Positions 1-64,000 of a DNA stretch of 64,000 nucleotides are shown piece by piece. Each line of letters begins with the position of its first letter. Positions within the stretch are counted from its first letter, which is position 1. The stretch is from Auanema rhodensis. Lineage: Eukaryota > Animalia > Nematoda. Under the pieces are notes generated by a model. The model did not search any database. It was not told where the DNA came from and saw nothing but the letters and a program-made list of their open reading frames with translations. A program made the translations under genes and the position numbers. The stretch covers positions 13,082,001 to 13,146,000 of the forward strand of contig OZ059900.1 of NCBI GenBank assembly GCA_964057225.1, in the 5' to 3' direction.

Positions 1-95
1 TTGCACACTCATGGTGTGCTTTCCAAAATGTATTTCCAACTCAGAAGTTCTCTGGTTAGATTGAGATACTACCTCTAACTTTGGGTAATTAAACC
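1..95 (-). ncRNA. SL1: SL RNA gene copy 1 with a 23-nt exon (extra A: GGTTTAATTACCCAAAGTTAGAG)
   Basis: The plus strand has AACTTTGGG instead of AACTTGGG. This is unique to this copy and could be a homopolymer sequencing error. Confidence 0.7.
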
Positions 96-292
96 AAATC
101 TATTCAGGAATCTTATGAACTGTTCTAGCCTATCGCCGTATAAGTGATCAGTGTACAAAGCTATACAAAGCTATACAAAGCTTTATCCGGTCAAACTATA
201 ATGTAAAAGACGCGTCATGTTCATATTCAAATTTGTTTTGCTTTGGCATCTATAGGGTCATATAATCATACTAAGGCAGACAGTTTTCAATA

Positions 293-386
293 TTGCACAC
301 TCATGGTGTGCTTTCCAAAATGTATTTCCAACTCAGAAGTTCTCTGGTTAGATTGAGATACTACCTCTAACTTGGGTAATTAAACC
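293..386 (-). ncRNA. SL1: Representative SL1-like SL RNA gene (monomer 2); exon 386-365, donor GT 364-363, Sm site 321-315, stem-loop III 311-295
   Basis: Stem I: AUUACC/GGUAGU spans the donor. Stem II: UCUAAC-CAGAG/UUCUG-A-GUUGGA. Sm site: AUUUUGG. Stem III: GCACAC-CAUGA-GUGUGC. The 3' end is approximate. Confidence 0.92.
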
Positions 387-420
387 AAATCTATTCAGGA
401 AACTTATGAACTGTTCTAGC

Positions 421-456
421 CTATCGCCGTATAAGTGATCAGTGTACAAAGCTATA
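421..456 (-). promoter_or_regulatory. Putative snRNA-type proximal sequence element region (about -35 to -70) upstream of the SL RNA start; repeated in every monomer
   Basis: Positional inference: SL RNA genes use snRNA-type (SNAPc/PSE) promoters at about this distance. The GC-rich TACGGCGATAG segment stands out in an AT-rich spacer. Exact element boundaries cannot be determined by eye. Confidence 0.35.
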
Positions 457-474
457 CAAAGCTATACAAAGCTT
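445..474. repeat. Internal 10-bp direct repeat (TACAAAGCTA)n, 3 copies here; 2, 3 or 4 copies per monomer
   Basis: TACAAAGCTA TACAAAGCTA TACAAAGCTT. Its copy number explains the 281/291/301-bp classes. Four-copy forms lie at 47866-47905, 50716-50755 and 57841-57880. Confidence 0.97.
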
Positions 475-3400
475 TATCCGGTCAAACTATAATGTAAAAG
501 ACGCGTCATGTTCATATTCAAATTTGTTTTGCTTTGGCATCTATAGGGTCATATAATCATACTAAGGCAGACAGTTTTCAATATTGCACACTCATGGTGT
601 GCTTTCCAAAATGTATTTCCAACTCAGAAGTTCTCTGGTTAGATTGAGATACTACCTCTAACTTGGGTAATTAAACCAAATCTATTCAGGAAACTTATGA
701 ACTGTTCTAGCCTATCGCCGTATAAGTGATCAGTGTACAAAGCTATACAAAGCTATACAAAGCTTTATCCGGTCAAACTATAATGTAAAAGACGCGTCAT
801 GTTCATATTCAAATTTGTTTTGCTTTGGCATCTATAGGGTCATATAATCATACTAAGGCAGACAGTTTTCAATATTGCACACTCATGGTGTGCTTTCCAA
901 AATGTATTTCCAACTCAGAAGTTCTCTGGTTAGATTGAGATACTACCTCTAACTTGGGTAATTAAACCAAATCTATTCAGGAAACTTATGAACTGTTCTA
1001 GCCTATCGCCGTATAAGTGATCAGTGTACAAAGCTATACAAAGCTATACAAAGCTTTATCCGGTCAAACTATAATGTAAAAGACGCGTCATGTTCATATT
1101 CAAATTTGTTTTGCTTTGGCATCTATAGGGTCATATAATCATACTAAGGCAGACAGTTTTCAATATTGCACACTCATGGTGTGCTTTCCAAAATGTATTT
1201 CCAACTCAGAAGTTCTCTGGTTAGATTGAGATACTACCTCTAACTTGGGTAATTAAACCAAATCTATTCAGGAAACTTATGAACTGTTCTAGCCTATCGC
1301 CGTATAAGTGATCAGTGTACAAAGCTATACAAAGCTATACAAAGCTTTATCCGGTCAAACTATAATGTAAAAGACGCGTCATGTTCATATTCAAATTTGT
1401 TTTGCTTTGGCATCTATAGGGTCATATAATCATACTAAGGCAGACAGTTTTCAATATTGCACACTCATGGTGTGCTTTCCAAAATGTATTTCCAACTCAG
1501 AAGTTCTCTGGTTAGATTGAGATACTACCTCTAACTTGGGTAATTAAACCAAATCTATTCAGGAAACTTATGAACTGTTCTAGCCTATCGCCGTATAAGT
1601 GATCAGTGTACAAAGCTATACAAAGCTATACAAAGCTTTATCCGGTCAAACTATAATGTAAAAGACGCGTCATGTTCATATTCAAATTTGTTTTGCTTTG
1701 GCATCTATAGGGTCATATAATCATACTAAGGCAGACAGTTTTCAATATTGCACACTCATGGTGTGCTTTCCAAAATGTATTTCCAACTCAGAAGTTCTCT
1801 GGTTAGATTGAGATACTACCTCTAACTTGGGTAATTAAACCAAATCTATTCAGGAAACTTATGAACTGTTCTAGCCTATCGCCGTATAAGTGATCAGTGT
1901 ACAAAGCTATACAAAGCTATACAAAGCTTTATCCGGTCAAACTATAATGTAAAAGACGCGTCATGTTCATATTCAAATTTGTTTTGCTTTGGCATCTATA
2001 GGGTCATATAATCATACTAAGGCAGACAGTTTTCAATATTGCACACTCATGGTGTGCTTTCCAAAATGTATTTCCAACTCAGAAGTTCTCTGGTTAGATT
2101 GAGATACTACCTCTAACTTGGGTAATTAAACCAAATCTATTCAGGAAACTTATGAACTGTTCTAGCCTATCGCCGTATAAGTGATCAGTGTACAAAGCTA
2201 TACAAAGCTATACAAAGCTTTATCCGGTCAAACTATAATGTAAAAGACGCGTCATGTTCATATTCAAATTTGTTTTGCTTTGGCATCTATAGGGTCATAT
2301 AATCATACTAAGGCAGACAGTTTTCAATATTGCACACTCATGGTGTGCTTTCCAAAATGTATTTCCAACTCAGAAGTTCTCTGGTTAGATTGAGATACTA
2401 CCTCTAACTTGGGTAATTAAACCAAATCTATTCAGGAAACTTATGAACTGTTCTAGCCTATCGCCGTATAAGTGATCAGTGTACAAAGCTATACAAAGCT
2501 ATACAAAGCTTTATCCGGTCAAACTATAATGTAAAAGACGCGTCATGTTCATATTCAAATTTGTTTTGCTTTGGCATCTATAGGGTCATATAATCATACT
2601 AAGGCAGACAGTTTTCAATATTGCACACTCATGGTGTGCTTTCCAAAATGTATTTCCAACTCAGAAGTTCTCTGGTTAGATTGAGATACTACCTCTAACT
2701 TGGGTAATTAAACCAAATCTATTCAGGAAACTTATGAACTGTTCTAGCCTATCGCCGTATAAGTGATCAGTGTACAAAGCTATACAAAGCTATACAAAGC
2801 TTTATCCGGTCAAACTATAATGTAAAAGACGCGTCATGTTCATGATCAAATTCATATTGCTTAATCATCTATAGTGTCATATAATCATACTAAGACAGAC
2901 AGTTTTCAATATTGCACACTCATGGTGTGCTTTCCAAAATGTATTTCCAACTCAGAAGTTCTCTGGTTAGATTGAGATACTACCTCTAACTTGGGTAATT
3001 AAACCAAATCTATTCAGGAAACTTATGAACTGTTCTAGCCTATCGCCGTATATGTGATCAGTGTACAAAGATATACAAAGCTTTATCAGGTCAAACTATA
3101 ATGTAAAAGACGTGTCATGTTCATATTCAAATTTGTTTTGCTTTGGCATCTATAGTGTCATATAATCATACTAAGACAGACAGTTTTCAATATTGCACAC
3201 TCATGGTGTGCTTTCCAAAATGTATTTCCAACTCAGAAGTTCTCTGGTTAGATTGAGATACTACCTCTAACTTGGGTAATTAAACCAAATCTATTCAGGA
3301 AACTTATGAACTGTTCTAGCCTATCGCCGTATATGTGATCAGTGTACAAAGATATACAAAGCTTTATCCGGTCAAACTATAATGTAAAAGACGCGTCATG

Positions 3401-6400
3401 TTCATATTCAAATTTGTTTTGCTTTGGCATCTATAGTGTCATATAATCATACTAAGACAGACAGTTTTCAATATTGCACACTCATGGTGTGCTTTCCAAA
3501 ATGTATTTCCAACTCAGAAGTTCTCTGGTTAGATTGAGATACTACCTCTAACTTGGGTAATTAAACCAAATCTATTCAGGAAACTTATAAACTGTTCTAG
3601 CCTATCGCCGTATATGTGATCAGTGTACAAAGATATACAAAGCTTTATCCGGTCAAACTATAATGTAAAAGACGCGTCATGTTCATATTCAAATTTGTTT
3701 TGCTTTGGCATCTATAGTGTCATATAATCATACTAAGACAGACAGTTTTCAATATTGCACACTCATGGTGTGCTTTCCAAAATGTATTTCCAACTCAGAA
3801 GTTCTCTGGTTAGATTGAGATACTACCTCTAACTTGGGTAATTAAACCAAATCTATTCAGGAAACTTATAAACTGTTCTAGCCTATCGCCGTATATGTGA
3901 TCAGTGTACAAAGCTATACAAAGCTATACAAAGCTTTATCCGGTCAAACTATAATGTAAAAGACGCGTCATGTTCATATTCAAATTCATTTTGCTTTAGC
4001 ATCTGTAGTGTTATATAATCATACTAAGACAGACAGTTTTCAATATTGCACACTCGTGGTGTGCTTTCCAAAATGTATTTCCAACTCAGAAGTTCTCTGG
4101 TTAGATTGAGATACTACCTCTAACTTGGGTAATTAAACCAAATCTATTCAGGAAACTTATGAACTGTTCTAGCCTATCGCCGTATATGTGATCAGTGTAC
4201 AAAGCTATACAAAGCTATACAAAGCTTTATCCGGTGAAACTATAATGTAAAAGACGCGTCATGTTCATATTCAAATTTGTTTTGCTTTGGCATCTATAGT
4301 GTCATATAATCATACTAAGACAGACAGTTTTCAATATTGCACACTCATGGTGTGCTTTCCAAAATGTATTTCCAACTCAGAAGTTCTCTGGTTAGATTGA
4401 GATACTACCTCTAACTTGGGTAATTAAACCAAATCTATTCAGGAAACTTATGAACTGTTCTAGCCTATCGCCGTATATGTGATCAGTGTACAAAGCTATA
4501 CAAAGCTATACAAAGTTTTATCCTGTCAAACTATAATGTAAAAGACGCGTAATGTTCATGATCAAATTCATATTGCTTAATCATCTATAGTGTCATATAA
4601 TCATACTAAGACAGACAGTTTTCAATATTGCACACTCATGGTGTGCTTTCCAAAATGTATTTCCAACTCAGAAGTTCTCTGGTTAGATTGAGATACTACC
4701 TCTAACTTGGGTAATTAAACCAAATCTATTCAGGAAACTTATAAACTGTTCTAGCCTATCGCCGTATATGTGATCAGTGTACAAAGCTATACAAAGCTAT
4801 ACAAAGCTTTATCCGGTGAAACTATAATGTAAAAGACGCGTCATGGTCATATTCAAATTTGTTTTGCTTTGGCATCTATAGTGTCATATAATCATACTAA
4901 GACAGACAGTTTTCAATATTGCACACTCATGGTGTGCTTTCCAAAATGTATTTCCAACTCAGAAGTTCTCTGGTTAGATTGAGATACTACCTCTAACTTG
5001 GGTAATTAAACCAAATCTATTCAGGAAACTTATGAACTGTTCTAGCCTATCGCCGTATATGTGATCAGTGTACAAAGATATACAAAGCTTTATCCGGTCA
5101 AACTATAATGTAAAAGACGCGTCATGTTCATATTCAAATTTGTTTTGCTTTGGCATCTATAGTGTCATATAATCATACTAAGACAGACAGTTTTCAATAT
5201 TGCACACTCGTGGTGTGCTTTCCAAAATGTATTTCCAACTCAGAAGTTCTCTGGTTAGATTGAGATACTACCTCTAACTTGGGTAATTAAACCAAATCTA
5301 TTCAGGAAACTTATAAACTGTTCTAGCCTATCGCCGTATATGTGATCAGTGTACAAAGCTATACAAAGCTATACAAAGCTTTATCCGGTCAAACTATAAT
5401 GTAAAAGACGCGTCATGTTCATATTCAAATTCATTTTGCTTTAGCATCTGTAGTGTTATATAATCATACTAAGACAGACAGTTTTCAATATTGCACACTC
5501 GTGGTGTGCTTTCCAAAATGTATTTCCAACTCAGAAGTTCTCTGGTTAGATTGAGATACTACCTCTAACTTGGGTAATTAAACCAAATCTATTCAGGAAA
5601 CTTATAAACTGTTCTAGCCTATCGCCGTATATGTGATCAGTGTACAAAGCTATACAAAGCTATACAAAGCTTTATCCGGTCAAACTATAATGTAAAAGAC
5701 GTGTCATGTTCATATTCAAATTTGTTTTGCTTTGGCATCTATAGTGTCAGATAATCATACTAAGACAGACAGTTTTCAATATTGCACACTCATGGTGTGC
5801 TTTCCAAAATGTATTTCCAACTCAGAAGTTCTCTGGTTAGATTGAGATACTACCTCTAACTTGGGTAATTAAACCAAATCTATTCAGGAAACTTATGAAC
5901 TGTTCTAGCCTATCGCCGTATATGTGATCAGTGTACAAAGATATACAAAGCTTTATCCGGTCAAACTATAATGTAAAAGACGCGTCATGTTCATATTCAA
6001 ATTTGTTTTGCTTTGGCATCTATAGTGTCATATAATCATACTAAGACAGACAGTTTTCAATATTGCACACTCATGGTGTGCTTTCCAAAATGTATTTCCA
6101 ACTCAGAAGTTCTCTGGTTAGATTGAGATACTACCTCTAACTTGGGTAATTAAACCAAATCTATTCAGGAAACTTATAAACTGTTCTAGCCTATCGCCGT
6201 ATATGTGATCAGTGTACAAAGCTATACAAAGCTATACAAAGCTTTATCCGGTCAAACTATAATGTAAAAGACGCGTCATGTTCATATTCAAATTCATTTT
6301 GCTTTAGCATCTGTAGTGTTATATAATCATACTAAGACAGACAGTTTTCAATATTGCACACTCGTGGTGTGCTTTCCAAAATGTATTTCCAACTCAGAAG

Positions 6401-9400
6401 TTCTCTGGTTAGATTGAGATACTACCTCTAACTTGGGTAATTAAACCAAATCTATTCAGGAAACTTATGAACTGTTCTAGCCTATCGCCGTATATGTGAT
6501 CAGTGTACAAAGCTATACAAAGCTATACAAAGCTTTATCCGGTGAAACTATAATGTAAAAGACGCGTCATGTTCATATTCAAATTTGTTTTGCTTTGGCA
6601 TCTATAGTGTCATATAATCATACTAAGACAGACAGTTTTCAATATTGCACACTCATGGTGTGCTTTCCAAAATGTATTTCCAACTCAGAAGTTCTCTGGT
6701 TAGATTGAGATACTACCTCTAACTTGGGTAATTAAACCAAATCTATTCAGGAAACTTATGAACTGTTCTAGCCTATCGCCGAATATGTGATCAGTGTACA
6801 AAGCTATACAAAGCTTTATCCGGTCAAACTATAATGTAAAAGACGCGTCATGTTCATATTCAAATTTGTTTTGCTTTGGCATCTATAGTGTCATATAATC
6901 ATACTAAGACAGACAGTTTTCAATATTGCACACTCATGGTGTGCTTTCCAAAATGTATTTCCAACTCAGAAGTTCTCTGGTTAGATTGAGATACTACCTC
7001 TAACTTGGGTAATTAAACCATATCTATTCAGGAAACTTATGAACTGTTCTAGCCTATCGCCGTATATATGATCAGTGTACAAAGCTATACAAAGCTATAC
7101 AAAGCTTTATCCGGTGAAACTATAATGTAAAAGACGCGTCATGGTCATATTCAAATTTGTTTTGCTTTGGCATCTATAGTGTCATATAATCATACTAAGA
7201 CAGACAGTTTTCAATATTGCACACTCGTGGTGTGCTTTCCAAAATGTATTTCCAACTCAGAAGTTCTCTGGTTAGATTGAGATACTACCTCTAACTTGGG
7301 TAATTAAACCATATCTATTCAGGAAACTTATGAACTGTTCTAGCCTATCGCCGTATATATGATCAGTGTACAAAGCTATACAAAGCTATACAAAGCTTTA
7401 TCCGGTGAAACTATAATGTAAAAGACGCGTCATGGTCATATTCAAATTTGTTTTGCTTTGGCATCTATAGTGTCATATAATCATACTAAGACAGACAGTT
7501 TTCAATATTGCACACTCATGGTGTGCTTTCCAAAATGTATTTCCAACTCAGAAGTTCTCTGGTTAGATTGAGATACTACCTCTAACTTGGGTAATTAAAC
7601 CAAATCTATTCAGGAAACTTATAAACTGTTCTAGCCTATCGCGGTATATGTGATCAGTGTACAAAGCTATACAAAGCTTTATCCGGTCAAACTATAATGT
7701 AAAAGACGCGTCATGTTCATATTCAAATTTGTTTTGCTTTGGCATCTATAGTGTCATATAATCATACTAAGACAGACAGTTTTCAATATTGCACACTCAT
7801 GGTGTGCTTTCCAAAATGTATTTCCAACTCAGAAGTTCTCTGGTTAGATTGAGATACTACCTCTAACTTGGGTAATTAAACCATATCTATTCAGGAAACT
7901 TATGAACTGTTCTAGCCTATCGCCGTATATATGATCAGTGTACAAAGCTATACAAAGCTATACAAAGCTTTATCCGGTGAAACTATAATGTAAAAGACGC
8001 GTCATGGTCATATTCAAATTTGTTTTGCTTTGGCATCTATAGTGTCATATAATCATACTAAGACAGACAGTTTTCAATATTGCACACTCATGGTGTGCTT
8101 TCCAAAATGTATTTCCAACTCAGAAGTTCTCTGGTTAGATTGAGATACTACCTCTAACTTGGGTAATTAAACCAAATCTATTCAGGAAACTTATGAACTG
8201 TTCTAGCCTATCGCCGTATATGTGATCAGTGTACAAAGATATACAAAGCTTTATCCGGTCAAACTATAATGTAAAAGACGCGTCATGTTCATATTCAAAT
8301 TTGTTTTGCTTTGGCATCTATAGTGTCATATAATCATACTAAGACAGACAGTTTTCAATATTGCACACTCATGGTGTGCTTTCCAAAATGTATTTCCAAC
8401 TCAGAAGTTCTCTGGTTAGATTGAGATACTACCTCTAACTTGGGTAATTAAACCAAATCTATTCAGGAAACTTATAAACTGTTCTAGCCTATCGCCGTAT
8501 ATGTGATCAGTGTACAAAGCTATACAAAGCTATACAAAGCTTTATCCGGTCAAACTATAATGTAAAAGACGCGTCATGTTCATATTCAAATTCATTTTGC
8601 TTTAGCATCTGTAGTGTTATATAATCATACTAAGACAGACAGTTTTCAATATTGCACACTCGTGGTGTGCTTTCCAAAATGTATTTCCAACTCAGAAGTT
8701 CTCTGGTTAGATTGAGATACTACCTCTAACTTGGGTAATTAAACCAAATCTATTCAGGAAACTTATAAACTGTTCTAGCCTATCGCCGTATATGTGATCA
8801 GTGTACAAAGCTATACAAAGCTATACAAAGCTTTATCCGGTCAAACTATAATGTAAAAGACGCGTCATGTTCATATTCAAATTCATTTTGCTTTAGCATC
8901 TGTAGTGTTATATAATCATACTAAGACAGACAGTTTTCAATATTGCACACTCGTGGTGTGCTTTCCAAAATGTATTTCCAACTCAGAAGTTCTCTGGTTA
9001 GATTGAGATACTACCTCTAACTTGGGTAATTAAACCAAATCTATTCAGGAAACTTATGAACTGTTCTAGCCTATCGCCGTATATGTGATCAGTGTACAAA
9101 GATATACAAAGCTTTATCAGGTCAAACTATAATGTAAAAGACGTGTCATGTTCATATTCAAATTTGTTTTGCTTTGGCATCTATAGTGTCATATAATCAT
9201 ACTAAGACAGACAGTTTTCAATATTGCACACTCATGGTGTGCTTTCCAAAATGTATTTCCAACTCAGAAGTTCTCTGGTTAGATTGAGATACTACCTCTA
9301 ACTTGGGTAATTAAACCAAATCTATTCAGGAAACTTATAAACTGTTCTAGCCTATCGCCGTATATGTGATCAGTGTACAAAGCTATACAAAGCTATACAA

Positions 9401-10939
9401 AGCTTTATCCGGTCAAACTATAATGTAAAAGACGCGTCATGTTCATATTCAAATTCATTTTGCTTTAGCATCTGTAGTGTTATATAATCATACTAAGACA
9501 GACAGTTTTCAATATTGCACACTCGTGGTGTGCTTTCCAAAATGTATTTCCAACTCAGAAGTTCTCTGGTTAGATTGAGATACTACCTCTAACTTGGGTA
9601 ATTAAACCAAATCTATTCAGGAAACTTATGAACTGTTCTAGCCTATCGCCGTATATGTGATCAGTGTACAAAGATATACAAAGCTTTATCAGGTCAAACT
9701 ATAATGTAAAAGACGTGTCATGTTCATATTCAAATTTGTTTTGCTTTGGCATCTATAGTGTCATATAATCATACTAAGACAGACAGTTTTCAATATTGCA
9801 CACTCATGGTGTGCTTTCCAAAATGTATTTCCAACTCAGAAGTTCTCTGGTTAGATTGAGATACTACCTCTAACTTGGGTAATTAAACCAAATCTATTCA
9901 GGAAACTTATGAACTGTTCTAGCCTATCGCCGAATATGTGATCAGTGTACAAAGCTATACAAAGCTTTATCCGGTCAAACTATAATGTAAAAGACGCGTC
10001 ATGTTCATATTCAAATTTGTTTTGCTTTGGCATCTATAGTGTCATATAATCATACTAAGACAGACAGTTTTCAATATTGCACACTCATGGTGTGCTTTCC
10101 AAAATGTATTTCCAACTCAGAAGTTCTCTGGTTAGATTGAGATACTACCTCTAACTTGGGTAATTAAACCAAATCTATTCAGGAAACTTATAAACTGTTC
10201 TAGCCTATCGCCGTATATGTGATCAGTGTACAAAGCTATACAAAGCTATACAAAGCTTTATCCGGTCAAACTATAATGTAAAAGACGCGTCATGTTCATA
10301 TTCAAATTCATTTTGCTTTAGCATCTGTAGTGTCATATAATCATACTAAGACAGACAGTTTTCAATATTGCACACTCATGGTGTGCTTTCCAAAATGTAT
10401 TTCCAACTCAGAAGTTCTCTGGTTAGATTGAGATACTACCTCTAACTTGGGTAATTAAACCAAATCTATTCAGGAAACTTATGAACTGTTCTAGCCTATC
10501 GCCGTATATGTGATCAGTGTACAAAGCTATACAAAGCTATACAAAGCTTTATCCGGTGAAACTATAATGTAAAAGACGCGTCATGTTCATATTCAAATTT
10601 GTTTTGCTTTGGCATCTGTAGTGTCATATAATCATACTAAGACAGACAGTTTTCAATATTGCACACTCATGGTGTGCTTTCCAAAATGTATTTCCAACTC
10701 AGAAGTTCTCTGGTTAGATTGAGATACTACCTCTAACTTGGGTAATTAAACCAAATCTATTCAGGAAACTTATGAACTGTTCTAGCCTATCGCCGAATAT
10801 GTGATCAGTGTACAAAGCTATACAAAGCTTTATCCGGTCAAACTATAATGTAAAAGACGCGTCATGTTCATATTCAAATTTGTTTTGCTTTGGCATCTAT
10901 AGTGTTATATAATCATACTAAGACAGACAGTTTTCAATA

Positions 10940-13809
10940 TTGCACACTCATGGTGTGCTTTCCAAAATGTATTTCCAACTCAGAAGTTCTCTGGTTAGAT
11001 TGAGATACTACCTCTAACTTGGGTAATTAAACCAAATCTATTCAGGAAACTTATGAACTGTTCTAGCCTATCGCCGTATATGTGATCAGTGTACAAAGCT
11101 ATACAAAGCTATACAAAGTTTTATCCTGTCAAACTATAATGTAAAAGACGCGTAATGTTCATGATCAAATTCATATTGCTTAATCATCTATAGTGTCATA
11201 TAATCATACTAAGACAGACAGTTTTCAATATTGCACACTCATGGTGTGCTTTCCAAAATGTATTTCCAACTCAGAAGTTCTCTGGTTAGATTGAGATACT
11301 ACCTCTAACTTGGGTAATTAAACCATATCTATTCAGGAAACTTATGAACTGTTCTAGCCTATCGCCGTATATGTGATCAGTGTACAAAGCTATACAAAGC
11401 TATACAAAGCTTTATCCGGTCAAACTATAATGTAAAAGACGCGTCATGTTCATATTCAAATTTGTTTTGCTTTGGCATCTATAGTGTCATATAATCATAC
11501 TAAGACAGACAGTTTTCAATATTGCACACTCATGGTGTGCTTTCCAAAATGTATTTCCAACTCAGAAGTTCTCTGGTTAGATTGAGATACTACCTCTAAC
11601 TTGGGTAATTAAACCATATCTATTCAGGAAACTTATGAACTGTTCTAGCCTATCGCCGTATATATGATCAGTGTACAAAGCTATACAAAGCTTTATCCGG
11701 TCAAACTATAATGTAAAAGACGCGTCATGGTCATATTCAAATTTGTTTTGCTTTGGCATCTATAGTGTCATATAATCATACTAAGACAGACAGTTTTCAA
11801 TATTGCACACTCATGGTGTGCTTTCCAAAATGTATTTCCAACTCAGAAGTTCTCTGGTTAGATTGAGATACTACCTCTAACTTGGGTAATTAAACCAAAT
11901 CTATTCAGGAAACTTATGAACTGTTCTAGCCTATCGCCGTATATGTGATCAGTGTACAAAGATATACAAAGCTTTATCCGGTCAAACTATAATGTAAAAG
12001 ACGCGTCATGTTCATATTCAAATTTGTTTTGCTTTGGCATCTATAGTGTCATATAATCATACTAAGACAGACAGTTTTCAATATTGCACACTCATGGTGT
12101 GCTTTCCAAAATGTATTTCCAACTCAGAAGTTCTCTGGTTAGATTGAGATACTACCTCTAACTTGGGTAATTAAACCAAATCTATTCAGGAAACTTATGA
12201 ACTGTTCTAGCCTATCGCCGTATATGTGATCAGTGTACAAAGCTATACAAAGCTATACAAAGTTTTATCCTGTCAAACTATAATGTAAAAGACGCGTAAT
12301 GTTCATGATCAAATTCATATTGCTTAATCATCTATAGTGTCATATAATCATACTAAGACAGACAGTTTTCAATATTGCACACTCATGGTGTGCTTTCCAA
12401 AATGTATTTCCAACTCAGAAGTTCTCTGGTTAGATTGAGATACTACCTCTAACTTGGGTAATTAAACCAAATCTATTCAGGAAACTTATGAACTGTTCTA
12501 GCCTATCGCCGTATATGTGATCAGTGTACAAAGCTATACAAAGCTATACAAAGTTTTATCCTGTCAAACTATAATGTAAAAGACGCGTAATGTTCATGAT
12601 CAAATTCATATTGCTTAATCATCTATAGTGTCATATAATCATACTAAGACAGACAGTTTTCAATATTGCACACTCATGGTGTGCTTTCCAAAATGTATTT
12701 CCAACTCAGAAGTTCTCTGGTTAGATTGAGATACTACCTCTAACTTGGGTAATTAAACCATATCTATTCAGGAAACTTATGAACTGTTCTAGCCTATCGC
12801 CGTATATGTGATCAGTGTACAAAGCTATACAAAGCTATACAAAGCTTTATCCGGTCAAACTATAATGTAAAAGACGCGTCATGTTCATATTCAAATTTGT
12901 TTTGCTTTGGCATCTATAGTGTCATATAATCATACTAAGACAGACAGTTTTCAATATTGCACACTCATGGTGTGCTTTCCAAAATGTATTTCCAACTCAG
13001 AAGTTCTCTGGTTAGATTGAGATACTACCTCTAACTTGGGTAATTAAACCATATCTATTCAGGAAACTTATGAACTGTTCTAGCCTATCGCCGTATATAT
13101 GATCAGTGTACAAAGCTATACAAAGCTTTATCCGGTCAAACTATAATGTAAAAGACGCGTCATGGTCATATTCAAATTTGTTTTGCTTTGGCATCTATAG
13201 TGTCATATAATCATACTAAGACAGACAGTTTTCAATATTGCACACTCATGGTGTGCTTTCCAAAATGTATTTCCAACTCAGAAGTTCTCTGGTTAGATTG
13301 AGATACTACCTCTAACTTGGGTAATTAAACCAAATCTATTCAGGAAACTTATGAACTGTTCTAGCCTATCGCCGTATATGTGATCAGTGTACAAAGATAT
13401 ACAAAGCTTTATCCGGTCAAACTATAATGTAAAAGACGCGTCATGTTCATATTCAAATTTGTTTTGCTTTGGCATCTATAGTGTCATATAATCATACTAA
13501 GACAGACAGTTTTCAATATTGCACACTCATGGTGTGCTTTCCAAAATGTATTTCCAACTCAGAAGTTCTCTGGTTAGATTGAGATACTACCTCTAACTTG
13601 GGTAATTAAACCAAATCTATTCAGGAAACTTATGAACTGTTCTAGCCTATCGCCGTATATGTGATCAGTGTACAAAGCTATACAAAGCTATACAAAGTTT
13701 TATCCTGTCAAACTATAATGTAAAAGACGCGTCATGTTCATATTCAAATTTGTTTTGCTTTGGCATCTATAGTGTCATATAATCATACTAAGACAGACAG
13801 TTTTCAATA
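10940..13809. repeat. Tandem duplication of a 5-monomer unit (1435 bp)
   Basis: The same order of variant monomers occurs at 10940-12374 and 12375-13809. The match breaks down within the last monomer. Confidence 0.8.
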
Positions 13810-16800
13810 TTGCACACTCATGGTGTGCTTTCCAAAATGTATTTCCAACTCAGAAGTTCTCTGGTTAGATTGAGATACTACCTCTAACTTGGGTAATTAA
13901 ACCAAATCTATTCAGGAAACTTATGAACTGTTCTAGCCTATCGCCGTATATATGATCAGTGTACAAAGCTATACAAAGCTTTATCCGGTCAAACTATAAT
14001 GTAAAAGACGCGTCATGGTCATATTCAAATTTGTTTTGCTTTGGCATCTATAGTGTCATATAATCATACTAAGACAGACAGTTTTCAATATTGCACACTC
14101 ATGGTGTGCTTTCCAAAATGTATTTCCAACTCAGAAGTTCTCTGGTTAGATTGAGATACTACCTCTAACTTGGGTAATTAAACCAAATCTATTCAGGAAA
14201 CTTATGAACTGTTCTAGCCTATCGCCGTATATGTGATCAGTGTACAAAGATATACAAAGCTTTATCCGGTCAAACTATAATGTAAAAGACGCGTCATGTT
14301 CATATTCAAATTTGTTTTGCTTTGGCATCTATAGTGTCATATAATCATACTAAGACAGACAGTTTTCAATATTGCACACTCATGGTGTGCTTTCCAAAAT
14401 GTATTTCCAACTCAGAAGTTCTCTGGTTAGATTGAGATACTACCTCTAACTTGGGTAATTAAACCAAATCTATTCAGGAAACTTATGAACTGTTCTAGCC
14501 TATCGCCGTATATGTGATCAGTGTACAAAGATATACAAAGCTTTATCCGGTCAAACTATAATGTAAAAGACGCGTCATGTTCATATTCAAATTTGTTTTG
14601 CTTTGGCATCTATAGTGTCATATAATCATACTAAGACAGACAGTTTTCAATATTGCACACTCATGGTGTGCTTTCCAAAATGTATTTCCAACTCAGAAGT
14701 TCTCTGGTTAGATTGAGATACTACCTCTAACTTGGGTAATTAAACCAAATCTATTCAGGAAACTTATGAACTGTTCTAGCCTATCGCCGTATATATGATC
14801 AGTGTACAAAGCTATACAAAGCTTTATCCGGTCAAACTATAATGTAAAAGACGCGTCATGGTCATATTCAAATTTGTTTTGCTTTGGCATCTATAGTGTC
14901 ATATAATCATACTAAGACAGACAGTTTTCAATATTGCACACTCATGGTGTGCTTTCCAAAATGTATTTCCAACTCAGAAGTTCTCTGGTTAGATTGAGAT
15001 ACTACCTCTAACTTGGGTAATTAAACCAAATCTATTCAGGAAACTTATGAACTGTTCTAGCCTATCGCCGTATATGTGATCAGTGTACAAAGATATACAA
15101 AGCTTTATCCGGTCAAACTATAATGTAAAAGACGCGTCATGTTCATATTCAAATTTGTTTTGCTTTGGCATCTATAGTGTCATATAATCATACTAAGACA
15201 GACAGTTTTCAATATTGCACACTCATGGTGTGCTTTCCAAAATGTATTTCCAACTCAGAAGTTCTCTGGTTAGATTGAGATACTACCTCTAACTTGGGTA
15301 ATTAAACCAAATCTATTCAGGAAACTTATAAACTGTTCTAGCCTATCGCCGTATATGTGATCAGTGTACAAAGCTATACAAAGCTATACAAAGCTTTATC
15401 CGGTCAAACTATAATGTAAAAGACGCGTCATGTTCATATTCAAATTCATTTTGCTTTAGCATCTGTAGTGTTATATAATCATACTAAGACAGACAGTTTT
15501 CAATATTGCACACTCGTGGTGTGCTTTCCAAAATGTATTTCCAACTCAGAAGTTCTCTGGTTAGATTGAGATACTACCTCTAACTTGGGTAATTAAACCA
15601 AATCTATTCAGGAAACTTATGAACTGTTCTAGCCTATCGCCGTATATATGATCAGTGTACAAAGCTATACAAAGCTATACAAAGCTTTATCCGGTGAAAC
15701 TATAATGTAAAAGACGCGTCATGGTCATATTCAAATTTGTTTTGCTTTGGCATCTATAGTGTCATATAATCATACTAAGACAGACAGTTTTCAATATTGC
15801 ACACTCATGGTGTGCTTTCCAAAATGTATTTCCAACTCAGAAGTTCTCTGGTTAGATTGAGATACTACCTCTAACTTGGGTAATTAAACCAAATCTATTC
15901 AGGAAACTTATAAACTGTTCTAGCCTATCGCCGTATATGTGATCAGTGTACAAAGCTATACAAAGCTATACAAAGCTTTATCCGGTCAAACTATAATGTA
16001 AAAGACGCGTCATGTTCATATTCAAATTCATTTTGCTTTAGCATCTGTAGTGTTATATAATCATACTAAGACAGACAGTTTTCAATATTGCACACTCGTG
16101 GTGTGCTTTCCAAAATGTATTTCCAACTCAGAAGTTCTCTGGTTAGATTGAGATACTACCTCTAACTTGGGTAATTAAACCAAATCTATTCAGGAAACTT
16201 ATGAACTGTTCTAGCCTATCGCCGTATATATGATCAGTGTACAAAGCTATACAAAGCTATACAAAGCTTTATCCGGTGAAACTATAATGTAAAAGACGCG
16301 TCATGGTCATATTCAAATTTGTTTTGCTTTGGCATCTATAGTGTCATATAATCATACTAAGACAGACAGTTTTCAATATTGCACACTCATGGTGTGCTTT
16401 CCAAAATGTATTTCCAACTCAGAAGTTCTCTGGTTAGATTGAGATACTACCTCTAACTTGGGTAATTAAACCAAATCTATTCAGGAAACTTATGAACTGT
16501 TCTAGCCTATCGCCGTATATGTGATCAGTGTACAAAGATATACAAAGCTTTATCCGGTCAAACTATAATGTAAAAGACGCGTCATGTTCATATTCAAATT
16601 TGTTTTGCTTTGGCATCTATAGTGTCATATAATCATACTAAGACAGACAGTTTTCAATATTGCACACTCATGGTGTGCTTTCCAAAATGTATTTCCAACT
16701 CAGAAGTTCTCTGGTTAGAATGAGATACTACCTCTAACTTGGGTAATTAAACCAAATCTATTCAGGAAACTTATGAACTGTTGTAACCTATCGCCGTATA

Positions 16801-18385
16801 AGTGATCAGTGTACAAAGCTATACAAAGCTTTATCCAGTCAAACTATAATGTAAAAGACGCGTCATGTTCATATTCAAATTTGTTTTGCTTTGGCATCTA
16901 TAGTGTCATATAATCATACTAAGACAGACAGTTTTCAATATTGCACACTCATGGTGTGCTTTCCAAAATGTATTTCCAACTCAGAAGTTCTCTGGTTAGA
17001 ATGAGATACTACCTCTAACTTGGGTAATTAAACCAAATCTATTCAGGAAACTTATGAACTGTTGTAGCCTATCGCCGTATATGTGATCAGTGTACAAAGC
17101 TATACAAAGCTATACAAAGCTTTATCCGGTCAAACTATAATGTAAAAGACGCGTCATGTTCATATTCAAATTCATTTTGCTTTAGCATCTGTAGTGTTAT
17201 ATAATCATACTAAGACAGACAGTTTTCAATATTGCACACTCGTGGTGTGCTTTCCAAAATGTATTTCCAACTCAGAAGTTCTCTGGTTAGATTGAGATAC
17301 TACCTCTAACTTGGGTAATTAAACCAAATCTATTCAGGAAACTTATGAACTGTTCTAGCCTATCGCCGTATATATGATCAGTGTACAAAGCTATACAAAG
17401 CTATACAAAGCTTTATCCGGTGAAACTATAATGTAAAAGACGCGTCATGGTCATATTCAAATTTGTTTTGCTTTGGCATCTATAGTGTCATATAATCATA
17501 CTAAGACAGACAGTTTTCAATATTGCACACTCATGGTGTGCTTTCCAAAATGTATTTCCAACTCAGAAGTTCTCTGGTTAGATTGAGATACTACCTCTAA
17601 CTTGGGTAATTAAACCAAATCTATTCAGGAAACTTATGAACTGTTCTAGCCTATCGCCGTATATGTGATCAGTGTACAAAGATATACAAAGCTTTATCCG
17701 GTCAAACTATAATGTAAAAGACGCGTCATGTTCATATTCAAATTTGTTTTGCTTTGGCATCTATAGTGTCATATAATCATACTAAGACAGACAGTTTTCA
17801 ATATTGCACACTCATGGTGTGCTTTCCAAAATGTATTTCCAACTCAGAAGTTCTCTGGTTAGATTGAGATACTACCTCTAACTTGGGTAATTAAACCAAA
17901 TCTATTCAGGAAACTTATAAACTGTTCTAGCCTATCGCCGTATATGTGATCAGTGTACAAAGCTATACAAAGCTATACAAAGCTTTATCCGGTCAAACTA
18001 TAATGTAAAAGACGCGTCATGTTCATATTCAAATTCATTTTGCTTTAGCATCTGTAGTGTTATATAATCATACTAAGACAGACAGTTTTCAATATTGCAC
18101 ACTCGTGGTGTGCTTTCCAAAATGTATTTCCAACTCAGAAGTTCTCTGGCTAGATTGAGATACTACCTCTAACTTGGGTAATTAAACCAAATCTATTCAG
18201 GAAACTTATGAACTGTTCTAGCCTATCGCCGTATATGTGATCAGTGTACAAAGCTATACAAAGCTATACAAAGCTTTATCCGGTGAAACTATAATGTAAA
18301 AGACGCGTCATGTTCATATTCAAATTTGTTTTGCTTTGGCATCTATAGTGTCATATAATCATACTAAGACAGACAGTTTTCAATA

Positions 18386-18479
18386 TTGCACACTCATGGT
18401 GTGCTTTCCAAAATGTATTTCCAACTCAGAAGTTCTCTGGTTAGATTGAGATACTACCTCTAACTTGGGTTTTTAAACC
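18386..18479 (-). ncRNA. SL RNA gene with variant exon GGTTTAAAAACCCAAGTTAGAG
   Basis: The plus strand reads GGGTTTTTAAACC at 18467-18479. Single copy. Confidence 0.8.
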
Positions 18480-21400
18480 AAATCTATTCAGGAAACTTAT
18501 GAACTGTTCTAGCCTATCGCCGAATATGTGATCAGTGTACAAAGCTATACAAAGCTTTATCCGGTCAAACTATAATGTAAAAGACGCGTCATGTTCATAT
18601 TCAAATTTGTTTTGCTTTGGCATCTATAGTGTCATATAATCATACTAAGACAGACAGTTTTCAATATTGCACACTCGTGGTGTGCTTTCCAAAATGTATT
18701 TCCAACTCAGAAGTTCTCTGGTTAGATTGAGATACTACCTCTAACTTGGGTAATTAAACCAAATCTATTCAGGAAACTTATGAACTGTTCTAGCCTATCG
18801 CCGTATATGTGATCAGTGTACAAAGCTATACAAAGCTATACAAAGCTTTATCCGGTGAAACTATAATGTAAAAGACGCGTCATGGTCATATTCAAATTTG
18901 TTTTGCTTTGGCATCTATAGTGTCATATAATCATACTAAGACAGACAGTTTTCAATATTGCACACTCATGGTGTGCTTTCCAAAATGTATTTCCAACTCA
19001 GAAGTTCTCTGGTTAGATTGAGATACTACCTCTAACTTGGGTAATTAAACCAAATCTATTCAGGAAACTTATGAACTGTTCTAGCCTATCGCCGTATATG
19101 TGATCAGTGTACAAAGCTATACAAAGCTATACAAAGTTTTATCCTGTCAAACTATAATGTAAAAGACGCGTCATGTTCATGATCAAATTCATATTGCTTA
19201 ATCATCTATAGTGTCATATAATCATACTAAGACAGACAGTTTTCAATATTGCACACTCATGGTGTGCTTTCCAAAATGTATTTCCAACTCAGAAGTTCTC
19301 TGGTTAGATTGAGATACTACCTCTAACTTGGGTAATTAAACCAAATCTATTCAGGAAACTTATGAACTGTTCTAGCCTATCGCCGTATATGTGATCAGTG
19401 TACAAAGCTATACAAAGCTTTATCGGGTCAAACTATAATGTAAAAGACGCGTCATGTTCATATTCAAATTTGTTTTGCTTTGGCATCTATAGTGTCATAT
19501 AATCATACTAAGACAGACAGTTTTCAATATTGCACACTCATGGTGTGCTTTCCAAAATGTATTTCCAACTCAGAAGTTCTCTGGTTAGATTGAGATACTA
19601 CCTCTAACTTGGGTAATTAAACCAAATCTATTCAGGAAACTTATGAACTGTTCTAGCCTATCGCCGTATATGTGATCAGTGTACAAAGCTATACAAAGCT
19701 ATACAAAGTTTTATCCTGTCAAACTATAATGTAAAAGACGCGTCATGTTCATGATCAAATTCATATTGCTTAATCATCTATAGTGTCATATAATCATACT
19801 AAGACAGACAGTTTTCAATATTGCACACTCATGGTGTGCTTTCCAAAATGTATTTCCAACTCAGAAGTTCTCTGGTTAGATTGAGATACTACCTCTAACT
19901 TGGGTAATTAAACCAAATCTATTCAGGAAACTTATGAACTGTTCTAGCCTATCGCCGTATATGTGATCAGTGTACAAAGCTATACAAAGCTATACAAAGT
20001 TTTATCCTGTCAAACTATAATGTAAAAGACGCGTCATGTTCATATTCAAATTTGTTTTGCTTTGGCATCTATAGTGTCATATAATCATACTAAGACAGAC
20101 AGTTTTCAATATTGCACACTCATGGTGTGCTTTCCAAAATGTATTTCCAACTCAGAAGTTCTCTGGTTAGATTGAGATACTACCTCTAACTTGGGTAATT
20201 AAACCAAATCTATTCAGGAAACTTATGAACTGTTCTAGCCTATCGCCGTATATGTGATCAGTGTACAAAGCTATACAAAGCTATACAAAGTTTTATCCTG
20301 TCAAACTATAATGTAAAAGACGCGTCATGTTCATATTCAAATTTGTTTTGCTTTGGCATCTATAGTGTCATATAATCATACTAAGACAGACAGTTTTCAA
20401 TATTGCACACTCATGGTGTGCTTTCCAAAATGTATTTCCAACTCAGAAGTTCTCTGGTTAGATTGAGATACTACCTCTAACTTGGGTAATTAAACCAAAT
20501 CTATTCAGGAAACTTATGAACTGTTCTAGCCTATCGCCGTATATGTGATCAGTGTACAAAGCTATACAAAGCTATACAAAGTTTTATCCTGTCAAACTAT
20601 AATGTAAAAGACGCGTCATGTTCATATTCAAATTTGTTTTGCTTTGGCATCTATAGTGTCATATAATCATACTAAGACAGACAGTTTTCAATATTGCACA
20701 CTCATGGTGTGCTTTCCAAAATGTATTTCCAACTCAGAAGTTCTCTGGTTAGATTGAGATACTACCTCTAACTTGGGTAATTAAACCAAATCTATTCAGG
20801 AAACTTATGAACTGTTCTAGCCTATCGCCGTATATGTGATCAGTGTACAAAGCTATACAAAGCTATACAAAGTTTTATCCTGTCAAACTATAATGTAAAA
20901 GACGCGTCATGTTCATGATCAAATTCATATTGCTTAATCATCTATAGTGTCATATAATCATACTAAGACAGACAGTTTTCAATATTGCACACTCATGGTG
21001 TGCTTTCCAAAATGTATTTCCAACTCAGAAGTTCTCTGGTTAGATTGAGATACTACCTCTAACTTGGGTAATTAAACCAAATCTATTCAGGAAACTTATG
21101 AACTGTTCTAGCCTATCGCCGTATATGTGATCAGTGTACAAAGCTATACAAAGCTTTATCCGGTCAAACTATAATGTAAAAGACGCGTCATGTTCATATT
21201 CAAATTTGTTTTGCTTTGGCATCTATAGTGTGATATAATCATACTAAGACAGACAGTTTTCAATATTGCACACTCATGGTGTGCTTTCCAAAATGTATTT
21301 CCAACTCAGAAGTTCTCTGGTTAGATTGAGATACTACCTCTAACTTGGGTAATTAAACCAAATCTATTCAGGAAACTTATGAACTGTTCTAGCCTATCGC

Positions 21401-24115
21401 CGTATATGTGATCAGTGTACAAAGCTATACAAAGCTATACAAAGCTTTATCCGGTCAAACTATAATGTAAAAGACGCGTCATGTTCATATTCAAATTTGT
21501 TTTGCTTTGGCATCTATAGTGTGATATAATCATACTAAGACAGACAGTTTTCAATATTGCACACTCATGGTGTGCTTTCCAAAATGTATTTCCAACTCAG
21601 AAGTTCTCTGGTTAGATTGAGATACTACCTCTAACTTGGGTAATTAAACCAAATCTATTCAGGAAACTTATAAACTGTTCTAGCCTATCGCCGTATATGT
21701 GATCAGTGTACAAAGCTATACAAAGCTATACAAAGCTTTATCTGGTCAAACTATAATGTAAAAGACGCGTCATGTTCATATTCAAATTTGTTTTGCTTTG
21801 GCATCTATAGTGTCATATAATCATACTAAGACAGACAATTTTCAATATTGCACACTCATGGTGTGCTTTCCAAAATGTATTTCCAACTCAGAAGTTCTCT
21901 GGTTAGATTGAGATACTACCTCTAACTTGGGTAATTAAACCAAATCTATTCAGGAAACTTATGAACTGTTCTAGCCTATCGCCGTATATGTGATCAGTGT
22001 ACAAAGCTATACAAAGCTTTATCCGGTCAAACTATAATGTAAAAGACGCGTCATGTTCATATTCAAATTTGTTTTGCTTTGGCATCTATAGTGTGATATA
22101 ATCATACTAAGACAGACAGTTTTCAATATTGCACACTCATGGTGTGCTTTCCAAAATGTATTTCCAACTCAGAAGTTCTCTGGTTAGATTGAGATACTAC
22201 CTCTAACTTGGGTAATTAAACCAAATCTATTCAGGAAACTTATGAACTGTTCTAGCCTATCGCCGTATATGTGATCAGTGTACAAAGCTATACAAAGCTT
22301 TATCCGGTCAAACTATAATGTAAAAGACGCGTCATGTTCATATTCAAATTTGTTTTGCTTTGGCATCTATAGTGTCATATAATCATACTAAGACAGACAG
22401 TTTTTAATATTGCACACTCATGGTGTGCTTTCCAAAATGTATTTCCAACTCAGAAGTTCTCTGGTTAGATTGAGATACTACCTCTAACTTGGGTAATTAA
22501 ACCAAATCTATTCAGGAAACTTATGAACTGTTCTAGCCTATCGCCGTATATGTGATCAGTGTACAAAGCTATACAAAGCTTTATCCGGTCAAACTATAAT
22601 GTAAAAGACGCGTCATGTTCATATTCAAATTTGTTTTGTTTTGGCATCTATAGTGTCATATAATCATACTAAGACAGACAATTTTCAATATTGCACACTC
22701 ATGGTGTGCTTTCCAAAATGTATTTCCAACTCAGAAGTTCTCTGGTTAGATTGAGATACTACCTCTAACTTGGGTAATTAAACCAAATCTATTCAGGAAA
22801 CTTATGAACTGTTCTAGCCTATCGCCGTATATGTGATCAGTGTACAAAGCTATACAAAGCTTTATCCGGTCAAACTATAATGTAAAAGACGCGTCATGTT
22901 CATATTCAAATTTGTTTTGCTTTGGCATCTATAGTGTGATATAATCATACTAAGACAGACAGTTTTCAATATTGCACACTCATGGTGTGCTTTCCAAAAT
23001 GTATTTCCAACTCAGAAGTTCTCTGGTTAGATTGAGATACTACCTCTAACTTGGGTAATTAAACCAAATCTATTCAGGAAACTTATGAACTGTTCTAGCC
23101 TATCGCCGTATATGTGATCAGTGTACAAAGCTATACAAAGCTTTATCCGGTCAAACTATAATGTAAAAGACGCGTCATGTTCATATTCAAATTTGTTTTG
23201 CTTTGGCATCTATAGTGTCATATAATCATACTAAGACAGACAGTTTTTAATATTGCACACTCATGGTGTGCTTTCCAAAATGTATTTCCAACTCAGAAGT
23301 TCTCTGGTTAGATTGAGATACTACCTCTAACTTGGGTAATTAAACCAAATCTATTCAGGAAACTTATGAACTGTTCTAGCCTATCGCCGTATATGTGATC
23401 AGTGTACAAAGCTATACAAAGCTATACAAAGCTTTATCCGGTGAAACTATAATGTAAAAGACGCGTCATGGTCATATTCAAATTTGTTTTGCTTTGGCAT
23501 CTATAGTGTCATATAATCATACTAAGACAGACAGTTTTCAATATTGCACACTCATGGTGTGCTTTCCAAAATGTATTTCCAACTCAGAAGTTCTCTGGTT
23601 AGATTGAGATACTACCTCTAACTTGGGTAATTAAACCAAATCTATTCAGGAAACTTATGAACTGTTCTAGCCTATCGCCGTATATGTGATCAGTGTACAA
23701 AGATATACAAAGCTTTATCCGGTCAAACTATAATGTAAAAGACGCGTCATGTTCATATTCAAATTTGTTTTGCTTTGGCATCTATAGTGTCATATAATCA
23801 TACTAAGACAGACAGTTTTCAATATTGCACACTCATGGTGTGCTTTCCAAAATGTATTTCCAACTCAGAAGTTCTCTGGTTAGATTGAGATACTACCTCT
23901 AACTTGGGTAATTAAACCAAATCTATTCAGGAAACTTATGAACTGTTCTAGCCTATCGCCGTATATGTGATCAGTGTACAAAGCTATACAAAGCTATACA
24001 AAGCTTTATCCGGTGAAACTATAATGTAAAAGACGCGTCATGTTCATATTCAAATTTGTTTTGCTTTGGCATCTATAGTGTCATATAATCATACTAAGAC
24101 AGACAGTTTTCAATA

Positions 24116-24209
24116 TTGCACACTCATGGTGTGCTTTCCAAAATGTATTTCCAACTCAGAAGTTCTCTGGTTAGATTGAGATACTACCTCTAACTTGGGT
24201 ATTTAAACC
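24116..24209 (-). ncRNA. SL RNA gene with variant exon GGTTTAAATACCCAAGTTAGAG (also in monomers starting 25261, 25542, 26687, 29537, 32388)
   Basis: The plus strand reads GGGTATTTAAACC in six copies. Confidence 0.85.
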
Positions 24210-27200
24210 AAATCTATTCAGGAAACTTATGAACTGTTCTAGCCTATCGCCGAATATGTGATCAGTGTACAAAGCTATACAAAGCTTTATCCGGTCAAAC
24301 TATAATGTAAAAGACGCGTCATGTTCATATTCAAATTTGTTTTGCTTTGGCATCTATAGTGTCATATAATCATACTAAGACAGACAGTTTTCAATATTGC
24401 ACACTCATGGTGTGCTTTCCAAAATGTATTTCCAACTCAGAAGTTCTCTGGTTAGATTGAGATACTACCTCTAACTTGGGTAATTAAACCAAATCTATTC
24501 AGGAAACTTATGAACTGTTCTAGCCTATCGCCGTATATGTGATCAGTGTACAAAGCTATACAAAGCTATACAAAGTTTTATCCTGTCAAACTATAATGTA
24601 AAAGACGCGTCATGTTCATGATCAAATTCATATTGCTTAATCATCTATAGTGTCATATAATCATACTAAGACAGACAGTTTTCAATATTGCACACTCATG
24701 GTGTGCTTTCCAAAATGTATTTCCAACTCAGAAGTTCTCTGGTTAGATTGAGATACTACCTCTAACTTGGGTAATTAAACCATATCTATTCAGGAAACTT
24801 ATGAACTGTTCTAGCCTATCGCCGTATATCTGATCAGTGTACAAAGCTATACAAAGCTATACAAAGTTTTATCCTGTCAAACTATAATGTAAAAGACGCG
24901 TCATGGTCATATTCAAATTTGTTTTGCTTTGGCATCTATAGTGATCATATAATCATACTAAGACAGACAGTTTTCAATATTGCACACTCATGGTGTGCTT
25001 TCCAAAATGTATTTCCAACTCAGAAGTTCTCTGGTTAGATTGAGATACTACCTCTAACTTGGGTAATTAAACCAAATCTATTCAGGAAACTTATGAACTG
25101 TTCTAGCCTATCGCCGAATATGTGATCAGTGTACAAAGCTATACAAAGCTTTATCCGGTGAAACTATAATGTAAAAGACGCGTCATGTTCATATTCAAAT
25201 TTGTTTTGCTTTGGCATCTATAGTGTCATATAATCATACTAAGACAGACAGTTTTCAATATTGCACACTCATGGTGTGCTTTCCAAAATGTATTTCCAAC
25301 TCAGAAGTTCTCTGGTTAGATTGAGATACTACCTCTAACTTGGGTATTTAAACCAAATCTATTCAGGAAACTTATGAACTGTTCTAGCCTATCGCCGAAT
25401 ATGTGATCAGGGTACAAAGCTATACAAAGCTTTATCCGGTCAAACTATAATGTAAAAGACGCGTCATGTTCATATTCAAATTTGTTTTGCTTTGGCATCT
25501 ATAGTGTCATATAATCATACTAAGACAGACAGTTTTCAATATTGCACACTCATGGTGTGCTTTCCAAAATGTATTTCCAACTCAGAAGTTCTCTGGTTAG
25601 ATTGAGATACTACCTCTAACTTGGGTATTTAAACCAAATCTATTCAGGAAACTTATGAACTGTTCTAGCCTATCGCCGAATATGTGATCAGGGTACAAAG
25701 CTATACAAAGCTTTATCCGGTCAAACTATAATGTAAAAGACGCGTCATGTTCATATTCAAATTTGTTTTGCTTTGGCATCTATAGTGTTATATAATCATA
25801 CTAAGACAGACAGTTTTCAATATTGCACACTCATGGTGTGCTTTCCAAAATGTATTTCCAACTCAGAAGTTCTCTGGTTAGATTGAGATACTACCTCTAA
25901 CTTGGGTAATTAAACCAAATCTATTCAGGAAACTTATGAACTGTTCTAGCCTATCGCCGTATATGTGATCAGTGTACAAAGCTATACAAAGCTATACAAA
26001 GTTTTATCCTGTCAAACTATAATGTAAAAGACGCGTCATGTTCATGATCAAATTCATATTGCTTAATCATCTATAGTGTCATATAATCATACTAAGACAG
26101 ACAGTTTTCAATATTGCACACTCATGGTGTGCTTTCCAAAATGTATTTCCAACTCAGAAGTTCTCTGGTTAGATTGAGATACTACCTCTAACTTGGGTAA
26201 TTAAACCATATCTATTCAGGAAACTTATGAACTGTTCTAGCCTATCGCCGTATATCTGATCAGTGTACAAAGCTATACAAAGCTATACAAAGTTTTATCC
26301 TGTCAAACTATAATGTAAAAGACGCGTCATGGTCATATTCAAATTTGTTTTGCTTTGGCATCTATAGTGATCATATAATCATACTAAGACAGACAGTTTT
26401 CAATATTGCACACTCATGGTGTGCTTTCCAAAATGTATTTCCAACTCAGAAGTTCTCTGGTTAGATTGAGATACTACCTCTAACTTGGGTAATTAAACCA
26501 AATCTATTCAGGAAACTTATGAACTGTTCTAGCCTATCGCCGAATATGTGATCAGTGTACAAAGCTATACAAAGCTTTATCCGGTGAAACTATAATGTAA
26601 AAGACGCGTCATGTTCATATTCAAATTTGTTTTGCTTTGGCATCTATAGTGTCATATAATCATACTAAGACAGACAGTTTTCAATATTGCACACTCATGG
26701 TGTGCTTTCCAAAATGTATTTCCAACTCAGAAGTTCTCTGGTTAGATTGAGATACTACCTCTAACTTGGGTATTTAAACCAAATCTATTCAGGAAACTTA
26801 TGAACTGTTCTAGCCTATCGCCGAATATGTGATCAGTGTACAAAGCTATACAAAGCTTTATCCGGTCAAACTATAATGTAAAAGACGCGTCATGTTCATA
26901 TTCAAATTTGTTTTGCTTTGGCATCTATAGTGTCATATAATCATACTAAGACAGACAGTTTTCAATATTGCACACTCATGGTGTGCTTTCCAAAATGTAT
27001 TTCCAACTCAGAAGTTCTCTGGTTAGATTGAGATACTACCTCTAACTTGGGTAATTAAACCAAATCTATTCAGGAAACTTATGAACTGTTCTAGCCTATC
27101 GCCGTATATGTGATCAGTGTACAAAGCTATACAAAGCTATACAAAGTTTTATCCTGTCAAACTATAATGTAAAAGACGCGTCATGTTCATGATCAAATTC

Positions 27201-28684
27201 ATATTGCTTAATCATCTATAGTGTCATATAATCATACTAAGACAGACAGTTTTCAATATTGCACACTCATGGTGTGCTTTCCAAAATGTATTTCCAACTC
27301 AGAAGTTCTCTGGTTAGATTGAGATACTACCTCTAACTTGGGTAATTAAACCATATCTATTCAGGAAACTTATGAACTGTTCTAGCCTATCGCCGTATAT
27401 CTGATCAGTGTACAAAGCTATACAAAGCTATACAAAGTTTTATCCTGTCAAACTATAATGTAAAAGACGCGTCATGGTCATATTCAAATTTGTTTTGCTT
27501 TGGCATCTATAGTGATCATATAATCATACTAAGACAGACAGTTTTCAATATTGCACACTCATGGTGTGCTTTCCAAAATGTATTTCCAACTCAGAAGTTC
27601 TCTGGTTAGATTGAGATACTACCTCTAACTTGGGTAATTAAACCAAATCTATTCAGGAAACTTATGAACTGTTCTAGCCTATCGCCGAATATGTGATCAG
27701 TGTACAAAGCTATACAAAGCTTTATCCGGTGAAACTATAATGTAAAAGACGCGTCATGTTCATATTCAAATTTGTTTTGCTTTGGCATCTATAGTGTCAT
27801 ATAATCATACTAAGACAGACAGTTTTCAATATTGCACACTCGTGGTGTGCTTTCCAAAATGTATTTCCAACTCAGAAGTTCTCTGGTTAGATTGAGATAC
27901 TACCTCTAACTTGGGTAATTAAACCAAATCTATTCAGGAAACTTATGAACTGTTCTAGCCTATCGCCGTATATGTGATCAGTGTACAAAGCTATACAAAG
28001 CTATACAAAGCTTTATCCGGTGAAACTATAATGTAAAAGACGCGTCATGTTCATATTCAAATTTGTTTTGCTTTGGCATCTATAGTGTCATATAATCATA
28101 CTAAGACAGACAGTTTTCAATATTGCACACTCATGGTGTGCTTTCCAAAATGTATTTCCAACTCAGAAGTTCTCTGGTTAGATTGAGATACTACCTCTAA
28201 CTTGGGTAATTAAACCAAATCTATTCAGGAAACTTATGAACTGTTCTAGCCTATCGCCGAATATGTGATCAGTGTACAAAGCTATACAAAGCTTTATCCG
28301 GTGAAACTATAATGTAAAAGACGCGTCATGTTCATATTCAAATTTGTTTTGCTTTGGCATCTATAGTGTCATATAATCATACTAAGACAGACAGTTTTCA
28401 ATATTGCACACTCGTGGTGTGCTTTCCAAAATGTATTTCCAACTCAGAAGTTCTCTGGTTAGATTGAGATACTACCTCTAACTTGGGTAATTAAACCAAA
28501 TCTATTCAGGAAACTTATGAATTGTTCTAGCCTATCGCCGTATATGTGATCAGGGTACAAAGCTATACAAAGCTTTAACAAGTCAAACTATAATGTAAAA
28601 GACGCGTCATGTTCATATTCAAATTTGTTTTGTTTTGGCATCTATAGTGTCATATAATCATACTAAGACAGACAGTTTTCAATA

Positions 28685-28778
28685 TTGCACACTCATGGTG
28701 TGCTTTCCAAAATGTATTTTCAACTCAGAAGTTCTCTTTTTAGATTGAGATACTACCTCTAACTTGGGTAATTAAACC
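28685..28778 (-). pseudogene. SL RNA copy with disrupted stem-loop II
   Basis: On the plus strand CTCTGGTTAG becomes CTCTTTTTAG and TTTCC becomes TTTTC, removing three C-G pairs of the predicted stem II. Loss of function is inferred. Confidence 0.45.
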
Positions 28779-31700
28779 AAATCTATTCAGGAAACTTATG
28801 AACTGTTCTAGCCTATCGCCGTATATGTGATCAGTGTACAAAGCTATACAAAGCTTTATCGGGTCAAACTATAATGTAAAAGACGCGTCATGTTCATATT
28901 CAAATTTGTTTTGCTTTGGCATCTATAGTGTCATATAATCATACTAAGACAGACAGTTTTCAATATTGCACACTCATGGTGTGCTTTCCAAAATGTATTT
29001 CCAACTCAGAAGTTCTCTGGTTAGATTGAGATACTACCTCTAACTTGGGTAATTAAACCAGTCTATTCAGGAAACTTATGAACTGTTCTAGCCTATCGCC
29101 GTATATGTGATCAGTGTACAAAGCTATACAAAGCTATACAAAGCTTTATCCGGTGAAACTATAATGTAAAAGACGCGTCATGTTCATATTCAAATTTGTT
29201 TTGCTTTGGCATCTATAGTGTCATATAATCATACTAAGACAGACAGTTTTCAATATTGCACACTCATGGTGTGCTTTCCAAAATGTATTTCCAACTCAGA
29301 AGTTCTCTGGTTAGATTGAGATACTACCTCTAACTTGGGTAATTAAACCAAATCTATTCAGGAAACTTATGAACTGTTCTAGCCTGTCGCCGTATATGTG
29401 ATCAGTGTACAAAGCTATACAAAGCTTTATCGGGTCAAACTATAATGTAAAAGACGCGTCATGTTCATATTCAAATTTGTTTTGCTTTGGCATCTATAGT
29501 GTCATATAATCATACTAAGACAGACAGTTTTCAATATTGCACACTCATGGTGTGCTTTCCAAAATGTATTTCCAACTCAGAAGTTCTCTGGTTAGATTGA
29601 GATACTACCTCTAACTTGGGTATTTAAACCAAATCTATTCAGGAAACTTATGAACTGTTCTAGCCTATCGCCGAATATGTGATCAGTGTACAAAGCTATA
29701 CAAAGCTTTATCCGGTCAAACTATAATGTAAAAGACGCGTCATGTTCATATTCAAATTTGTTTTGCTTTGGCATCTATAGTGTCATATAATCATACTAAG
29801 ACAGACAGTTTTCAATATTGCACACTCATGGTGTGCTTTCCAAAATGTATTTCCAACTCAGAAGTTCTCTGGTTAGATTGAGATACTACCTCTAACTTGG
29901 GTAATTAAACCAAATCTATTCAGGAAACTTATGAACTGTTCTAGCCTATCGCCGTATATGTGATCAGTGTACAAAGCTATACAAAGCTATACAAAGTTTT
30001 ATCCTGTCAAACTATAATGTAAAAGACGCGTCATGTTCATGATCAAATTCATATTGCTTAATCATCTATAGTGTCATATAATCATACTAAGACAGACAGT
30101 TTTCAATATTGCACACTCATGGTGTGCTTTCCAAAATGTATTTCCAACTCAGAAGTTCTCTGGTTAGATTGAGATACTACCTCTAACTTGGGTAATTAAA
30201 CCATATCTATTCAGGAAACTTATGAACTGTTCTAGCCTATCGCCGTATATCTGATCAGTGTACAAAGCTATACAAAGCTATACAAAGTTTTATCCTGTCA
30301 AACTATAATGTAAAAGACGCGTCATGGTCATATTCAAATTTGTTTTGCTTTGGCATCTATAGTGATCATATAATCATACTAAGACAGACAGTTTTCAATA
30401 TTGCACACTCATGGTGTGCTTTCCAAAATGTATTTCCAACTCAGAAGTTCTCTGGTTAGATTGAGATACTACCTCTAACTTGGGTAATTAAACCAAATCT
30501 ATTCAGGAAACTTATGAACTGTTCTAGCCTATCGCCGAATATGTGATCAGTGTACAAAGCTATACAAAGCTTTATCCGGTGAAACTATAATGTAAAAGAC
30601 GCGTCATGTTCATATTCAAATTTGTTTTGCTTTGGCATCTATAGTGTCATATAATCATACTAAGACAGACAGTTTTCAATATTGCACACTCGTGGTGTGC
30701 TTTCCAAAATGTATTTCCAACTCAGAAGTTCTCTGGTTAGATTGAGATACTACCTCTAACTTGGGTAATTAAACCAAATCTATTCAGGAAACTTATGAAC
30801 TGTTCTAGCCTATCGCCGTATATGTGATCAGTGTACAAAGCTATACAAAGCTATACAAAGCTTTATCCGGTGAAACTATAATGTAAAAGACGCGTCATGT
30901 TCATATTCAAATTTGTTTTGCTTTGGCATCTATAGTGTCATATAATCATACTAAGACAGACAGTTTTCAATATTGCACACTCATGGTGTGCTTTCCAAAA
31001 TGTATTTCCAACTCAGAAGTTCTCTGGTTAGATTGAGATACTACCTCTAACTTGGGTAATTAAACCAAATCTATTCAGGAAACTTATGAACTGTTCTAGC
31101 CTATCGCCGAATATGTGATCAGTGTACAAAGCTATACAAAGCTTTATCCGGTGAAACTATAATGTAAAAGACGCGTCATGTTCATATTCAAATTTGTTTT
31201 GCTTTGGCATCTATAGTGTCATATAATCATACTAAGACAGACAGTTTTCAATATTGCACACTCGTGGTGTGCTTTCCAAAATGTATTTCCAACTCAGAAG
31301 TTCTCTGGTTAGATTGAGATACTACCTCTAACTTGGGTAATTAAACCAAATCTATTCAGGAAACTTATGAACTGTTCTAGCCTATCGCCGTATATGTGAT
31401 CAGTGTACAAAGCTATACAAAGCTATACAAAGCTTTATCCGGTGAAACTATAATGTAAAAGACGCGTCATGTTCATATTCAAATTTGTTTTGCTTTGGCA
31501 TCTATAGTGTCATATAATCATACTAAGACAGACAGTTTTCAATATTGCACACTCATGGTGTGCTTTCCAAAATGTATTTCCAACTCAGAAGTTCTCTGGT
31601 TAGATTGAGATACTACCTCTAACTTGGGTAATTAAACCAAATCTATTCAGGAAACTTATGAACTGTTCTAGCCTATCGCCGTATATGTGATCAGTGTACA

Positions 31701-32668
31701 AAGCTATACAAAGCTTTATCGGGTCAAACTATAATGTAAAAGACGCGTCATGTTCATATTCAAATTTGTTTTGCTTTGGCATCTATAGTGTCATATAATC
31801 ATACTAAGACAGACAGTTTTCAATATTGCACACTCATGGTGTGCTTTCCAAAATGTATTTCCAACTCTGAAGTTTTCTGGTTAGATTGAGATACTACCTC
31901 TAACTTGGGTAATTAAACCAAATCTATTCAGGAAACTTATGAACTGTTCTAGCCTATCGCCGTATATGTGATCAGTGTACAAAGCTATACAAAGCTTTAT
32001 CGGGTCAAACTATAATGTAAAAGACGCGTCATGTTCATATTCAAATTTGTTTTGCTTTGGCATCTATAGTGTCATATAATCATACTAAGACAGACAGTTT
32101 TCAATATTGCACACTCATGGTGTGCTTTCCAAAATGTATTTTCAACTCAGAAGTTCTCTGGTTAGATTGAGATACTACCTCTAACTTGGGTAATTAAACC
32201 AAATCTATTCAGGAAACTTATGAACTGTTCTAGCCTATCGCCGTATATGTGATCAGTGTACAAAGCTATACAAAGCTTTATCGGGTCAAACTATAATGTA
32301 AAAGACGCGTCATGTTCATATTCAAATTTGTTTTGCTTTGGCATCTATAGTGTCATATAATCATACTAAGACAGACAGTTTTCAATATTGCACACTCATG
32401 GTGTGCTTTCCAAAATGTATTTCCAACTCAGAAGTTCTCTGGTTAGATTGAGATACTACCTCTAACTTGGGTATTTAAACCAAATCTATTCAGGAAACTT
32501 ATGAACTGTTCTAGCCTATCGCCGAATATGTGATCAGTGTACAAAGCTATACAAAGCTTTATCCGGTCAAACTATAATGTAAAAGACGCGTCATGTTCAT
32601 ATTCAAATTTGTTTTGCTTTGGCATCTATAGTGTCATATAATCATACTAAGACAGACAGTTTTCAATA

Positions 32669-32762
32669 TTGCACACTCATGGTGTGCTTTCCAAAATGTA
32701 TTTCCAACTCAGAAGTTCTCTGGTTAGATTGAGATACTATCTCTAACTTGGGTAATTAAACC
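32669..32762 (-). pseudogene. SL RNA copy with dead splice donor (GT to AT)
   Basis: A plus-strand C to T at 32740 (TACTATCTCTAAC) changes the first intron base from G to A. Confidence 0.7.
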
Positions 32763-32959
32763 AAATCTATTCAGGAAACTTATGAACTGTTCTAGCCTAT
32801 CGCCGTATATGTGATCAGTGTACAAAGCTATACAAAGCTATACAAAGTTTTATCCTGTCAAACTATAATGTAAAAGACGCGTCATGTTCATGATCAAATT
32901 CATATTGCTTAATCATCTATAGTGTCATATAATCATACTAAGACAGACAGTTTTCAATA

Positions 32960-35900
32960 TTGCACACTCATGGTGTGCTTTCCAAAATGTATTTCCAACT
33001 CAGAAGTTCTCTGGTTAGATTGAGATACTACCTCTAACTTGGGTAATTAAACCATATCTATTCAGGAAACTTATGAACTGTTCTAGCCTATCGCCGTATA
33101 TCTGATCAGTGTACAAAGCTATACAAAGCTATACAAAGTTTTATCCTGTCAAACTATAATGTAAAAGACGCGTCATGGTCATATTCAAATTTGTTTTGCT
33201 TTGGCATCTATAGTGATCATATAATCATACTAAGACAGACAGTTTTCAATATTGCACACTCATGGTGTGCTTTCCAAAATGTATTTCCAACTCAGAAGTT
33301 CTCTGGTTAGATTGAGATACTACCTCTAACTTGGGTAATTAAACCAAATCTATTCAGGAAACTTATGAACTGTTCTAGCCTATCGCCGAATATGTGATCA
33401 GTGTACAAAGCTATACAAAGCTTTATCCGGTGAAACTATAATGTAAAAGACGCGTCATGTTCATATTCAAATTTGTTTTGCTTTGGCATCTATAGTGTCA
33501 TATAATCATACTAAGACAGACAGTTTTCAATATTGCACACTCGTGGTGTGCTTTCCAAAATGTATTTCCAACTCAGAAGTTCTCTGGTTAGATTGAGATA
33601 CTACCTCTAACTTGGGTAATTAAACCAAATCTATTCAGGAAACTTATGAACTGTTCTAGCCTATCGCCGTATATGTGATCAGTGTACAAAGCTATACAAA
33701 GCTTTATCGGGTCAAACTATAATGTAAAAGACGCGTCATGTTCATATTCAAATTTGTTTTGCTTTGGCATCTATAGTGTCATATAATCATACTAAGACAG
33801 ACAGTTTTCAATATTGCACACTCATGGTGTGCTTTCCAAAATGTATTTTCAACTCAGAAGTTCTCTGGTTAGATTGAGATACTACCTCTAACTTGGGTAA
33901 TTAAACCAAATCTATTCAGGAAACTTATGAACTGTTCTAGCCTATCGCCGTATATGTGATCAGTGTACAAAGCTATACAAAGCTTTATCGGGTCAAACTA
34001 TAATGTAAAAGACGCGTCATGTTCATATTCAAATTTGTTTTGCTTTGGCATCTATAGTGTCATATAATCATACTAAGACAGACAGTTTTCAATATTGCAC
34101 ACTCATGGTGTGCTTTCCAAAATGTATTTCCAACTCAGAAGTTCTCTGGTTAGATTGAGATACTACCTCTAACTTGGGTAATTAAACCAAATCTATTCAG
34201 GAAACTTATGAACTGTTCTAGCCTATCGCCGTATATGTGATCAGTGTACAAAGCTATACAAAGCTATACAAAGCTTTATCCGGTGAAACTATAATGTAAA
34301 AGACGCGTCATGTTCATATTCAAATTTGTTTTGCTTTGGCATCTATAGTGTCATATAATCATACTAAGACAGACAGTTTTCAATATTGCACACTCATGGT
34401 GTGCTTTCCAAAATGTATTTCCAACTCAGAAGTTCTCTGGTTAGATTGAGATACTACCTCTAACTTGGGTAATTAAACCAAATCTATTCAGGAAACTTAT
34501 GAACTGTTCTAGCCTATCGCCGTATATGTGATCAGTGTACAAAGCTATACAAAGCTTTATCGGGTCAAACTATAATGTAAAAGACGCGTCATGTTCATAT
34601 TCAAATTTGTTTTGCTTTGGCATCTATAGTGTCATATAATCATACTAAGACAGACAGTTTTCAATATTGCACACTCATGGTGTGCTTTCCAAAATGTATT
34701 TCCAACTCAGAAGTTTTCTGGTTAGATTGAGATACTACCTCTAACTTGGGTAATTAAACCAAATCTATTCAGGAAACTTATGAACTGTTCTAGCCTATCG
34801 CCGTATATGTGATCAGTGTACAAAGCTATACAAAGCTTTATCGGGTCAAACTATAATGTAAAAGACGCGTCATGTTCATATTCAAATTTGTTTTGCTTTG
34901 GCATCTATAGTGTCATATAATCATACTAAGACAGACAGTTTTCAATATTGCACACTCATGGTGTGCTTTCCAAAATGTATTTTCAACTCAGAAGTTCTCT
35001 GGTTAGATTGAGATACTACCTCTAACTTGGGTAATTAAACCAAATCTATTCAGGAAACTTATGAACTGTTCTAGCCTATCGCCGTATATGTGATCAGTGT
35101 ACAAAGCTATACAAAGCTTTATCGGGTCAAACTATAATGTAAAAGACGCGTCATGTTCATATTCAAATTTGTTTTGCTTTGGCATCTATAGTGTCATATA
35201 ATCATACTAAGACAGACAGTTTTCAATATTGCACACTCATGGTGTGCTTTCCAAAATGTATTTCCAACTCAGAAGTTCTCTGGTTAGATTGTGATACTAC
35301 CTCTAACTTGGGTAATTAAACCATATCTATTCAGGAAACTTATGAACTGTTCTAGCCTATCGCCGTATATCTGATCAGTGTACAAAGCTATACAAAGCTA
35401 TACAAAGTTTTATCCTGTCAAACTATAATGTAAAAGACGCGTCATGGTCATATTCAAATTTGTTTTGCTTTGGCATCTATAGTGATCATATAATCATACT
35501 AAGACAGACAGTTTTCAATATTGCACACTCATGGTGTGCTTTCCAAAATGTATTTCCAACTCAGAAGTTCTCTGGTTAGATTGAGATACTACCTCTAACT
35601 TGGGTAATTAAACCAAATCTATTCAGGAAACTTATGAACTGTTCTAGCCTATCGCCGAATATGTGATCAGTGTACAAAGCTATACAAAGCTTTATCCGGT
35701 GAAACTATAATGTAAAAGACGCGTCATGTTCATATTCAAATTTGTTTTGCTTTGGCATCTATAGTGTCATATAATCATACTAAGACAGACAGTTTTCAAT
35801 ATTGCACACTCGTGGTGTGCTTTCCAAAATGTATTTCCAACTCAGAAGTTCTCTGGTTAGATTGAGATACTACCTCTAACTTGGGTAATTAAACCAAATC

Positions 35901-37497
35901 TATTCAGGAAACTTATGAACTGTTCTAGCCTATCGCCGTATATGTGATCAGTGTACAAAGCTATACAAAGCTTTATCGGGTCAAACTATAATGTAAAAGA
36001 CGCGTCATGTTCATATTCAAATTTGTTTTGCTTTGGCATCTATAGTGTCATATAATCATACTAAGACAGACAGTTTTCAATATTGCACACTCATGGTGTG
36101 CTTTCCAAAATGTATTTTCAACTCAGAAGTTCTCTGGTTAGATTGAGATACTACCTCTAACTTGGGTAATTAAACCAAATCTATTCAGGAAACTTATGAA
36201 CTGTTCTAGCCTATCGCCGTATATGTGATCAGTGTACAAAGCTATACAAAGCTTTATCGGGTCAAACTATAATGTAAAAGACGCGTCATGTTCATATTCA
36301 AATTTGTTTTGCTTTGGCATCTATAGTGTCATATAATCATACTAAGACAGACAGTTTTCAATATTGCACACTCATGGTGTGCTTTCCAAAATGTATTTCC
36401 AACTCAGAAGTTCTCTGGTTAGATTGAGATACTACCTCTAACTTGGGTAATTAAACCAAATCTATTCAGGAAACTTATGAACTGTTCTAGCCTATCGCCG
36501 TATATGTGATCAGTGTACAAAGCTATACAAAGCTATACAAAGCTTTATCCGGTGAAACTATAATGTAAAAGACGCGTCATGTTCATATTCAAATTTGTTT
36601 TGCTTTGGCATCTATAGTGTCATATAATCATACTAAGACAGACAGTTTTCAATATTGCACACTCATGGTGTGCTTTCCAAAATGTATTTCCAACTCAGAA
36701 GTTCTCTGGTTAGATTGAGATACTACCTCTAACTTGGGTAATTAAACCAAATCTATTCAGGAAACTTATGAACTGTTCTAGCCTATCGCCGTATATGTGA
36801 TCAGTGTACAAAGCTATACAAAGCTTTATCGGGTCAAACTATAATGTAAAAGACGCGTCATGTTCATATTCAAATTTGTTTTGCTTTGGCATCTATAGTG
36901 TCATATAATCATACTAAGACAGACAGTTTTCAATATTGCACACTCATGGTGTGCTTTCCAAAATGTATTTCCAACTCAGAAGTTTTCTGGTTAGATTGAG
37001 ATACTACCTCTAACTTGGGTAATTAAACCAAATCTATTCAGGAAACTTATGAACTGTTCTAGCCTATCGCCGTATATGTGATCAGTGTACAAAGCTATAC
37101 AAAGCTTTATCGGGTCAAACTATAATGTAAAAGACGCGTCATGTTCATATTCAAATTTGTTTTGCTTTGGCATCTATAGTGTCATATAATCATACTAAGA
37201 CAGACAGTTTTCAATATTGCACACTCATGGTGTGCTTTCCAAAATGTATTTTCAACTCAGAAGTTCTCTGGTTAGATTGAGATACTACCTCTAACTTGGG
37301 TAATTAAACCAAATCTATTCAGGAAACTTATGAACTGTTCTAGCCTATCGCCGTATATGTGATCAGTGTACAAAGCTATACAAAGCTTTATCGGGTCAAA
37401 CTATAATGTAAAAGACGCGTCATGTTCATATTCAAATTTGTTTTGCTTTGGCATCTATAGTGTCATATAATCATACTAAGACAGACAGTTTTCAATA
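32960..37497. repeat. Tandem duplication of an 8-monomer unit (2269 bp)
   Basis: The variant order at 32960-35228 is repeated at 35229-37497, with one private difference (TTGTGAT near 35292). Confidence 0.88.
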
Positions 37498-40400
37498 TTG
37501 CACACTCATGGTGTGCTTTCCAAAATGTATTTCCAACTCAGAAGTTCTCTGGTTAGATTGAGATACTACCTCTAACTTGGGTAATTAAACCAAATCTATT
37601 CAGGAAACTTATGAACTGTTCTAGCCTATCGCCGAATATGTGATCAGTGTACAAAGCTATACAAAGCTTTATCCGGTGAAACTATAATGTAAAAGACGCG
37701 TCATGTTCATATTCAAATTTGTTTTGCTTTGGCATCTATAGTGTCATATAATCATACTAAGACAGACAGTTTTCAATATTGCACACTCGTGGTGTGCTTT
37801 CCAAAATGTATTTCCAACTCAGAAGTTCTCTGGTTAGATTGAGATACTACCTCTAACTTGGGTAATTAAACCAAATCTATTCAGGAAACTTATGAACTGT
37901 TCTAGCCTATCGCCGTATATGTGATCAGTGTACAAATCTATACAAAGCTATACAAAGCTTTATCCGGTCAAACTATAATGTGAAAGACGCGTCCTGTTCA
38001 TATTCAAATTTGTTTTGCTTTGGCATCTATAGTGTCATATAATCATACTAAGACAGACAGTTTTCAATATTGCACACTCATGGTGTGCTTTCCAAAATGT
38101 ATTTCCAACTCAGAAGTTTTCTGGTTAGATTGAGATACTACCTCTAACTTGGGTAATTAAACCAAATCTATTCAGGAAACTTATGAACTGTTCTAGCCTA
38201 TCGCCGTATATGTGATCAGTGTACAAAGCTATACAAAGCTTTATCGGGTCAAACTATAATGTAAAAGACGCGTCATGTTCATATTCAAATTTGTTTTGCT
38301 TTGGCATCTATAGTGTCATATAATCATACTAAGACAGACAGTTTTCAATATTGCACACTCATGGTGTGCTTTCCAAAATGTATTTTCAACTCAGAAGTTC
38401 TCTGGTTAGATTGAGATACTACCTCTAACTTGGGTAATTAAACCAAATCTATTCAGGAAACTTATGAACTGTTCTAGCCTATCGCCGTATATGTGATCAG
38501 TGTACAAAGCTATACAAAGCTTTATCGGGTCAAACTATAATGTAAAAGACGCGTCATGTTCATATTCAAATTTGTTTTGCTTTGGCATCTATAGTGTCAT
38601 ATAATCATACTAAGACAGACAGTTTTCAATATTGCACACTCATGGTGTGCTTTCCAAAATGTATTTCCAACTCAGAAGTTCTCTGGTTAGATTGAGATAC
38701 TACCTCTAACTTGGGTAATTAAACCAAATCTATTCAGGAAACTTATGAACTGTTCTAGCCTATCGCCGTATATGTGATCAGTGTACAAAGCTATACAAAG
38801 CTATACAAAGCTTTATCCGGTGAAACTATAATGTAAAAGACGCGTCATGTTCATATTCAAATTTGTTTTGCTTTGGCATCTATAGTGTCATATAATCATA
38901 CTAAGACAGACAGTTTTCAATATTGCACACTCATGGTGTGCTTTCCAAAATGTATTTCCAACTCAGAAGTTCTCTGGTTAGATTGAGATACTACCTCTAA
39001 CTTGGGTAATTAAACCAAATCTATTCAGGAAACTTATGAACTGTTCTAGCCTATCGCCGAATATGTGATCAGTGTACAAAGCTATACAAAGCTTTATCCG
39101 GTCAAACTATAATGTAAAAGACGCGTCATGTTCATATTCAAATTTGTTTTGCTTTGGCATCTATAGTGTCATATAATCATACTAAGACAGACAGTTTTCA
39201 ATATTGCACACTCATGGTGTGCTTTCCAAAATGTATTTCCAACTCAGAAGTTCTCTGGTTAGATTGAGATACTACCTCTAACTTGGGTAATTAAACCAAA
39301 TCTATTCAGGAAACTTATGAACTGTTCTAGCCTATCGCCGTATATGTGATCAGTGTACAAAGCTATACAAAGCTTTATCGGGTCAAACTATAATGTAAAA
39401 GACGCGTCATGGTCATATTCAAATTTGTTTTGCTTTGGCATCTATAGTGTCATATAATCATACTAAGACAGACAGTTTTCAATATTGCACACTCATGGTG
39501 TGCTTTCCAAAATGTATTTCCAACTCAGAAGTTCTCTGGTTAGATTGAGATACTACCTCTAACTTGGGTAATTAAACCAAATCTATTCAGGAAACTTATG
39601 AACTGTTCTAGCCTATCGCCGAATATGTGATCAGTGTACAAAGCTATACAAAGCTTTATCCGGTCAAACTATAATGTAAAAGACGCGTCATGTTCATATT
39701 CAAGTTTGTTTTGCTTTGGCATCTATAGTGTCATATAATCATACTAAGACAGACAGTTTTCAATATTGCACACTCATGGTGTGCTTTCCAAAATGTATTT
39801 CCAACTCAGAAGTTCTCTGGTTAGATTGAGATACTACCTCTAACTTGGGTAATTAAACCAAATCTATTCAGGAAACTTATGAACTGTTCTAGCCTATCGC
39901 CGTATATGTGATCAGTGTACAAAGCTATACAAAGCTATACAAAGCTTTATCCGGTGAAACTATAATGTAAAGGACGCGTCATGTTCATATTCAAATTTGT
40001 TTTGCTTTGGCATCTTTAGTGTCATATAATCATACTAAGACAGACAGTTTTCAATATTGCACACTCATGGTGTGCTTTCCAAAATGTATTTCCAACTCAG
40101 AAGTTCTCTGGTTAGATTGAGATACTACCTCTAACTTGGGTAATTAAACCAAATCTATTCAGGAAACTTATGAACTGTTCTAGCCTATCGCCGAATATGT
40201 GATCAGTGTACAAAGCTATACAAAGCTTTATCCGGTCAAACTATAATGTAAAAGACGCGTCATGTTCATATTCAAATTTGTTTTGCTTTGGCATCTATAG
40301 TGTCATATAATCATACTAAGACAGACAGTTTTCAATATTGCACACTCATGGTGTGCTTTCCAAAATGTATTTCCAACTCAGAAGTTCTCTGGTTAGATTG

Positions 40401-41190
40401 AGATACTACCTCTAACTTGGGTAATTAAACCAAATCTATTCAGGAAACTTATGAACTGTTCTAGCCTATCGCCGAATATGTGATCAGTGTACAAAGCTAT
40501 ACAAAGCTTTATTCGGTCAAACTATAATGTAAAAGACGCGTCATGTTCATATTCAAATTTGTTTTGCTTTGGCATCTATAGTGTCATATAATCATACTAA
40601 GACAGACAGTTTTCAATATTGCACACTCATGGTGTGCTTTCCAAAATGTATTTCCAACTCAGAAGTTCTCTGGTTAGATTGAGATACTACCTCTAACTTG
40701 GGTAATTAAACCAAATCTATTCAGGAAACTTATGAACTGTTCTAGCCTATCGCCGTATATGTGATCAGTGTACAAAGCTATACAAAGCTATACAAAGCTT
40801 TATCCGGTGAAACTATAATGTAAAAGACGCGTCATGTTCATATTCAAATTTGTTTTGCTTTGGCATCTATAGTGTCATATAATCATACTAAGACAGACAG
40901 TTTTCAATATTGCACACTCATGGTGTGCTTTCCAAAATGTATTTCCAACTCAGAAGTTCTCTGGTTAGATTGAGATACTACCTCTAACTTGGGTAATTAA
41001 ACCAAATCTATTCAGGAAACTTATGAACTGTTCTAGCCTATCGCCGAATATGTGATCAGTGTACAAAGCTATACAAAGCTTTATCCGGTCAAACTATAAT
41101 GTGAAAGACGCGTCCTGTTCATATTCAAATTTGTTTTGCTTTGGCATCTATAGTGTCATATAATCATACTAAGACAGACAGTTTTCAATA

Positions 41191-44100
41191 TTGCACACTC
41201 ATGGTGTGCTTTCCAAAATGTATTTCCAACTCAGAAGTTCTCTGGTTAGATTGAGATACTACCTCTAACTTGGGTAATTAAACCAAATCTATTCAGGAAA
41301 CTTATGAACTGTTCTAGCCTATCGCCGTATATGTGATCAGTGTACAAAGCTATACAAAGCTTTATCGGGTCAAACTATAATGTAAAAGACGCGTCATGTT
41401 CATATTCAAATTTGTTTTGCTTTGGCATCTATAGTGTCATATAATCATACTAAGACAGACAGTTTTCAATATTGCACACTCATGGTGTGCTTTCCAAAAT
41501 GTATTTTCAACTCAGAAGTTCTCTGGTTAGATTGAGATACTACCTCTAACTTGGGTAATTAAACCAAATCTATTCAGGAAACTTATGAACTGTTCTAGCC
41601 TATCGCCGTATATGTGATCAGTGTACAAAGCTATACAAAGCTTTATCGGGTCAAACTATAATGTAAAAGACGCGTCATGTTCATATTCAAATTTGTTTTG
41701 CTTTGGCATCTATAGTGTCATATAATCATACTAAGACAGACAGTTTTCAATATTGCACACTCATGGTGTGCTTTCCAAAATGTATTTCCAACTCAGAAGT
41801 TCTCTGGTTAGATTGAGATACTACCTCTAACTTGGGTAATTAAACCAAATCTATTCAGGAAACTTATGAACTGTTCTAGCCTATCGCCGTATATGTGATC
41901 AGTGTACAAAGCTATACAAAGCTATACAAAGCTTTATCCGGTGAAACTATAATGTAAAAGACGCGTCATGTTCATATTCAAATTTGTTTTGCTTTGGCAT
42001 CTTTAGTGTCATATAATCATACTAAGACAGACAGTTTTCAATATTGCACACTCATGGTGTGCTTTCCAAAATGTATTTCCAACTCAGAAGTTCTCTGGTT
42101 AGATTGAGATACTACCTCTAACTTGGGTAATTAAACCAAATCTATTCAGGAAACTTATGAACTGTTCTAGCCTATCGCCGAATATGTGATCAGTGTACAA
42201 AGCTATACAAAGCTTTATCCGGTCAAACTATAATGTAAAAGACGCGTCATGTTCATATTCAAATTTGTTTTGCTTTGGCATCTATAGTGTCATATAATCA
42301 TACTAAGACAGACAGTTTTCAATATTGCACACTCATGGTGTGCTTTCCAAAATGTATTTCCAACTCAGAAGTTCTCTGGTTAGATTGAGATACTACCTCT
42401 AACTTGGGTAATTAAACCAAATCTATTCAGGAAACTTATGAACTGTTCTAGCCTATCGCCGTATATGTGATCAGTGTACAAAGCTATATAAAGCTTTATC
42501 GGGTCAAACTATAATGTAAAAGACGCGTCATGTTCATATTCAAATTTGTTTTGCTTTGGCATCTATAGTGTCATATAATCATACTAAGACAGACAGTTTT
42601 CAATATTGCACACTCATGGTGTGCTTTCCAAAATGTATTTCCAACTCAGAAGTTCTCTGGTTAGATTGAGATACTACCTCTAACTTGGGTAATTAAACCA
42701 AATCTATTCAGGAAACTTATGAACTGTTCTAGCCTATCGCCGTATATGTGATCAGTGTACAAAGCTATACAAAGCTATACAAAGCTTTATCCGGTGAAAC
42801 TATAATGTAAAAGACGCGTCATGTTCATATTCAAATTTGTTTTGCTTTGGCATCTATAGTGTCATATAATCATACTAAGACAGACAGTTTTCAATATTGC
42901 ACACTCATGGTGTGCTTTCCAAAATGTATTTCCAACTCAGAAGTTCTCTGGTTAGATTGAGATACTACCTCTAACTTGGGTAATTAAACCAAATCTATTC
43001 AGGAAACTTATGAACTGTTCTAGCCTATCGCCGAATATGTGATCAGTGTACAAAGCTATACAAAGCTTTATCCGGTCAAACTATAATGTAAAAGACGCGT
43101 CATGTTCATATTCAAATTTGTTTTGCTTTGGCATCTATAGTGTCATATAATCATACTAAGACAGACAGTTTTCAATATTGCACACTCATGGTGTGCTTTC
43201 CAAAATGTATTTCCAACTCAGAAGTTCTCTGGTTAGATTGAGATACTACCTCTAACTTGGGTAATTAAACCAAATCTATTCAGGAAACTTATGAACTGTT
43301 CTAGCCTATCGCCGTATATGTGATCAGTGTACAAAGCTATACAAAGCTTTATCGGGTCAAACTATAATGTAAAAGACGCGTCATGTTCATATTCAAATTT
43401 GTTTTGCTTTGGCATCTATAGTGTCATATAATCATACTAAGACAGACAGTTTTCAATATTGCACACTCATGGTGTGCTTTCCAAAATGTATTTTCAACTC
43501 AGAAGTTCTCTGGTTAGATTGAGATACTACCTCTAACTTGGGTAATTAAACCAAATCTATTCAGGAAACTTATGAACTGTTCTAGCCTATCGCCGTATAT
43601 GTGATCAGTGTACAAAGCTATACAAAGCTTTATCGGGTCAAACTATAATGTAAAAGACGCGTCATGTTCATATTCAAATTTGTTTTGCTTTGGCATCTAT
43701 AGTGTCATATAATCATACTAAGACAGACAGTTTTCAATATTGCACACTCATGGTGTGCTTTCCAAAATGTATTTCCAACTCAGAAGTTCTCTGGTTAGAT
43801 TGAGATACTACCTCTAACTTGGGTAATTAAACCAAATCTATTCAGGAAACTTATGAACTGTTCTAGCCTATCGCCGTATATGTGATCAGTGTACAAAGCT
43901 ATACAAAGCTATACAAAGCTTTATCCGGTGAAACTATAATGTAAAAGACGCGTCATGTTCATATTCAAATTTGTTTTGCTTTGGCATCTTTAGTGTCATA
44001 TAATCATACTAAGACAGACAGTTTTCAATATTGCACACTCATGGTGTGCTTTCCAAAATGTATTTCCAACTCAGAAGTTCTCTGGTTAGATTGAGATACT

Positions 44101-47100
44101 ACCTCTAACTTGGGTAATTAAACCAAATCTATTCAGGAAACTTATGAACTGTTCTAGCCTATCGCCGAATATGTGATCAGTGTACAAAGCTATACAAAGC
44201 TTTATCCGGTCAAACTATAATGTAAAAGACGCGTCATGTTCATATTCAAATTTGTTTTGCTTTGGCATCTATAGTGTCATATAATCATACTAAGACAGAC
44301 AGTTTTCAATATTGCACACTCATGGTGTGCTTTCCAAAATGTATTTCCAACTCAGAAGTTCTCTGGTTAGATTGAGATACTACCTCTAACTTGGGTAATT
44401 AAACCAAATCTATTCAGGAAACTTATGAACTGTTCTAGCCTATCGCCGTATATGTGATCAGTGTACAAAGCTATATAAAGCTTTATCGGGTCAAACTATA
44501 ATGTAAAAGACGCGTCATGTTCATATTCAAATTTGTTTTGCTTTGGCATCTATAGTGTCATATAATCATACTAAGACAGACAGTTTTCAATATTGCACAC
44601 TCATGGTGTGCTTTCCAAAATGTATTTCCAACTCAGAAGTTCTCTGGTTAGATTGAGATACTACCTCTAACTTGGGTAATTAAACCAAATCTATTCAGGA
44701 AACTTATGAACTGTTCTAGCCTATCGCCGTATATGTGATCAGTGTACAAAGCTATACAAAGCTATACAAAGCTTTATCCGGTGAAACTATAATGTAAAAG
44801 ACGCGTCATGTTCATATTCAAATTTGTTTTGCTTTGGCATCTATAGTGTCATATAATCATACTAAGACAGACAGTTTTCAATATTGCACACTCATGGTGT
44901 GCTTTCCAAAATGTATTTCCAACTCAGAAGTTCTCTGGTTAGATTGAGATACTACCTCTAACTTGGGTAATTAAACCAAATCTATTCAGGAAACTTATGA
45001 ACTGTTCTAGCCTATCGCCGAATATGTGATCAGTGTACAAAGCTATACAAAGCTTTATCCGGTCAAACTATAATGTAAAAGACGCGTCATGTTCATATTC
45101 AAATTTGTTTTGCTTTGGCATCTATAGTGTCATATAATCATACTAAGACAGACAGTTTTCAATATTGCACACTCATGGTGTGCTTTCCAAAATGTATTTC
45201 CAACTCAGAAGTTCTCTGGTTAGATTGAGATACTACCTCTAACTTGGGTAATTAAACCAAATCTATTCAGGAAACTTATGAACTGTTCTAGCCTATCGCC
45301 GTATATGTGATCAGTGTACAAAGCTATACAAAGCTTTATCGGGTCAAACTATAATGTAAAAGACGCGTCATGTTCATATTCAAATTTGTTTTGCTTTGGC
45401 ATCTATAGTGTCATATAATCATACTAAGACAGACAGTTTTCAATATTGCACACTCATGGTGTGCTTTCCAAAATGTATTTCCAACTCAGAAGTTCTCTGG
45501 TTAGATTGAGATACTACCTCTAACTTGGGTAATTAAACCAAATCTATTCAGGAAACTTATGAACTGTTCTAGCCTATCGCCGAATATGTGATCAGTGTAC
45601 AAAGCTATACAAAGCTTTATCGGGTCAAACTATAATGTAAAAGACGCGTCATGTTCATATTCAAATTTGTTTTGCTTTGGCATCTATAGTGTCATATAAT
45701 CATACTAAGACAGACAGTTTTCAATATTGCACACTCATGGTGTGCTTTCCAAAATGTATTTCCAACTCAGAAGTTCTCTGGTTAGATTGAGATACTACCT
45801 CTAACTTGGGTAATTAAACCAAATCTATTCAGGAAACTTATGAACTGTTCTAGCCTATCGCCGTATATGTGATCAGTGTACAAAGCTATACAAAGCTATA
45901 CAAAGCTTTATCCGGTGAAACTATAATGTAAAACACGCGTCATGTTCATATTCAAATTTGTTTTGCTTTGGCATCTTTAGTGTCATATAATCATACTAAG
46001 ACAGACAGTTTTCAATATTGCACACTCATGGTGTGCTTTCCAAAATGTATTTCCAACTCAGAAGTTCTCTGGTTAGATTGAGATACTACCTCTAACTTGG
46101 GTAATTAAACCAAATCTATTCAGGAAACTTATGAACTGTTCTAGCCTATCGCCGAATATGTGATCAGTGTACAAAGCTATACAAAGCTTTATCCGGTCAA
46201 ACTATAATGTAAAAGACGCGTCATGTTCATATTCAAATTTGTTTTGCTTTGGCATCTATAGTGTCATATAATCATACTAAGACAGACAGTTTTCAATATT
46301 GCACACTCATGGTGTGCTTTCCAAAATGTATTTCCAACTCAGAAGTTCTCTGGTTAGATTGAGATACTACCTCTAACTTGGGTAATTAAACCAAATCTAT
46401 TCAGGAAACTTATGAACTGTTCTAGCCTATCGCCGTATATGTGATCAGTGTACAAAGCTATATAAAGCTTTATCGGGTCAAACTATAATGTAAAAGACGC
46501 GTCATGTTCATATTCAAATTTGTTTTGCTTTGGCATCTATAGTGTCATATAATCATACTAAGACAGACAGTTTTCAATATTGCACACTCATGGTGTGCTT
46601 TCCAAAATGTATTTCCAACTCAGAAGTTCTCTGGTTAGATTGAGATACTACCTCTAACTTGGGTAATTAAACCAAATCTATTCAGGAAACTTATGAACTG
46701 TTCTAGCCTATCGCCGTATATGTGATCAGTGTACAAAGCTATACAAAGCTATACAAAGCTTTATCCGGTGAAACTATAATGTAAAAGACGCGTCATGTTC
46801 ATATTCAAATTTGTTTTGCTTTGGCATCTATAGTGTCATATAATCATACTAAGACAGACAGTTTTCAATATTGCACACTCATGGTGTGCTTTCCAAAATG
46901 TATTTCCAACTCAGAAGTTCTCTGGTTAGATTGAGATACTACCTCTAACTTGGGTAATTAAACCAAATCTATTCAGGAAACTTATGAACTGTTCTAGCCT
47001 ATCGCCGAATATGTGATCAGTGTACAAAGCTATACAAAGCTTTATCCGGTCAAACTATAATGTAAAAGACGCGTCATGTTCATATCCAAATTTGTTTTGC

Positions 47101-47151
47101 TTTGGCATCTATAGTGTCATATAATCATACTAAGACAGACAGTTTTCAATA
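41191..47151. repeat. Three copies of a 7-monomer higher-order repeat (1987 bp)
   Basis: Units start at 41191, 43178 and 45165. The markers CATCTTTAG and TATATAAAG recur every 1987 bp. Confidence 0.87.
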
Positions 47152-50100
47152 TTGCACACTCATGGTGTGCTTTCCAAAATGTATTTCCAACTCAGAAGTT
47201 CTCTGGTTAGATTGAGATACTACCTCTAACTTGGGTAATTAAACCAAATCTATTCAGGAAACTTATGAACTGTTCTAGCCTATCGCCGTATATGTGATCA
47301 GTGTACAAAGCTATACAAAGCTTTATCGGGTCAAACTATAATGTAAAAGACGCGTCATGTTCATATTCAAATTTGTTTTGCTTTGGCATCTATAGTGTCA
47401 TATAATCATACTAAGACAGACAGTTTTCAATATTGCACACTCATGGTGTGCTTTCCAAAATGTATTTCCAACTCAGAAGTTCTCTGGTTAGATTGAGATA
47501 CTACCTCTAACTTGGGTAATTAAACCAAATCTATTCAGGAAACTTATGAACTGTTCTAGCCTATCGCCGTATATGTGATCAGTGTACAAAGCTATATAAA
47601 GCTTTATCGGGTCAAACTATAATGTAAAAGACGTGTCATGTTCATATTCAAATTTGTTTTGCTTTGGCATCTATAGTGTCATATAATCATACTAAGACAG
47701 ACAGTTTTCAATATTGCACACTCATGGTGTGCTTTCCAAAATGTATTTCCAACTCAGAAGTTCTCTGGTTAGATTGAGATACTACCTCTAACTTGGGTAA
47801 TTAAACCAAATCTATTCAGGAAACTTATGAACTGTTCTAGCCTATCGCCGAATATGTGATCAGTGTACAAAGCTATACAAAGCTATACAAAGCTATACAA
47901 AGCTTTATCGGGTCAAACTATAATGTAAAAGACGCGTCATGTTCATATTCAAATTTGTTTTGCTTTGGCATCTATAGTGTCATATAATCATACTAAGACA
48001 GACAGTTTTCAATATTGCACACTCATGGTGTGCTTTCCAAAATGTATTTCCAACTCAGAAGTTCTCTGGTTAGATTGAGATACTACCTCTAACTTGGGTT
48101 ATTAAACCAAATCTATTCAGGAAACTTATGAACTGTTCTAGCCTATCGCCGAATATGTGATCAGTGTACAAAGCTATACAAAGCTTTATCCGGTCAAACT
48201 ATAATGTAAAAGACGCGTCATGTTCATATTCAAATTTGTTTTGCTTTGGCATCTATAGTGTCATATAATCATACTAAGACAGACAGTTTTCAATATTGCA
48301 CACTCATGGTGTGCTTTCCAAAATGTATTTCCAACTCAGAAGTTCTCTGGTTAGATTGAGATACTACCTCTAACTTGGGTAATTAAACCAAATCTATTCA
48401 GGAAACTTATGAACTGTTCTAGCCTATCGCCGTATATGTGATCAGTGTACAAAGCTATACAAAGCTTTATCGGGTCAAACTATAATGTAAAAGACGCGTC
48501 ATGTTCATATTCAAATTTGTTTTGCTTTGGCATCTATAGTGTCATATAATCATACTAAGACAGACAGTTTTCAATATTGCACACTCATGGTGTGCTTTCC
48601 AAAATGTATTTCCAACTCAGAAGTTCTCTGGTTAGATTGAGATACTACCTCTAACTTGGGTAATTAAACCAAATCTATTCAGGAAACTTATGAACTGTTC
48701 TAGCCTATCGCCGTATATGTGATCAGTGTACAAAGCTATACAAAGCTATACAAAGCTTTATCCGGTGAAACTATAATGTAAAAGACGCGTCATGTTCATA
48801 TTCAAATTTGTTTTGCTTTGGCATCTTTAGTGTCATATAATCATACTAAGACAGACAGTTTTCAATATTGCACACTCATGGTGTGCTTTCCAAAATGTAT
48901 TTCCAACTCAGAAGTTCTCTGGTTAGATTGAGATACTACCTCTAACTTGGGTAATTAAACCAAATCTATTCAGGAAACTTATGAACTGTTCTAGCCTATC
49001 GCCGAATATGTGATCAGTGTACAAAGCTATACAAAGCTTTATCCGGTCAAACTATAATGTAAAAGACGCGTCATGTTCATATTCAAATTTGTTTTGCTTT
49101 GGCATCTATAGTGTCATATAATCATACTAAGACAGACAGTTTTCAATATTGCACACTCATGGTGTGCTTTCCAAAATGTATTTCCAACTCAGAAGTTCTC
49201 TGGTTAGATTGAGATACTACCTCTAACTTGGGTAATTAAACCAAATCTATTCAGGAAACTTATGAACTGTTCTAGCCTATCGCCGTATATGTGATCAGTG
49301 TACAAAGCTATATAAAGCTTTATCGGGTCAAACTATAATGTAAAAGACGCGTCATGTTCATATTCAAATTTGTTTTGCTTTGGCATCTATAGTGTCATAT
49401 AATCATACTAAGACAGACAGTTTTCAATATTGCACACTCATGGTGTGCTTTCCAAAATGTATTTCCAACTCAGAAGTTCTCTGGTTAGATTGAGATACTA
49501 CCTCTAACTTGGGTAATTAAACCAAATCTATTCAGGAAACTTATGAACTGTTCTAGCCTATCGCCGTATATGTGATCAGTGTACAAAGCTATACAAAGCT
49601 ATACAAAGCTTTATCCGGTGAAACTATAATGTAAAAGACGCGTCATGTTCATATTCAAATTTGTTTTGCTTTGGCATCTATAGTGTCATATAATCATACT
49701 AAGACAGACAGTTTTCAATATTGCACACTCATGGTGTGCTTTCCAAAATGTATTTCCAACTCAGAAGTTCTCTGGTTAGATTGAGATACTACCTCTAACT
49801 TGGGTAATTAAACCAAATCTATTCAGGAAACTTATGAACTGTTCTAGCTTATCGCCGAATATGTGATCAGTGTACAAAGCTATACAAAGCTTTATCCGGT
49901 CAAACTATAATGTAAAAGACGCGTCATGTTCATATTCAAATTTGTTTTGCTTTGGCATCTATAGTGTCATATAATCATACTAAGACAGACAGTTTTCAAT
50001 ATTGCACACTCATGGTGTGCTTTCCAAAATGTATTTCCAACTCAGAAGTTCTCTGGTTAGATTGAGATACTACCTCTAACTTGGGTAATTAAACCAAATC

Positions 50101-51426
50101 TATTCAGGAAACTTATGAACTGTTCTAGCCTATCGCCGTATATGTGATCAGTGTACAAAGCTATACAAAGCTTTATCGGGTCAAACTATAATGTAAAAGA
50201 CGCGTCATGTTCATATTCAAATTTGTTTTGCTTTGGCATCTATAGTGTCATATAATCATACTAAGACAGACAGTTTTCAATATTGCACACTCATGGTGTG
50301 CTTTCCAAAATGTATTTCCAACTCAGAAGTTCTCTGGTTAGATTGAGATACTACCTCTAACTTGGGTAATTAAACCAAATCTATTCAGGAAACTTATGAA
50401 CTGTTCTAGCCTATCGCCGTATATGTGATCAGTGTACAAAGCTATATAAAGCTTTATCGGGTCAAACTATAATGTAAAAGACGTGTCATGTTCATATTCA
50501 AATTTGTTTTGCTTTGGCATCTATAGTGTCATATAATCATACTAAGACAGACAGTTTTCAATATTGCACACTCATGGTGTGCTTTCCAAAATGTATTTCC
50601 AACTCAGAAGTTCTCTGGTTAGATTGAGATACTACCTCTAACTTGGGTAATTAAACCAAATCTATTCAGGAAACTTATGAACTGTTCTAGCCTATCGCCG
50701 AATATGTGATCAGTGTACAAAGCTATACAAAGCTATACAAAGCTATACAAAGCTTTATCGGGTCAAACTATAATGTAAAAGACGCGTCATGTTCATATTC
50801 AAATTTGTTTTGCTTTGGCATCTATAGTGTCATATAATCATACTAAGACAGACAGTTTTCAATATTGCACACTCATGGTGTGCTTTCCAAAATGTATTTC
50901 CAACTCAGAAGTTCTCTGGTTAGATTGAGATACTACCTCTAACTTGGGTTATTAAACCAAATCTATTCAGGAAACTTATGAACTGTTCTAGCCTATCGCC
51001 GAATATGTGATCAGTGTACAAAGCTATACAAAGCTTTATCCGGTCAAACTATAATGTAAAAGACGCGTCATGTTCATATTCAAATTTGTTTTGCTTTGGC
51101 ATCTATAGTGTCATATAATCATACTAAGACAGACAGTTTTCAATATTGCACACTCATGGTGTGCTTTCCAAAATGTATTTCCAACTCAGAAGTTCTCTGG
51201 TTAGATTGAGATACTACCTCTAACTTGGGTAATTAAACCAAATCTATTCAGGAAACTTATGAACTGTTCTAGCCTATCGCCGTATATGTGATCAGTGTAC
51301 AAAGCTATACAAAGCTTTATCGGGTCAAACTATAATGTAAAAGACGCGTCATGTTCATATTCAAATTTGTTTTGCTTTGGCATCTATAGTGTCATATAAT
51401 CATACTAAGACAGACAGTTTTCAATA
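45727..51426. repeat. Tandem duplication of a 10-monomer unit (2850 bp)
   Basis: 45727-48576 is repeated at 48577-51426, including the 301-bp monomer (47714, 50564) and the GGGTTATT monomer (48015, 50865). Confidence 0.87.
48015..48108 (-). ncRNA. SL RNA gene with variant exon GGTTTAATAACCCAAGTTAGAG (also in monomers starting 50865, 57990)
   Basis: The plus strand reads GGGTTATTAAACC in three copies. Confidence 0.85.
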
Positions 51427-53423
51427 TTGCACACTCATGGTGTGCTTTCCAAAATGTATTTCCAACTCAGAAGTTCTCTGGTTAGATTGAGATACTACCT
51501 CTAACTTGGGTAATTAAACCAAATCTATTCAGGAAACTTATAAACTGTTCTAGCCTATCGTCGTATATGTGATCAGTGTACAAAGCTATACAAAGCTATA
51601 CAAAGTTTTATCCTGTCAAACTATAATGTAAAAGACGCGTCATGTTCATGATCAAATTCATATTGCTTAATCATCTATAGTGACATATAATCATACTAAG
51701 ACAGACAGTTTTCAATATTGCACACTCATGGTGTGCTTTCCAAAATGTATTTCCAACTCAGAAGTTCTCTGGTTAGATTGAGATACTACCTCTAACTTGG
51801 GTAATTAAACCAAATCTATTCAGGAAACTTATGAACTGTTCTAGCCTATCGCCGTATATGTGATCAGTGTACAAAGCTATACAAAGCTTTATCGGGTCAA
51901 ACTATAATGTAAAAGACGCGTCATGTTCATATTCAAATTTGTTTTGCTTTGGCATCTATAGGTTCATATAATCATACTAAGACAGACAGTTTTCAATATT
52001 GCACACTCATGGTGTGCTTTCCAAAATGTATTTCCAACTCAGAAGTTCTCTGGTTAGATTGAGATACTACCTCTAACTTGGGTAATTAAACCAAATCTAT
52101 TCAGGAAACTTATGAACTGTTCTAGCCTATCGCCGTATATGTGATCAGTGTACAAAGCTATACAAAGCTTTATCGGGTCAAACTATAATGTAAAAGACGC
52201 GTCATGTTCATATTCAAATTTGTTTTGCTTTGGCATCTATAGTGTCATATAATCATACTAAGACAGACAGTTTTCAATATTGCACACTCATGGTGTGTTT
52301 TCCAAAATGTATTTCCAACTCAGAAGTTCTCTGGTTAGATTGAGATACTACCTCTAACTTGGGTAATTAAACCAAATCTATTCAGGAAACTTATGAACTG
52401 TTCTAGCCTATCGCCGTATATGTGATCAGTGTACAAAGCTATACAAAGCTATACAAAGTTTTATCCTGTCAAACTATAATGTAAAAGACGCGTCATGTTC
52501 ATATTCAAATTTGTTTTGCTTTGGCATCTATAGGTTCATATAATCATACTAAGACAGACAATTTTCAATATTGCACACTCATGGTGTGCTTTCCAAAATG
52601 TATTTCCAACTCAGAAGTTCTCTGGTTAGATTGAGATACTACCTCTAACTTGGGTAATTAAACCAAATCTATTCAGGAAACTTATGAACTGTTCTAGCCT
52701 ATCGCCGTATATATGATCAGTGTACAAAGCTATACAAAGCTTTATCGGGTCAAACTATAATGTAAAAGACGCGTCATGTTCATATTCAAATTTGTTTTGC
52801 TTTGGCATCTATAGTGTCATATAATCATACTAAGACAGACAGTTTTCAATATTGCACACTCATGGTGTGCTTTCCAAAATGTATTTCCAACTCAGAAGTT
52901 CTCTGGTTAGATTGAGATACTACCTCTAACTTGGGTAATTAAACCAAATCTATTCAGGAAACTTATGAACTGTTCTAGCCTATCGCCGTATATGTGATCA
53001 GTGTACAAAGCTATACAAAGCTTTATCGGGTCAAACTATAATGTAAAAGACGCGTCATGTTCATATTCAAATTTGTTTTGCTTTGGCATCTATAGTGTCA
53101 TATAATCATACTAAGACAGACAGTTTTCAATATTGCACACTCATGGTGTGCTTTCCAAAATGTATTTCCAACTCAGAAGTTCTCTGGTTAGATTGAGATA
53201 CTACCTCTAACTTGGGTAATTAAACCAAATCTATTCAGGAAACTTATGAACTGTTCTAGCCTATCGCCGTATATGTGATCAGTGTACAAAGCTATACAAA
53301 GCTATACAAAGCTTTATCCGGTGAAACTATAATGTAAAAGACGCGTCATGTTCATATTCAAATTTGTTTTGCTTTGGCATCTTTAGTGTCATATAATCAT
53401 ACTAAGACAGACAGTTTTCAATA

Positions 53424-53517
53424 TTGCACACTCATGGTGTGCTTTCCAAAATGTATTTCCAACTCAGAAGTTCTCTGGTTAGATTGAGATACTACCTCTA
53501 ACTCGGGTAATTAAACC
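53424..53517 (-). ncRNA. SL RNA gene with variant exon GGTTTAATTACCCGAGTTAGAG
   Basis: Plus-strand T to C at 53504 (AACTCGGG). Single copy. Confidence 0.75.
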
Positions 53518-56500
53518 AAATCTATTCAGGAAACTTATGAACTGTTCTAGCCTATCGCCGAATATGTGATCAGTGTACAAAGCTATACAAAGCTTTATCC
53601 GGTCAAACTATAATGTAAAAGACGCGTCATGTTCATATTCAAATTTGTTTTGCTTTGGCATCTATAGTGTCATATAATCATACTAAGACAGACAGTTTTC
53701 AATATTGCACACTCATGGTGTGCTTTCCAAAATGTATTTCCAACTCAGAAGTTCTCTGGTTAGATTGAGATACTACCTCTAACTTGGGTAATTAAACCAA
53801 ATCTATTCAGGAAACTTATGAACTGTTCTAGCCTATCGCCGTATATGTGATCAGTGTACAAAGCTATACAAAGCTTTATCCGGTCAAACTATAATGTAAA
53901 AGACGCGTCATGTTCATATTCAAATTTGTTTTGCTTTGGCATCTATAGTGTCATATAATCATACTAAGACAGACAGTTTTCAATATTGCACACTCATGGT
54001 GTGCTTTCCAAAATGTATTTCCAACTCAGAAGTTCTCTGGTTAGATTGAGATACTACCTCTAACTTGGGTAATTAAACCAAATCTATTCAGGAAACTTAT
54101 GAACTGTTCTAGCCTATCGCCGTATATGTGATCAGTGTACAAAGCTATATAAAGCTTTATCGGGTCAAACTATAATGTAAAAGACGCGTCATGTTCATAT
54201 TCAAATTTGTTTTGCTTTGGCATCTATAGTGTCATATAATCATACTAAGACAGACAGTTTTCAATATTGCACACTCATGGTGTGCTTTCCAAAATGTATT
54301 TCCAACTCAGAAGTTCTCTGGTTAGATTGAGATACTACCTCTAACTTGGGTAATTAAACCAAATCTATTCAGGAAACTTATGAACTGTTCTAGCCTATCG
54401 CCGTATATGTGATCAGTGTACAAAGCTATACAAAGCTATACAAAGCTTTATCCGGTGAAACTATAATGTAAAAGACGCGTCATGTGCATATTCAAATTTG
54501 TTTTGCTTTGGCATCTATAGTGTCATATAATCATACTAAGACAGACAGTTTTCAATATTGCACACTCATGGTGTGCTTTCCAAAATGTATTTCCAACTCA
54601 GAAGTTCTCTGGTTAGATTGAGATACTACCTCTAACTTGGGTAATTAAACCAAATCTATTCAGGAAACTTATGAACTGTTCTAGCCTATCGCCGAATATG
54701 TGATCAGTGTACAAAGCTATACAAAGCTTTATCCGGTCAAACTATAATGTAAAAGACGCGTCATGTTCATATTCAAATTTGTTTTGCTTTGGCATCTATA
54801 GTGTCATATAATCATACTAAGACAGACAGTTTTCAATATTGCACACTCATGGTGTGCTTTCCAAAATGTATTTCCAACTCAGAAGTTCTCTGGTTAGATT
54901 GAGATACTACCTCTAACTTGGGTAATTAAACCAAATCTATTCAGGAAACTTATGAACTGTTCTAGCCTATCGCCGTATATGTGATCAGTGTACAAAGCTA
55001 TACAAAGCTATACAAAGCTTTATCGGGTCAAACTATAATGTAAAAGACGCGTCATGTTCATATTCAAATTTGTTTTGCTTTGGCATCTATAGTGTCATAT
55101 AATCATACTAAGACAGACAGTTTTCAATATTGCACACTCATGGTGTGCTTTCCAAAATGTATTTCCAACTCAGAAGTTCTCTGGTTAGATTGAGATACTA
55201 CCTCTAACTTGGGTAATTAAACCAAATCTATTCAGGAAACTTATGAACTGTTCTAGCCTATCGCCGTATATGTGATCAGTGTACAAAGCTATACAAAGCT
55301 ATACAAAGCTTTATCCGGTGAAACTATAATGTAAAAGACGCGTCATGTGCATATTCAAATTTGTTTTGCTTTGGCATCTATAGTGTCATATAATCATACT
55401 AAGACAGACAGTTTTCAATATTGCACACTCATGGTGTGCTTTCCAAAATGTATTTCCAACTCAGAAGTTCTCTGGTTAGATTGAGATACTACCTCTAACT
55501 TGGGTAATTAAACCAAATCTATTCAGGAAACTTATGAACTGTTCTAGCCTATCGCCGAATATGTGATCAGTGTACAAAGCTATACAAAGCTTTATCCGGT
55601 CAAACTATAATGTAAAAGACGCGTCATGTTCATATTCAAATTTGTTTTGCTTTGGCATCTATAGTGTCATATAATCATACTAAGACAGACAGTTTTCAAT
55701 ATTGCACACTCATGGTGTGCTTTCCAAAATGTATTTCCAACTCAGAAGTTCTCTGGTTAGATTGAGATACTACCTCTAACTTGGGTAATTAAACCAAATC
55801 TATTCAGGAAACTTATGAACTGTTCTAGCCTATCGCCGAATATGTGATCAGTGTACAAAGCTATACAAAGCTTTATCCGGTCAAACTATAATGTAAAAGA
55901 CGCGTCATGTTCATATTCAAATTTGTTTTGCTTTGGCATCTATAGTGTCATATAATCATACTAAGACAGACAGTTTTCAATATTGCACACTCATGGTGTG
56001 CTTTCCAAAATGTATTTCCAACTCAGAAGTTCTCTGGTTAGATTGAGATACTACCTCTAACTTGGGTAATTAAACCAAATCTATTCAGGAAACTTATGAA
56101 CTGTTCTAGCCTATCGCCGTATATGTGATCAGTGTACAAAGCTATACAAAGCTTTATCGGGTCAAACTATAATGTAAAAGACGCGTCATGTTCATATTCA
56201 AATTTGTTTTGCTTTGGCATCTATAGTGTCATATAATCATACTAAGACAGACAGTTTTCAATATTGCACACTCATGGTGTGTTTTCCAAAATGTATTTCC
56301 AACTCAGAAGTTCTCTGGTTAGATTGAGATACTACCTCTAACTTGGGTAATTAAACCAAATCTATTCAGGAAACTTATGAACTGTTCTAGCCTTTCGCCG
56401 TATATGTGATCAGTGTACAAAGCTATACAAAGCTATACAAAGTTTTATCCTGTCAAACTATAATGTAAAAGACGCGTCATGTTCATATTCAAATTTGTTT

Positions 56501-59500
56501 TGCTTTGGCATCTATAGTGTCATATAATCATACTAAGACAGACAATTTTCAATATTGCACACTCATGGTGTGCTTTCCAAAATGTATTTCCAACTCAGAA
56601 GTTCTCTGGTTAGATTGAGATACTACCTCTAACTTGGGTAATTAAACCAAATCTATTCAGGAAACTTATGAACTGTTCTAGCCTATCGCCGAATATGTGA
56701 TCAGTGTACAAAGCTATACAAAGCTTTATCGGGTCAAACTATAATGTAAAAGACGCGTCATGTTCATATTCAAATTTGTTTTGCTTTGGCATCTATAGTG
56801 TCATATAATCATACTAAGACAGACAGTTTTCAATATTGCACACTCATGGTGTGTTTTCCAAAATGTATTTCCAACTCAGAAGTTCTCTGGTTAGATTGAG
56901 ATACTACCTCTAACTTGGGTAATTAAACCAAATCTATTCAGGAAACATATGAACTGTTCTAGCCTATCGCCGAATATGTGATCAGTGTACAAAGCTATAC
57001 AAAGCTATACAAAGTTTTATCCTGTCAAACTATAATGTAAAAGACGCGTCATGTTCATATTCAAATTTGTTTTGCTTTGGCATCTATAGTGTCATATAAT
57101 CATACTAAGACAGACAATTTTCAATATTGCACACTCATGGTGTGCTTTCCAAAATGTATTTCCAACTCAGAAGTTCTCTGGTTAGATTGAGATACTACCT
57201 CTAACTTGGGTAATTAAACCAAATCTATTCAGGAAACTTATGAACTGTTCTAGCCTATCGCCGTATATATGATCAGTGTACAAAGCTATACAAAGCTTTA
57301 TCGGGTCAAACTATAATGTAAAAGACGCGTCATGTTCATATTCAAATTTGTTTTGCTTTGGCATCTATAGTGTCATATAATCATACTAAGACAGACAGTT
57401 TTCAATATTGCACACTCATGGTGTGCTTTCCAAAATGTATTTCCAACTCAGAAGTTCTCTGGTTAGATTGAGATACTACCTCTAACTTGGGTAATTAAAC
57501 CAAATCTATTCAGGAAACTTATGAACTGTTCTAGCCTATCGCCGTATATGTGATCAGTGTACAAAGCTATATAAAGCTTTATCGGGTCAAACTATAATGT
57601 AAAAGACGTGTCATGTTCATATTCAAATTTGTTTTGCTTTGGCATCTATAGTGTCATATAATCATACTAAGACAGACAGTTTTCAATATTGCACACTCAT
57701 GGTGTGCTTTCCAAAATGTATTTCCAACTCAGAAGTTCTCTGGTTAGATTGAGATACTACCTCTAACTTGGGTAATTAAACCAAATCTATTCAGGAAACT
57801 TATGAACTGTTCTAGCCTATCGCCGAATATGTGATCAGTGTACAAAGCTATACAAAGCTATACAAAGCTATACAAAGCTTTATCGGGTCAAACTATAATG
57901 TAAAAGACGCGTCATGTTCATATTCAAATTTGTTTTGCTTTGGCATCTATAGTGTCATATAATCATACTAAGACAGACAGTTTTCAATATTGCACACTCA
58001 TGGTGTGCTTTCCAAAATGTATTTCCAACTCAGAAGTTCTCTGGTTAGATTGAGATACTACCTCTAACTTGGGTTATTAAACCAAATCTATTCAGGAAAC
58101 TTATGAACTGTTCTAGCCTATCGCCGAATATGTGATCAGTGTACAAAGCTATACAAAGCTTTATCCGGTCAAACTATAATGTAAAAGACGCGTCATGTTC
58201 ATATTCAAATTTGTTTTGCTTTGGCATCTATAGTGTCATATAATCATACTAAGACAGACAGTTTTCAATATTGCACACTCATGGTGTGCTTTCCAAAATG
58301 TATTTCCAACTCAGAAGTTCTCTGGTTAGATTGAGATACTACCTCTAACTTGGGTAATTAAACCAAATCTATTCAGGAAACTTATGAACTGTTCTAGCCT
58401 ATCGCCGTATATGTGATCAGTGTACAAAGCTATACAAAGCTTTATCGGGTCAAACTATAATGTAAAAGACGCGTCATGTTCATATTCAAATTTGTTTTGC
58501 TTTGGCATCTATAGTGTCATATAATCATACTAAGACAGACAGTTTTCAATATTGCACACTCATGGTGTGCTTTCCAAAATGTATTTCCAACTCAGAAGTT
58601 CTCTGGTTAGATTGAGATACTACCTCTAACTTGGGTAATTAAACCAAATCTATTCAGGAAACTTATAAACTGTTCTAGCCTATCGTCGTATATGTGATCA
58701 GTGTACAAAGCTATACAAAGCTATACAAAGTTTTATCCTGTCAAACTATAATGTAAAAGACGCGTCATGTTCATGATCAAATTCATATTGCTTAATCATC
58801 TATAGTGTCATATAATCATACTAAGACAGACAGTTTTCAATATTGCACACTCATGGTGTGCTTTCCAAAATGTATTTCCAACTCAGAAGTTCTCTGGTTA
58901 GATTGAGATACTACCTCTAACTTGGGTAATTAAACCAAATCTATTCAGGAAACTTATGAACTGTTCTAGCCTATCGCCGTATATGTGATCAGTGTACAAA
59001 GCTATACAAAGTTTTATCGGGTCAAACTATAATGTAAAAGACGCGTCATGTTCATATTCAAATTTGTTTTGCTTTGGCATCTATAGTGTCATATAATCAT
59101 ACTAAGACAGACAGTTTTCAATATTGCACACTCATGGTGTGCTTTCCAAAATGTATTTCCAACTCAGAAGTTCTCTGGTTAGATTGAGATACTACCTCTA
59201 ACTTGGGTAATTAAACCAAATCTATTCAGGAAACTTATGAACTGTTCTAGCCTATCGCCGTATATATGATCAGTGTACAAAGCTATACAAAGCTTTAACG
59301 GGTCAAACTATAATGTAAAAGACGCGTCATGTTCATATTCAAATTTGTTTTGCTTTGGCATCTATAGTGTCATATAATCATACTAAGACAGACAGTTTTC
59401 AATATTGCACACTCATGGTGTGCTTTCCAAAATGTATTTCCAACTCAGAAGTTCTCTGGTTAGATTGAGATACTACCTCTAACTTGGGTAATTAAACCAA

Positions 59501-62500
59501 ATCTATTCAGGAAACTTATGAACTGTTCTAGCCTATCGCCGTATATGTGATCAGTGTACAAAGCTATACAAAGCTATACAAAGCTTTATCCGGTGAAACT
59601 ATAATGTAAAAGACGCGTCATGTTCATATTCAAATTTGTTTTGCTTTGGCATCTTTAGTGTCATATAATCATACTAAGACAGACAGTTTTCAATATTGCA
59701 CACTCATGGTGTGCTTTCCAAAATGTATTTCCAACTCAGAAGTTCTCTGGTTAGATTGAGATACTACCTCTAACTTGGGTAATTAAACCAAATCTATTCA
59801 GGAAACTTATGAACTGTTCTAGCCTATCGCCGAATATGTGATCAGTGTACAAAGCTATACAAAGCTTTATCCGGTCAAACTATAATGTAAAAGACGCGTC
59901 ATGTTCATATTCAAATTTGTTTTGCTTTGGCATCTATAGTGTCATATAATCATACTAAGACAGACAGTTTTCAATATTGCACACTCATGGTGTGCTTTCC
60001 AAAATGTATTTCCAACTCAGAAGTTCTCTGGTTAGATTGAGATACTACCTCTAACTTGGGTAATTAAACCAAATCTATTCAGGAAACTTATGAACTGTTC
60101 TAGCCTATCGCCGAATATGTGATCAGTGTACAAAGCTATACAAAGCTTTATCCGGTCAAACTATAATGTAAAAGACGCGTCATGTTCATATTCAAATTTG
60201 TTTTGCTTTGGCATCTATAGTGTCATATAATCATACTAAGACAGACAGTTTTCAATATTGCACACTCATGGTGTGCTTTCCAAAATGTATTTCCAACTCA
60301 GAAGTTCTCTGGTTAGATTGAGATACTACCTCTAACTTGGGTAATTAAACCAAATCTATTCAGGAAACTTATGAACTGTTCTAGCCTATCGCCGAATATG
60401 TGATCAGTGTACAAAGCTATACAAAGCTTTATCCGGTCAAACTATAATGTAAAAGACGCGTCATGTTCATATTCAAATTTGTTTTGCTTTGGCATCTATA
60501 GTGTCATATAATCATACTAAGACAGACAGTTTTCAATATTGCACACTCATGGTGTGCTTTCCAAAATGTATTTCCAACTCAGAAGTTCTCTGGTTAGATT
60601 GAGATACTACCTCTAACTTGGGTAATTAAACCAAATCTATTCAGGAAACTTATGAACTGTTCTAGCCTATCGCCGTATATGTGATCAGTGTACAAAGCTA
60701 TATAAAGCTTTATCGGGTCAAACTATAATGTAAAAGACGCGTCATGTTCATATTCAAATTTGTTTTGCTTTGGCATCTATAGTGTCATATAATCATACTA
60801 AGACAGACAGTTTTCAATATTGCACACTCATGGTGTGCTTTCCAAAATGTATTTCCAACTCAGAAGTTCTCTGGTTAGATTGAGATACTACCTCTAACTT
60901 GGGTAATTAAACCAAATCTATTCAGGAAACTTATGAACTGTTCTAGCCTATCGCCGTATATGTGATCAGTGTACAAAGCTATACAAAGCTATACAAAGCT
61001 TTATCCGGTGAAACTATAATGTAAAAGACGCGTCATGTTCATATTCAAATTTGTTTTGCTTTGGCATCTATAGTGTCATATAATCATACTAAGACAGACA
61101 GTTTTCAATATTGCACACTCATGGTGTGCTTTCCAAAATGTATTTCCAACTCAGAAGTTCTCTGGTTAGATTGAGATACTACCTCTAACTTGGGTAATTA
61201 AACCAAATCTATTCAGGAAACTTATGAACTGTTCTAGCCTATCGCCGAATATGTGATCAGTGTACAAAGCTATACAAAGCTTTATCCGGTCAAACTATAA
61301 TGTAAAAGACGCGTCATGCTCATATTCAAATTTGTTTTGCTTTGGCATCTATAGTGTCATATAATCATACTAAGACAGACAGTTTTCAATATTGCACACT
61401 CATGGTGTGCTTTCCAAAATGTATTTCCAACTCAGAAGTTCTCTGGTTAGATTGAGATACTACCTCTAACTTGGGTAATTAAACCAAATCTATTCAGGAA
61501 ACTTATGAACTGTTCTAGCCTATCGCCGTATATGTGATCAGTGTACAAAGCTATACAAAGCTATACAAAGCTTTATCGGGTCAAACTATAATGTAAAAGA
61601 CGCGTCATGTTCATATTCAAATTTGTTTTGCTTTGGCATCTATAGGTTCATATAATCATACTAAGACAGACAGTTTTCAATATTGCACACTCATGGTGTG
61701 CTTTCCAAAATGTATTTCCAACTCAGAAGTTCTCTGGTTAGATTGAGATACTACCTCTAACTTGGGTAATTAAACCAAATCTATTCAGGAAACTTATGAA
61801 CTGTTCTAGCCTATCGCCGTATATGTGATCAGTGTACAAAGCTATACAAAGCTTTATCGGGTCAAACTATAATGTAAAAGACGCGTCATGTTCATATTCA
61901 AATTTGTTTTGCTTTGGCATCTATAGTGTCATATAATCATACTAAGACAGACAGTTTTCAATATTGCACACTCATGGTGTGTTTTCCAAAATGTATTTCC
62001 AACTCAGAAGTTCTCTGGTTAGATTGAGATACTACCTCTAACTTGGGTAATTAAACCAAATCTATTCAGGAAACTTATGAACTGTTCTAGCCTATCGCCG
62101 TATATGTGATCAGTGTACAAAGCTATACAAAGCTATACAAAGTTTTATCCTGTCAAACTATAATGTAAAAGACGCGTCATGTTCATATTCAAATTTGTTT
62201 TGCTTTGGCATCTATAGTGTCATATAATCATACTAAGACAGACAATTTTCAATATTGCACACTCATGGTGTGCTTTCCAAAATGTATTTCCAACTCAGAA
62301 GTTCTCTGGTTAGATTGAGATACTACCTCTAACTTGGGTAATTAAACCAAATCTATTCAGGAAACTTATGAACTGTTCTAGCCTATCGCCGTATATGTGA
62401 TCAGTGTACAAAGCTATACAAAGCTTTATCGGGTCAAACTATAATGTAAAAGACGCGTCATGTTCATATTCAAATTTGTTTTGCTTTGGCATCTATAGTG

Positions 62501-63669
62501 TCATATAATCATACTAAGACAGACAGTTTTCAATATTGCACACTCATGGTGTGCTTTCCAAAATGTATTTCCAACTCAGAAGTTCTCTGGTTAAATTGAG
62601 ATACTACCTCTAACTTGGGTAATTAAACCAAATCTATTCAGGAAACTTATGAACTGTTCTAGCCTATCGCCGTATATGTGATCAGTGTACAAAGCTATAC
62701 AAAGCTTTATCGGGTCAAACTATAATGTAAAAGACGCGTCATGTTCATATTCAAATTTGTTTTGCTTTGGCATCTATAGTGTCATATAATCATACTAAGA
62801 CAGACAGTTTTCAATATTGCACACTCATGGTGTGCTTTCCAAAATGTATTTCCAACTCAGAAGTTCTCTGGTTAGATTGAGATACTACCTCTAACTTGGG
62901 TAATTAAACCAAATCTATTCAGGAAACTTATGAACTGTTCTAGCCTATCGCCGTATATGTGATCAGTGTACAAAGCTATACATAGCTATACAAAGCTTTA
63001 TCCGGTGAAACTATAATGTAAAAGACGCGTCATGTTCATATTCAAATTTGTTTTGCTTTGGCATCTTTAGTGTCATATAATCATACTAAGACAGACAGTT
63101 TTCAATATTGCACACTCATGGTGTGCTTTCCAAAATGTATTTCCAACTCAGAAGTTCTCTGGTTAGATTGAGATACTACCTCTAACTTGGGTAATTAAAC
63201 CAAATCTATTCAGGAAACTTATGAACTGTTCTAGCCTATCGCCGAATATGTGATCAGTGTACAAAGCTATACAAAGCTTTATCCGGTCAAACTATAATGT
63301 AAAAGACGCGTCATGTTCATATTCAAATTTGTTTTGCTTTGGCATCTATAGTGTCATATAATCATACTAAGACAGACAGTTTTCAATATTGCACACTCAT
63401 GGTGTGCTTTCCAAAATGTATTTCCAACTCAGAAGTTCTCTGGTTAGATTGAGATACTACCTCTAACTTGGGTAATTAAACCAAATCTATTCAGGAAACT
63501 TATGAACTGTTCTAGCCTATCGCCGTATATGTGATCAGTGTACAAAGCTATATAAAGCTTTATCGGGTCAAACTATAATGTAAAAGACGCGTCATGTTCA
63601 TATTCAAATTTGTTTTGCTTTGGCATCTATAGTGTCATATAATCATACTAAGACAGACAGTTTTCAATA

Positions 63670-63763
63670 TTGCACACTCATGGTGTGCTTTCCAAAATGT
63701 ATTTCCAACTCAGAAGTTCTCTGGTTAGATTGAGATACTACCTCTAACTTGGGTAATTAAACC
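63670..63763 (-). ncRNA. SL1: Last complete SL1-like RNA gene in the window
   Basis: Consensus exon, donor, Sm site and hairpins are present. Positions 63961-64000 hold only the 3' part (Sm site, stem III) of one more copy. Confidence 0.9.
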
Positions 63764-64000
63764 AAATCTATTCAGGAAACTTATGAACTGTTCTAGCCTA
63801 TCGCCGTATATGTGATCAGTGTACAAAGCTATACAAAGCTATACAAAGCTTTATCCGGTGAAACTATAATGTAAAAGACGCGTCATGTTCATATTCAAAT
63901 TTGTTTTGCTTTGGCATCTATAGTGTCATATAATCATACTAAGACAGACAGTTTTCAATATTGCACACTCATGGTGTGCTTTCCAAAATGTATTTCCAAC

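What the first reader, a model, noticed from the sequence alone, without database searches (positions are those of the whole stretch)
1..64000. The apparent satellite is a giant, compact array of spliced-leader (trans-splicing) RNA genes on the minus strand
Seen: every monomer contains, in reverse complement, a 22-nt GGTTTAATTACCCAAGTTAGAG exon, then GT, a hairpin, ATTTTGG and a final hairpin, over about 94 nt. Established: this matches the exon sequence and the three-stem-loop plus Sm-site layout of nematode SL1 RNA, the donor in SL trans-splicing. Inference: these are at least 224 SL RNA genes at one per ~285 bp, in an array a repeat masker would probably discard as satellite. The array likely continues past both window ends.
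Basis: partly seen in the sequence, partly recalled or inferred. Interest (0 to 1): 0.9.

Follow-up and report, generated by a model that had tools for sequence, protein, structure and literature searches.

The report
Tandem array of spliced-leader RNA genes
The whole 64-kb window is a satellite-like array of about 224 near-identical, intact-looking nematode spliced-leader RNA genes with a one-letter variant leader, a layout already known from root-knot nematodes, though standard RNA annotation misses it here and its use in trans-splicing was not shown.

Summary
One tandem array fills 1-64000, with 224 units of mostly 281 or 291 bp. Every unit carries, on the minus strand, a 95-nt SL1-type spliced-leader (SL) RNA gene.

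- **Gene features:** the 22-nt leader is exact in 212 copies and differs from canonical SL1 only at position 19 (U to A). The GU donor follows in 223 copies, and AUUUUGG is intact in all 225 full or partial copies.
- **Rfam:** SL1 matches full length at 38 bits (E 2.5e-4). This is below the gathering score of 75, so routine annotation returns nothing.
- **Variation:** copies differ 4.6 times less in the gene than in the spacer.
- **Nothing else found:** no 5S rRNA gene, other known RNA family or ORF.

The kind is known. The Meloidogyne 295-bp satellite MelSat01 is an SL RNA gene array (PMC9673304), and C. elegans has a 5S-SL1 array.

Earlier notes of this scan report similar SL arrays at four other places in this genome. 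They also name the genome as probably Auanema rhodense, which discards most tandem repeats from body cells. The 2026 preprint on that genome does not mention SL genes.

Not shown: expression, leader use, and whether the array is kept in somatic cells. The RNA runs gave only low-depth contigs of the whole unit.

Verdict: new member of a known kind, moderate interest.

The parts
1..64000 (-). Head-to-tail array of 224 units (281/291/292/301 bp), each holding one SL RNA gene. It reaches both window edges.
583..677 (-). Representative SL RNA gene, 95 nt. RNA position p corresponds to window coordinate 678-p.
   Evidence: Rfam SL1 RF00198 aligns over model positions 1-103/103, 38 bits, E 2.5e-4. 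170 of 223 copies have exactly this sequence.
656..677 (-). 22-nt leader exon GGTTTAATTACCCAAGTTAGAG. It is SL1 with U19A; position 19 lies in the loop of the model's stem-loop I.
654..655 (-). GU splice donor directly after the leader.
   Evidence: AGAG+GTAGT occurs 223 times.
606..612 (-). Sm-site core AUUUUGG (RNA 66-72), unpaired in both the minimum-energy and the canonical fold.
   Evidence: 225/225 intact; folds.
586..602 (-). Stem-loop III: 6-bp stem (RNA 76-81 with 87-92) and a 5-nt loop carrying the common T84C variant.
618..643 (-). Stem-loop II of the canonical model (RNA 35-44 with 50-60).
   Evidence: Constrained fold, -23.5 kcal/mol.
678..735 (-). Non-repetitive proximal upstream region (-1 to -58); the -1 to -42 part varies little between copies. 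Presumed snRNA-type promoter (inference).
   Evidence: Diversity profile.
736..764 (.). 10-bp microrepeat TACAAAGCTA, 1.9, 2.9 or 3.9 copies, about -59 to -87 from the gene start. Its copy number sets the 281/291/301-bp size classes.
558..582 (-). Low-variation 3' flank (+96 to about +120). Presumed 3'-end formation signal (inference).
35300..52400 (-). Segment with a 7-unit higher-order repeat (1987 bp: five 281-bp and two 291-bp units).
   Evidence: Mean distance 3.7 at lag 7 against about 9 at other lags; spacing string.
96..3005 (-). Run of ten consecutive 291-bp units, eight of them identical, suggesting a recently homogenised block.

Best explanation
The window is part of a very large head-to-tail array of SL1-type spliced-leader RNA genes of a rhabditid nematode, probably Auanema rhodense according to other notes of this scan. 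Each 281/291-bp unit is most likely an independent snRNA-type RNA polymerase II transcription unit. It would consist of a promoter in the roughly 190-bp spacer, a 95-nt SL RNA that binds Sm proteins at AUUUUGG, and a 3'-end signal just downstream. The SL RNA would donate its first 22 nt, a U19A variant of SL1, to the 5' ends of pre-mRNAs by trans-splicing. The array itself evolves like a satellite, through unequal exchange, local homogenisation and higher-order repeats. Shown here: the array, the gene anatomy, the homology to SL1, and lower variation in the gene than in the spacer. Inferred: the promoter and 3' signal, transcription, and use of the leader.
For: Array and exact leader. The Rfam SL1 model aligns full length to every unit, E 2.5e-4, with leader 21/22 identical, GGUA donor, AUUUUGGAA and a compensated 3' stem. 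The canonical three-stem fold is only 2.8 kcal/mol above the minimum-energy fold, and stem III and the unpaired Sm site appear in all near-optimal folds. Diversity between copies is 0.0052 in the gene and 0.0241 in the spacer; segregating sites are 15/95 vs 54/186, Fisher p=0.019. 170 of 223 genes are identical, the Sm core is intact in 225/225 and the donor in 223/224. Low variation extends to about +120 and over -42..-1, as expected for flanking control signals. No other gene is present: no ORF of 90 aa or more, and no other Rfam family even at E up to 1. Precedent: Meloidogyne MelSat01, a 295-bp satellite, is the Mi-SL1b gene, with the same pattern of a conserved gene and a variable spacer. 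Sequencing runs of more distant organisms hold about 0.12-0.31 of the sampled words, roughly the gene's share of the unit (suggestive only).
Against: There is no direct evidence of expression or leader use. The four RNA libraries gave only assembler contigs containing the whole unit, spacer included, at depth 2-8, which could be DNA carry-over or read-through. The Rfam score is half the gathering score. The minimum-energy fold is not the canonical one, and stem I keeps only 6 of the model's 10 pairs. The 5' purine of the textbook Sm motif R-A-U4-6-G-R is a C here. In Meloidogyne the satellite-borne variant is the less used leader in ESTs. If the genome is A. rhodense, most tandem-repeat blocks are discarded from somatic cells, so this array might not serve the soma. 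A conserved box within a satellite unit can also arise without function.
Confidence: 0.62

Rival explanations
1. This is an SL-derived satellite. An SL RNA gene was captured and amplified as a tandem repeat in repeat-rich, possibly germline-restricted, heterochromatin. Most or all copies are silent, and the working leader supply comes from other loci.
For: The array shows satellite behaviour: higher-order repeats, 87 distinct unit variants and size classes set by a microrepeat. RNA contigs cover the spacer as much as the gene, at low depth. In Meloidogyne the satellite-borne SL variant is the minor one in ESTs. The probable host genome eliminates about 61% of its DNA, mostly tandem repeats, from the soma. 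Variant copies include pair-breaking changes and one dead donor, with no compensatory pairs.
Against: The gene varies 4.6 times less than the spacer, and the Sm site and donor are almost perfectly preserved. No canonical SL1 leader is present in the window. Other first-stage notes on arrays in this genome also describe a variant or near-perfect SL1 leader rather than the canonical one. Sharing of only a gene-sized fraction of words by more distant organisms hints at constraint on the gene.
Confidence: 0.33
2. The resemblance to SL RNA is coincidental, and the repeat is an ordinary satellite unrelated to trans-splicing.
For: The Rfam score is below gathering. An 18-nt piece of the leader also occurs in unrelated repeated elements of metagenome contigs.
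Against: The unit shows a 21/22 match to SL1 at the exact 5' end of a full-length model alignment, followed by GU, an Sm core at the expected distance and a terminal hairpin, with E 2.5e-4 per unit. Shuffles give 0 matches.
Confidence: 0.01

Closest known systems
Meloidogyne MelSat01 / INC satellite = Mi-SL1b SL RNA gene array (PMC9673304)
   Same: Both are nematode satellites of about 290 bp (295 vs 281/291) whose unit is one SL1-type SL RNA gene plus a spacer, without 5S rDNA. Both leaders are single-substitution variants of SL1. In both, the gene part is conserved and the spacer is variable.
   Different: The sequences are unrelated outside the leader and Sm core (consensus read). The leader change differs (…TTTAAG vs …TTAGAG here). 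The nematode suborder differs. The Meloidogyne array has FISH and transcription data; this one has none.
C. elegans SL1 / 5S rDNA tandem cluster, about 110 copies of a 1-kb unit (as described in PMC1657053)
   Same: Both are tandem, homogenised SL1 gene arrays supplying the major leader. The SL RNA has the same architecture, which is the Rfam SL1 family.
   Different: Here there is no 5S gene in the unit. The unit is 3.5 times shorter. The window alone holds twice the C. elegans copy number. The leader has U19A, whereas the C. elegans leaders are monomorphic and canonical.
Pristionchus pacificus SL1 RNA genes, at least 619 copies (PMC7986045), and Oscheius tipulae, where SL1 and 5S are not clustered (PMC8022731)
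   Same: These are rhabditid nematodes with hundreds of SL1 genes and/or loss of the 5S linkage.
   Different: No satellite-style array of SL-only units of about 285 bp is described in the passages read.
Tandem ncRNA gene arrays (5S rRNA, tRNAs, U2) in germline-restricted DNA of Auanema rhodense (preprint 10.64898/2026.08.27.747507)
   Same: Probably the same genome. Functional-type small RNA genes are amplified as tandem arrays inside repeat blocks.
   Different: SL RNA is not mentioned in that preprint. The four published FISH probes (AT-1, XR-1, XT-1, XT-2) do not match this array. The array's elimination status is unknown.
Mini-exon (SL RNA) gene arrays of trypanosomatids (textbook knowledge, not checked here)
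   Same: Hundreds of head-to-tail SL RNA genes with short spacers.
   Different: The SL system and promoter type are of independent origin.

Membership tests
Nematode SL1 RNA (Rfam RF00198) | 22-nt leader of SL1 sequence at the 5' end | tested here: met
   21/22 identical to the model consensus, with one change at position 19 in the loop of stem I. Exact in 212 of 224 copies.
Nematode SL1 RNA (Rfam RF00198) | GU splice donor immediately after the leader | tested here: met
   223 of 224 copies.
Nematode SL1 RNA (Rfam RF00198) | Single-stranded Sm-binding site (purine-A-U4-6-G-purine, as quoted in PMC6362198) between hairpins | tested here: met
   The AUUUUGG core is intact in 225/225 copies and unpaired in all near-optimal folds. 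The 5' flanking base is C rather than a purine.
Nematode SL1 RNA (Rfam RF00198) | Three stem-loop secondary structure | tested here: inconclusive
   The canonical arrangement folds at -23.5 kcal/mol against -26.3 for the minimum-energy fold. Stem I keeps 6 of 10 model pairs and stem III is robust. There is no covariation evidence because copies are near-identical.
Nematode SL1 RNA (Rfam RF00198) | Score at or above Rfam's curated gathering threshold | tested here: not met
   38 bits against 75, E 2.5e-4 in a 3.5-kb search; no hit at gathering in the whole window. This is a curators' cut-off, not a biological feature; the shortfall comes from the divergent intron part.
Nematode SL1 RNA (Rfam RF00198) | A transcribed ~100-nt RNA whose leader is found on mRNAs | not testable with these tools
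   The only RNA data available were assembler contigs, which hold the whole unit at depth 2-8.
SL-RNA-gene satellite (MelSat01 type) | Long homogeneous tandem array whose unit is one SL RNA gene plus spacer, with no 5S | tested here: met
SL-RNA-gene satellite (MelSat01 type) | Gene part less variable than the spacer | tested here: met
   Diversity 0.0052 vs 0.0241; Fisher p=0.019 on segregating sites. This compares copies within one array, not species.
Germline-restricted tandem repeats of Auanema rhodense | Located in DNA lost from somatic cells (low somatic coverage, beyond a break site) | not tested
   Species identity and position rest on other agents' notes. No coverage data could be obtained. 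Four published repeat probes do not match.

The most novel reading that the evidence does not exclude
The SL-gene arrays are one of the large 'satellite' repeat families of the Auanema rhodense germline genome and lie in DNA that is discarded from somatic cells at the 12-cell stage. The worm would then keep a germline-only reservoir of well over a thousand SL RNA genes, for example to load oocytes and early embryos with leader RNA, while the soma runs on a small retained set. The mirror version would also be new: the array is one of the X-linked repeat blocks that escape elimination, which would give a functional reason for their retention.
Probability: 0.35. Interest if true: 0.65.

Novelty: new member of a known kind. 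Interest (0 to 1): 0.4.

Why it matters
**Annotation.** Infernal/Rfam at its default threshold reports nothing in this window. Hundreds to thousands of SL RNA genes in this genome are therefore probably labelled plain satellite. The 2026 description of the probable source genome lists 5S, tRNA and U2 arrays but no SL genes.

**Biology.** SL1 is almost invariant across rhabditid nematodes. A U19A leader fixed in a huge array would, if it is the leader in use, be a natural variant for studying what the leader sequence does in transcription and translation.

**DNA elimination.** In a species that discards most tandem repeats from body cells, it becomes directly testable whether an essential small-RNA gene family sits in discarded or retained DNA. 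The answer bears on why some repeat blocks are kept.

Tried and rejected
- **Literature, sequence searches:** no paper holds the 22-nt U19A leader, its last 12 nt, or six pieces of the SL RNA. The three hits for the 12-mer are unrelated papers.
- **Meloidogyne as source:** I tested whether the window is Meloidogyne MelSat01. The consensus in that paper's Table S5 differs in leader ending, intron and spacer, so it is an analogue, not the same repeat.
- **RNA evidence:** the four RNA runs exist only as assembler contigs. They show the complete unit, including the 291-bp wrap-around, at depth 2-8, with no ends at the gene borders. They neither support nor refute expression.
- **Metagenome scans:** the full leader gives 0 hits. 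An 18-nt piece gives 24 loci, but all lack the GGTT start and the GU donor and mostly belong to another repeated element, with no Rfam match. They are irrelevant.
- **Link to named A. rhodense repeat families:** the probes for AT-1, XR-1, XT-1 and XT-2 have no match within 3 mismatches. The preprint's repeat table is an image and could not be read.
- **Other content in the unit:** no ORF of 90 aa or more, and no 5S or other Rfam family.
- **Shared promoter motif with MelSat01:** only a 7-mer at different distances is shared, which is expected by chance, so I did not pursue it.
- **Auanema genome papers:** neither the 2019 paper nor the 2026 survey of elimination in rhabditids mentions spliced leaders.
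Full report
**Observation**

Tandem Repeats Finder describes the entire window as one array: 1..64000, period 281, 224.1 copies, 96% matches. The 22-nt sequence GGTTTAATTACCCAAGTTAGAG occurs 212 times exactly, always on the minus strand. None of 100 dinucleotide-preserving shuffles has a match.

Allowing a few changes gives 224 anchors. They are spaced 281 bp (126 times), 291 (87), 292 (6), 301 (3) and 290 (1). The size classes come from 1.9, 2.9 or 3.9 copies of a 10-bp microrepeat, TACAAAGCTA, in the spacer. Both window edges lie inside the array.

**Anatomy of a unit**

Read on the minus strand (for example 677 down to 583), each unit has these parts in order:
- the 22-nt leader;
- GU;
- about 40 nt able to form hairpins;
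- ACAUUUUGGAA;
- a perfect 6-bp hairpin;
- CAAU.

Rfam's SL1 model (RF00198) aligns to every unit over its full length (model positions 1-103) at 38 bits, E 2.5e-4 in a 3.5-kb search. No other family appears even at E up to 1.

Against the model consensus, the leader differs only at position 19 (U to A). That position lies in the loop of the model's first stem-loop.

The score is below Rfam's gathering threshold of 75 bits. A whole-window search at gathering returns nothing, and so no 5S rRNA either. There are no ORFs of 90 aa or more.

**Folding**

The minimum-energy fold is -26.3 kcal/mol (z = -2.9 against shuffles). It pairs the leader's 3' half with the region just upstream of the Sm site, and it leaves AUUUUGG unpaired and the 3' hairpin formed.

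Forcing the canonical layout gives -23.5 kcal/mol, which is within the near-optimal set:

| Element | RNA positions |
|---|---|
| Stem I | 7-12 with 22-27 |
| Stem II | 35-44 with 50-60 |
| Sm site | free |
| Stem III | 76-81 with 87-92 |

The three-stem layout is therefore possible but not preferred in silico. The copies are too alike for covariation evidence.

**Signs of constraint**

I aligned 223 complete units.

| Measure | 95-nt gene | Spacer |
|---|---|---|
| Nucleotide diversity between copies | 0.0052 | 0.0241 |
| Segregating sites | 15 of 95 | 54 of 186 |

The difference in segregating sites gives Fisher p = 0.019. Of the 223 genes, 170 are identical and a further 19 differ only by T84C in the loop of stem III.

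The Sm core is intact in all 225 full or partial copies, and the donor context in 223 of 224. Low variation also covers about 25 nt downstream of the gene and the 42 nt upstream, while the middle of the spacer is the variable part. This fits a 3'-end signal and a proximal promoter, but neither was identified by motif; that is inference.

Minor variants include leader changes (T8A and T9A, about 11 copies), pair-breaking changes in stems II and III, and one GT-to-AT donor. A small share of copies is therefore probably defective.

**Array dynamics**

There are 87 distinct unit sequences. Between about 35 and 52 kb, units repeat with a period of seven (1987 bp); the mean distance is 3.7 at lag 7 against about 9 at other lags. 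Between about 24 and 35 kb the period is ten. The first 3 kb is a run of 291-bp units, eight of them identical. This is typical satellite-style homogenisation.

**RNA evidence**

Twenty-two public runs from eight coded organisms hold words of the unit. Laying the four RNA-labelled runs gave only assembler contigs. Each library has one or two contigs covering the unit, spacer included, at word depth 2-8, with the 291-bp wrap-around joint and no ends at the gene borders.

This shows neither a discrete 95-nt transcript nor leader-tagged mRNAs, and it is compatible with DNA carry-over. Expression and use of the leader therefore remain untested.

The more distant organisms hold 0.12-0.31 of the sampled words. 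That is about the gene's share of the unit, so it hints that the gene is conserved while the spacer diverges. I could not lay those runs.

**What is known**

- No paper in the library contains this leader or pieces of this SL RNA.
- The organisation itself is published. In Meloidogyne, the 295-bp satellite MelSat01 (the older INC satellite) is the SL RNA gene Mi-SL1b. It has low variability over the roughly 90-bp gene, complete conservation of the leader and Sm site, a variable spacer, six FISH sites and moderate transcription. ESTs mostly carry the other variant, Mi-SL1a.
- I read the MelSat01 consensus. Its leader ends TTTAAG, and its intron and spacer are unrelated to those here. This window is therefore an independent example, not that repeat.
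- C. elegans has about 110 monomorphic SL1 genes in a 1-kb repeat with 5S.
- P. pacificus has at least 619 SL1 genes.
- In O. tipulae, SL1 and 5S are not clustered.
- Single-substitution SL1 variants have been seen at low frequency in several nematodes.

**Genome context (leads from other notes of this scan, only partly checked)**

First-stage notes report similar SL arrays elsewhere in this genome:
- 122 kb before this window: 39 kb of 281-bp units;
- 370 kb beyond it: 291-bp units;
- on two other pieces.

The scan has thus found this before on other DNA of the same genome. The total may reach well over a thousand genes.

Follow-up agents concluded that the genome is almost certainly Auanema rhodense. 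They place a programmed-DNA-elimination break site next to a tRNA-Asp array 1.09 Mb beyond this window, and a gene/satellite junction 303 kb before it.

The August 2026 preprint on that genome reports the following:
- about 61% of the germline genome is lost from somatic cells, mostly multi-megabase tandem repeats with units of 167-504 bp;
- some X-linked repeat blocks are retained;
- arrays of 5S, tRNA and U2 genes lie in eliminated DNA.

The preprint never mentions spliced-leader genes, and its RNA annotation used Infernal. Given the sub-threshold Rfam score found here, such genes would have been missed.

Its four FISH probes (AT-1, XR-1, XT-1, XT-2) do not match this window within three mismatches. 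The array is therefore none of those four families. The repeat-family table is an image and could not be read.

I could not verify the species from this window, nor whether the array is eliminated or retained. The dates of the public runs (2019 DNA and RNA, 2023 DNA) agree with the Auanema data sets but do not prove the identity.

**Explanation**

The best reading (about 0.6) is a genuine SL RNA gene array. Each unit would be a small Pol II snRNA-type gene whose product assembles with Sm proteins and donates the A19 leader in trans-splicing, while the array is maintained by concerted evolution.

The main rival (about 0.3) is an SL-derived satellite that is largely silent and perhaps germline-restricted, with the working leader supplied from elsewhere. 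The Meloidogyne precedent and the elimination biology keep this rival alive. The preserved Sm site and donor and the lower variation in the gene argue against it.

Chance resemblance is excluded for practical purposes.

**Dead ends**

Metagenome scans gave nothing for the full leader. For an 18-nt piece they returned 24 unrelated loci that lack the GGTT start and the GU donor.

**Verdict**

Function is unproven.

This is a new member of a known kind, not a new kind. It has three points of interest:
- an unreported U19A leader fixed across the array;
- invisibility to default Rfam annotation;
- a testable link to programmed DNA elimination.

Noticed in passing
window 35300-52400 and 24000-35300: Higher-order repeats within the SL array: a 7-unit period (1987 bp) and a 10-unit period, respectively. 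The window start is a run of 291-bp units, eight of them identical.
   Followed up: partly
window 736-764 and the equivalent place in every unit: A 10-bp microrepeat, TACAAAGCTA, at about -59 to -87 from the gene start varies between 1.9, 2.9 and 3.9 copies. It alone explains the 281/291/301-bp unit sizes and changes the distance between the far spacer and the presumed promoter.
   Followed up: partly
L001:3183-3335 and 17 similar loci (L002, L003, L006-L011, L013-L018, L021-L024): Metagenome contigs from a few JGI samples carry a repeated element that contains 18 nt identical to the leader's 3' part, followed by TACAAAATCGCGTCAA and so on. It has no GGTT start, GU donor or Rfam match, so it is unrelated to SL RNA. 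Its nature is unknown.
   Followed up: partly
window 514-566 (run X13): One RNA-library contig matches 53 nt of the spacer with 5 differences and then continues for 170 nt of unlike sequence. It may be a junction of a diverged array copy with other DNA.
   Followed up: no
window 1-95: The first copy has an extra A in the leader (CCCAAAGTT) and scores only 24.9 bits with the SL1 model. It is a defective copy at the edge of the homogeneous 291-bp block.
   Followed up: no

Follow-up and report, generated by a model that had tools for sequence, protein, structure and literature searches.

Few short sequences of nematodes are as conserved as the spliced leader SL1, and primers and read filters made from it are routine for the capture of full-length cDNA and for the quantification of trans-splicing. 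In the genome of Auanema rhodensis (assembly of 181 Mb in 112 contigs) we found a long tandem array of genes whose leader departs from SL1 by a single base, A instead of U at position 19 (U19A). This locus raises the question of whether the U19A genes have replaced canonical SL1, whether they supply a second leader alongside it, or whether they are the units of an inert satellite. We analysed a stretch of 64,000 nt on contig C8 (C8:13082001-13146000, the window) together with the remainder of the genome and public sequence runs.

The U19A array on contig C8

The window is a slice of one large array. Tandem Repeats Finder reported a single array from 1 to 64000 with a period of 281, 224 copies and 96% matches. 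On the minus strand the window (1..64000) holds 225 head-to-tail units of 281, 291 or 301 bp. The three lengths arise because a 10-bp spacer microrepeat, TACAAAGCTA (445..473 in the example unit, minus strand), is present two, three or four times. The unit lengths form local higher-order patterns, with runs of 281-281-291 and 281-281-281-291 in one part of the window and long runs of 291-bp units in another; units of 301 bp are rare. Such higher-order patterns are the usual mark of unequal exchange.

The 22-mer GGTTTAATTACCCAAGTTAGAG at 365-386 on the minus strand is the SL1 leader with A for U (T in the DNA) at position 19. Allowing up to three mismatches it has 223 matches in the window, with an expectation of 0 from shuffled sequences, and among the matches listed (the first 200 of the 223) nearly all are exact. 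By anchoring on the Sm site 225 gene copies could be collected. All 225 carry A19 and none ends in the canonical ...AAGTTTGAG, so that the fixation of A19 and the absence of the canonical leader, which the preliminary description had claimed, hold for the whole window. The exact leader followed by the donor GTAG was found in 211 of the 223 copies. The exceptions comprise T8A in six copies, T9A in three, A14G in one, one double change, one copy with a donor G-to-A exchange and one with an extra A. In the latter copy (73..95, minus strand) the insertion of one base gives the leader end ...CCCAAAGTTAGAG and the Rfam score is only 24.9 bits. The donor mutant reads GAG/AUAG (32739..32762, minus strand; leader at 32741-32762; C8:13114740-13114759).

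An example copy of the complete gene, 95 nt in length (292..386, minus strand), matches the Rfam SL1 family RF00198 over its full length, with 38 bits and E = 2e-4, under the gathering score of 75; the other copies likewise align from end to end. The parts of the gene can be assigned as follows, all on the minus strand. The 22-nt leader exon GGUUUAAUUACCCAAGUUAGAG occupies 365..386, and its position 19 (A) is base 368 of the window; the 3' end of the U19A leader is ...CCCAAGUUAGAG (UUAGAG), the canonical counterpart being ...UUUGAG. The GU splice donor (363..364) adjoins the leader (GAG/GUAGUA) and is intact in 222 of 223 window copies. The Sm-binding site AUUUUGG (315..321, context ACAUUUUGGAAAG) is of the AAUUUUGG type; it lies between stem-loops II and III, is single-stranded in that it remains unpaired in the predicted folds, and reads ATTTTGGAA in 225/225 copies. 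Upon folding, the 3' stem-loop III (295..311, GCACAC-CAUGA-GUGUGC) gave a perfect 6-bp hairpin.

The exact U19A leader occurs 2,090 times in the genome (1,315 forward, 775 reverse), and among the matches listed all lie on contig C8 at about 12.92-13.58 Mb. The array thus extends over roughly 0.6 Mb and has about 2,100 intact-looking genes. Copies with a mutated donor are spread from 12.966 to 13.508 Mb of this contig. Minus-strand genes fill the window to 13.146 Mb and plus-strand genes start from 13.160 Mb. The orientation therefore flips within C8:13146000-13160039, and transcription of the two arms of the array would diverge.

Canonical SL1 and SL2 genes and known leader variants

Canonical leaders are encoded in the same genome. 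The exact sequence GGUUUAAUUACCCAAGUUUGAG was found 1,267 times genome-wide, in arrays on contig C3 with 252-bp units at about 6.74 Mb and with 340-bp units at about 14.13-14.15 Mb, and these genes possess the donor, the Sm site and the promoter motif described below. A lineage-specific replacement of SL1, which had been considered from the window, is refuted by this finding. The U19A leader had also been called dominant. This is correct for gene number (2,090 against 1,267 exact leaders), a comparison of gene counts and not of RNA. Other one-mismatch variants of SL1 amount to only about 94 genome-wide, and with a total of more than 3,300 SL1-type genes the U19A genes make up about 62%.

The alternative proposal of the preliminary description, a second leader class, is borne out on the DNA level. 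The U19A RNA body is 76-77% identical to the 252-bp canonical gene over the gene of about 100 nt, and the spacers are unalignable. The U19A genes are a paralogous SL1-type gene family coexisting with canonical SL1 and SL2 genes. Against Rfam SL1 the canonical-leader genes reach 51-59 bits; since these genes also remain below the gathering score of 75, the threshold is undecisive for membership here.

Four SL2 genes of the Rfam SL2 type (RF00199; leader GGTTTTAACCCAGTATCTCAAG; 47-76 bits) are present in the genome, which identifies the animal as a rhabditine. The ranking of a protein search with exon 3 of rpa-0 agrees with this placement: the best named matches were Caenorhabditis sp. 36 and Auanema with 85%, Necator with 81% and Pristionchus with 80% (the query was this single exon, the exons being unjoined). 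SL1 leaders follow a spacing rule with five bases between GGTTT and CCCA, six bases from CCCA to the 3' AG, and a GAG end (PMC1657053), and the U19A leader follows it in each of these points. SL2 leaders are recognised by three to four bases between GGTWW and CCCA, an AAG end and an SL2-type third stem-loop. An SL2 identity of the U19A leader is thus ruled out by its SL1 spacing and its GAG end. Compared with the canonical 22-nt leader it matches in 21 of 22 letters, A19 being fixed in 225 copies.

The 340-bp units on C3 (14145424-14148443) represent a third SL1-type family, with the canonical leader and a different RNA body. Their stem III is GCUCUC/GAGAGC, one copy has the donor GT changed to TT, and the middle of the body (AACCAGAA...UUCUGUGUU) resembles the U19A body more closely than it does that of the 252-bp canonical family.

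When compared with known systems, the U19A genes resemble the canonical SL1 genes (RF00198) of the C. elegans sls-1 / rrs-1 cluster in 21/22 leader letters and in the adjoining GU donor, and canonical SL1 RNA genes in the AAUUUUGG-like Sm site, the three stem-loops and the tandem multi-copy arrangement. They differ in having A and not U at leader position 19, in the Rfam score (38 against 51-59 bits for the canonical genes here) and in copy number, about 2,100 against the roughly 110 SL1 gene copies of C. elegans. Unlike the C. elegans cluster the U19A unit is without a 5S rRNA gene; SL1 genes unlinked to 5S are already known from Oscheius tipulae (PMC8022731) and Pristionchus pacificus (PMC4138322).

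SL1 variants have been found before. In P. pacificus Ppa-SL1 variants occupy 11/187 loci (PMC4138322), single-substitution variants occur as single clones in Ascaris, Brugia and Nippostrongylus (PMC4138322, PMC7986045, PMC1657053), and for SL1M of Meloidogyne javanica, a one-base variant, differential use was reported (as cited in PMC1657053). Like U19A, variants of the Ppa-SL1, SL1M and Ascaris type differ from SL1 by one or few bases and have their own genes beside the canonical leader. In P. pacificus, Ascaris, Brugia and Nippostrongylus, however, the variants are minor, whereas U19A outnumbers the canonical leader, has its own mega-array and has a distinct RNA body. Heterodera glycines prefers a species-specific spliced leader over SL1 (PMC6362198) and resembles our case in that a non-canonical leader is possibly the main one and canonical SL1 is retained. 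But the preference in H. glycines rests on evidence of RNA use, whereas the excess of U19A is one of gene number. Moreover, H. glycines belongs to the Tylenchina and is without SL2, and the U19A genome is that of a rhabditine in which the SL2 genes are normal. Already described are single-base variants of SL1 encoded by separate genes, SL1 genes unlinked to 5S, and a species that prefers a non-canonical leader.

No full text of the literature searched contains the exact U19A 22-mer, and the two matches to the 13 letters of its 3' part were both unrelated. As a leader end, ...AAGTTAGAG (TTAGAG) was absent from the supplement of PMC1657053 and from the available part of the supplement of PMC7986045. 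These searches do not contradict that the leader is not yet described.

RNA structure, promoter-like motif and variation among copies

An RNAalifold consensus was calculated over the three SL1-type families of this genome. In this consensus the three canonical genes have A-U at pair 14-19 but the U19A gene has A-A, so that the loss of the A14-U19 pair anticipated from the leader sequence is predicted here as well; yet the Rfam SL1 consensus places position 19 in a loop. The stem I pairs spanning the donor (C11/C12-G23/G22, A10-U24 and U9-A25) are predicted to be kept in all families, and the pairing over the donor (9-25, 10-24, 11-23, 12-22) would accordingly be intact, as had been supposed. 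In stem III the U19A gene has A-U at pair 79/91 where the canonical genes have U-A, a compensatory change, and the 340-bp family likewise has a change on both sides of stem III (A-U to U-A). That stem III has been kept despite the divergence of the RNA body suggests that the lineage evolved under structural constraint, as far as can be judged from predicted folds. The minimum-energy fold of the U19A RNA contains an alternative helix with A19 paired to U52; it was given no weight.

For the mature U19A and canonical leaders the same cap-proximal stem of 3 bp is predicted (G1-U3 with A10-C12). A stem of this kind is required for the translation of SL mRNAs (PMC3203607). As position 19 is situated outside this stem, the change should be tolerated. 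From the work of Ferguson and Rothman in 1999 and of Xie and Hirsh in 1998, SL1 of C. elegans is reportedly tolerant of sequence changes in vivo. The change indeed introduces the UAG triplet that had been pointed out, but the canonical UGA at 19-21 is lost through it as well, and an AUG is found in neither leader.

Upstream of the gene the motif TATACGGCG (425..433, minus strand) is located at -47 to -39, starting 47 nt before the first leader base. A related motif is found at -47/-48 in front of the canonical SL1 gene and each of the four SL2 genes, off by one base in one SL2 gene and in the 340-bp canonical family. In other sequence of the same genome the motif had two matches in 106,696 positions (about 2e-5 per position). 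We take the motif for a putative proximal element of the snRNA type (PSE). In about 50 of 223 window units (22%) TATACGGCG is replaced by TATTCGGCG, whereby the core TACG becomes TTCG. The exchanged base (upstream region -62 to -30, e.g. 416-448) does not vary among the canonical SL1 and SL2 genes. The units with TATTCGGCG may be weakened copies.

For an assessment of variation 302 units were compared; 222 of them belong to the window, and the other 80 were taken from eight loci far off in the array. A variant with a frequency of at least 5% is present at only 1 of 95 sites of the gene, compared with 16 of 128 sites of the spacer (Fisher p = 0.0014), and the single site in the gene is a position of the stem III loop. 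The gene has a nucleotide diversity of 0.008, the spacer one of 0.028. In the frequency of rare variants the two parts hardly differ (27/95 sites of the gene, 40/128 of the spacer). These data show past constraint on the gene and single copies without visible present selection, the latter being expected for an array so large, whether active or not.

Leader use and alternative readings of the array

A search of public runs with the array sequence yielded four small runs of one organism (X1-X4) containing 17-70% of the sampled words; four other runs were also matched. X1-X3 contain 27-70% of the sampled unit words and are RNA-seq of A. rhodensis: GT..AG introns are skipped with no other letters, and the intergenic depth is zero. 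Array words in RNA runs fit transcription, but a trace of genomic DNA would, for a unit present in about 2,000 copies, explain them just as well.

As a target for leader detection we used a locus on contig C7 (C7:6605565-6608340, covered by L050:1-2760 and L084:1485-3038) where three highly expressed genes, rpa-0 (P0), tct-1 (TCTP) and rpl-43 (RPL37A), are arranged head to tail. About 165-175 nt separate a stop codon from the following start codon, and each downstream start has a UUUAG or CUUAG acceptor in front of it. The arrangement resembles the conserved rpa-0/tct-1 operon described in PMC1657053, extended by a third gene. RNA contigs (Logan) of X1, X2, X3 and a further run, X5, were placed on the rpa-0/tct-1 part (L084); in the SL RNAs themselves the leader is followed by an intron reading GTAGTA or GTACTT. 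On the contigs of X1-X3 no leader of any type was seen at the rpa-0 acceptor (L084:1492/1493) or at the tct-1 acceptor (2705/2706), and the contigs of X5 gave no match to the operon. The rpa-0 contigs of X1-X3 have their start at 1567-1571 or, where a fold-back is present, at 1491, and cis-splicing is visible in them; they confirm the rpa-0 introns and place the 3' end of rpa-0 near L084:2609-2620. In X2 a 154-nt contig with high depth connects 1491, where the AG preceding the rpa-0 exon lies, with 1567-1600 read from the other strand; it is probably a snap-back artefact of cDNA synthesis. Because the downstream gene tct-1 is expected to be trans-spliced, the blank at the acceptors most likely reflects the loss of leader tips from assembled contigs and not which leader is used.

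In each of five rpa-0 cDNA contigs of related soil nematodes, with 86-88% identity in P0, the canonical ...CAAGTTTGAG is joined to the same 5' UTR. As position 19 is visible in these contigs, the relatives use canonical SL1 on rpa-0. The best match of rpa-0 exon 3 among cDNA contigs was 88%, i.e., the contigs stem from relatives and not from the species itself. A search for leader-bearing retrocopies (leader without a following G) gave 13 places for U19A, all of them donor-mutated copies inside the C8 array, and nine places for the canonical leader, all inside the C3 arrays, and hence no signal for either leader.

In our preferred reading, to which we assign a probability of roughly 0.6, the U19A genes are active and mRNAs receive the variant leader, as well as canonical SL1, by splicing. 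The GU donor, the Sm site, the 3' hairpin with its compensatory change and the shared motif at -47 make the genes look functional. The family has been amplified into a satellite-like array on C8; according to this reading its genes would be transcribed like other SL and snRNA genes, the RNA would be assembled into an Sm snRNP, and the leader would be donated to mRNA 5' ends by trans-splicing beside canonical SL1, probably interchangeably. The canonical rpa-0 leaders of the relatives, the changed promoter core in 22% of the units, the undepleted rare variants and the lower Rfam SL1 score relative to the canonical paralogues (38 against 51-59 bits) count against activity, and so do the absence of any ...UUAGAG junction to an mRNA from the X1-X3 operon contigs and the chance that the array words stem from traces of DNA.

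Several of these observations would also be accommodated if the array were an inert satellite, in which a variant SL unit was amplified by unequal exchange and is largely silent, practically every SL1 leader comes from the C3 arrays, and the gene features look intact only through the youth of the array and homogenisation. We consider this unlikely, though it is the alternative that survives best. The satellite-like organisation with its runs of aaB and aaaB unit patterns speaks for it, as do the two observations on rare variants and on the promoter core and the total of more than 3,300 SL1-type genes, far in excess of the C. elegans number. The canonical SL1 on rpa-0 of the relatives and the X1-X3 operon contigs without the variant leader (or any leader) point in the same direction. 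What speaks against inertness is the strong depletion of common variants in the gene, the intact Sm site (225/225) and donor (222/223), and a diverged body that keeps its stems by compensatory change and the motif at its exact distance, which suggests a gene that had worked for a long time, before the amplification or while it proceeded.

Should the U19A genes be active, the RNA might form a specialised second SL1 snRNP whose leader is restricted to a distinct set of mRNAs or to a stage or tissue such as the germline. Its body and promoter flank differ from the canonical ones, so different regulation or partners would be possible, and there is the precedent of the differentially used SL1M of M. 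javanica (as cited in PMC1657053). But ordinary SL2 genes already serve the resolution of operons and the core promoter motif is the same as that of canonical SL1, and on these grounds we regard such a specialisation as improbable. Similarly doubtful is the far-reaching view that U19A RNA constitutes a functionally distinct SL1 snRNP which is the main donor by gene dosage, has its own regulation or mRNA clientele (germline- or stage-specific, for instance) and demonstrates that a supposedly invariant SL1 can be superseded within the Rhabditina. Finally, a replacement of canonical SL1 or an assembly artefact inflating one variant could be suspected from a window without any canonical copy, but is extremely improbable given the 1,267 exact canonical leaders elsewhere in the genome, the array words in independent public runs of the same species and the structured internal variation (three unit lengths, site variants).

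If the U19A leader is used, SL1 primers and filters would undercount or miss a large share of the transcripts in this species, the primer mismatch lying four bases from the 3' end. Position 19 would then be free to change in a rhabditine that retains the canonical leader. This freedom bears on the cause of leader conservation, which could be an internal promoter element or a translation signal; the leader is said to be an internal promoter element in Ascaris (Hannon and coworkers, 1990). If the leader is unused, the array would represent a small-RNA gene turning into a satellite.

Sequences similar to the leader were also encountered outside nematode data. An exact 20-mer search of JGI metagenome and metatranscriptome contigs gave 13 matches, which were rejected as they all belong to one unrelated repeat family (L015-L027). 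In this repeat the 20 letters equal U19A leader positions 3-22, are preceded by AT and not by GG, and are embedded in conserved flanks of the repeat's own; no GT follows the match and there is no Rfam match. The likeness to the U19A leader is most likely due to chance.
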